Part shown: one piece after another, positions 1 to 39,526 of the stretch
Layout of the letters: each line of letters begins with the position of its first letter
Position numbering within the stretch: position 1 is the stretch's first letter
Assembly: GCA_024277395.1 (NCBI GenBank)
Contig: JAJRVF010000101.1
Coordinates: 1-39,526, forward strand
DNA: 39,526 nt
Direction of reading: 5' to 3'
DNA from: Campylobacterales bacterium
GTDB lineage: Bacteria; Campylobacterota; Campylobacteria; Campylobacterales; Sulfurimonadaceae
Notes under the pieces: generated by a model
Seen by the model: only the letters and a program-made list of their open reading frames with translations
The model's database searches: none
Told to the model about the DNA's origin: nothing
Program-made: the position numbers and the translations under genes

Positions 1-1
1 C

Positions 2-619
2 GGACATGGAAAACACGGAAAACATGGTAAATCATGCGGTGATCGAGATGGACATGACGGACATGGAAATTGCGGACATCGACACAATCGTTGGTGCGGA
101 CACAATGGCGGCTACGGAACATGCGGACATCAACATAACCGCTGGTGTGGTTATGAGGAAGATGACAATGATGACAGCGAAAATGAACACAATTGTCCAC
201 CGTTGGATCCGGTTAAAAAACTTAAGGATTCCGATGCAACAAACTACATTGATTGTTTGAACCTGATTAATCCGGTTGGAACATCGGTAGTTGAAGTGTA
301 TGATGATATTGTCTATTTCAATGATTACAATGAAAAAGAGGTCGGACTTGCTACTTTTGAGTTGGACAGCGTCGTTGATTTTACCTCAATGTTGACCTTT
401 ACAGCGACGATTGATGAGGGACTTTTCATGCCACGTATGAGTGGTGATGATGGACAATATATGACTACTGATGTCAAAGTTACCAAGCAGTACGGATTTA
501 TCTTTCCGGATGATATTGACTTGACAGAGTTGAATTTTACGACATGGGGACGTTCGTTTACAGGCTCTATTGAAGATCTTTCGGTAACAGAAATAACGAA
601 TGATAATCTTCTTGACTAG
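2..619 (+). CDS. 3' part of a CDS running off the left edge: a His/Gly/Cys-rich repeat region followed by an unrecognised C-terminal domain of about 140 aa
   Basis: The frame starting at nt 2 is open to the TAG at 617-619 and is the same frame as the listed ORF 203..619. It translates as GHGKHGKHGKSCGDRDGHDGHGNCGHRHNRWCGHNGGYGTCGHQHNRWCGYEEDDNDD... The listed ORF 6..260 is in another frame and looks spurious. Confidence 0.6.
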   Translation, partial: GHGKHGKHGKSCGDRDGHDGHGNCGHRHNRWCGHNGGYGTCGHQHNRWCGYEEDDNDDSENEHNCPPLDPVKKLKDSDATNYIDCLNLINPVGTSVVEVYDDIVYFNDYNEKEVGLATFELDSVVDFTSMLTFTATIDEGLFMPRMSGDDGQYMTTDVKVTKQYGFIFPDDIDLTELNFTTWGRSFTGSIEDLSVTEITNDNLLD

Positions 620-654
620 ATAGTTCTTGTTGTTGAAAAAACATAAAAACTCCT

Positions 655-690
655 GAATCTGGGCTTGCCCCGGATTCACTCTCTTTATTT
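655..690 (+). terminator. Rho-independent terminator candidate after the left-edge CDS
   Basis: GAATCTGGG-cttgc-CCCGGATTC forms a 9-bp stem with one G-U pair (655-677), followed by the T-rich tract ctctctttattt. Confidence 0.55.
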
Positions 691-696
691 ATATAG

Positions 697-736
697 TATG
701 AGTTGATTGACATACGCTCAACCTTTATGCTATAAT
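697..736 (+). promoter_or_regulatory. cbpA-hspR promoter with an overlapping inverted repeat that may be an HspR operator
   Basis: TTGACA (707-712), 18 nt, TATAAT (731-736) with TGn extension (728-736). The inverted repeat TATGAGT...GCTCAAC (697-722) resembles the HAIR half-sites TTGAGT/ACTCAA, but the spacing is about N12 rather than N7. Confidence 0.45.
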
Positions 737-773
737 CTGCATTAAATATTAAACAATTATTAGGAAATCAATA

Positions 774-1664
774 ATGAGTAACAGTTTATATGAGACACTG
801 GGCGTTAGCGCTGGTGCCAGTGAAGCAGAAATAAAAAAAGCCTATCGTAAGTTGGCACGGCAGTATCATCCCGATGTTAACAAAGAGTCCGGTGCTGAGG
901 AGAAGTTTAAAGAGATAAATGCCGCGTATGAGGTTTTAAGTGATAAAGAGAAGCGTGCCAAATATGATCAGTATGGTGATGCCATGTTTGGCGGTCAAAA
1001 TTTTCATGATTTTGCGCAGGGTCAAGGTGCCGGTGTCGATTTAGATGAGATATTACGTAATATTTTTGGTGGCGGCGGATTTAGTAGTGGTGGCTTTAGC
1101 GGAGCCGGCGGCTTTAGCGGCAGTTTTGGCGGTGGGGGATTCTCTTCACAACAGCAGAGTATGAATCTTGATGTTGAAGCCAATGTGACCATACCGTTCC
1201 ATGTGGCTGCTTTAGGCGGTAAGCATTCGGTATCGCTTCAGGGTGATAGCTTTGATATTAAGATCCCTGCCGGTATTAAGGCCGGAGAGAAGCTTCGTGT
1301 CCGCGGAAAAGGAAAATCGGCGGGAGGACAAAGCGGTGATCTGTATCTTAAAATACATGTAGCTCCCAGCAGTGAGTATGAGCGTGAAGGTGATGATCTG
1401 ATAAAAAATTTTGATGTATCACTGCACCATGCTCTTTTTGGCGGAAAAATTGCTATTGATACGCTTGAGAAAGAGATTAAACTTAAAGTTCCTGAAAATA
1501 CCAAAAATGGACAACGTTTCCGTGTTAAGGGAATGGGGATAAAAAATCGTAAAAGCGGTGATCGGGGTGACTTGTATTTGCAAGCCAATGTTGTCTTGCC
1601 TAAAGTTAGTGATTTAGATGACGATCTTGTTGAGATGATGAAAAAGAAACTTCCAAAGGAGTAG
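774..1664 (+). CDS. cbpA: Curved-DNA-binding co-chaperone CbpA (DnaJ family, no zinc finger)
   Basis: N-terminal J domain ([16 protein letters not shown] motif), a G/F-rich linker and a DnaJ C-terminal domain. It is followed directly by hspR, as in the Helicobacter/Campylobacter cbpA-hspR operon. Confidence 0.85.
1354..1361. repeat. Iterated palindrome copy 1 (TACATGTA core)
   Basis: aaaaTACATGTAgctc, inside cbpA, read as I-H-V. Confidence 0.9.
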
Positions 1665-1668
1665 GGGA

Positions 1669-2046
1669 ATGCACCATTATGATGAACCGGTTTATCTCAT
1701 TAGTATTGTGTCTAAAATTTTGGACATTCACCCGCAGACACTGCGCCAATACGAGCGGGAAAATTTAATTACACCGTCGCGTTCGAATGGGAGAATTCGT
1801 CTTTATTCACAACGAGATATTGACAAAATAAAGATGATTCTGCGTCTGACACGTGAATTGGGAGTGAATTTGGCCGGTGTCGATATTGCCATTCGACTAA
1901 AAGAGCAAATTGAAGTGATGGAGCAAGAGATTGCGGAACTGCGTCATGCTCTTGCGTTGACACGAAACAGCGGTAGCGTTCCGCCTGAAAAGTCACTAGT
2001 AACCAAGCGAAGTGTCTATGAGATGATCATCTTTGAAGATGATTAA
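1669..2046 (+). CDS. hspR: Heat-shock transcriptional repressor HspR (MerR family)
   Basis: MerR-type helix-turn-helix (YLISIVSKILDIHPQTLRQYERENLITPSRSNGRIRLYSQRDI). It starts 5 nt after the cbpA stop and has an AAGGAG RBS. Confidence 0.85.
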   Translation: MHHYDEPVYLISIVSKILDIHPQTLRQYERENLITPSRSNGRIRLYSQRDIDKIKMILRLTRELGVNLAGVDIAIRLKEQIEVMEQEIAELRHALALTRNSGSVPPEKSLVTKRSVYEMIIFEDD

Positions 2047-2056
2047 AACAGTAAGA

Positions 2057-3319
2057 TTATTCTTTAGAGCGTTTCATGATCGCACCCAGGGTCTGAAATT
2101 TGCTTTCAAGCTTTTCGTAACCTCTGTCGAGATGATAGATGCGATGAATGTCAGTTTCTCCTTCAGCGACAAGCGCTGCTAAGACAAGAGCACTTGATGC
2201 TCGCAGATCAGTAGCCATAACATCGCTTCCCGAAAGTTTAGAAGGGCCTGTGATGGTTGCTATATGCCCGCTAAGTTTAATATCTGCGCCCAAACGCTGC
2301 AGTTCGCTGACATGCATAAAACGGTTTTCAAATAACCGTTCTTCAATGGTAGATGTTCCCTCGGCTTGCGTACACAGTGCCATAAACTGTGCTTGCATGT
2401 CAGTAGGAAACCCGGGGTACTCCTGCGTAACAATAGTCACCGGCTTAATGGTTTGTGTCGGGTGAATGGTAATGGTATGATCCGTAATATCACAGTAAAA
2501 TCCCATCTCTTCAAGCTTGGCAATAACCGTCTCTAAGTGTTTGGGCTGTACATGAGTCAGTGTCAGGGTCGAGTTTGTGATGGCTCCGGCACACAGATAG
2601 GTCCCTGCTTCAATGCGATCAGGAATAACGTCAAATGAGTTCATCTCAAGAAGGGTTCTGTTGGTACCGTGAATGGTTAGGTAGGCACTGCCGATTCCCT
2701 CAATAGCAACACCGCTTTGGTACAATACTTCACATAATTGTACTACTTCAGGCTCACGTGCCGCATTGGTAATCGTGGTGGTGCCTTGGGCGAGAGCAGC
2801 TGCCATAACAATATTTGCCGTTCCGGTGACTGTGATTTTATCAAATACTATGGCCGCTCCAGTAAGACCCTTGGGTGCTTCAGCAACAATATAACCACTT
2901 TTAATGGTAATGGTCGCTCCCATCTTCTCCAATGCTTTAAGATGCAGATCAATGGGACGTTGTCCGATGGCACAGCCTCCTGGAAGGGAGACGGCGCAAT
3001 GTCCAAAGCGTGTGAGCAGCGGTCCTAAAACCAATATGGAGGCACGCATGGTTTTAACAATATCATAAGTAGCTTTGGTGTTACGTAAACAGCAGGTGTC
3101 AATAGTGATGCAATGATTGTCAAAAGTGTACGTGGCACCAAGATTCTGCAACAGTTTGAGGAGGGTTTTAATATCAACGACTTCGGGTACGTTGCCAATA
3201 GAGACCGCATTTTTTGCAAGAAGCGTCATGGCAATCAGCGGTAAAGCAGCATTCTTGGCTCCGGAAATAGCAATGCTGCCTTCTAGTGGTGTATGACGTT
3301 GTATCTGCAAATAGTCCAT
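2057..3319 (-). CDS. murA: UDP-N-acetylglucosamine 1-carboxyvinyltransferase
   Basis: 420 aa with a full-length MurA-like sequence ([13 protein letters not shown]..., [16 protein letters not shown] including the active-site Cys, ...[11 protein letters not shown]). Confidence 0.92.
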
Positions 3320-3353
3320 GGTTGCCCTATATAGTAAAAGTTGGGTATTATAA

Positions 3354-4793
3354 TCAAGAGATCTTTAAATCTTCGACCGATTGTCGAATATTTTGGGAAT
3401 GACGCTCTTGGGCATGCAAAGAGTCAATGTCTAATGTTTGTTTGCAGACAATACGTTTTCCGCGAGATGTTTTGTCAATTCTCTTTACCGTCTGGATATC
3501 AAAATCAATGGCTCCTTTGAAGAGCGCGTTCATCTCTTGTGCGATCTTTTCGGTATTGATATTGTCGCCTTCAAGCAAGACGGTTGCTTTGCCGATATCA
3601 CTTTGGATGTACTGAATTGCATGTATATTCTCAGCAGCCAAGCATGCTCTGTTTGAGGTTGTTGTTGCTGAAGTTATTGATGTTATTGAGAGCAGCCGAT
3701 GATCTTTGGTTACAAGAAAATCCTGTGTACGTCCTTCAATGTGCTCAATACTGCGGACGATATCACTATGTTGGTAATAGCTAGTTTTTCCTATAGCCCG
3801 ATCGGCTGTTTTGTAGTTTATAAAGGGCATCACGAAATTATCAAAACTGGTGGTAACCATCTCTTCATCAATAATACGTACCAAGCCGTATGACGACAGA
3901 AAATGATAGTGCTTGTCATTGATGCGATAGGCAATGGCATTGCGTTCGGTATGGCCGTAGTGGGTCAGCACATCGACGTTGAAAAAATCTTGAATCGTTC
4001 GCAGTTCATCAGGATAGAGTGTCTCTGAAGCGACAATAATACCCTCAAGGGCAATGGGTGAGAGGCTGTATCGTCGTGACTGTTTAATAAAACTCAACAG
4101 AGCACTTGGATAACCAATAAAAAATTTGGGTTTAAATCCTAACGCTTTTTTATGAATGAGAGGAAATACATCGGAGTTGATATAGTTGCTGCAAAGAAAA
4201 AAATAGTTGTCAACCGGTTCATGTTCCCAAAACGTATTTTTATGAGGTTTGAATACCTCCCGTCCCCGTGATAAAAGAGCACGATCTCGGTACGTATAGC
4301 CGATTTTTGAAAAAATATAATTATTATAGGCTTTTTCTTTGGCTCGAGAAGAAGCAGGCAAAAAGTATTTTGTCGGTGTAGAAAGAGAGCCGCCTGAAAA
4401 GTAGGCTACAGGTGTTTCTGCGATATCCGTATGCAGGATATCTATTTTGGTTTTAATTGTAGGTTTATCAAGCAATGGGAATTTTTTAATATCTTCTAGC
4501 GATTTGAACATGGACGGTGATACACCGTATTGGGAAAACAGATCCGTGTAGTACGGAATATGCTCCTGGGAAAACAGCAGCGTCTCTAAAGTTTTGTTGT
4601 ATAAAAAATCGAGTTGAAATTGGGATGAGCCGTTTTCAAATTGTTCTATAAGTTTCTGATGGATACTAAAATGCTTTCCAAAACGAATGGAGAGCGGAAT
4701 ATTACCGTAAAGCGACCCCAAAAACGTTTTAAGAGATTGTGGAAAACTGTAATAAACATCTCTGTACTGGTGCAATACCTCTTCGAATGTCAC
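3354..4793 (-). CDS. Adenylate-forming enzyme of the phenylacetate-CoA ligase / CapK / F390-synthetase family
   Basis: 479 aa with a GTG start preceded by AAGG. The N-terminal region (IPYYTDLF...[14 protein letters not shown]) and overall length resemble the PaaK/CapK family. The call rests on recalled family motifs only. Confidence 0.45.
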
Positions 4794-4906
4794 AAAAAAA
4801 CCTTATCTGTTATTAGGTGAGAGTATAAGCTATATGCTATTAAGGTTATATAAAATTCTTAACTAAAATGATAAAGAAACACTCTTTTTAAGAGATAATG
4901 GAAAAC

Positions 4907-4915
4907 TGCTATAAT
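4907..4915 (+). promoter_or_regulatory. Extended -10 box (TGCTATAAT) for the 4942-6617 operon
   Basis: TGCTATAAT lies 27 nt upstream of the GTG at 4942, within a 148-nt AT-rich intergenic region. Confidence 0.45.
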
Positions 4916-4941
4916 GCAGAAAAACTTTTTGAAGGACTATT

Positions 4942-5364
4942 GTGAGTTCGGCACTGGATCGACTGAAAAGTCTTACGGCTAAAATTACGAGTTATGAGCT
5001 TTCTCGTAAAGAGAATTTAAAAGCACTAGAACATCTGTATGAATCACTCAATATTAACGACAAAGTTGCTTCTTTTGAAGATCTGTTTTACTTTAAAGCC
5101 ATTAATCTCTCGGGCATCTCACTTCACCGTGAAGATCTTGGCGCCGTTAAAGAGAAAAGATATGTCCAGATTATTGCCATTATTTATGATAAGACCAGTA
5201 AAGTAAAAAACAAAAACAGCTCCTTGGGGTATTTCGGACGTTCTGAAAAACTTGATGCTGCACTCAAAGATGAGATTGTTTCTTTTGTGCTGCGGTGGCG
5301 CTTTGAGAAGAGTTTTATGACCCTGGAACACTATCATGGTATGATCAATACATTGGAGAAATAG
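4942..5364 (+). CDS. Hypothetical protein (140 aa)
   Basis: GTG start preceded by GAAGGA. No family recognised. First gene of a tightly packed three-gene unit. Confidence 0.5.
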   Translation: MSSALDRLKSLTAKITSYELSRKENLKALEHLYESLNINDKVASFEDLFYFKAINLSGISLHREDLGAVKEKRYVQIIAIIYDKTSKVKNKNSSLGYFGRSEKLDAALKDEIVSFVLRWRFEKSFMTLEHYHGMINTLEK

Positions 5365-5370
5365 TGTACA

Positions 5371-5907
5371 ATGAGACAAGCACTCTTTAGAATATGGCTA
5401 CGTTGGGCTGTATGGGCAACCCTTTTTAGTCTTATGGGCGCATTCGTTGTCGCTTTTGGTATGACGCTTGCGTTCTATCTTCTCAAAGGAGCGGTATCGC
5501 TAGAAGATGATGTGCTTAATGCATTGGGCGGTATTTTACTGTTTTGGTTCAGCGTATGTTGGAGTTTAGCATTGCCGTTAGGTACTTTTTTGGGGATGAA
5601 ACAGCTTTTTTCCCGATGTGTCGCAGGCTATAGGCTGCAGCTTTTTACATGTAGTTTGGAGCGTGTTGAGAAAGTGCAATACAGTGACGTCATTAAGGCA
5701 TGGCGCAAGTGGCTTTTTTTGACGATTTGGGGTGTTGCGGTTGGTGTGCTGATCATTACGGCAGTGCAAATAGTGATGCAAGGCAGAGCAGATATGTCAT
5801 TGTGGTTTCATAGTTATGTTTTGTACATTTTAATCATGCTCTCATCATTGGCAACACTGGCTTTGATGGTGCGACGATGTCCCTCGATTGTGCTGGAACG
5901 ATGCTGA
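5371..5907 (+). CDS. Hypothetical integral membrane protein (about 4 TM segments)
   Basis: Four long hydrophobic stretches (e.g. WAVWATLFSLMGAFVVAFGMTLAFYLL, LFLTIWGVAVGVLIITAV). It starts 7 nt after the previous stop. No family recognised. Confidence 0.5.
   Translation: MRQALFRIWLRWAVWATLFSLMGAFVVAFGMTLAFYLLKGAVSLEDDVLNALGGILLFWFSVCWSLALPLGTFLGMKQLFSRCVAGYRLQLFTCSLERVEKVQYSDVIKAWRKWLFLTIWGVAVGVLIITAVQIVMQGRADMSLWFHSYVLYILIMLSSLATLALMVRRCPSIVLERC
5646..5653. repeat. Iterated palindrome copy 2 (TTTACATGTAg)
   Basis: ttttTACATGTAgttt, inside the membrane-protein gene, read as F-T-C-S. Confidence 0.9.
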
Positions 5908-6617
5908 TCTTTTTAGATGTTGAAACTACGGGCTTGGCGGCTACAGATCGTATATGTTCAGTGGGCGCTATTGCAATGGAGAATAAAAAAGTATCGCTTT
6001 GTGACGAACTGATTCACCCGCAGCAAAAGATTCGACCCGATTCAATGATGATACATCATATTACCAACGAAGTTATCCGTGACAAACCCTCTTTTGCCAA
6101 CTCACCGGCATCAACATGGCTGAACGAACGTAATGAGAGTATGCATATTCTGGTGCTACATAATAGTACTTTTGAGCTGCAGATGCTGCAAAAAGAAGGA
6201 TTTCTCTGGCAGGGAGAGGTGATTGATACACTAAAATGCGTACGCCACCTTATTCCTGAGTGTGAGCAGTTCTCATTACAGTTTCTGCGCTACGAACTAC
6301 AGCTGTACAAGCACGAAGCGGCATTAGTGGAGTCTTTGGGCATTGCTGCTGTACGACCGCACCATGCATTAAGTGATGCGCTACATGTAAAAATGCTTTA
6401 TGACTATTTGCGAGATCTGGCAGATGATGCCGCCTTGCGTACCCTCTCAACGACACCGGTGTTAATACAGAAGTTTTATTTTGGGAAATACAAAGGGCGC
6501 TATATTGAAGAGATTGCGATGCAGGACAGACAATATTTAGAGTGGCTTCTGCAGCAATGTGATGAGCATAATGATGATTTGCACTACAGTATTGGTTACT
6601 ACCTGTCGCTATTGTAG
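5901..6617 (+). CDS. DnaQ-like DEDDh 3'-5' exonuclease with a C-terminal DUF3820-like domain
   Basis: Exo I motif LIFLDVETTGL, Exo II-like LHNSTFELQML, Exo III HHALSDALH, and a C-terminal FYFGKYKGRYIEEI...YLEWLL. The ATG at 5901 gives the typical MLIFLDVETTG N-terminus and overlaps the upstream stop (ATGCTGA). The listed ORF starts at 5877. Confidence 0.7.
   Translation: MLIFLDVETTGLAATDRICSVGAIAMENKKVSLCDELIHPQQKIRPDSMMIHHITNEVIRDKPSFANSPASTWLNERNESMHILVLHNSTFELQMLQKEGFLWQGEVIDTLKCVRHLIPECEQFSLQFLRYELQLYKHEAALVESLGIAAVRPHHALSDALHVKMLYDYLRDLADDAALRTLSTTPVLIQKFYFGKYKGRYIEEIAMQDRQYLEWLLQQCDEHNDDLHYSIGYYLSLL
6382..6389. repeat. Iterated palindrome copy 3 (cTACATGTAAA)
   Basis: gcgcTACATGTAaaaa, inside the exonuclease gene, read as L-H-V-K. 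Confidence 0.9.
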
Positions 6618-6652
6618 TATAATTCAGAAGATTTTTTAAGGGATTTTTTATC

Positions 6653-8485
6653 ATGATGAAACGACAAGTATTGTGTTTTCTGCTTCTGTTCGGATTCATT
6701 GCAGCACCCTTATATGCCAACAATCTTCTTGATGATTTTATTCTCAAGCAGATTGAGACTGAGAAGAGATTCTTAGATCAGAACTTAAGCAGTGATGTGA
6801 TTGAAACCCTCATTAAAAAACAGCATCACGCCTATAAAAACTTTTTTCTAGAGTTAATTTCTACAAAAGAGACGCTAGCTCCCTACCGTGATGCCTATGC
6901 CGATGAAATAGCCGTACTGCAGCGCCGTATGCTCATCAACCAGCAGCGCAACAATACCAAAGCGTACCAAAGAGATGCAATTAAGGTGGGTACCTATCGA
7001 CTATTGAGCAATATACGTAAAACCATATATGAGGTCATCAAAGCAACGCAATATAAAGATGAGAAGGCATTTTATGATGCCATTGATGCCATCATAGCAC
7101 ATCGCCACCATGATGAAAATCTTCTTGATATGCAGGTATACAAAAAACTGCAACACAGTGATGCCGCGGGTGGTGATATTGCCAACAGGATTCGTGACAA
7201 TCTCATAGAGTATGAAGCCGTACTGAATGTTAACAATACGCTGAGTTCTGAATTGGTACGCTACAAAAAAACGATGTATGATGCCGTTAAACTGTCATCA
7301 TTTGGTCTGATCTCCCTAGGATATAAAATTAATAGCAGTGCAGCAGGAGAACTGGTGAACAGTTATGTTTCATGGAGTGGACTCAACAGTGCAAAGCTGG
7401 TGTTCATTGTCACTATTTTGTTTATTGTTTATTTGCTAAGAAAAATCATTGTAACATTAACGGGAGTAGTGCTAAAACGATTTTTTAACCGCTCTGCCGA
7501 TATTACCTATATTGTTCAAAGTGTCTCCGGCGTGTTAAGTTTGTTAATGCTCGTTATTACCCTTGACATTATTGTTGAGATCTATGCCGGATTTTCTGAA
7601 GTACTTTGGTTGGATAAAACCTTTAGTATCATTTACACCGTGCTTATTACCTATTTGGTTTATCGCTTGCTTAATGCCGTGGCCATTGTTAAAATGGAGC
7701 ATTTTCGGCGGTCGCAATATTTGCGTCACGAGGTCATTAACCTAGCCCTTCGTGTGATTAATGTCATTATCTATTTTGTCGGTTTTATTGTCGTCTTGAA
7801 ACTTTCCGATGTCGATTTAAGTGCGATTCTCTCCGGCCTTGGCATTGGGGGATTTGCCGTTGCTTTTGCTGCAAAAGACACCATTGCCAATTTTTTCGGT
7901 TCCGTCTCTATTTTAATGGGCGATCTGTTTGAGCAGGGAGATTGGATTGAAGTGGACGGTTATGAGGGAACGGTTGTTGAGATTGGTCTGCGGGCAACGA
8001 CCATTCGAACATTTGATAATGCCATGATTGCCATTCCCAATTTCAAATTGGCAGATAATGGGCTGAAGAACTGGAGTAAACGGCAGTTGGGACGGCGCAT
8101 CAAGATGCATATCGGTGTGACGTATGAATCTGATTTTGAAGATATTAAAAAAGCGGTGCATGAGATTCGGCAGATGCTTATTGATCATGAGGGTATCTCC
8201 AATACCAATGAGAAAATATCGTATGCCGAGCGGTATGCCAAACTGGTCTCAAAAGAGGACTACAAAGGAATTAAACGTAATATTTTAGTCTATATGGATC
8301 GGTTTTCCGATTCGAGTATTGATATTTTGATCTACTGTTTCAGTAAATCAGTCGTCTGGAGTGAATGGTTGGAGGTTAAAGAAGATGTTATGTATAAGAT
8401 TGCTACAATTTTAGAACAGAATAATTTAAGTTTTGCCTACCCCGCTATGGCAATACACTATGTCAAAAGTGAGGATGAAATATGA
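6653..8485 (+). CDS. Mechanosensitive ion channel, MscS family, with a large N-terminal periplasmic domain (MscK-like architecture)
   Basis: Signal-like N-terminus, several TM segments, and the MscS core GDWIEVDGYEGTVVEIGLRATTIRTFDNAMIAIPNFKLADNGLKNWS. Confidence 0.8.
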   Translation: MMKRQVLCFLLLFGFIAAPLYANNLLDDFILKQIETEKRFLDQNLSSDVIETLIKKQHHAYKNFFLELISTKETLAPYRDAYADEIAVLQRRMLINQQRNNTKAYQRDAIKVGTYRLLSNIRKTIYEVIKATQYKDEKAFYDAIDAIIAHRHHDENLLDMQVYKKLQHSDAAGGDIANRIRDNLIEYEAVLNVNNTLSSELVRYKKTMYDAVKLSSFGLISLGYKINSSAAGELVNSYVSWSGLNSAKLVFIVTILFIVYLLRKIIVTLTGVVLKRFFNRSADITYIVQSVSGVLSLLMLVITLDIIVEIYAGFSEVLWLDKTFSIIYTVLITYLVYRLLNAVAIVKMEHFRRSQYLRHEVINLALRVINVIIYFVGFIVVLKLSDVDLSAILSGLGIGGFAVAFAAKDTIANFFGSVSILMGDLFEQGDWIEVDGYEGTVVEIGLRATTIRTFDNAMIAIPNFKLADNGLKNWSKRQLGRRIKMHIGVTYESDFEDIKKAVHEIRQMLIDHEGISNTNEKISYAERYAKLVSKEDYKGIKRNILVYMDRFSDSSIDILIYCFSKSVVWSEWLEVKEDVMYKIATILEQNNLSFAYPAMAIHYVKSEDEI

Positions 8486-8877
8486 AGGTCGCCGTTCAGT
8501 GTGCCTCGCCGCTGCTTCAAAAGTCATTGGAAATTTTCTTAAAGCCCTATTTGAGCTCTCTTAAGCAATGTGATGTGGTATTGCGTGATTATAAGGTCGA
8601 CGATGATGAATATTGCAGTCTCTATATTGCCTCAAGTGATGATGCTGATATTAAAAAGCCCTTTTCGGAAGTAGAGCTAAAGTTGATACTGCATAAAACA
8701 CTTCGCCGTGATGAGCCAGATACGAGTGAAGTTTCCGATTTGGCAGAGGCAGTTCAAGCGATCTCTGTAGCAGATGCACACCACTCTTACAAAGAGCTAG
8801 AAGCACATATAGAACAATTGACTCAAGAGTATCAGGCCAATATTTTAAAAGCGGTCAAAGCATTTTATGGCGCCTAA
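8482..8877 (+). CDS. Hypothetical protein (131 aa, acidic)
   Basis: ATGA overlap with the mscS-family stop. No recognisable domain. Confidence 0.45.
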   Translation: MKVAVQCASPLLQKSLEIFLKPYLSSLKQCDVVLRDYKVDDDEYCSLYIASSDDADIKKPFSEVELKLILHKTLRRDEPDTSEVSDLAEAVQAISVADAHHSYKELEAHIEQLTQEYQANILKAVKAFYGA

Positions 8878-9451
8878 ATCCTTTAGCAAAAAGATTATTG
8901 CCGGAACATTCAAAGGCAGGAGTATTGCACTTCCTTCCAAAACCACAACACGCAGTTCTAAAACCATTGTACTGGAATCGTTTTTTAATACCTTGCAGTT
9001 TGACATTGTTAACGCTGCTTTTGTAGAGGTGTTCAGCGGCAGCGGCTCGGTAGGTTTGGAGGCGTTGAGTCGCGGTGCGTCACATCTGTTGTTTATGGAG
9101 CAAGATCAAGAGGCTTTGCGAGTCTTGCAGCGCAATATTAATCAGACTGATCCTGCCAAATGCAAGATATTTCGGGGAGATAGTTTTCTAAATATTGCGC
9201 AGGTTATCGCCCATTTGCAGCATATTGAAGAAAAAGCCTATTTTTATATTGATCCACCCTTTTCCTATCGGGAAGGGATGGAAGCTGTTTATGATAAAAC
9301 AGTGACGCTCATAGCGACCCTGCCTCCAAGACAGACGCGCATGATTATTGTTGAGCATATGACAAAACTGACTCTTGAGAGCACAATAGGTCCCTACACG
9401 AAACAGAAGTCCAAACGATTCGGAAAAACTACGTTAACTTATTACATGTAG
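8867..9451 (+). CDS. rsmD: 16S rRNA (guanine966-N2)-methyltransferase RsmD-like
   Basis: SAM-binding motif VEVFSGSGSVGLEALSRGA and catalytic DPPF (YFYIDPPFSY). About 190 aa. Confidence 0.7.
   Translation: MAPKSFSKKIIAGTFKGRSIALPSKTTTRSSKTIVLESFFNTLQFDIVNAAFVEVFSGSGSVGLEALSRGASHLLFMEQDQEALRVLQRNINQTDPAKCKIFRGDSFLNIAQVIAHLQHIEEKAYFYIDPPFSYREGMEAVYDKTVTLIATLPPRQTRMIIVEHMTKLTLESTIGPYTKQKSKRFGKTTLTYYM
9443..9450. repeat. Iterated palindrome copy 4 (TACATGTAg core; its last three bases form the rsmD stop codon)
   Basis: ttatTACATGTAgttt, read as Y-M-stop. It lies 17 nt upstream of the sigma54 -24 element of flgI. Confidence 0.9.
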
Positions 9452-9466
9452 TTTTGCATGGTAATT

Positions 9467-9483
9467 TGGAACACCATTTGCTT
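9467..9483 (+). promoter_or_regulatory. Sigma54 (RpoN) promoter upstream of flgI
   Basis: TGGAACaccatTTGCTT has GG and GC separated by exactly 10 nt and matches the Campylobacter/Helicobacter -24/-12 consensus. It lies about 20 nt upstream of the flgI start. Confidence 0.7.
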
Positions 9484-9503
9484 TGGTTACTGATAAAGGT
9501 GGT

Positions 9504-10556
9504 ATGATGAAGTTAATGATGTTTCTTGTTTTGATGTTCTGTTTTAACTTAGAAGCAACGAAAATAGGTGAAGTGGCCAATATTATCGGCGTCCGTGACA
9601 ATCAGCTTATCGGCTACTCTTTGGTAGTCGGGCTGAAAAAGACCGGTGACGGTACCACTTCTAAATTTACCCTGCAATCAATCTCAAATATGCTAAAAGC
9701 CATGAATATTGATATGAACCCTGTCGATATTAAGTCTAAAAATGTTGCTGCTGTCGTAGTAACGGCAAAGTTGAAGCCTTTTGCCCATCAGGGAGATAAA
9801 ATTAATGTGGTGGTCTCTTCCATCGGCGATGCCAAATCGCTAGAGGGCGGTACCTTGCTGATGACACCGCTTAAAGGAGTGGATGGTAAAATCTATGCAT
9901 TGGCACAAGGCCCTGTTAGTATTGGCGGTAAAAACATACGTGGAGCGGGCTCCGAGTCGCATCCGACTGCCGGTGTCGTCTATAACGGTGCTTTGGTGGA
10001 GCGGGAGATCGCGCAAAATCTCTATACCCGCAATGAGGTAACGCTCTCTTTAAAAGAGTCCAGTTTTGCCAATGCGGTAGCCATTCAAAAAGTGCTTAAT
10101 GATTTCTACAAATTGCATGTTGCCGTAGCAGTGGACTCCCGAACGGTGAAACTGCAGCGTCCTCAAGAGCACTCCATGATAGAGTTTTTGGCACAGGTGC
10201 AGTCGATGTCCATCGATTATGAACAGAAGCAGAAAATTATTATTAATGAACGTACCGGTACGGTAGTTTCGGGGGTCGATATCGGTATTAAGCCTATTGT
10301 TATCACTCATGGCGATATTACCATTAAAATTAAAGAGCTTTCGCAAATGGTGACACCAAAAGGCGGTGTTGCGATAGATGAGGAGCTGATTGTCGGGATG
10401 AATGAGAATGAGCTCTATACCAAAGAAGGAACAACAACGGTTGCTAACGTAACACGTTCCTTGCAAAAACTGGGGGCGACCCCCAAAGATATTATTGCCA
10501 TTTTACAGGCAATGAAAAGTGCCGGTGCCATTGCTGCCGACCTGGAGATAATCTAA
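9504..10556 (+). CDS. flgI: Flagellar P-ring protein FlgI
   Basis: Signal peptide MMKLMMFLVLMFCFNLEA followed by a canonical FlgI sequence (RDNQLIGYSLVVGLKKTGD..., ...ILQAMKSAGAIAADLEII). AAAGG precedes the ATG at 9504/9507. The listed ORF begins at the TTG at 9483. Confidence 0.92.
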   Translation: MMKLMMFLVLMFCFNLEATKIGEVANIIGVRDNQLIGYSLVVGLKKTGDGTTSKFTLQSISNMLKAMNIDMNPVDIKSKNVAAVVVTAKLKPFAHQGDKINVVVSSIGDAKSLEGGTLLMTPLKGVDGKIYALAQGPVSIGGKNIRGAGSESHPTAGVVYNGALVEREIAQNLYTRNEVTLSLKESSFANAVAIQKVLNDFYKLHVAVAVDSRTVKLQRPQEHSMIEFLAQVQSMSIDYEQKQKIIINERTGTVVSGVDIGIKPIVITHGDITIKIKELSQMVTPKGGVAIDEELIVGMNENELYTKEGTTTVANVTRSLQKLGATPKDIIAILQAMKSAGAIAADLEII

Positions 10557-10846
10557 TGGAACCTTTACATGTAAATTCAGCCTTGCTGTCGCATCAGACA
10601 ATTCCAACACTGCAAGAAAATATGGACAGAGCGGCTCTTAAAGAGAAAACTGACGCATTTGAAGCCATTATTGTCAAGATGCTTCTTGACAATGCGATGA
10701 AAGATGACAGGGATCTTTTTTCAGCTCAAAATGACCCCGGAGACGCAATCTATAAATCGATGTATCGTGATGAGCTCTCAAAAGTCAGTGCCGGTAGTTT
10801 TGGTTTTTCTGAAATGCTGTTTGACCATTTGAGTGCAAAAATTTAA
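10556..10846 (+). CDS. flgJ: Rod-binding protein (short FlgJ-like protein, no muramidase domain)
   Basis: 96 aa with the motif FEAIIVKMLLDNAMK...FGFSEMLFDHL, typical of the FlgJ N-terminal rod-binding domain. Its position after flgI matches C. jejuni Cj1463. Confidence 0.65.
   Translation: MEPLHVNSALLSHQTIPTLQENMDRAALKEKTDAFEAIIVKMLLDNAMKDDRDLFSAQNDPGDAIYKSMYRDELSKVSAGSFGFSEMLFDHLSAKI
10564..10575. repeat. Iterated palindrome copy 5 (perfect 12-mer TTTACATGTAAA)
   Basis: Codons 4-7 of flgJ, read as L-H-V-N. Confidence 0.95.
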
Positions 10847-10869
10847 GTTTTTTGCTATAGTGTCGATGT
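10844..10869 (+). promoter_or_regulatory. Sigma28 (FliA) promoter candidate upstream of flgM
   Basis: TAAGTTT-N11-GTCGATGT compared with the consensus TAAAGTTT-N11-GCCGATAA. It lies 45 nt upstream of the flgM ATG. Confidence 0.5.
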
Positions 10870-10913
10870 AGCATGTAGAACATCATAAACAATTAGAGTT
10901 AAAGGAAAATAAG

Positions 10914-11120
10914 ATGGTTTCGAATAATATTAACAATATTGCGGTGCGCAATGCGTATCAAAGCAGCGACGTGAAGCCTCGAACGCAAGAGGAGGTACCG
11001 CCCATTTCACAGCCTAAAGAAACCAATAAAATTGAGGCGCTTAAAGCGTCGATTGAAAACGGTGATTATAAGATTAATCTGGATGCGGTGGCCAATAAAA
11101 TAGCCGATGAATTAATTTAA
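10914..11120 (+). CDS. flgM: Anti-sigma-28 factor FlgM
   Basis: 68 aa. The C-terminus IEALKASIENGDYKINLDAVANKIADELI matches the FlgM sigma28-binding region. AAAGGA RBS. Confidence 0.8.
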   Translation: MVSNNINNIAVRNAYQSSDVKPRTQEEVPPISQPKETNKIEALKASIENGDYKINLDAVANKIADELI

Positions 11121-11176
11121 AATTTTTGTAGAAACGCTCCGTATCTTCGCAGATTCGGAGTCTCGCAAAGGAGTTT

Positions 11177-11608
11177 ATGATGCTTGCTTTCCATTTACAA
11201 AGTGCTTTAGACGATCTGAATGATCTGATTGCGATCTCGCAGCAGGATATTGAAGATATTAAAGCAGCACACCATGAAAGTCAATTTGAGCGTATCGGTC
11301 TAAAAGAAGATAAGATTAAAAGTTTTGAGCATCGCAAAGCGATGATAGACCACGAAATCTCCAAATTGATCGCCTCCAATCCAAAAAGTGATATTGCCGC
11401 ACTCTTAAATGAGGAACAGCAGGCATCACTGCAGCAGCTCAAAGTAAAACTGGCAGAATTGAGTGACGTGAATAAAAAATATGCCAAAATGGTGCTGAGT
11501 GTCGGAACTTTTTACAACTCGCTTCTTGAACGTGTCATCCCTACTGAAATGAACGGGTATGAGCGTGTCACCTCAAAAGATGCATCGTTTTTAAAAGTAA
11601 AGGTGTAG
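11177..11608 (+). CDS. flgN: FlgN-like flagellar export chaperone
   Basis: 143-aa helical, acidic protein between flgM and flgK, the same position as C. jejuni Cj1465. AAAGGAG RBS. The call is positional, with weak sequence recall. Confidence 0.5.
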   Translation: MMLAFHLQSALDDLNDLIAISQQDIEDIKAAHHESQFERIGLKEDKIKSFEHRKAMIDHEISKLIASNPKSDIAALLNEEQQASLQQLKVKLAELSDVNKKYAKMVLSVGTFYNSLLERVIPTEMNGYERVTSKDASFLKVKV

Positions 11609-11609
11609 C

Positions 11610-13463
11610 ATGTCCCTTTTTAATACACTCAATATTGGCTACAGCGGACTTAATGCGGCGCAGGCAAATGTCAAAACGACCAGCCATAATATTGCCAACG
11701 CCGAAACCGAAGGCTATACCCGCCAACGTATTGTAACCGCCGCGGCCACACCGTTGGAACATTCCCCCGGATCATACGGAAACGGTGTCTCCATCACGGA
11801 AGTCTCGCGCGTATTTGATGCCTACACCTATGATAGATATTTAAGTGCTTCCGAAGATAAAGCCTACTCCGAAATGATGCGCTCGACTATGGAAGAGCTC
11901 TCTACCTATTTTCCCGATATTGAGGGAGTAGGGGTCAAAACCGATTTGACCGACTACTTTAATATGTGGCAGACCTTAGCCGACAATCCTGACAGCAGCG
12001 CGATTCAGGTCGCACTTGCCGAAGAGACCCAAACGCTGACGCAAAATATTAACTATACCCGTGATCGTATTGACAATTTACAAAGCAGTATGAACGATCA
12101 GGTCAAAACCTATATTGACGAGGTTAACAATATTGCCGCCGATATTGCCAAGCTTAACGGTGCTATTGATATGGCAGAGTCTGACGGAATTGTGAACGCC
12201 AATGATCTGCGTGATCAGCGCAATCTGTTAGAGCGCTCACTCTCGAAGCTGATCGGTGCCAATGTGTATGAAGACGGGGTGGAAGCCAATATGGCCATTC
12301 ACTCGCAGGCCACGGAAAAAAGTAGTACCTATACCATTCAAGTGGGTGGCTTTAATATTGTTGATGGCGCAACATACCACCCCATAGGCAGCAGTAATGA
12401 GACCAACTCCTTGGGTTATTACGATCTGTATTATGAGCGTCAAGACGGGGTAAAACTCCCTTTTGAATCTTCCATACAGGGGGGGAAACTGGGTGCACTG
12501 ATGGAGTTGCGCGGCTCTGACTTGAATACAGAATCGGGTGAACCGTTAAACGGAGTGCTTCAGGAGAGCATTAATAATTTGGATGCTTTTGCTAAAGGAT
12601 TGATTCAAAGTGTCAATAATGTCTATGCGCAGGCATCGACAACGCGCATGGAGTCCAATCAGCTTGAGGTTGACGGAGCTACGGCACTGCGAAACTATCC
12701 CGAACTCGGAGTGAATGAAGGAAGCTTTGATCTGATTGTTTATGATGCCGAAGGCAACGAAATCTCGACACGGAGTATTGTGATTGACAGCACAACCTCT
12801 ATGGATAATATTGCGACACAAGTGGCGGCCAATAGCGACGACAACGGTGATAACAATGCTACCAATGATATTGATGACTTCTTGATCTTTACCTATGACA
12901 ATGTCTCAGGAAGGGCCCGTTTTGGTTTTAGTGATGCACAATTTGAGAAAGACGGATACACTTTTTCACTTAAAGATAACACCATCCAGGGTGCTCAAAG
13001 CGGTACTAACTTTGCAGGAGCGACGGGTCTTAGCCGTTTTTTTGACGGGGAGAGCGCTAAAGATATTGCACTCAATGCAACTTTAAAAGCAGATCCGAGC
13101 AATATTGCTCCGTATCAGGAGAATGTTGCCGGCAACAACAGTGTTGCACTGAGTATGATACAGCTGCAATTTGAAAATTTTACCTTTGAATCAAACGGTA
13201 AAGATGTAACCGATACGCTTTATGGGTATTATGATACGTTGGTGACAGCGGTAGGAAGTTTTACAAATTCAATGATCGCTCTTGATGATACCTACACGGC
13301 GCAGTTTAATGCAATTGAGTTGGAGTATCAGTCCATCTCCAAAGTCAGTATTGATGAGGAGTTGACGAATTTAATCAAATATCAGACAGCTTACGGTGCG
13401 GCATCAAAAGTTATTACCACCGTCGATCAGATGCTCAATACGCTTTTAGGCATTAAGCAGTAA
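11610..13463 (+). CDS. flgK: Flagellar hook-associated protein 1 FlgK
   Basis: N-terminus MSLFNTLNIGYSGLNAAQANVKTTSHNIANAETEGYTRQR and C-terminus EELTNLIKYQTAYGAASKVITTVDQMLNTLLGIK are canonical FlgK termini. Confidence 0.92.
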   Translation: MSLFNTLNIGYSGLNAAQANVKTTSHNIANAETEGYTRQRIVTAAATPLEHSPGSYGNGVSITEVSRVFDAYTYDRYLSASEDKAYSEMMRSTMEELSTYFPDIEGVGVKTDLTDYFNMWQTLADNPDSSAIQVALAEETQTLTQNINYTRDRIDNLQSSMNDQVKTYIDEVNNIAADIAKLNGAIDMAESDGIVNANDLRDQRNLLERSLSKLIGANVYEDGVEANMAIHSQATEKSSTYTIQVGGFNIVDGATYHPIGSSNETNSLGYYDLYYERQDGVKLPFESSIQGGKLGALMELRGSDLNTESGEPLNGVLQESINNLDAFAKGLIQSVNNVYAQASTTRMESNQLEVDGATALRNYPELGVNEGSFDLIVYDAEGNEISTRSIVIDSTTSMDNIATQVAANSDDNGDNNATNDIDDFLIFTYDNVSGRARFGFSDAQFEKDGYTFSLKDNTIQGAQSGTNFAGATGLSRFFDGESAKDIALNATLKADPSNIAPYQENVAGNNSVALSMIQLQFENFTFESNGKDVTDTLYGYYDTLVTAVGSFTNSMIALDDTYTAQFNAIELEYQSISKVSIDEELTNLIKYQTAYGAASKVITTVDQMLNTLLGIKQ

Positions 13464-14266
13464 TGAAACTCCCCGTCGTAAGTATTGTGATACTTGCACT
13501 GCTGTTTATACTCTCTTTTTTCGGTCAATGGCTCTACTCCGCAAGTCCGTACGAGCTCAATAAAGATGCCATCCTTTTAGCCCCGTCACTTGAGCATATT
13601 TTTGGAACCGATCGATTGGGACGGGATGTGGCCGCACGTATTATTGAAGGAGGAAAGGTGTCATTGAGCATTGGCGTCGGCAGTGCTCTTATTGCTTCAT
13701 TTTTAGGGTTGATAATCGGTGCGACTGCGGGGTATTTTAGAGGAGCGGTTGACAAAGGTTTTGTCATACTGGTTGATCTGTTCTTAACCTTTCCCACTTT
13801 TTTTCTACTTTTGGCACTGGTGAGTTATGTGAATGCTTCGGTTTGGGTATTGATTGTCATTATCTCCATTACGGGATGGATGACTACCGCGCGGCTGATT
13901 CGCTCAGAGAGCTTTGCCATTACCCAAAAACCCTTTATCAAGATTTTACGTATCGCACAGGTGCCGACCTATAGAATTTTACTAAAATATTACGCACCGC
14001 TGTTGGCACCGATTTTTTTTGTCAGTTTTACGTTTGGTGTAGGCGGCGCTATTCTTTCGGAGTCGGGTTTGAGCTTTTTGGGCTTGGGTGTGGTAGCGCC
14101 GCAAATGAGCTGGGGGAGTGTATTGAGCGGCGGTAAAGAGGTAATGGATATTGCATGGTGGGTCAGTTTTTTCCCTGGGTTAATGATTTTTTTAGTAACA
14201 TTTGCATTAATAAATATTTCCAACTATTTACAAAGCATTACTAATCAAAATCAGGTGCAGGAGTAG
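13463..14266 (+). CDS. ABC transporter permease, DppC/OppC/NikC family (no partner subunits nearby)
   Basis: N-terminus ...HIFGTDRLGRDVAARII and the EAA-loop region WMTTARLIRSESFAITQKPFIKILRIAQV. The start overlaps the flgK stop (TAATG). Confidence 0.75.
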   Translation: MKLPVVSIVILALLFILSFFGQWLYSASPYELNKDAILLAPSLEHIFGTDRLGRDVAARIIEGGKVSLSIGVGSALIASFLGLIIGATAGYFRGAVDKGFVILVDLFLTFPTFFLLLALVSYVNASVWVLIVIISITGWMTTARLIRSESFAITQKPFIKILRIAQVPTYRILLKYYAPLLAPIFFVSFTFGVGGAILSESGLSFLGLGVVAPQMSWGSVLSGGKEVMDIAWWVSFFPGLMIFLVTFALINISNYLQSITNQNQVQE

Positions 14267-14269
14267 CGA

Positions 14270-15274
14270 ATGGCTCACGGCGGCAAAAGTGTCGGCTATA
14301 TGTTTATTGTTATGGCGTCGGTGGTGATTGTACTAGCGGGAATTAAACTTGCTGCGGTTATTATTGTACCGTTTTTGCTCTCTTTGTTTCTCGCTATTAT
14401 TTTGGCACCGCTGTTTGAGTGGTTGAAATCGCGGGGACTGCCTGATGCACTCTCTATTTTTGCGGTTATGTTAGTGTTTATGGGGTTGTTGAGTATGGTC
14501 ACGGTTCTTGTGGGAAACTCAGTACAGGATTTTAACAATAATCTGCCCATATATGAAGCCAAACTTTCACAAAGTATGAATGAGATGATTCTTTTTTTAG
14601 AGGGCTTTGGAATTGACCTGCCTAATGAAGAGCTTTTTAAGGTGTTTGATCCGAAAACGACTATGAAATATATTGCCGGTACCTTGAAAAACTTCGGTTC
14701 TATCATTACCAACAGCTTTATGATTTTATTGATGGTAATTTTTATGCTGCTGGAGATGTCACATTTTCAAGATAAGTTTCGTGTTACCGATCGTGAGAGT
14801 ATGCAGCACATGCAAGAGATTGCCGATAAGATCAAACATTATATGGTGTTGAAAACCGGTATATCGATGGTGACCGGGGTAATTGTTTCGTTGATGCTGA
14901 TGGCAGTGGGAGTAGACTATTACATTCTTTGGGGGCTGGTTGCTTTTTTGCTCAATTTTATTCCCAATATCGGTTCTATAATTGCTGCCATTCCGGCGGT
15001 TATTTTGGCGTTGGTGCAGTTTGGTGCGGGAACAGCTGCATTAGTGGCACTTGGCTATATTGTTATTAATATTGTATTTGGTTCCATTGTGGAACCGAAA
15101 ATTATGGGACGGGGCTTGGGACTCTCAACATTGGTAGTCTTTTTATCGCTCATCTTTTGGGGATGGCTGCTTGGTCCTATTGGGATGCTGCTTTCCATTC
15201 CCTTGACTATCATGGTCAAGATTGCTCTGGATGTCCGGCCCAATACCAAGTGGATTGCTACGCTATTGGCTTGA
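14270..15274 (+). CDS. AI-2E family transporter (PerM/YhhT-like permease)
   Basis: 334-aa polytopic membrane protein with the characteristic C-terminal region FLLNFIPNIGSIIAAIPAVILAL...EPKIMGRGLGLSTLVVFLSLIFWGWLLGPIGMLLSIPLT. Confidence 0.75.
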   Translation: MAHGGKSVGYMFIVMASVVIVLAGIKLAAVIIVPFLLSLFLAIILAPLFEWLKSRGLPDALSIFAVMLVFMGLLSMVTVLVGNSVQDFNNNLPIYEAKLSQSMNEMILFLEGFGIDLPNEELFKVFDPKTTMKYIAGTLKNFGSIITNSFMILLMVIFMLLEMSHFQDKFRVTDRESMQHMQEIADKIKHYMVLKTGISMVTGVIVSLMLMAVGVDYYILWGLVAFLLNFIPNIGSIIAAIPAVILALVQFGAGTAALVALGYIVINIVFGSIVEPKIMGRGLGLSTLVVFLSLIFWGWLLGPIGMLLSIPLTIMVKIALDVRPNTKWIATLLA

Positions 15275-15287
15275 TTTACATGTAAAT
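15274..15287. repeat. Iterated palindrome copy 6 (perfect 14-mer ATTTACATGTAAAT)
   Basis: Starts at the last base of the AI-2E transporter stop codon and lies 22 nt upstream of the Crp/Fnr-family gene. Confidence 0.95.
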
Positions 15288-15308
15288 TTTAAGTTATTTT
15301 AGCGTAAG

Positions 15309-16001
15309 ATGGACACTATGGATGCTAATATAGATATTGCCAACAGTTCGCAACAGTTAATATTAAAGCAGATTGAAGATTCTGCTTTGGTCGTCTCCAA
15401 CAGGAAAGATCTCTACTTCAGCAAAGGAGACGACCCGCTCTCCTATGCCGATACCTTGAATTATTTCTACTTTATTATGAGCGGTAAAATTAAAATTTAT
15501 CAGGTTGATCTGCAGAGCTCCAAAGAGCAGATTCTTTACCTGCTCTCCTACGGCGATATGTTTGATGTTGTCTCGTTGCTGGACAAACAGCCCAATGAGT
15601 ACCTTTCGGAAGTTCTTGAAGATACGCATATCATTCAAGTGCCTCTGCGTGATGTTGAGAGGATGATTTCAGAAGATGTCCGTTTTCGTCAATACTTTTA
15701 CCACTACTTGGCACAGCAGCTTAAGTCAATGGAAGATCTGGCGGTGAGTCTCTCGTTTTATGACGTTTACCAGCGGGTGCTGCAGCTTTTTGCAAAATTC
15801 ACCGAGATGATTGACAATAAATCACAATTGAAAGTGATTGACAATCTCAATCATGAAGATTTGGCTGCGATGATAGGGACGGTTAGAAAAGTACTGAATC
15901 GGAGCTTGCAGCGTCTGAAAAATGACGGTATTATTGAGATATCTCGAAAAAAGATTCATATTAAAAACTTTCAAAAACTGCTTGATCAGCTGGATGTGTA
16001 A
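15309..16001 (+). CDS. Crp/Fnr family transcriptional regulator
   Basis: N-terminal cNMP-binding-like beta-roll (FYFIMSGKIKIYQ...) and a C-terminal helix-turn-helix (NHEDLAAMIGTVRKVLNRSLQRLKNDGII). It has no N-terminal Cys cluster, so it is not a classical FNR. Confidence 0.75.
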   Translation: MDTMDANIDIANSSQQLILKQIEDSALVVSNRKDLYFSKGDDPLSYADTLNYFYFIMSGKIKIYQVDLQSSKEQILYLLSYGDMFDVVSLLDKQPNEYLSEVLEDTHIIQVPLRDVERMISEDVRFRQYFYHYLAQQLKSMEDLAVSLSFYDVYQRVLQLFAKFTEMIDNKSQLKVIDNLNHEDLAAMIGTVRKVLNRSLQRLKNDGIIEISRKKIHIKNFQKLLDQLDV

Positions 16002-16055
16002 TATTCAACTGAAAGCATTACCTTTTAATTAGGCTAAATAGGTTACAATTTTTGC

Positions 16056-16718
16056 ATGATAAAAATATTGATGATTGAAGATGATCTTGAACTTGCCGAG
16101 ATCTTAACCGAATATTTGGAACAGTTTGATTTTGAGGTTATTACTGAAGATGACCCGTTCAAGGCATTGAGTATTTTGAAGCTAGAGCAGTTTGATCTGG
16201 TTATATTAGATTTGACGCTCCCGGGAATGGACGGACTGGAGGTGTGTGAAGCCATCCGTCAACGTCAAAATATTCCCATTATTATCTCTTCGGCACGTTC
16301 TGATGTCACCGACAAAGTACATGCATTGGAGTTGGGAGCTGACGATTATCTGCCCAAGCCGTACGACCCGAGAGAGCTTGAAGCACGTATCCACTCGGTA
16401 CTGCGCCGTTATGAAGCTTTGAGTGATACGGAGGCTGAAGAGCATACCGATTTTAAACTCAATGAATCGGCCATGCAGATTAGCTATAAAGGGCGGGCAT
16501 TGGATCTGACCAATGCGGAGTACGGCATTTTGGCGTACATGATCAAAAAGCACGGTATGGTTGTTTCGCGTGAGGATCTTATTCACAATGTCAGTGCTAT
16601 TAATGAGGACTCTTCGAACAAAAGTATTGACGTCATGGTCGGGCGTATCCGTAATAAGTTAGGCGATAAGTCACTCATAGAGTCGATCCGAGGTATCGGA
16701 TATAAGCTATTAAAGTAA
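16056..16718 (+). CDS. OmpR/PhoB-family response regulator
   Basis: REC domain (MIKILMIEDD..., DLVILDLTLPGMDG, phospho-acceptor Asp) and a winged-helix C-terminus (...IESIRGIGYKLL). Confidence 0.88.
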   Translation: MIKILMIEDDLELAEILTEYLEQFDFEVITEDDPFKALSILKLEQFDLVILDLTLPGMDGLEVCEAIRQRQNIPIIISSARSDVTDKVHALELGADDYLPKPYDPRELEARIHSVLRRYEALSDTEAEEHTDFKLNESAMQISYKGRALDLTNAEYGILAYMIKKHGMVVSREDLIHNVSAINEDSSNKSIDVMVGRIRNKLGDKSLIESIRGIGYKLLK

Positions 16719-16725
16719 CTGTCGT

Positions 16726-18018
16726 TTGAACGTGCGAAAAAATGCAGTACTGCTGACGGTACTTTTTGCACTTTTTGTGAGTGTAGGAAGTCTGAGTTAT
16801 ACTTTTTACAAAATGTACGGCATCAACAAAGAGAAGCACACAGAAAATATTTTTAAAAAGTATACGGTGATTATGAATATCTTTCGTCAGCATACTCAGA
16901 CGCAAAGCTCACGAACCATTCTTGAAGCCAATCTTGCCATTTCCCAACTTTACAATATTCCCGACAAAGAGACGGTACGAACTATTTTGCAGCAGGCCAA
17001 AGTATTGAAGCGCGAAGGGTTTCGTGCGGTTAATGAGGCACTGTTTTACGATAAAATGTATATTTACCGCCAAAAGTTCATTCAAGATATGCGCGCCTCC
17101 ATGCTGGAGTATCAAGAAGAGATCTATTTTTACATTGAATCGCCGCGCTACTCGGTGATGCTGTTGGACAAAGAGAACCATCCCTACTCTCCATGGAAGC
17201 TTTTGACCCGTTATGCTACGACCATAGGAATTATTATTTTCGCCTTTTTGCTGATTTTGTATCGTTTGCGTCCGTTGCGGGAGTTGCGAAAGAAAATCGC
17301 CCGTTTCGGTGCAGGAGATATGACGGTTTCGTTTAAAGTAAAAGGTGATGATGAGATCGCGCTGATCTCCAATGAACTCGATCATGCCCAGTGTCAAATT
17401 AATGCACTCATGGAGTCGCGAACTCTTTTTTTGCGTAATATTATGCATGAGCTCAAAACCCCGATTGCCAAAGGGCGTATTGTCACACAGATGCTTGAAG
17501 TGCCCAAGCAGCGTGAGCGCTATAACAAGATTTTTGAACGTCTGGAAAGTCTTATTAATGAATTTGCACTTATTGAAGAGGTGACATCGGGTTTTGCTCA
17601 TTTGCAGAAACAAGAGTATCGTCTTATCGATCTTATTGACGGAGGCATTGACATGGCAATGATTGACCATGACAATGTTACTATTGATGTTGATGCAAAC
17701 TATAAAATTATTACCGACTATCGTCTCTTCTCTACCGCCATAAAAAATATGATTGACAATGGCCTGAAATATTCGCCGGACCATAAGGTAAGGGTCTATA
17801 CAAAAGGGCGGGAGATTGTCTTTGAAAATCGTGGTAAAGCACTGACGCATCCGCTCGCCTTTTATGTGGAGCCTTTTACCAAAGATCAGCCGGCTAAGAG
17901 CAGTTTCGGTTTGGGGCTGTATCTGGTTGATGCCATTTTGAAATCACATGACATGGTTTTGGCTTATGAGCGTGAGAGTGAGCGCGAAGCAAACTGTTTT
18001 ATTTTTGTACCGAAATAA
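16726..18018 (+). CDS. Sensor histidine kinase, cognate to the preceding regulator
   Basis: Two TM segments, a HAMP-like linker (LRELRKKIARFGAGDMTVSF), the H-box FLRNIMHELKTPIA, an N-box MIDNGLKYS and a G-box GLGLYLV. TTG start 8 nt after the regulator stop. Confidence 0.85.
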   Translation: MNVRKNAVLLTVLFALFVSVGSLSYTFYKMYGINKEKHTENIFKKYTVIMNIFRQHTQTQSSRTILEANLAISQLYNIPDKETVRTILQQAKVLKREGFRAVNEALFYDKMYIYRQKFIQDMRASMLEYQEEIYFYIESPRYSVMLLDKENHPYSPWKLLTRYATTIGIIIFAFLLILYRLRPLRELRKKIARFGAGDMTVSFKVKGDDEIALISNELDHAQCQINALMESRTLFLRNIMHELKTPIAKGRIVTQMLEVPKQRERYNKIFERLESLINEFALIEEVTSGFAHLQKQEYRLIDLIDGGIDMAMIDHDNVTIDVDANYKIITDYRLFSTAIKNMIDNGLKYSPDHKVRVYTKGREIVFENRGKALTHPLAFYVEPFTKDQPAKSSFGLGLYLVDAILKSHDMVLAYERESEREANCFIFVPK

Positions 18019-18032
18019 ATGGAGGAGCACAG

Positions 18033-18800
18033 GTGAAACATATATTAATCAGTAATGATGATGGTTATGAGTCCAAAGGATTGTTGAAATTAATTGAGGT
18101 ATTACAGGATTTGGCACGTATCACCGTCGTGGCGCCATCAACTGAAAAGTCGGCATGCGGACATTCGTTAACACTGCACCATCCGCTGAGTTTTATCAGT
18201 GTTGATGATGATTTTTATAAACTTGATGACGGTACACCGAGTGACTGCATCTATTTGGCACTGCACTCGCTTTTTGAGAACAATCGGCCCGATCTCATTG
18301 TTAGCGGTATCAACCACGGATCAAATATGGGTGAAGATATCACCTATTCCGGTACGGCGGCCGCTGCCATGGAGGGTGTGATTCACGGGGTACCTTCCAT
18401 TGCCGTCTCTCAGGTAATGGACTATTCGCAGCCCGTACCGAGTTTTGAGCTGGCAGGAGAAACGATCCGTATGTTGGTGAAAAAAGTCTTTAGTAACGGT
18501 TTTCCGCTGCCACCGCGTCAGTTTTTAAATGTCAATATTCCCTACGGCGTTGACGAAGCCGAGATCGTCAGTACCTATGCGGGGTACCGACTTTACGGCA
18601 ACGATGCCCATTTGCATCGTAATCCCCGAGGTTTAGAGTACTACTGGCTTGGGCTGCACCCTTTAGAGTTTCGTACGCGCGAGGGGCGCGAGGGGTTATG
18701 TGACTTTGAAGCCATTGAGAACAAAAAGGTTTCCATGTCCCCTATTCAGGTCGATATGAGTGCGTATGAGAGTTTGACGTCATTAGGACGGTGGCTGTGA
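18033..18800 (+). CDS. surE: 5'/3'-nucleotidase SurE
   Basis: MKHILISNDDGYESKGL...SGINHGSNMGEDITYSGTAAAAMEG is canonical SurE. GTG start with a GGAGG RBS. Confidence 0.9.
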   Translation: MKHILISNDDGYESKGLLKLIEVLQDLARITVVAPSTEKSACGHSLTLHHPLSFISVDDDFYKLDDGTPSDCIYLALHSLFENNRPDLIVSGINHGSNMGEDITYSGTAAAAMEGVIHGVPSIAVSQVMDYSQPVPSFELAGETIRMLVKKVFSNGFPLPPRQFLNVNIPYGVDEAEIVSTYAGYRLYGNDAHLHRNPRGLEYYWLGLHPLEFRTREGREGLCDFEAIENKKVSMSPIQVDMSAYESLTSLGRWL

Positions 18801-19438
18801 GGTATGAGCGAACCCGTCAACTTTTTGGAGCCGATCACCACAGACTTCAGAAAGCAAAAATCCTTCTTTTAGGTGTAGGCGGTGTGGGCAGCATGGCACT
18901 GGACTGTCTCTATCGAACCGGTATTACGGACATTACCATTGTCGATTTTGATACCTATGACGCGAGCAATATGAACCGTCAGCTTTGGTCGGAATTACAT
19001 GTAAATGAAATCAAGGTTGAAGCACTTAAAACACATTATCCTGCCGTGACACCGCTTAATCAGAAAGTTGATGCTGCTTGGATAGAGCAGTTTGATTTTG
19101 AACCATACGATCTTGTTTTAGATGCCATTGACGATATTCATGCCAAATTGGCACTGGCACAGCGCTGCTACAAAAAACTTATTTCAGCGACCGGTTCGGC
19201 AAAAAAGATCGACCCGACCCAGGTGCGGGTGGACTCCATCTGGAGAAGTCAGGGGGATCCGTTTGCTTCAAAAATCCGCAGAGAACTCAAACGCCGAAAG
19301 TTTGACCGAAATTACCGTTGTATTTTCAGTGCCGAGACGGCACGTACCAAAGAGAAAGGAAGCTTTATGGGGGTGACGGCGGCATTTGGTCTGGCGATGA
19401 GTTCTGAGGCAATCCAACAGCTGTTGCGAAACAAATAA
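18791..19438 (+). CDS. tcdA: ThiF/HesA-family adenylyltransferase, likely tRNA threonylcarbamoyladenosine dehydratase (TcdA-like)
   Basis: Rossmann motif ILLLGVGGVGS, plus DFDTYDASNMNRQ and LDAIDD motifs. The short form of 215 aa fits TcdA/CsdL-like proteins. Confidence 0.6.
   Translation: MAVRYERTRQLFGADHHRLQKAKILLLGVGGVGSMALDCLYRTGITDITIVDFDTYDASNMNRQLWSELHVNEIKVEALKTHYPAVTPLNQKVDAAWIEQFDFEPYDLVLDAIDDIHAKLALAQRCYKKLISATGSAKKIDPTQVRVDSIWRSQGDPFASKIRRELKRRKFDRNYRCIFSAETARTKEKGSFMGVTAAFGLAMSSEAIQQLLRNK
18995..19004. repeat. Iterated palindrome copy 7 (10-mer TTACATGTAA)
   Basis: Inside the tcdA-like gene, read as L-H-V-N. Confidence 0.9.
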
Positions 19439-19441
19439 AAG

Positions 19442-19450
19442 TGCTATAAT
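19442..19450 (+). promoter_or_regulatory. Extended -10 box (TGCTATAAT) upstream of pcm
   Basis: TGCTATAAT lies 45 nt upstream of the ATG at 19495. Confidence 0.4.
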
Positions 19451-19494
19451 AGCAGCGCAGGGTATTACAACCCAAGCTAACGAGAGGTTATGCT

Positions 19495-20103
19495 ATGCAA
19501 AGTGCCCAAGAGTTGTGTCGCTATCTGCAAGAGAGCGGTCGACTCCATTCACCGTTGCTGATTCATAGTTTTAATACCATCGATCGCAAAGATTTTGTTC
19601 CTGAAGCTTTCGCAGATGAAGCGTATGAAGATTATCCGCTCTCCATTGGAGAGGGGCAGACTATTTCGCAGCCCTCAACGGTTGCCTTGATGTTGGAGCT
19701 GTTGGAGCTGCAAGAAGATGATGAGATCTTAGATATCGGTTGTGGGTCGGGATGGACGACAGCACTGTTGGCAAAGGCGGTTGCATCGGGCTCCGTCACG
19801 GCAGTAGAACGTCTGGAGCCACTGTTGAGAATGGCGCAGCACAATGTAAAAAAGTATATGCTCAATAATATTACCTTTCATTATGCCGGCGAAGAACTCG
19901 GCATACCGGGAAGAACATTTGATAAAATTCTTGTTTCTGCTGCTGCAAAAGAGCTTCCTCCGGCTCTTGTACAACAGCTTCGCAGTGGGGGAATTATGGT
20001 CATTCCGATTCATAATACCATTGCGGTGATTTATAAAAAAGAAGGCAATACTTTTGAACAACGGGTACTTCATGGTTTTGTTTTTGTACCGCTTGTTCAC
20101 TAG
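19495..20103 (+). CDS. pcm: Protein-L-isoaspartate O-methyltransferase
   Basis: Motifs GEGQTISQPSTVALMLELL and ILDIGCGSGWTTALLA, with a C-terminus ...FVPLV. Confidence 0.85.
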   Translation: MQSAQELCRYLQESGRLHSPLLIHSFNTIDRKDFVPEAFADEAYEDYPLSIGEGQTISQPSTVALMLELLELQEDDEILDIGCGSGWTTALLAKAVASGSVTAVERLEPLLRMAQHNVKKYMLNNITFHYAGEELGIPGRTFDKILVSAAAKELPPALVQQLRSGGIMVIPIHNTIAVIYKKEGNTFEQRVLHGFVFVPLVH

Positions 20104-21125
20104 CGCCATACTCCTTCAATCCGGTAGGAGCAGTAGGGGCATGCACCCTCTTTGTTGAGATGATTGGTAACGAACTGTCCTACATGACCGTGTCGGTCAA
20201 TGACTTTGTTGCGGCACTGTGGGCAGTAGGTCGATTCGTAATCTTCGTCATCAATATTGCCGACATAGAGATATTTCAATCCTGCTTCTTGACCGATTTT
20301 ATAGGCGCGACGTAATGTTTGTGAAGGTGTGCGTGGAACATCTAGCATTTTATACATCGGATGAAATGCCGAAAGATGCCATGGAATGGAGGAGTCGAGT
20401 TCGGCAATAAAATTGGCAATTGAGCGAATCTCTTCGTCGGAATCGTTTTTTCCTGAGATTAGCAGAGTGGTAATCTCAATCCAGATACCTTTGTTATGAG
20501 CATATTGTACTGCCTCAAGAACCGGTTTGAGTCGTGCACCGCAAGTCTCCTGATAAAAAGTATCTGAAAATGATTTAATGTCAATATTCATTCCGTCAAG
20601 GTATGGAGCAAGCAGATCAAGTGCTTTGCGAGTTTCGTAACCGCTGGTAACATAGATGTTTTTCAATCCTTTCTGATGGGCTAATTTTGCTGTATCGTAG
20701 GTATACTCAAAAAAAACGATAGGCTCATTGTAGGTGTAGGCAATGGAATCGCAGCCGTTTTCAACAGCGAGTTCTACTATGTGCTCCGGAGTTGCCTCTT
20801 GACCGACAATATGGTGTTGATGTTCTTGTGGATATTGTGAAATGGTGTAGTTTTGGCAAAATTTACATGTAAAATTGCATCCGACAGTTCCAAAAGAGAA
20901 GACCGATTAATCGGGAAGAAAATGAAACATCGGTTTTTTCTCTACAGGATCAATATTGATAGCGGCAGCACGCCCGTAAACCAGGAGTTTAAGCTCGCCA
21001 TTTTCGACGCGTCGCACTCCACAGATACCATATTCACCTTCATTGAGTTTGCAGGCATGAGCACAGGCTTGACATACAATACTGCCGCTGTCTAATTTTT
21101 TATGTAACCACGCTGTTGCAGACAT
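20100..21125 (-). pseudogene. AmmeMemoRadiSam-system-type radical SAM enzyme interrupted by one in-frame TAA (complement of 20907-20909)
   Basis: The listed ORFs 20907..21125 and 20100..20666 are in the same frame, and the 240 nt between them is open. It reads ...[34 protein letters not shown]...YNEPIVFFEYTYDTAKLAHQKGLKNIYVTSGY... The CxxxCxxC cluster lies downstream of the stop. Confidence 0.8.
20862..20873. repeat. Iterated palindrome copy 8 (perfect 12-mer TTTACATGTAAA)
   Basis: Inside the radical SAM pseudogene (minus strand). It encodes F-T-C-K within the CNFTCKFC Fe-S motif. Confidence 0.95.
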
Positions 21126-21146
21126 TTGAAACTCCTTAAGTGACTA

Positions 21147-21156
21147 TTACATGTAA
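21147..21156. repeat. Iterated palindrome copy 9 (10-mer TTACATGTAA plus an extra half-site)
   Basis: Intergenic divergent promoter region. ATTACATGTAAAATGTAAT contains a third half-site, ATGTAAT, at 21158-21164. Confidence 0.9.
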
Positions 21157-21191
21157 AATGTAATATTTATTTTCATTGTTTTCATATAAAA

Positions 21192-21200
21192 TGATATAAT
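21192..21200 (+). promoter_or_regulatory. Extended -10 box (TGATATAAT) for the yidB-like gene
   Basis: TGATATAAT lies 24 nt upstream of the ATG at 21224, followed by an AAAGGAG RBS at 21211-21217. Confidence 0.45.
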
Positions 21201-21223
21201 AAAAAAAATTAAAGGAGTGTGTA

Positions 21224-21628
21224 ATGGATTTAATGGGAATGGCAAGTGACTTTTTAAAGGGTAATGCAACCGAAGGTGGAGCTGATATTATGGGTGCGCT
21301 CTCGCAACTCATTGGTGAAGGGGACACTCTTAATTTAGAGTCACTCTTAGAGAGTATGGGCGGTGCATCGGGTCTGGGTGATATTGCGGCATCATGGTTG
21401 GGAAATGGAGAGAACCTTCCCATCTCGGCAGATCAGGTCAGTGCACTTTTTGGTAGTGAGAAGCTCAGTAGTTTTGCATCGAGCCTGGGTGTCGATACGG
21501 ATTCTGCTATTGAGAAAATCACTCAAGTTCTACCGAACTTAGTAGACAGCAGCAGTCCGGACGGTACTTTGGTTTCTATGGATTCAATAGATGATGTTAT
21601 GAATCTGGCAAAGCGGTTTTTTTCATAA
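21224..21628 (+). CDS. YidB-family (DUF937) protein
   Basis: GLGDIAASWLGNGENLPISADQVSALFGSEKLSSFASSLGVDTDSAIEKITQVLPNLVDSSSPDG matches the YidB/DUF937 pattern (SW.G.G.N.PIS.DQ...). Confidence 0.6.
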   Translation: MDLMGMASDFLKGNATEGGADIMGALSQLIGEGDTLNLESLLESMGGASGLGDIAASWLGNGENLPISADQVSALFGSEKLSSFASSLGVDTDSAIEKITQVLPNLVDSSSPDGTLVSMDSIDDVMNLAKRFFS

Positions 21629-21687
21629 ATTAAGCTATAATCTCCCATAATAAATACGATTATGGAGGTTGTTGTGAAGCAGAACCG

Positions 21688-22170
21688 ATGACCAAATTTG
21701 GTTATGAGAGACTATCGAGTGAACTCAACCGCTTAAAAACAGTGGAGCGTCCTGCTGTCGTCAAAGCAATAGAAGAGGCGGCTGAGTTGGGCGATTTAAA
21801 AGAGAATGCCGAGTATCATGCTGCTAAAGAACAGCAGGGAAAAATTGATGATCGTCTCAATGATTTGACCGATCTTATAGGACGTGCACAGATTGTTGAT
21901 CCTTCGGAACTGGAGCATTCGCGTATTAGTTTTGGTTCAACGGTGGTACTGTGTGATCTTAATACGGATGAAGAAGTTACGTATACTATTGTCGGTGGAT
22001 GTGAAAGCAATCCGGATTTTGGACTTATCTCGTTTCATTCGCCTTTAGCCAAACAACTTTTGGGTAAAGAAGAAGGAGATGACTTTAAAGCAAAGCTTCC
22101 CGGCGGTGTGAAAGAGTTTGAAATTCTAGAAGTCAAATATCAAGAGATTGTTTTCGAGTGTCATGAGTAA
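21688..22170 (+). CDS. greA: Transcription elongation factor GreA
   Basis: GYERLSSELNRLKTVERPAVVKAIEEAAELGDLKENAEYHAAKEQQ is the canonical GreA coiled-coil region, followed by the C-terminal globular domain. Confidence 0.9.
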   Translation: MTKFGYERLSSELNRLKTVERPAVVKAIEEAAELGDLKENAEYHAAKEQQGKIDDRLNDLTDLIGRAQIVDPSELEHSRISFGSTVVLCDLNTDEEVTYTIVGGCESNPDFGLISFHSPLAKQLLGKEEGDDFKAKLPGGVKEFEILEVKYQEIVFECHE

Positions 22171-23179
22171 ATCAATTTCGGTTGCCGTTGTCGGTGCAAG
22201 TGGATACACGGGGCTTGAACTGCTGAAAATTCTCATTAATCATCCGGTGTTTGCTATTACATATGTGGCAACAAGCGAAGGTGGAGTGACACTCGATGCC
22301 TTGCATCCTGCACTCAAAGATGTATTTACATGTAATGTTGAAAAAGCAGACGTCTCAGAGATAGCATCGCGTTGCGATTTGGCTTTCTTGGCATTGCCGC
22401 ATCAGGCTTCAATGGGCTTTGTCAAAAAGCTGCTGCCCCGCGGTGTCAAAGTGGTTGACCTTTCGGCGGATTACCGTCTCAAACGTGAAACTTATGAACA
22501 ATATTACTGCCCTCATGAAGATGAAGAGCATTTAAGAAGCGCAGTGTATGGACTTCCGGAGCTCTGTCGTGATGCCATTAAAACAGCGTCGTTGGTGGCG
22601 AATCCTGGCTGCTATCCTACTGCTGCAATTTTAGGATTATTACCATTTTTACCGTTTATTGATGAGCAGTTTCCTGTTTTTATAGATGCTAAAAGCGGAG
22701 TAAGCGGCGCGGGTAAAGTATGTTCACCCAGCACGCACTTTATCGGTATCAATGAAAATATTTTTGCTTATAAAGTATTGTCACATCGACATGAACCTGA
22801 AATTAAAGAAAAACTGCATCTTCACAGCGGTAAGATATTCGATATTAATTTTGTGCCCCACCTGATACCGGCAACACGGGGGGAACTCATTGATGCGTAC
22901 ATGCTCTTAAGCAAAGAGATTGAACCGCTTGAAATACTGAAAGAGTACTATGCCAATGAGCCGTTTGTCCGAATTTTTGATGCACCGGTTAGCATTAAGT
23001 CCTGCGCAGGAACCAATTTCTGCGATATTTATGCTCAACGGAAAGGAAGCAAGCTTTACGTGAACAGCAGTGTCGATAATATATTGCGAGGCTCGTCCTC
23101 TCAAGCCGTTGCCAATGCCAATTTGATGATGGGACTCAATGAGTCGTTAGCGCTGCCTACTATTGCATATGTCCCGTGA
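22163..23179 (+). CDS. argC: N-acetyl-gamma-glutamyl-phosphate reductase
   Basis: VAVVGASGYTGLELLKIL, the active-site region LVANPGCYPTA, and ...DNILRGSSSQAVANANLMMGL. The ATG at 22163 overlaps the greA stop. The listed ORF starts at 22148. Confidence 0.9.
   Translation: MSKSISVAVVGASGYTGLELLKILINHPVFAITYVATSEGGVTLDALHPALKDVFTCNVEKADVSEIASRCDLAFLALPHQASMGFVKKLLPRGVKVVDLSADYRLKRETYEQYYCPHEDEEHLRSAVYGLPELCRDAIKTASLVANPGCYPTAAILGLLPFLPFIDEQFPVFIDAKSGVSGAGKVCSPSTHFIGINENIFAYKVLSHRHEPEIKEKLHLHSGKIFDINFVPHLIPATRGELIDAYMLLSKEIEPLEILKEYYANEPFVRIFDAPVSIKSCAGTNFCDIYAQRKGSKLYVNSSVDNILRGSSSQAVANANLMMGLNESLALPTIAYVP
22326..22335. repeat. Iterated palindrome copy 10 (10-mer TTACATGTAA)
   Basis: Inside argC, read as F-T-C-N. 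Confidence 0.9.
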
Positions 23180-23906
23180 TATGTATGAGATTAAAGCGGG
23201 TGCGGTTCTTATTGCCGATGCCCACTATAGTGATATTCATCCTGAATTTCTTGATTTTTTAAAGGCTGTTGAATCCGGGGTCATTGTTACACCGCAGTTG
23301 ATCTTAATGGGTGATATTTTTGATCTTCTTTTTGGCTATATTCCCTTGACGCAGCAGCGTAACCGTGAGGCGATTGCATTAATCAATACGCTTTGCAAGC
23401 GTATGGAGATTCTCTATCTTGAAGGAAATCATGATTTCCAACTCCAAACCATCTTTCCTCATATTCGTGTTGTTCCTGTTGAGCAACAACCTCTTCTTTG
23501 CCATTACAATAATAAAAAAATACTGCTTTCTCACGGTGACTATCGTGGTACCTGGAGTTACCGTCTTTACCTCTTTTTGATTCGCTCTTCGCCTGTTCTG
23601 AGACTGTTGAATATTATAGACCGGCTTACCAATAACGGCATCATAAAACGGCTTGACTCTCATTTGAGTCGTAAAAATCACTGTCGTACGATTCCTCGGT
23701 TTCAAGAAAAGATTGATGCGTGCAAAGAGCTGTTTGAACAGGATGCATGCGACTGTATTATAGAAGGACACTTTCATCAAAACCGTACATTTCACTACGA
23801 GACATTTCACTATATAAACTTAGCCGCTTTTGCTTGTAATCAAAGATATTTTATTGTACAATGCGAAAACAAACAAGAACTGTTACAAGAGGTTATTTTT
23901 AAATAA
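23163..23906 (+). CDS. Calcineurin-like metallophosphoesterase, LpxH-like (possible UDP-2,3-diacylglucosamine hydrolase)
   Basis: Metallophosphoesterase motifs IADAHY, MGDIFDL, EGNHD and SHGD. The start is ambiguous: TTG 23163, ATG 23169 or ATG 23181. Confidence 0.6.
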   Translation: MHMSRDMYEIKAGAVLIADAHYSDIHPEFLDFLKAVESGVIVTPQLILMGDIFDLLFGYIPLTQQRNREAIALINTLCKRMEILYLEGNHDFQLQTIFPHIRVVPVEQQPLLCHYNNKKILLSHGDYRGTWSYRLYLFLIRSSPVLRLLNIIDRLTNNGIIKRLDSHLSRKNHCRTIPRFQEKIDACKELFEQDACDCIIEGHFHQNRTFHYETFHYINLAAFACNQRYFIVQCENKQELLQEVIFK

Positions 23907-23915
23907 GGAGCATAT

Positions 23916-24863
23916 ATGAAAGCTCATGATGATGTTCTTAAAGTCGGCACCAACGAGATGGAGTTGGTTGACTTTCGTATTTTGAAGCGAGACGGCGATG
24001 AAGTTTATGAAGGAATTTACGGTATTAATGTCTCTAAAGTACGTGAAATAATTCGTGTTCCCAAGCTGACAGAACTGCCCGGTGTCCCTGAGTTTATAGA
24101 AGGAATATTTGATCTGCGCGGCGTGGTAATTCCGGTGGTCAATCTTGCCAAATGGATGGGGGTTGATGAACCGGAAGAAGCCGTGCGAAATGCTCGGGTG
24201 ATTATTACTGAATTTAATAATGTTCTCATTGGTTTTGTCGTGCATGATGCTAAACGGATTCGACGTATTAACTGGAAAGACATTGAGCCGGCATCGTTTG
24301 CCGGACGTATTGGCGGTGATGCACTCGATCAGAGTAAAATTACGGGCGTCACGCGTATTGAGGATGATGCGGTATTATTGATTCTTGACTTGGAATCGGT
24401 GGTACAGGATCTAGGGCTCTACCAGCCAAACTCTGGTGATGTGCCCAAAGATGCGTATGATTTTAGCGGGTTGGTACTGCTCTTGGATGACAGTGCAACG
24501 GCACGAAAAATTGTTAAAGATGCACTTGAGAAGATGGGTTTTCAAGTTGTAGAGGCCAGTGACGGTCAGGAGGGGTTGGCAAAACTCGAAGAGCTTTACG
24601 ATATGTATGCAGAAAGCCTGAGTGCTCATTTGCGACTGATTGTCTCTGATGTCGAGATGCCATTGATGGACGGATTTCATTTTGCCGCTAACGTAAAGGC
24701 TGATAAACGTTTTAGCAGTGTACCAATTGTTTTTAACTCCTCTATTAGTGATCACTTTAGTGAAGCACGGGGTAAAGATGCCGGTGGTGAAGCATATTTG
24801 GTGAAGTTTGATGCCAGTTCGTTTTATGATGAAGTAGCACGTGTTGTACGTGATCACGTGTAA
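23916..24863 (+). CDS. cheV: Chemotaxis coupling protein CheV (CheW-like domain plus receiver domain)
   Basis: N-terminal CheW-like domain (EGIFDLRGVVIPVVNLAKWMG) and a C-terminal REC domain (LLLDDSATARKIV...IVSDVEMPLMDG). AAGGAG RBS. Confidence 0.9.
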   Translation: MKAHDDVLKVGTNEMELVDFRILKRDGDEVYEGIYGINVSKVREIIRVPKLTELPGVPEFIEGIFDLRGVVIPVVNLAKWMGVDEPEEAVRNARVIITEFNNVLIGFVVHDAKRIRRINWKDIEPASFAGRIGGDALDQSKITGVTRIEDDAVLLILDLESVVQDLGLYQPNSGDVPKDAYDFSGLVLLLDDSATARKIVKDALEKMGFQVVEASDGQEGLAKLEELYDMYAESLSAHLRLIVSDVEMPLMDGFHFAANVKADKRFSSVPIVFNSSISDHFSEARGKDAGGEAYLVKFDASSFYDEVARVVRDHV

Positions 24864-24878
24864 GAAAGGAGTAGAAGT

Positions 24879-27230
24879 ATGGATGAATTTCAAGAGATAC
24901 TGCAAGATTTTTTAGTGGAGTCGTTTGAGCTGATTGAACAGCTTGATCAAGATTTGGTAGAGCTGGAGTCAACTCCTGAAGATTTAGAACTGCTCAATCG
25001 GATTTTTAGAGTGGCGCATACGGTTAAAGGGGCAAGTTCTTTTCTCAACTTTGATGTATTGACCCACTTGACGCATCACATGGAAGATGTGCTTAATAAA
25101 GCACGCCACGGCGAATTGATTATTACTCCTGATATTATGGATGTTGTGTTAGAATCTATTGATCTTATGAAAAGTCTGTTGCATACCATTCGAGATACAA
25201 GCAGTGACAGCGGTATTGATGTTTCCGAATGTGTAAAACGACTTGATATTGCTGCCGGTGGCAAGGGTGATGTAGAGGTCGTGGCAGCCCAAGAGACTTC
25301 CGAAGAAGCAGCAGTTGAAGTGGAAGCGGCAGCTGATATGGCTGAGGAAGAGCCGAATTATGATGATATGAGCGATGATGAGGTTGAAGCAGAGATTGAG
25401 CGTCTCTTAGCCGAACGCAAAGCAGCCGATAAAGCCAAACGTGAAGCCAAAAAAGCGGCTTCGGGTGATGAAGAGAAGCAAGAGGTACCGACACCGTCGG
25501 CTCCGCCGCCGCAAGCACCGTCAACGCCCAAACAAGAGCCTAAAAGAGAAAAAAAAGAAGAGAGCAAAGCGGCACCGGCCGTGAAAAAGATACCGACAAC
25601 GGTCGAACAGACCATTCGGGTTGATGTGAAACGACTTGATCACCTGATGAATCTGATTGGAGAGCTGGTGTTGGGGAAAAACCGTCTGATCAAGATTAAT
25701 GACGATGTGGAAGAGCGTTATGAAGGCGAAGAATTTCTCGAGGAGCTGAACCAAGTTGTCTCTATTGTCTCTTTGGTAACAACCGATCTGCAAATAGCGG
25801 TGATGAAAACGCGGATGTTGCCCATTGGCAAAGTATTTAACAAATTTCCGCGTATGATCCGTGACCTTTCCCGTGAGCTTGACAAAAAAATTGAACTGGT
25901 CATTAGCGGAGAAGATACCGAACTCGACAAATCCATTGTTGAAGAGATCGGTGATCCGTTGGTGCATATTATCCGCAACTCGTGTGATCACGGCATTGAG
26001 CCGCTGGAGACGCGTTTAGAAGCAGGTAAGAGCGAAACAGGTACGATTAATTTAAAAGCCTACAATGAGGGCAACCATATTGTGATTCAAATTATTGATG
26101 ACGGTAAAGGATTAAACCCCGATATACTCAAAGATATTGCTGTCAATAAAGGAGTCATTACCGAAAAAGAGGCCGATAAAATGGGAGAGAAAGAGGCTTT
26201 TGGTCTTATTTTTCGACCGGGATTCTCCACAGCGGCAGAGGTAACGAATGTTTCGGGTCGTGGGGTTGGCATGGATGTGGTCAAGACCAATATTGAAAAG
26301 CTCAACGGTATTATTGATATTGACAGTGAGCTGGGGAAATATACCAGTATCAAGCTCAAAATCCCGTTAACGCTGGCCATTATTCAAGCCTTGCTTGTCG
26401 GGGTTCAGGAGGAGTACTATGCTATTCCGCTTGCATCGGTACTTGAGACGGTTCGTATTAGCAAAGATGAGATCTATACTGTAGAGAACCGTTCGGTGAT
26501 GCGATTGCGCGAGGAGGTTCTGTCGCTGGTGCACATTGGTGATATTTTTGAAGTAGAGCGGGTCTTTGATGATAGCGAATATGCCTATGTTGTGCTGTTG
26601 GGATTGGCCGAGAGCAAGATTGGTTTGATTGTCGATTCGCTTGTCGGACAGGAGGAGATTGTTATTAAATCACTTGGCGAGTATCTTCAGGGTATTGAAG
26701 GGGTGGCGGGTGCCACTATTCGTGGTGACGGCGGTGTCACGTTGATTGTTGATGTTGCCGACTTAATTCATATGTCAAAAAGTATTAAATCAACAATCAA
26801 TAATGACGAGAGCGCTACCGTTGCCGCCAGCAATGAGAAAAATTCGGCGGCGGATTACAAAGTGATGATTGTCGATGACTCCAAGACGGACCGAACCATT
26901 ATGAAAAGTGCGCTAGACTCTATGGGTATCTCACTGATTGAAGCTGCTGATGGACAAGAGGCGCTTAATATTTTAAAATCGGGTGATCATAATTTTGATG
27001 CGATGCTTATTGACATTGAAATGCCGCGTATGGACGGCTATTCACTGGCAACAGAGATTAAAAAATACAGTCGTTACAAAAACTTGCCGCTGATCGCCGT
27101 AACATCGCGTACCGGAAAATCCGATCGTATGCGGGGCGTTGAAGCGGGGATGGTAGAGTACATTACCAAGCCGTATTCACCGGATTATTTAATGAGTGTT
27201 GTCAAACGCAATATTAAGTTTAATTTTTAA
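24879..27230 (+). CDS. cheA: Chemotaxis histidine kinase CheA with a fused C-terminal receiver domain (CheAY)
   Basis: HPt domain (FRVAHTVKGASSFLNF), an acidic/Pro-rich linker, dimerisation and HATPase domains (GRGVGMDVVK), a CheW-like P5 domain, then a REC domain (VMIVDDSKTDR...LIDIEMPRMDG). Confidence 0.93.
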   Translation: MDEFQEILQDFLVESFELIEQLDQDLVELESTPEDLELLNRIFRVAHTVKGASSFLNFDVLTHLTHHMEDVLNKARHGELIITPDIMDVVLESIDLMKSLLHTIRDTSSDSGIDVSECVKRLDIAAGGKGDVEVVAAQETSEEAAVEVEAAADMAEEEPNYDDMSDDEVEAEIERLLAERKAADKAKREAKKAASGDEEKQEVPTPSAPPPQAPSTPKQEPKREKKEESKAAPAVKKIPTTVEQTIRVDVKRLDHLMNLIGELVLGKNRLIKINDDVEERYEGEEFLEELNQVVSIVSLVTTDLQIAVMKTRMLPIGKVFNKFPRMIRDLSRELDKKIELVISGEDTELDKSIVEEIGDPLVHIIRNSCDHGIEPLETRLEAGKSETGTINLKAYNEGNHIVIQIIDDGKGLNPDILKDIAVNKGVITEKEADKMGEKEAFGLIFRPGFSTAAEVTNVSGRGVGMDVVKTNIEKLNGIIDIDSELGKYTSIKLKIPLTLAIIQALLVGVQEEYYAIPLASVLETVRISKDEIYTVENRSVMRLREEVLSLVHIGDIFEVERVFDDSEYAYVVLLGLAESKIGLIVDSLVGQEEIVIKSLGEYLQGIEGVAGATIRGDGGVTLIVDVADLIHMSKSIKSTINNDESATVAASNEKNSAADYKVMIVDDSKTDRTIMKSALDSMGISLIEAADGQEALNILKSGDHNFDAMLIDIEMPRMDGYSLATEIKKYSRYKNLPLIAVTSRTGKSDRMRGVEAGMVEYITKPYSPDYLMSVVKRNIKFNF

Positions 27231-27239
27231 GGGTATACT

Positions 27240-27734
27240 ATGAGTAACAAATTGCAAGAGATTATCAGCAAACAGCAAGAGCAGCAGTCTCCGACTATGG
27301 AGCTGATTGACGATGTGGTACAATTGGTGGGATTTGAAGTGGGAGAAGAGGAGTACAGTGTGCCGATTTTGAGTATTCAAGAGATTATTAAACCGATTGA
27401 ATGGACGCGCGTACCTCAAACACCTCCCTATGTGTTGGGTGTATTCAATCTGCGTGGCAGTGTGATTCCCATTATTGATTTACGGTTAAAATTTGGACTC
27501 AGTTCAAAAAAGCATACAGAAGAGACCCGCTTTATTGTGATGAAAGATAAAGATGAAGTGGCCGGTTTTGTTATTGATCGTCTGACATCCGCCATTCGAC
27601 TTAACAAAAAAGATATTGGTCCTGCCCCCGAGACCATTCGTGACGAGGGGAGTTTTATTGAGGGGGTCGGCAAGCAGTCCGATCGTATTTTGACCATTTT
27701 GAAAGTCAATAAACTGTTAGAGCGAGATTTCTAG
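27240..27734 (+). CDS. cheW: Chemotaxis coupling protein CheW
   Basis: 164-aa single CheW domain (YVLGVFNLRGSVIPIIDLRLKFGL). It follows cheA as in C. jejuni and H. pylori. Confidence 0.9.
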   Translation: MSNKLQEIISKQQEQQSPTMELIDDVVQLVGFEVGEEEYSVPILSIQEIIKPIEWTRVPQTPPYVLGVFNLRGSVIPIIDLRLKFGLSSKKHTEETRFIVMKDKDEVAGFVIDRLTSAIRLNKKDIGPAPETIRDEGSFIEGVGKQSDRILTILKVNKLLERDF

Positions 27735-27737
27735 GCG

Positions 27738-28874
27738 TTGTTCTCATTTAACGGTAAAACCTTGTCACTTCATGCGAAAGTGCAGGGGGATACTGTTGCC
27801 ATTGTGATCAACGGCATGATGAATGTCAAAAGCATTGCCTCAATCGAACCGTTGCTTCAGCAGTTACTGACACATCCGCTCCCCTCAAAACGGTTTGAAT
27901 GGCACCTGCAGGAAGTGACGCACTTCGACAGTGCTGCCGCCCTTTTGCTTTATATGTTTGAGAAAAAAGCACGCTCATTGGGAGCTACATGTAAATTTTA
28001 TACTCAGACGCATCATCAAAACATCATTGATGCTGTTTATCATCGAAATTATGAGAGCGGCAGTGTGACTGATCATCGGCTTAATGCCGTTGCGGCGATT
28101 GGAAAAACAGCCGTTGCAAAATATCGTAGTTTTAAAGACTTTTTAGCATTTGTCGGAGAACTTTTTTCTGCACTGCTCATTTATATTCTCAATCCAAAAA
28201 GTATTCGTTTTAAAGAGATCTATTATGCTATTGAAGAGAGCAGCATTAATGCGTTGGGCATTATTGCGTTAACAACATTTCTTATTGGAGTGGTGTTGGC
28301 ATATCAATCGTCGGTGCAGCTGAAAATGTACGGTGCCAATATTTTTATTGTCGATATGCTGGGTATTTCGGTACTTCGTGAGCTGGCGCCGCTGATTGCG
28401 GCTATTGTCATTGCCGGACGCAGTGGTTCGGCTTTTGCGGCACAGATAGGGGTTATGAAAATCACCGAAGAGCTTGATGCCATGAAAACGATGGGGTTTG
28501 ACCCCTATCTGTTTTTAGTGCTGCCTCGTATTATTGCATTGATGATTATGATGCCGCTGATTATTTTTTTTGCGGATGTGATGGCCATGCTTGGCGGTAT
28601 GGTGGTTGCCAGTATTGAACTGGGTATTAGTGCCCAGCTCTTTTTGGACCGCTTTAATGAAGCCGTGGCAATGAAGCACTTTTTTATCGGTATTTCCAAA
28701 GGGCCATTTTTTGGCTTTCTTATTGCTGCTATTGGGATTTTTCGAGGGTTGATGGTAGAGAATGATACGCGAAGCATTGGAATTAACACGACCAAAAGTG
28801 TTGTTGAAGCTATTTTTATGGTCATTATCTGTGATGCGATCTTCTCTATTATTTACACGAATATAGGTATCTAA
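27738..28874 (+). CDS. mlaE: MlaE-family lipid ABC transporter permease with an N-terminal STAS-like extension
   Basis: The C-terminal ~260 aa is MlaE/YrbE-like (RELAPLIAAIVIAGRSGSAFAAQIGVMKITEELDAMKTMG). The N-terminal ~110 aa looks like an MlaB/STAS domain. TTG start. Confidence 0.8.
   Translation: MFSFNGKTLSLHAKVQGDTVAIVINGMMNVKSIASIEPLLQQLLTHPLPSKRFEWHLQEVTHFDSAAALLLYMFEKKARSLGATCKFYTQTHHQNIIDAVYHRNYESGSVTDHRLNAVAAIGKTAVAKYRSFKDFLAFVGELFSALLIYILNPKSIRFKEIYYAIEESSINALGIIALTTFLIGVVLAYQSSVQLKMYGANIFIVDMLGISVLRELAPLIAAIVIAGRSGSAFAAQIGVMKITEELDAMKTMGFDPYLFLVLPRIIALMIMMPLIIFFADVMAMLGGMVVASIELGISAQLFLDRFNEAVAMKHFFIGISKGPFFGFLIAAIGIFRGLMVENDTRSIGINTTKSVVEAIFMVIICDAIFSIIYTNIGI
27987..27994. repeat. 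Iterated palindrome copy 11 (cTACATGTAAAT)
   Basis: Inside the STAS-like part of mlaE, read as A-T-C-K. Confidence 0.9.
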
Positions 28875-28875
28875 G

Positions 28876-29616
28876 ATGCAGCATGTTATTGAAGCTAAAA
28901 ACATTGTCACACGTTTTGGTAAAAATGTTGTACATCAAGATCTTAATTTACATGTAAATCGCGGTGAAATCTATGGGCTGCTTGGACCTAGCGGATGTGG
29001 AAAAACGACGCTCATGAAAGAGATGGTACTGTTGCAGCATTTTCAGGGCGGAACAATGAAGGTCCTGGGGTGCGATCTTAATAACATAACGCATAAAAAA
29101 GCACAAGAACTGCGTCAGCAGTGGGGCGTACTTTTTCAGTTTGGTGCACTCTACTCTTCACTGAATATTTATGATAATATAGCACTGTCGTTACGAGAAT
29201 ATACGACAATCAGTGAAGCGCTTGTTGCGGAGATTGTTTCGTATAAATTGGATATTGTCGGTTTGGAACAGCGTGTTAAAGAGCAGTATCCTTCGCAGAT
29301 CAGTGGCGGTATGAGAAAAAAAGCAGGTTTGGCCCGAGCATTGGTGATGGATCCTCAGCTGCTTTTTTTGGATGAACCGACTTCAGGGTTAGACCCTATA
29401 TCGGCACGAGAATTTGATATGCTTATTCTACGATTACGAGAACGTTTTGATCTGAGTATTGTCATGGTCACGCATGATCTTGACTCCATTGAAGCGACAC
29501 TGGACCGTGCTGCTATACTTGATGAGAAAAGCGTGGTAGCCGAAGGTGATTTGAAGACGATAAAATCGACTAACAATGTTTTTATCAAGACCTTTTTTAA
29601 AGGAAGACAGCCATGA
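28876..29616 (+). CDS. mlaF: MlaF-like ABC transporter ATP-binding protein
   Basis: Walker A GPSGCGKTT, signature ISGGMRKKAGLARAL, Walker B LLFLDEPTSGLD. Confidence 0.88.
   Translation: MQHVIEAKNIVTRFGKNVVHQDLNLHVNRGEIYGLLGPSGCGKTTLMKEMVLLQHFQGGTMKVLGCDLNNITHKKAQELRQQWGVLFQFGALYSSLNIYDNIALSLREYTTISEALVAEIVSYKLDIVGLEQRVKEQYPSQISGGMRKKAGLARALVMDPQLLFLDEPTSGLDPISAREFDMLILRLRERFDLSIVMVTHDLDSIEATLDRAAILDEKSVVAEGDLKTIKSTNNVFIKTFFKGRQP
28946..28959. repeat. Iterated palindrome copy 12 (perfect 14-mer ATTTACATGTAAAT)
   Basis: Inside mlaF, read as L-H-V-N. Confidence 0.95.
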
Positions 29617-30572
29617 ACAACCGTGTCAATTATACGTTGGTAGGAACTGTCGTACTGCTACTGCTTGCGACATTCATCTTTTTTCTCTACTGGATGCTCA
29701 AACCGACGCAAAAAGAGGTGATGACACCGTATTATATTTACTTTACCGAATCCGTATCAGGACTCAATATCAACTCGGCAGTAAAGTTTCGTGGTATCAG
29801 TGTGGGGAAGGTGAAACGGATGCGAATTAATCCCAAAAACAGTGAAGAGATAGAAATACTCATACAGCTGCGTGAAGATACTCCTATTAAGGTTGATACT
29901 GTAGCAACACTGATGTCGCAAGGAATTACGGGCTTGAGTTATATTGATTTAAGCAAAGGGGGCAAAGATTCTGCGTTGCTTAAGCCCAAACGCGAAGGTG
30001 AGATAGCCGTTATTAAATCAGATAAATCACTGTTTGAGCGGATTGAGAATTCAGTGGACTCCATTGGAACCCGACTCTCTAAGACACTCTATCAGACAGA
30101 GAAGCTTTTAGGGGACAAGAATCAAGAAGAGCTCACCAATATTTTGGTACGTACCTCTAATGTTTTGGCTCAAATGGAGCGTGCACTTGATGACAACGCC
30201 GTTGAACATTTGCAGCAAACATTGCAAAGCAGTGCAAATATCACCCGTCGTATCGATCGTATGATGGAGCGTGTCGATGCTTTGGTTGCCAAAGGTATAG
30301 CGCTTGAAGAAGCTGTCAGTGACTCGATTGCATCGGTTGCTAGAGATTTTGAGGATATTGCCGTGACTATGGAGAGTTTTAGACGTAAGAATGAAGCGGG
30401 TGACTATAGCGTGAAAGATGCCATGCAAAAGCCGATGCAGCAGTTTGATATTGCTATGGTAGAGATGGAGCGCTTGATGATCAAGCTTGGTGCTTTTATA
30501 GAAAAAGTGCAGCGTAGCCCGTCTGATCTTCTTTTTGTAGAAGAAGAGACACAAAAAGGTCCAGGAGAGTAA
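29613..30572 (+). CDS. mlaD: MlaD/MCE-domain protein
   Basis: N-terminal TM anchor followed by an MCE domain (GLNINSAVKFRGISVGKVKRMRINP) and a long helical C-terminus. ATGA overlap with mlaF. Confidence 0.8.
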   Translation: MNNRVNYTLVGTVVLLLLATFIFFLYWMLKPTQKEVMTPYYIYFTESVSGLNINSAVKFRGISVGKVKRMRINPKNSEEIEILIQLREDTPIKVDTVATLMSQGITGLSYIDLSKGGKDSALLKPKREGEIAVIKSDKSLFERIENSVDSIGTRLSKTLYQTEKLLGDKNQEELTNILVRTSNVLAQMERALDDNAVEHLQQTLQSSANITRRIDRMMERVDALVAKGIALEEAVSDSIASVARDFEDIAVTMESFRRKNEAGDYSVKDAMQKPMQQFDIAMVEMERLMIKLGAFIEKVQRSPSDLLFVEEETQKGPGE

Positions 30573-30573
30573 G

Positions 30574-31188
30574 ATGCTTTATATGGTATGGATAATCATA
30601 GCAGTGGCAATGAGTGGATGCTCTATTGTCAAAACCGTACCAAGCAAAAGCGAATATCGTTTGGTGACGCCTGAAGTGGTGCAAAAGCATCATTCGGCAT
30701 GTCATCAAAGTACGCTTAAGCTTGAGCCGGTTCAAAGTGCCAATACCTTTTTGAATCGTCAAATATACTATGTGACGAATGATATTGAGGAGCATCACTA
30801 TACACAGTCGTTATGGGCACAAAGTCCCAACAGTATGATCGAACAGCTTATCAAGCAGGTTTTGATTGAGAGCAATATGTTTGCCAGCGTATTGGACTAC
30901 CGCAGCAATGCCGATACAACATGGCGGTACGAGGTGCGTCTTTTAGATTTTATGCAATATTTTGAGCACGACATGTCTTCTTACGTTAAGGTTTCTATGG
31001 ATTTTGTACTTATCAAAAATATCGGACGCCAGGTAGTAGCATCGAAACATATTGAGATGACACTGCCGACACAAAGTGCTGATGCCAGGGGAGGAGTACA
31101 AGCGCTGAACCGGCTGCTTTCACGTATTCTTGCCAAGAGCAATGCATGGCTTGAAACACAATGTCATTACAGTGAAGAAGGGGTATGA
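30574..31188 (+). CDS. ABC-type transport auxiliary lipoprotein (DUF330/PqiC-like)
   Basis: Lipobox AVAMSGC. About 200 aa. It lies directly after the MCE gene, as in C. jejuni Cj1646-Cj1649. Confidence 0.6.
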   Translation: MLYMVWIIIAVAMSGCSIVKTVPSKSEYRLVTPEVVQKHHSACHQSTLKLEPVQSANTFLNRQIYYVTNDIEEHHYTQSLWAQSPNSMIEQLIKQVLIESNMFASVLDYRSNADTTWRYEVRLLDFMQYFEHDMSSYVKVSMDFVLIKNIGRQVVASKHIEMTLPTQSADARGGVQALNRLLSRILAKSNAWLETQCHYSEEGV

Positions 31189-32513
31189 TGAAAATTGACG
31201 AAGCCCATTTTGCCAGGCGACGCAAGAGACTCTTAGAGCAGATAGATGAGGGAGTGATACTGATTCCTGCTGCAACATACTGCATTCGCTCCAACGATAC
31301 GGAGTATCCTTTCCGTCAAAACAGTCATTTTTACTATCTTTGCGGCTTTGAAGAAGAGGGTGCCCTCTTATGGTTGCAACGTACCAAAAAAGGGACAAAG
31401 CAGATACTTTTTGTCCAGAAAAAAGATGCAGCTCAAGAACTGTGGACGGGAACACGCTTGGGTGTTCCTGCTGCAAAAAAACGCTTTCGGGTCGATGCGG
31501 TTTATGACATGGAAAAATTTGATAAGCTACTCTTAAAGCGATTGCAAGGGGTGCATCATCTCTACATAGATCTCTACGGGAACAAAAAATTTTTACAGCA
31601 TGTTCACAGCTTGTGTGCCACTTTGCATAAAGATCGCAGTGTTAGGGTGTCACCGCAGAGTTTTTTACATGTAAATGGCTTGATTGAGAGGATGCGACTG
31701 ATTAAATCCGATGCGGAGATTGCTCGTATTGAAGAGGCGCTTCGTATTACCAAAGAGGCACATGAAAAGGTGATGCAAGCAGCAAGAAAAGGGATGATGG
31801 AGTATGAGCTTCAAGCGATCATTGAGCAGGTGTTTACAACACGTGGTGCCAAAAGTGATGCCTATACCGCCATTGTTGCCAGCGGTAATAATGCCAATAC
31901 CCTGCATTATGTGGCCAATGATGCCAAGCTGCGTCACGGTGATTTGGTTCTTATTGATGCAGGGTGTGAATATCAGATGTATGCAAGTGATATTACCCGT
32001 ACGTTTCCGGTATCAGGAACGTTTTCCCCGCCACAAAAAGCACTCTACGAGATGGTACTTCAGGTACAAACACATGTCATTAAAGCTATTCGTCCGGGCA
32101 TAAAGCGCTCAAAACTACAAAAATTATGTGAAACGAAACTCTGCGAGGGGATGATAGCGCTGGGTATTCTTAAAGGGCGATGTAAAACTGTACTTAAAAA
32201 AGGAGAACATAAAAAATATTTTCCTCACGGCGTAGGTCACTGGATGGGTATTGATGTACATGACCAAGCGCCATATTATGATGAAGAAGGCAAAGAACTC
32301 TGTTTGGAGTGTGGGATGGTGCTTACCGTTGAGCCGGGAATTTATATTGATAAAAACGATAAAAGCGTTCCAAAGAAATATCGTGGTATCGGGATTCGGA
32401 TTGAAGACAATATTGTCGTCACCGAAACAGGATATCGTAATCTCTCTAAGGATATTGCCAAACGGGTTGCAGAGGTTGAAGCACTATGTGTAGGAGTAAC
32501 TCCAACCGGTTAA
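31185..32513 (+). CDS. pepP: Xaa-Pro aminopeptidase
   Basis: N-terminal AMP_N domain (YPFRQNSHFYYLCGF) and an M24 catalytic domain (DLVLIDAG..., HGVGHWMGIDVHD, VLTVEPGIY, IRIEDN). Confidence 0.9.
   Translation: MMKIDEAHFARRRKRLLEQIDEGVILIPAATYCIRSNDTEYPFRQNSHFYYLCGFEEEGALLWLQRTKKGTKQILFVQKKDAAQELWTGTRLGVPAAKKRFRVDAVYDMEKFDKLLLKRLQGVHHLYIDLYGNKKFLQHVHSLCATLHKDRSVRVSPQSFLHVNGLIERMRLIKSDAEIARIEEALRITKEAHEKVMQAARKGMMEYELQAIIEQVFTTRGAKSDAYTAIVASGNNANTLHYVANDAKLRHGDLVLIDAGCEYQMYASDITRTFPVSGTFSPPQKALYEMVLQVQTHVIKAIRPGIKRSKLQKLCETKLCEGMIALGILKGRCKTVLKKGEHKKYFPHGVGHWMGIDVHDQAPYYDEEGKELCLECGMVLTVEPGIYIDKNDKSVPKKYRGIGIRIEDNIVVTETGYRNLSKDIAKRVAEVEALCVGVTPTG
31664..31675. repeat. Iterated palindrome copy 13 (perfect 12-mer TTTACATGTAAA)
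   Basis: Inside pepP, read as L-H-V-N. Confidence 0.95.
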
Positions 32514-32915
32514 ACCTTCATCACGAACTTCTTTAAATTGATCGGCATCGGCTTCAAAATCAAAAATATACATAGGAACATGAGGGATTTTTCGGTCATC
32601 TTTTTTATATAAATGCATGGGCATGAACGTGTCATGTTCTGTTTCTGCAAAAGCAACCGCATCAACACCGCTTGCAAGATCAATGACATTGGTAATGCCG
32701 TATTGTGAGCAGAATTTGGAAAATACTGCATCTTTGACCTCTTCAGGAAGTGTTTGCGGTGTGTTTAAAAAGATACTAAAGTGAATGGGTGCGGGAGAAT
32801 CATCACGTACCGATGGTTGCGCCATAATAATGTATTCAACACCCTCAAGATGTGTCTGAATTTCCTCAAGATGTAAATGCCGTGTAGCTTTGATTGCTTT
32901 ATTGTTAGAGTGCAA
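32484..32915 (-). CDS. Hypothetical protein (143 aa)
   Basis: The TTG start abuts the TAG stop of the upstream GGDEF-EAL gene. An alternative internal ATG gives MAQPSV... No domain recognised. The 3' end overlaps pepP convergently by 30 nt. Confidence 0.4.
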   Translation of the reverse strand: MHSNNKAIKATRHLHLEEIQTHLEGVEYIIMAQPSVRDDSPAPIHFSIFLNTPQTLPEEVKDAVFSKFCSQYGITNVIDLASGVDAVAFAETEHDTFMPMHLYKKDDRKIPHVPMYIFDFEADADQFKEVRDEGLTGWSYSYT

Positions 32916-34739
32916 CTAATATTCCTTTAATGTAAAGTCGGGTTCATCTAAAAAATATCCCTGTACAAATTCTGCACCGCTTTGTTGTGCATAGAGTAGC
33001 TCTTTTTCGCTTTGAATGGTTTTAACAACAACGTCAATATTCATATTTTTAGAGAGTTGTATGAGTTTATAGGTGTCATTATTGACCGTAATATAGTCAA
33101 GTTTGAGCATATCAGGTCCCAAATAGATAATCTCTTTGAAGTCGGTGGTTTCAATGTCAATATTGTCCAAAGCGATACGAACCTGAAAGGATTTGATGAG
33201 ATCAAGTTGTTCTTTAATACGCTCTTTGACAATCGTATTGTGGTGATTGAGTCCGTTGATCTCAATGCAGAGATAGGTTGCTATTGCTGGGGCATTACGC
33301 AACTCTTCTTGTAATGTTTTCATAAACGTATCATGACAGAGTGTTGTGATATGGATGTTAAGGTGCAGTGTGACATGATGCTTTTTAATCAATATGACAG
33401 CTTGTCGTAATATGAATGTATCAAGTGCTATGGCAATGGGGTCATTAATGATAAGATCAATAAAATGGCTGGCTCGAATAACGTCGTGTTCCGGTGTTAC
33501 AATACGGGCAAAAACTTCATAAGACCGGATACTCATATTGGTAGCATCATAGATGGGTTGAAACATGGCATGAATGCGATTTTCTTTAAGTGCCTCTTGC
33601 AACTCAAAAATAATACGGGATTTTTTACTGGAGTTAAAATTACCTTCTTCGGGACTGCTTAAGCTGTTCTTTTCAATTTTTTGAAGCTCGGCCTCCGCTT
33701 CGGCAATAGCTTCCTGCAGGGTTTTTTGCTCTTCGGGATGTCTGTTAATAACAATTTGCAAATCAATATTTATATAGAGTCCCTCGGCAATAATAGGCTG
33801 TTTGGAAATGGACTCAATAATACGTGATGCCAAAATATCGGCTTTTTCATCTTTTTTACGTTTGTAAAAGACAATGAAAGTAGCATCCTCAAAATGGACA
33901 AAAATATCTTGGCGTCGTGTAACACGTAAAATACGACTGGCCACCGATTGTAAAATAATATCGGTAATTTCATTATCATAGCGTGTTTTAATAGCCGTAA
34001 AATCGTTAATACGCAGTAAAATAATTTGATAATAATTGGCATCAAGAGTCTTCATGATTTCATGATAGTAGCGTCTGCTAAAGACCTGTGTGGTTGGATC
34101 AATCATACCGTCATCACGTTGACGATAGAGGAAGAAAAGCCGGATATAAGCAATAACCAAAAGAATAATCAGCAATAGGGTAATAGTAAAACTCAACTCG
34201 TTGAGCGGATTGATAATCTCTTCTATCTTCTGGAGCGGCTTGTCATTAATTTGAAGCAGGAAAAGTAGTGTTACCTCTGCCTCTTGAACCATGGGCAAAA
34301 CAAGATACTCGTTGTCATTGGTTGCAAAAACAGAGATTTTTTGCGTTGTGTAGCTTTGTAACAACTCTTTTTCTAAGTGTCTAACATCGGGTACATAAGC
34401 CCTCTTTGGTACGGTTGTGACGTTTTGAAAATGGTTTCCCTCTTTTTTAATCAGGGTGATAGCAGCAATGGTTTCAGACAAAAAAAGAGAAAGCACTTCA
34501 TGATTGCTTTGTTCTCTCTCTTTATTGCTTAAATACTGAGTACGGTCATTTTTCAGGTATCGTGCTACATTATAAAACTGTTTTTCTGTAGTAGCAAGAA
34601 AGTGTTTGTAGGTAATATTATGAAGCTTGGTCATGGTTGATGTGTAGTCTTGATAAACAAAAATTAACATTAACGCCATCGTTGGCAACAATACTAAAAA
34701 GATGACGGAAAACTTACCAAGTTTTAGTGGTGCTAACAT
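32916..34739 (-). CDS. Membrane-anchored signalling protein with degenerate GGDEF and EAL domains
   Basis: Two TM segments flank a periplasmic region of about 150 aa. The GGDEF-domain scaffold (DPTTQVFSRRYY...INDFTAIKTRYDNEITDIIL) carries HFEDATF in place of RxGGDEF. The EAL-domain scaffold (FQPIYDATNMSIRSYEVFARIV..., KLD, QGYF) has EVF for EAL, DNID for DDFG and lacks EGVE. Confidence 0.75.
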   Translation of the reverse strand: MLAPLKLGKFSVIFLVLLPTMALMLIFVYQDYTSTMTKLHNITYKHFLATTEKQFYNVARYLKNDRTQYLSNKEREQSNHEVLSLFLSETIAAITLIKKEGNHFQNVTTVPKRAYVPDVRHLEKELLQSYTTQKISVFATNDNEYLVLPMVQEAEVTLLFLLQINDKPLQKIEEIINPLNELSFTITLLLIILLVIAYIRLFFLYRQRDDGMIDPTTQVFSRRYYHEIMKTLDANYYQIILLRINDFTAIKTRYDNEITDIILQSVASRILRVTRRQDIFVHFEDATFIVFYKRKKDEKADILASRIIESISKQPIIAEGLYINIDLQIVINRHPEEQKTLQEAIAEAEAELQKIEKNSLSSPEEGNFNSSKKSRIIFELQEALKENRIHAMFQPIYDATNMSIRSYEVFARIVTPEHDVIRASHFIDLIINDPIAIALDTFILRQAVILIKKHHVTLHLNIHITTLCHDTFMKTLQEELRNAPAIATYLCIEINGLNHHNTIVKERIKEQLDLIKSFQVRIALDNIDIETTDFKEIIYLGPDMLKLDYITVNNDTYKLIQLSKNMNIDVVVKTIQSEKELLYAQQSGAEFVQGYFLDEPDFTLKEY

Positions 34740-34763
34740 AAGAAAACTTTACTTTTTAAGTAA

Positions 34764-35237
34764 TTATAACATACCCTTAACAACAGTAGTGATTCCTACA
34801 TGTAAATTATAGTGAGCAATAGGAAAATCATCATCTTTGTGTTCTAAATTGATCATATAGCCGCTTAAATAGGTTCCTAGTGTTTCCAATTCAATAGGTA
34901 TGTAAGTGCTACAGCGCGTTGTGCTGTAGTGTGTATTTTGAAGCTTGCGGGTCTCATTGCTCTCTTGAATGGTAAAAGCCAATAGTTTTAGCGATACCAA
35001 ATCACACCATTTTAAAAACAGTTCGGGTGTCAGTGAATCAGAAATATTCCCTTCAGGGGTAAACAGCAGTTGTTGCTCTCGTAAAGGTATCAGTACCGAT
35101 AAAACTGCAGTAACAAAAGGAACGGTTTTCTCCGCCCAGAAGGGAGCCTCGTCACTGCGAACCAATGCTTCAGCAATTGTAGTTACAATTTCCTCTGTTG
35201 TAGCGGTGTCAAGTTGTTGAGCCAAAGATGGTGACAT
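34764..35237 (-). CDS. Hypothetical protein (157 aa)
   Basis: ATG preceded by AAAGG. No domain recognised. First gene of the minus-strand cluster that contains the GGDEF-EAL gene. Confidence 0.45.
   Translation of the reverse strand: MSPSLAQQLDTATTEEIVTTIAEALVRSDEAPFWAEKTVPFVTAVLSVLIPLREQQLLFTPEGNISDSLTPELFLKWCDLVSLKLLAFTIQESNETRKLQNTHYSTTRCSTYIPIELETLGTYLSGYMINLEHKDDDFPIAHYNLHVGITTVVKGML
34797..34804. repeat. Iterated palindrome copy 14 (cTACATGTAAAT)
   Basis: Inside the 157-aa hypothetical gene (minus strand), read as L-H-V-G. Confidence 0.9.
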
Positions 35238-35279
35238 GGGGTTACCTTTGTAAAGATTTTGTGTTAATGTAGCACTTTT

Positions 35280-35287
35280 TGTATAAT
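35280..35287 (+). promoter_or_regulatory. Extended -10 box (TGTATAAT) for the DUF445 gene
   Basis: TGTATAAT lies 32 nt upstream of the ATG at 35319, with AAGG at 35308-35311. Confidence 0.4.
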
Positions 35288-35318
35288 GCGCACTTAAAAA
35301 AATACTCTAAGGTCTCGT

Positions 35319-36029
35319 ATGAACAAAAGTATTGTAACCAACCTGGTCGCTGTGTCAATTGTAGGACTTTCGCAAGTACCGGCACTAGAGAGTATGGCGA
35401 AACCGCTGCTTTTTTCCGGACTTTTTGCTCTTTCAGGTGCACTTACCAATCAGCTTGCCATTCATATGCTTTTTGAGAAGGTGCCTTTTTTGTATGGTTC
35501 GGGCATTATTCAGGAGCGTTTTGAGGCCTTTAAAGAGGCGATTAGAACGTTAATGATGACACAGTTTTTTACGAAAGCGCAGTTGGAGCAATTTTTTGAA
35601 GCTGAAGAGAAGAAGATAGCGTTGGCTCCCGTTGTAGAATCTACCGATTTTTCGCCGGCATTTGATGCTTTGTGCAAAACGGTTATGGAGTCGAGCCTTG
35701 GCAACATGCTCAACATGTTCGGCGGTGAGAATGCGTTAGAGCAACTACGCGATCCGTTTACGAGAAAAATGAAACGTGCTGTGATCAATATTGTACAGAG
35801 CAAAGCATTTGAGATGCAATTGTCACACCATCTTCAGAACTCCTCATTGAGCGTGGATCTGATTGACTCTATTTAGGAGATCATTCAAAAACGTCTGGAT
35901 GAGCTTACGCCGGTTATGGTTAAAGATATGGTGCATACGCTCATGCGTGAACATTTGGGATGGCTGGTAGTATGGGGCGGTGTCTTCGGCGGGCTCATTG
36001 GATGCTGTTCCGCTCTGCTGTTATCTTGA
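35319..36029 (+). pseudogene. DUF445-family membrane protein interrupted by one in-frame TAG (35874-35876)
   Basis: The N-terminal part has the DUF445 motif GALTNQLAIHMLFEKVP. After the TAG, the same frame stays open for 50 sense codons before the TGA at 36027-36029 and encodes EIIQKRLDELTPVMVKDMVHTLMREHLGWLVVWGGVFGGLIG..., the typical DUF445 C-terminus. That segment has no RBS or start of its own at its beginning. Confidence 0.65.
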
Positions 36030-36102
36030 TCGGATCGTTACGACTTTTGGCCGTTTTGTGGCATAATTGGCACATCTATTATAATACGTGAAAGGAGATG
36101 AC

Positions 36103-36627
36103 GTGAAGCGATCTGAACCTATCGATGAGGCAATAATACTGGATCCGAAACGCTACTTGGTGAGTGAAACGGATGCTGAGGGTGTAATAACCTACTGCAA
36201 TAACTATTTTCAAGAAGTATCGGGCTATAGTGATGTCGAATTGTTAGGGCAGCCGCATAGCATTATTCGCCATCCTGATATGCCAAAATTGGTTTTTAAA
36301 CTTCTGTGGCAGAGTATTCAAAGTGGTGAAAATATTAATGCTGTGGTGAAAAATCTGGCAAAAGACGGACGCTACTATTGGGTCTTTACGGAGTTTCATA
36401 TTAAAAAAGATGCTGATAGCGGGAAAATTATTGGTTATATGGCATCACGAAAAGCAGTCTCGAAACATATTGTTGCGGTAATATCACTGCTTTATGGGAA
36501 TTTGCTGCGTATTGAGCAAAATGAGGGCATGGAGGCGGCACATGGGTATTTGAATGCTTTTTTAAAAGAGAAGGGCGAGACAATCACCTTTGCCAATATT
36601 ATGGAAAATATTCATAAATTTTACTAG
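36103..36627 (+). CDS. Stand-alone Aer-like PAS domain protein (CetB-like)
   Basis: VSETDAEGVITYCNNYFQEVSGYSDVELLGQPHSIIRHPDMPKLVFKLLWQSIQSGENINAVVKNLAKDGRYYWVFTEF closely parallels the Aer/CetB FAD-PAS domain. The GTG at 36103 is preceded by AAAGGAG. The listed ORF starts at the GTG at 36088. Confidence 0.75.
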   Translation: MKRSEPIDEAIILDPKRYLVSETDAEGVITYCNNYFQEVSGYSDVELLGQPHSIIRHPDMPKLVFKLLWQSIQSGENINAVVKNLAKDGRYYWVFTEFHIKKDADSGKIIGYMASRKAVSKHIVAVISLLYGNLLRIEQNEGMEAAHGYLNAFLKEKGETITFANIMENIHKFY

Positions 36628-36639
36628 AAGGAGTCGTTG

Positions 36640-36972
36640 ATGTCGCAAAAACTCTATTGCATCGCATCGTTTCAACCTAAGAAAGGACATGAATATGAAT
36701 TGTTTGAAGTACTGCAGGCACTTGAGCCCAATTCCCTTCGTGAAGCAGGATGTCTTCAGTATATTGTGACGCGCCACATCAAGAACCCTTTTGCAACAGG
36801 CACAAGCTATCCTATTGTCTTTAATGAAATCTGGGAGAGTGTGCATGCCTTCGAAACACATTGTCAACGTCATGAGATTGTTGATTTTTTCGAACGTCAC
36901 TGTGTCGATGCGGCAGGCTTGGTCGAAGCATACAATGTCGCTGTCTATAGTGACGAATGGGAACAAGAGTAA
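36640..36972 (+). CDS. Antibiotic-biosynthesis-monooxygenase (ABM) domain protein, YgiN-like
   Basis: About 110 aa. LYCIASFQPKKGHEYELFEVLQALEPNSLREAGCLQY...FNEIWESVHAFETHCQ fits the ABM ferredoxin-like fold pattern. AAGGAG RBS. ATG at 36640; the listed TTG is at 36637. Confidence 0.6.
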   Translation: MSQKLYCIASFQPKKGHEYELFEVLQALEPNSLREAGCLQYIVTRHIKNPFATGTSYPIVFNEIWESVHAFETHCQRHEIVDFFERHCVDAAGLVEAYNVAVYSDEWEQE

Positions 36973-37033
36973 CATATTTACTAAAAAATGTTAGAGTAAG
37001 AGTGCTATTTACTACAGAAATGAAGGATTGTTT

Positions 37034-37810
37034 ATGAAAATAGTGATTGTTTTTATGCTGCTTGCTCTTACGCTTATTGCCTCTTCAGAGCGAAAAATTA
37101 TTGTTGGTTCGTATACAACCGAAAAACGGGCAGTGCAGGCTTTGAAAACGTTTCAAACGAAGCTGGATGCACCATTTTTTGCGGCGCAACAACGTTTGGG
37201 TTTTCGAGTTGTTGCACGACCGTCAGGAGATCAATACATTATTGCGTTAGAGCCGTTTCCTTCTTATAAAGAGGCAAAAAAAGTTAAAAAAATGTTACCC
37301 AAAAAGTACGCATCTGCATTTATTAACAAATATACGCCCCCTGCCGTATTACCGTTAGCAATAGCACGTGAAACCGCACAACAACAGAGTCAAGAAGCCG
37401 TCGTAGCAGATCAGCAGGATGTAAACAGCAGCAACATGACGGAAGCAAGTGCTCAAGAGGCTCTTGTAGAGAAAAAGGCAAGCAGAGTGATGCCATTACG
37501 AAGCGAGTCCAACATGACTGAGAGCAATGAAGCAAATGTTACAATTGAACCGGTTGTCGGCGAAGAGGTTCGGGAGCCTTCTAAATCCAAAGAAGCCTCT
37601 TTTATTATTGATGCGGTAACCATGAAGCTCATTGATGCTAAAAAGGCATACTATGCAATAGAAGGGCAAACCTATGGCATTATGAGTCCTTCGGGAAAAT
37701 TTGCATTTGCTGAAAAAGAAGTTGCTGAAGAATTTATTAAACAATACGGAGGAAGGGTGGTTGACTATGCCACTATGAAAGAGTTAGAGCAGACAGAACC
37801 AAAGCAGTAA
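37034..37810 (+). CDS. Secreted protein with an N-terminal SPOR-like domain, an acidic linker and a C-terminal NosL-like region
   Basis: Signal peptide MKIVIVFMLLALTLIASS, then a SPOR-like region KIIVGSYTTEKRAVQALKTFQ...YIIALEPFPSYKEAKKV. The C-terminus GKFAFAEKEVAEEFIKQYGGRVVDY resembles NosL but lacks an obvious Cu-binding Cys/Met motif. Confidence 0.4.
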   Translation: MKIVIVFMLLALTLIASSERKIIVGSYTTEKRAVQALKTFQTKLDAPFFAAQQRLGFRVVARPSGDQYIIALEPFPSYKEAKKVKKMLPKKYASAFINKYTPPAVLPLAIARETAQQQSQEAVVADQQDVNSSNMTEASAQEALVEKKASRVMPLRSESNMTESNEANVTIEPVVGEEVREPSKSKEASFIIDAVTMKLIDAKKAYYAIEGQTYGIMSPSGKFAFAEKEVAEEFIKQYGGRVVDYATMKELEQTEPKQ

Positions 37811-37812
37811 TT

Positions 37813-38400
37813 TTGACGCAGCCTACCCGGGAAAAAATTTTAGATGCTGTTTTTACACTGGTATATATCAAAGGGTACAACGGTACCAGTATGTCCATGA
37901 TACTTGAGGCATGTAATATTCCCAAGGGCTCGCTCTATCACTGTTTTGCATCGAAAAAAGCAATGGTTCTGGCTGTGCTTAAAGAACGCATTGCCCCGCG
38001 AATGGATCAATTTTATGATCTTGAACACCATTGCAATGACCATGAGATAGATACGCTTATTGCTGCTGTATTAAAAGTAGCAGATAAACAGGAGTTGTTG
38101 CAATACGGCTGTCCACTCAATCGGCTCAATCAGGAAATGTCACCGGTCGATACCGATTTTTCCCATGAAATTAATATTATATATGAGAAGCTTAAATATA
38201 AAATCATACATCTTCTAAGCAACAGCAACTTGCAAAAAGATGTCAATATTGACTCCTTGAGTGAATATATTATTGCCACAGTCTGGGGTGCACTCTCATT
38301 GAGTCCACAGCAATCTTCCAAAGCACGTTATTTACAGACCGTTTCGCATCTTATTTCCTATCTAAATACGATAAAAAGTGATATAGACCATTCAGTCTAA
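37813..38400 (+). CDS. TetR/AcrR-family transcriptional regulator
   Basis: N-terminal helix-turn-helix REKILDAVFTLVYIKGYNGTSMSMILEACNIPKGSLYHCFASKKAM. TTG start 2 nt after the previous stop. Confidence 0.8.
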   Translation: MTQPTREKILDAVFTLVYIKGYNGTSMSMILEACNIPKGSLYHCFASKKAMVLAVLKERIAPRMDQFYDLEHHCNDHEIDTLIAAVLKVADKQELLQYGCPLNRLNQEMSPVDTDFSHEINIIYEKLKYKIIHLLSNSNLQKDVNIDSLSEYIIATVWGALSLSPQQSSKARYLQTVSHLISYLNTIKSDIDHSV

Positions 38401-38423
38401 TTTAAGAGCTTCTGCTGTACTAT

Positions 38424-38455
38424 GTAATAATTAGACCGGTTGGTCTAATTATTAC
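38424..38455. promoter_or_regulatory. 32-bp perfect palindrome: candidate TetR operator, or a stem-loop, between the tetR-family gene and the downstream gene
   Basis: GTAATAATTAGACC-ggtt-GGTCTAATTATTAC has 14-bp perfect arms and ends 2 nt before the AAGGAG RBS of the 38468 gene. Confidence 0.55.
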
Positions 38456-38467
38456 AAGGAGTCTGGA

Positions 38468-38995
38468 ATGTTTATTATTGAACCTCAAGGGCATGAGTGT
38501 GCCCCCAAAGAGTTACGTGGCGTCTATAAAATGATACAAAAAGAGTTGGGATTTGTACCACCGCACTTAGAGCTTTTCGCCACTATTGACAAGGCGGCGC
38601 TGATAGAATTTATAGCCTATCAGCAGTCCATGATACATCATCCTGCTATTGATGCGGCATTGCTTCCGTTTTTACGACTCTATATTGCACATAAAGAGCA
38701 GCGAACATATTGTCAGGTATTCAATGCAAAACTGCTGCGCTCCAAAAATATTAGTGAGACATTAATTGCCAATATTAACATAGAAGAGATTCCTGTTGCA
38801 AAAAAACAGCGCATATTAGCACAAGAGGTCGTGACAGCGCTGTATGATACCTCTGTATTTACAGTAGAAAACATAACCAAGTTAGAAGCATTGGGATTTA
38901 GCCACAACGATTTTTTTGATCTGCTTAGCTACTGCTGCAATTTTATAAGCAAGAGCAAGATGATTGAAATCTATTTAACCAAGAAATGTACATAG
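38468..38995 (+). CDS. Possible AhpD-like / carboxymuconolactone decarboxylase-family protein
   Basis: 175 aa with a strong AAGGAG RBS. The helical composition and the LELFA...LPFLRLYIAHKEQRTYC pattern are only loosely reminiscent of the CMD family. Confidence 0.3.
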   Translation: MFIIEPQGHECAPKELRGVYKMIQKELGFVPPHLELFATIDKAALIEFIAYQQSMIHHPAIDAALLPFLRLYIAHKEQRTYCQVFNAKLLRSKNISETLIANINIEEIPVAKKQRILAQEVVTALYDTSVFTVENITKLEALGFSHNDFFDLLSYCCNFISKSKMIEIYLTKKCT

Positions 38996-39024
38996 AGTAA
39001 AAAATGTTTAATTGCTAAAAATTA

Positions 39025-39033
39025 TGATATAAT
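39025..39033 (+). promoter_or_regulatory. Extended -10 box (TGATATAAT) upstream of the MCP gene
   Basis: TGATATAAT lies 35 nt upstream of the ATG at 39068. Confidence 0.4.
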
Positions 39034-39067
39034 GATTATTTTAAAATTGAATTCATAAGGATTTTAT

Positions 39068-39526
39068 ATGGGAATTTTTGGCAATGGTTCCAAAGAGCAG
39101 AGTAAAATAGAAGCGCTGGAGCGCAGAAATAGCGAACTTGAGGCAGAGATTGAGACGCTGATATCTCAGAAAAACCAACAAGAGTACTATGCCGCGCAAG
39201 AATCCAAGCATTCCAAAGACAAAGAAGAGGCTATACACAATGCCGTGAAACTATTGCTAGCGTCATATAAAAATGGTGTCTCTTTTACCATGACGATTAT
39301 GGCATCGGCAGTTGAGCAGCTCAATGAAGCAGAAGACCTGAACAATAAAACTTCTAGGCGAATTGACAGTGTTCAAAAGGAGAGTCAGAATATCAACAGT
39401 TCGATTGAGCAGATCACGCAAGAAACTGTTAACCTCGATAGTGGAGCCAATGCATTAAACGAAAGTGTCACCTCAATCGGCAATATTATTGACTTAATTA
39501 AAGATATATCGGATCAGACAAACTTA
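39068..39526 (+). CDS. Methyl-accepting chemotaxis protein without an N-terminal TM segment; 5' part only, runs off the right edge
   Basis: This ORF is not in the supplied track. ATG 39068 follows AAGGA and the frame is open to the window end. It begins MGIFGNGSKEQSKIEALERRNSELEAEIE... and ends ...SVTSIGNIIDLIKDISDQTNL, the start of the conserved MCP signalling hairpin. There is no hydrophobic segment in 153 aa. Confidence 0.75.
   Translation, partial: MGIFGNGSKEQSKIEALERRNSELEAEIETLISQKNQQEYYAAQESKHSKDKEEAIHNAVKLLLASYKNGVSFTMTIMASAVEQLNEAEDLNNKTSRRIDSVQKESQNINSSIEQITQETVNLDSGANALNESVTSIGNIIDLIKDISDQTNL

Follow-up and report, generated by a model that had tools for sequence, protein, structure and literature searches.

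A dispersed palindromic word in a subset of Sulfurimonadaceae and its likeness to DNA self-recognition words

Several bacterial groups carry short DNA words scattered through their genomes in far greater numbers than chance would produce. In Neisseria, the receptor for the DNA uptake sequence (DUS) is the minor pilin ComP; the Pasteurellaceae have uptake sequences of their own (USS). Palindromic binding sites of another kind, those of Noc (ATTTCCCGGGAAAT) and parS, have a regional distribution, with some tens of copies in each genome. In cyanobacteria, HIP1 (GCGATCGC) has a reported periodicity of 10-90 kb; methylated HIP1 increases transformation in Synechococcus, and a role as an uptake sequence is now proposed for HIP1. 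Uptake in Campylobacter jejuni is restricted to DNA whose RAATTY sites are methylated, a mark of self DNA (PMC10046745). No publication was found that describes TACATGTA, the word discussed here, or such a self-recognition word in Campylobacterota.

The stretch of DNA analysed (the window, 39,526 nucleotides) belongs to a member of the Sulfurimonadaceae (Campylobacterota) and holds 14 copies of the 8-bp palindrome TACATGTA, against 0.35-0.6 expected; a dinucleotide shuffle of the window gave an expectation of 0.58 and a maximum of 3 in 100 shuffles. The hexamer ACATGT occurs 17 times (expected 12.3), and 14 of these 17 lie within the 8-mer. There are five perfect copies of TTTACATGTAAA (at 10564, 15275, 20862, 28947 and 31664; expected 0.01), of which two extend to the 14-mer ATTTACATGTAAAT (15274-15287 and 28946-28959). 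These counts agree with a sequence-only reading of the same DNA, whose 14 positions hold except for one start: the 8-mer begins at 27986, and 27987 is the start of ACATGT. The excess survives codon-aware shuffling, a control that this reading had called for. The mean was 3.25 copies with synonymous-codon shuffling and 2.47 with codon-order shuffling, both means containing the 2 intergenic copies that the shuffles hold fixed, and the maximum in either was 6 against the 14 observed.

The use of reading frames is also as first described: seven window copies are in the [L/I]-H-V frame (including four L-H-V-N), four in the x-T-C-x frame and one in the Y-M-stop frame. Copies of the first kind lie in a dnaJ-like gene (1354..1361 in 774-1664, +; I-H-V), an RNase_T/ExoX-like exonuclease gene (6382..6389 in 5877-6617, +; L-H-V) and, as L-H-V-N, a ThiF-family gene (18996..19003 in 18791-19438, +), where the word is kept in the relatives L003, L010 and L007. 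L-H-V-N is also read from TTTACATGTAAA at the start of a 96-aa ORF between flgI and flgM (10564..10575, core 10566-10573, in 10556-10846), from ATTTACATGTAAAT in an ABC ATPase gene (28946..28959, core 28949-28956, in 28876-29616, +; kept in L002, L001 and L003) and from TTTACATGTAAA in pepP (31664..31675, core 31666-31673, in 31185-32513, +). The copy at 34797..34804, in ORF 34764-35237 (-), reads L-H-V-G and is kept in L002, L001 and L010. Among the x-T-C-x copies are those in an ORF with no Pfam match (5646..5653 in 5371-5907, +; F-T-C-S), in asd (22327..22334 in 22148-23179, +; F-T-C-N) and in an mlaE-like gene (27986..27993 in 27738-28874, +; A-T-C-K). The Y-M-stop copy (9443..9450) is at the 3' end of an RsmD-family gene (8867-9451, +; Pfam PF03602) and supplies the first two bases of its TAG stop (9449-9451).

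Two copies are intergenic, as had been claimed: ATTTACATGTAAAT at 15274..15287 (core 15277-15284), between an AI-2E transporter gene that ends at 15274 and a crp-like gene that starts at 15309, and the copy at 21148..21155, upstream of a yidB-like gene (21224-21628). The accompanying claim of twelve copies within coding sequences is doubtful for TTTACATGTAAA at 20862..20873 (core 20864-20871), in the 557-bp gap 20667-21223, which is probably non-coding too because its only ORF is a doubtful one of 80 aa without a Pfam match. Promoters, named in the earlier title, find no support, as the copies do not overlap promoter-like hexamers.

Is the enrichment limited to this window? The same word is found in 13 of 80 species-level relatives, at 3.4-8.4 copies per 10 kb, while most of the others have zero copies. 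The enriched loci are those of the 13 species around cheA and of one further lineage around murA, with about 20-40 kb of sequence examined per genome. An enriched pool of 280 kb from 14 genomes has 135 sites against 5.2 expected, about 25 times the chance level, and the density is one site per 1.2-2.9 kb, whereas 1 Mb from non-enriched relatives has 6 against 15 expected. About 91% of the sites are within coding sequence at apparently random positions, non-coding DNA being preferred just 2.3-fold, and neighbouring sites are spaced in a random-like way (CV 0.94). Relatives carry the word patchily, with an identical 8-bp core in at least three or four clades and word-free lineages between them. 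A receptor passed on by vertical descent accounts for such recurrence in separated clades less readily than a specificity gene that can be transferred, for example one for a methyltransferase.

The excess acts at the DNA level. The LHV tripeptide occurs 67 times in the enriched genomes against 13.8 expected, with 60 of the 67 coming from YTACATGTA, and 17 times against 43 expected in non-enriched relatives; ACATGT encodes 50 of 70 T-C dipeptides in the former and 8 of 73 in the latter. Sites arise in place through substitution and alter residues, so that in enriched genomes YECD has become FTCK, and LTI or RDI has become LHV. At the asd copy, seven other enriched species have the exact word and non-enriched relatives have YECD or CEDE; these relatives have [I/L/R]-D-[V/I] at the pepP copy and L-H-I, from other codons, at the copy in ORF 34764-35237. 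The mlaE-like copy falls in a variable linker region, where insertions and deletions also occur. Both the codon use for LHV and the other peptides at orthologous positions bear out the earlier argument that the DNA word, rather than the proteins, is under selection or drive. USS copies that lie in coding DNA also force particular peptides on their proteins.

Sites are also retained once present. Among close relatives, 5 of 6 window sites are kept in L002, 4 of 5 in L001 and 4 of 5 in L003, with background 8-mer conservation of 0.20, 0.11 and 0.09, respectively; between close relatives the enriched genomes keep their sites 4-10 times above background. Near-misses are depleted in the same genomes: 11 of the 12 one-letter variants have observed/expected ratios of 0-0.7, at every position and for transversions (TAGATGTA 0.17, TACGTGTA 0) as well as transitions, and all eight positions are constrained about equally. 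CATG is avoided to an equal extent whether or not a genome is enriched. Beyond the core, the outer positions form dialects: the clade of the window has ATTT..AAAT, and other clades have CYTT..AARG. Taken whole, the motif tTACATGTAa is palindromic over 10-14 bp, and its outer bases depend on the lineage.

Different dispersed words, some of them non-palindromic, occur in at least eight other lineages, among them CCACATGCC, CTACATCCA, CTCACGCA, AACACGCAAC, AAACGCAG, GCACGTAAC and CAGCGCGCTG. Coding DNA contains these words on either strand and in more than one reading frame. Some have a common core (ACAT/CATGT, or ACGCA), several are fully specified asymmetric 8-10-mers, and CAGCGCGCTG, from L016, is a different palindrome. 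Strand skew is seen for CTCACGCA (4+/14-), CACGTAAC (2+/7-) and AAACGCAG (2+/6-). A locus met by chance, L246, serves as a positive control: it has the Kingella-type uptake sequence aGGCAGCCTGAAAa in a pattern similar to that of TACATGTA, with 62 perfect and 9 one-off copies on both strands and a spacing CV of 1.14.

What could account for such a word? Our best explanation, held tentatively, is that TACATGTA is a lineage-specific self-recognition word, comparable to DUS, USS and HIP1, that is favoured in natural transformation and possibly read in methylated form. It would act as a "self" word in a subset of Sulfurimonadaceae and might be favoured when DNA is taken up, when it recombines, or in both steps. 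Fragments bearing it would be preferentially taken up or integrated; new copies made by point mutation would therefore spread in the population and near-misses would be replaced, a molecular drive that selection may strengthen. In this way the word could reach roughly one copy per 1-3 kb and be pushed into two tolerant coding frames. Because it is a palindrome, its reader would probably be a dimer, and by analogy with methylated RAATTY in C. jejuni and with methylated HIP1, it may be recognised methylated. We infer competence, a preference in uptake or recombination, a reader protein and any methylation; the window has no competence, receptor or methyltransferase genes, and no report of natural transformation in Sulfurimonas was found in the literature. 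The recurrence of the core in separated clades also weighs against this explanation.

It is conceivable, if on balance unlikely, that a mobile DNA methyltransferase with no role in uptake recognises the palindrome or its ACATGT/CATG core. Coupled short-patch methyl-dependent mismatch repair might then turn near-misses into perfect copies, as in Elhai's model for HIP1, or the word might be a strand-discrimination mark for MutH-like nicking, with selection favouring about one site per kb. TACATGTA is a palindrome with classic type II target sequences inside it, its patchiness across clades resembles that of mobile restriction-modification or methyltransferase genes, and its density is near Elhai's figure of roughly 1 per kb for HIP sites; the alternate HIPs of cyanobacteria co-occur with matching methyltransferases, and in at least one further lineage the dispersed word is another palindrome (CAGCGCGCTG). 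However, near-miss depletion at all eight positions and for transversions goes beyond the T-to-C change of deamination repair, and one-off variants are not gathered at the outer bases as they are in HIP1. Few methyltransferases are known with a specificity that spans 10-14 bp and whose outer bases vary by lineage, the asymmetric, fully specified sister words would make poor targets, and the equal avoidance of CATG with and without enrichment also weighs against this account. Furthermore, Xu et al. take the conservation of HIP1 sites as a sign of selection rather than of biased repair, and conservation is similar here.

Selection would also maintain the word if an abundant dimeric protein with a role in chromosome organisation or segregation bound to it (Noc/ParB-like, SlmA-like or nucleoid-associated), an explanation that we consider improbable. 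Conservation and near-miss depletion are also expected of a merely selected binding site, and the idea draws on the 14-bp palindrome with its Noc-like ATTT....AAAT frame, on the strong site conservation among close relatives and on the role in nucleoid structure proposed for HIP1 by Xu et al. It accords poorly with the largely coding, apparently random positions and with close relatives that have zero sites or other, partly asymmetric, words, which is unexpected for a core chromosome-organising system. Moreover, a very rough extrapolation (genome of 2.3-2.8 Mb assumed) gives about 800-2300 copies, whereas the known sites of Noc, SlmA, MatP and ParB, in the tens, are far below this. We regard it as very improbable that AddAB or RecBCD reads the word as a Chi-like recombination hotspot, one that, being a palindrome, would be active either way round. 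Chi sites differ between lineages and are over-represented 5-8-mers, mostly in core genes; the strand-skewed sister words would suit a polar signal, and a Chi-like component has been suggested for HIP1. Yet known Chi sites are asymmetric and orientation-biased, and we know of no palindromic Chi. Both the size of the excess, 26-40-fold, and the way in which peptides are rewritten also go beyond Chi levels (in E. coli, a roughly 5-10-fold excess), and general depletion of one-letter variants is no described feature of Chi. Signals at the protein or RNA level, a mobile repeat and an assembly artefact are already effectively refuted. A favoured LHV or TC peptide is contradicted by two unrelated peptides being encoded, by intergenic copies and by the origin of nearly all LHV from one codon triplet. 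As an mRNA motif, UACAUGUA would enter the transcript whichever strand is transcribed, so that strand analysis alone cannot exclude an RNA role, but the alternative words of sister lineages are both sense and antisense. The earlier reading had allowed for a longer dispersed mobile repeat; the flanks outside the 14-mer are unrelated (mean identity 26%), and the copies, sharing only the 14-bp palindrome, are therefore not such a repeat. An artefact is rejected because genomes that different studies assembled independently have the word in frame at orthologous positions.

How close, then, are the known systems? The Noc-binding site and parS-type palindromes are like the motif of the window's clade in their 14 bp and ATTT....AAAT frame. 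TACATGTA differs from them in occurring once per 1-3 kb, mostly in coding DNA, in having an outer frame that changes to CYTT..AARG in other clades, and in being absent from many close relatives. Methylated RAATTY of C. jejuni is a short palindrome from the same phylum, but it is degenerate and only a 6-mer, and an AT-rich genome has many copies in any case.

The comparison with DUS, USS and HIP1, already made from the sequence, proves apt. DUS (Neisseriaceae) and USS (Pasteurellaceae) are fully specified words of 9-12 bp at about one per 1-3 kb; as in TACATGTA, perfect copies are more numerous than one-off copies and the spacing resembles a random one (checked on the Kingella-type locus), and there are lineage-specific dialects (PMC7371117). 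Two differences count against an uptake reading: established DUS and USS are asymmetric whereas TACATGTA is a palindrome, and word turnover looks faster here than among Neisseriaceae dialects. TACATGTA is also patchier among relatives, with apparently unrelated words in related species, and its uptake bias is a prediction, that of DUS and USS being proven. HIP1 resembles TACATGTA in being an exact 8-bp palindrome, mostly inside genes, with similar density (about one site per 1-3 kb), an excess of 15-300-fold as compared with 26-40-fold, conservation between species above background, and absence or replacement by another word in some lineages. Unlike HIP1, TACATGTA belongs to another phylum, is AT-rich, has no GATC or CGATCG core, does not gather its one-off variants at the two outer bases, and is replaced in sister lineages by words of which some are non-palindromic. 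In this sulfur bacterium and several relatives, TACATGTA behaves like the "self-recognition" words of Neisseria, Haemophilus and cyanobacteria.

The 14 copies of the 8-bp palindrome TACATGTA that the sequence-only reading had counted in the window stand, against a mean of 0.58 and a maximum of three in dinucleotide-preserving shuffles, and their positions are right except for one that lay a single base off (27986 is the true start of the 8-mer, in place of 27987). ACATGT occurs 17 times where 12.3 copies are expected, 14 of them within TACATGTA, and the perfect 12-mer TTTACATGTAAA is present in five copies against 0.01 expected; two of these five are the 14-mer ATTTACATGTAAAT. The reading frames had also been assigned correctly: seven copies encode [L/I]-H-V (four of them as L-H-V-N), four encode x-T-C-x, and the Y-M-stop frame is used once, by a copy that supplies an RsmD-family gene with its TAG stop. 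Two copies are intergenic, as claimed, and overlap no promoter-like or terminator-like site; the copy at 20864 is probably non-coding as well, and lies inside a doubtful 80-aa ORF without a Pfam match. The excess survives codon-aware controls. Synonymous-codon shuffling within genes yields a mean of 3.25 copies and codon-order shuffling a mean of 2.47, both including the two intergenic copies that shuffling keeps fixed, and the maximum of either is six against the 14 observed. The over-representation of TACATGTA amounts to 24-40-fold for the window and to 26-fold when the enriched genomes are pooled.

The gene content of the window is ordinary and chromosomal (dnaJ-like, murA, rsmD, flgI/M/K, a two-component system, surE, asd, cheV/A/W, mlaEFD, and pepP), and a search of the window for Rfam and tRNA matches returned none. 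An unusually long gap of 557 bp (20667-21223) separates two divergent genes, radical-SAM on the minus strand and yidB-like on the plus strand; it contains two TACATGTA copies and one doubtful 80-aa ORF, and has no Rfam match.

Is the enrichment confined to this stretch of DNA? Relatives were sampled through the CheA protein as 80 loci from species-representative genomes, with 20-40 kb per genome; these relatives place the window in the Sulfurimonadaceae, and the best CheA matches, at 93%, 87%, and 85% identity on the protein level, are all from metagenome-assembled genomes. The density of TACATGTA over the 80 loci is sharply bimodal. In thirteen species the palindrome reaches 3.4-8.4 copies per 10 kb and contains nearly all of their ACATGT; four others have 3-4 copies per 20 kb, and the remaining loci, all Sulfuricurvum among them, have none or one. 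The enriched pool (280 kb, 14 genomes) holds 135 copies against 5.2 expected, whereas the non-enriched pool (1.0 Mb) holds six against 15 expected. A separate metagenome scan, with MurA as the anchor, turned up nothing closely related to the window (best identity 74%), and yielded L223, a locus from another genomic neighbourhood that has 10 copies in 7.8 kb. The excess is thus shared by thirteen related species around cheA and by this further enriched lineage around murA, and the enrichment is therefore not peculiar to the window.

The CheA tree divides the enriched species into at least four groups, with word-free species between them, and the identities of three other genes agree that the enriched groups are not each other's closest relatives. 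A scan of viral contigs for ATTTACATGTAAAT gave 120 single chance matches and no phage with dispersed enrichment. One viral contig (L130, IMGVR_UViG_3300025301_001295, 52% GC) has five TACATGTA copies within 220 bp (10583-10801), several of them as TTTACATGTAA; this cluster looks like a local, operator- or iteron-like arrangement and not like dispersed enrichment.

Across the pooled genomes, 118 of 130 sites lie within coding sequence, to which 96% of the DNA belongs, and the spacing of sites is near random (coefficient of variation 0.94). The coding sites are read as [LIV]-H-V (71), x-T-C-x (45), or Y-M-x (2). The tripeptide LHV occurs 67 times in the enriched genomes against 13.8 expected from amino-acid composition (4.9-fold), 60 times encoded by YTACATGTA; in the non-enriched relatives it occurs 17 times against 43 expected. 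T-C dipeptides are encoded by ACATGT in 50 of 70 cases in enriched genomes and in 8 of 73 in non-enriched genomes. The pressure acts on the DNA and overrides protein sequence. At orthologous positions, sites arise without insertions or deletions, substituting other residues: Asd has F-T-C-K/N in eight enriched species and Y-E-C-D or C-E-D-E in other species, PepP has L-H-V in place of the [I/L/R]-D-[V/I] of others, and an ABC ATPase has L-H-V in place of L-T-I or L-S-I. Nor do the copies belong to a longer mobile repeat, since information content is at background more than seven bases from the centre and, beyond the 14-mer, the flanks share a mean identity of 26%. A MITE- or REP-type dispersed repeat was rejected because there is no similarity past 14 bp and most copies lie in coding DNA.

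The sites also persist. Window sites in alignable coding DNA are kept in 5 of 6 cases in the close enriched relative L002 and in 4 of 5 in each of L001 and L003, where unchanged 8-mers overall make up 20%, 11%, and 9% of the same alignments, respectively; because the species share ancestry, these three comparisons are mutually non-independent. At 23464-23471 the window reads TTCGTGTT, with four mismatches, where L002, L001, and L003 all have TACATGTA at the orthologous position; this is a lost site, unusually far diverged given that CheA is 93% identical to that of L002. Common descent or transfer was rejected for sites seemingly shared by distant enriched clades: in local alignments their flanks are unrelated and they fall in variable linker segments, so that they are probably convergent gains or alignment effects.

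All eight core positions of TACATGTA are essentially invariant, and the next base out is T/A in 75-90% of half-sites, resulting in the 10-bp palindrome tTACATGTAa. The two positions further out vary by lineage, with ATTT..AAAT in the window and its three closest relatives and CYTT..AARG in most other enriched clades. The core has 12 one-letter variants, of which 11 are depleted in the enriched genomes (observed/expected 0 to 0.7), the exception being TGCATGTA at 1.3. The depletion covers transversions and every position: counts per position pair are 12 (1/8), 26 (2/7), 17 (3/6), and 10 (4/5), each under expectation. Non-enriched relatives have the variants at the four inner positions, in which the CATG core is lost, in about the expected numbers (0.7-1.9), and the depletion of these variants is therefore peculiar to enriched genomes; variants containing CATG are low in enriched and non-enriched genomes alike. 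Some of the remaining near-misses bear the flank dialect and look like decaying or nascent sites.

A signature of deamination or very-short-patch repair was rejected, as T-for-C neighbours are not singled out and all neighbours are depleted. Restriction avoidance of ACATGT was likewise discarded as an explanation. Non-enriched relatives show no more than a mild shortage of ACATGT (observed/expected 0.72 under a maximal-order model), the two groups of genomes avoid CATG equally (0.77 against 0.67), and ACATGT outside the 8-mer in enriched genomes is about at the family background. Likely restriction-avoidance signatures were noticed in other words, namely GATC, strongly depleted in L023, L058, L065, and L069 when pooled (observed/expected 0.19), and GGCC, depleted in all groups (0.31-0.55).

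Every locus was screened blind for over-represented 8-mers, and other Sulfurimonadaceae lineages have dispersed words of their own, each restricted to one or two species. These are CACATGCC in L004 (15 in 23 kb, 8+/7-), TCCACATGCC in L064 (12-14 copies), CTACATCCA in L049 (17 copies, 9+/8-), CTCACGCA in L037 (18 copies, 4+/14-), AACACGCAAC in L077 (10 in 12 kb), AAACGCAG in L008 and L050 (8 and 10 copies), GCACGTAAC in L027 (nine copies, 2+/7-), and the palindromic CAGCGCGCTG in L016 (10 copies). The nine loci have 8-18 copies per 12-23 kb against fewer than one expected, and the 8-10-mers across them are CCACATGCC, CTACATCCA, CTCACGCA, AACACGCAAC, AAACGCAG, GCACGTAAC, and the palindrome CAGCGCGCTG. 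These alternative words lie in coding DNA in several frames, sense and antisense alike, and are DNA-level features too. Approximately 35 loci, every Sulfuricurvum included, have no dispersed word. The cores that words have in common (ACAT or CATGT in four, ACGCA in three) hint, with modest statistical support, at drifting specificity.

Unlike the other words, three show a strand skew of about 75-78%: CTCACGCA in L037 (4+/14-), CACGTAAC in L027 (2+/7-), and AAACGCAG in L008 (2+/6-). They might be polar signals of the Chi or KOPS kind, or the skew might mirror gene orientation. AGATGCCA is weakly enriched in a sister-species clade (L024, L040, L052, and L060; 5-9 copies per ~20 kb, about one expected) and may be a weaker or younger word common to that clade. 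Repeats of other kinds were also noticed. A metagenome-assembled Sulfuricurvum locus (L057) has a CRISPR-like array at 15600-18000, with 37 repeats of GTTTCAATACAACAAATGTATCGGTTCAAG at a period of ~66 bp, and the k-mer screen picked up local tandem repeats unrelated to TACATGTA at L235:13505-13700, L243:3687-4190, and in several clusters of L251, with a 21-bp unit CATAATTAACCCTCAAATCAT, a 9-bp unit ATAAACGCN, and clusters of the heptamer GGGGAAC.

Which process could sustain such a word? The signature of uptake sequences and HIP1 is seen here, and the resemblance to both that the sequence-only reading had drawn is borne out: there is a DNA-level excess, an origin in place at a cost to proteins, persistence, depletion of near-misses, flank dialects, and replacement of one word by another. 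Campylobacter jejuni, a member of the same phylum, restricts its uptake to DNA that is methylated at RAATTY, a short palindrome (PMC10046745), and in cyanobacteria transformation is up to 100-fold higher with methylated HIP1, which is now proposed as an uptake sequence; a transformation-linked role is plausible because of these precedents. The shared signature and the two precedents together favour TACATGTA as a self-recognition word, a reading to which we give a little under an even chance. DNA carrying the word would be favoured at uptake or recombination, its copies would accumulate by molecular drive, and the reader of the palindrome would probably be a dimer, which might recognise a methylated form. 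In Sulfurimonadaceae, nine or more different 8-12-mers, palindromic and non-palindromic, were seen, TACATGTA being the most widespread. We suggest, somewhat more tentatively, that the family may have a fast-evolving set of lineage-specific DNA self-recognition words, each steering exchange towards DNA with the same word, with close relatives switching specificity.

The main rival is a methyltransferase-linked origin without an uptake role, as in Elhai's repair model, which accounts well for the palindrome and its patchy distribution. However, neighbour depletion is independent of position and includes transversions, near-misses have no outer-base bias, specificity reaches 10-14 bp with dialects, and sister lineages have asymmetric words, and we consider this origin unlikely, while ranking it ahead of the other alternatives. 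Screens by regular expression and Pfam found no DNA methyltransferase, restriction-modification, competence, or candidate reader gene in the window or in the flanking sequence covered, and no dedicated receptor or DNA-uptake apparatus gene is present among the window genes examined. Copy number, random placement in coding DNA, and close relatives free of the word are at odds with a chromosome-organising binding site, which would suit the palindrome and its conservation; we judge such a site quite improbable. A palindromic Chi-like site would, to our knowledge, be without precedent and is a remote possibility. The results effectively exclude a peptide, an RNA, a mobile repeat, or an artefact as the explanation, and no association of TACATGTA with promoters, terminators, or RNA features was found.

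Searches of open-access full text brought up nothing on TACATGTA, on ACATGT in Sulfurimonas, on uptake sequences in Sulfurimonas or Campylobacterota, on a CATG-containing methylation motif of Sulfurimonas, or on its natural transformation. The only Sulfurimonas methylome match was that of S. denitrificans, with the motifs CGCG, CCNGG, GATC, and CCGG. The kind of element is known, that of the iterated genomic words DUS, USS, and HIP1; what is new is the phylum, the AT-rich palindrome with lineage-specific flanks, and a single family whose close relatives bear different words or none. We know of DNA-level genomic words studied in depth in three groups only, namely Neisseriaceae, Pasteurellaceae, and cyanobacteria, and their origin and function are still debated. 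If TACATGTA is a self-recognition word, Campylobacterota would here have, as far as the literature search shows, their first system resembling uptake sequences, and the words would mark species and act as barriers to recombination among these chemolithoautotrophs. A case from a new phylum would let one test whether words of this type have a general role in transformation, the role now proposed for HIP1, and close relatives with another word or none are a natural comparative series for tracing a reader protein or methyltransferase by phylogenetic profiling. Moreover, TACATGTA is a simple marker for binning or classifying Sulfurimonas-like metagenome contigs, could aid the detection of foreign islands, and might render these hard-to-manipulate bacteria transformable.

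How does TACATGTA compare with known systems? Noc/ParB-type sites number tens per genome and are regionally distributed, mostly at neutral positions, whereas TACATGTA recurs every 1.2-2.9 kb in all sampled regions, is 91% coding, and comes with an amino-acid cost. Chi and KOPS motifs are asymmetric and strand-biased relative to replication; TACATGTA is its own reverse complement, so no polarity is possible, unlike in Chi or polar motifs such as KOPS. Like HIP1, it is an exact palindromic octamer in more than tenfold excess, with sites conserved between genomes above background. One-letter deviations from HIP1 cluster at its two terminal bases (Elhai 2015), whereas those from TACATGTA are not clustered at the outer bases. 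Along the chromosome, HIP1 density rises and falls with periods of 10-90 kb (Xu et al. 2018). The local spacing of TACATGTA is random-like (CV 0.94), over pieces of 20-40 kb that are too short to show 10-90 kb periods.

The likeness to DUS and USS lies in the huge over-representation and dispersal of TACATGTA over the 20-40 kb sampled per genome, in information limited to 14 bp, in coding copies that are born by substitution and constrain peptides (YECD to FTCK; LTI or RDI to LHV), and in flank dialects; for the sister words with ACAT/CATGT or ACGCA cores, relatedness is statistically no more than suggestive. A positive control came by chance from the MurA-anchored scan and the k-mer screen: L246 (ODTK01000235.1, 21 kb, 55% GC) has 62 perfect and nine one-off copies of aGGCAGCCTGAAAa on both strands, with a spacing CV of 1.14, in a dialect that we take to be Kingella-type. 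aGGCAGCCTGAAAa corresponds to a known uptake-sequence dialect of Neisseriaceae and occurs in two papers on that family, one about such dialects and one about the genus Kingella. A real uptake sequence is therefore about as sharp and as randomly spaced as TACATGTA.
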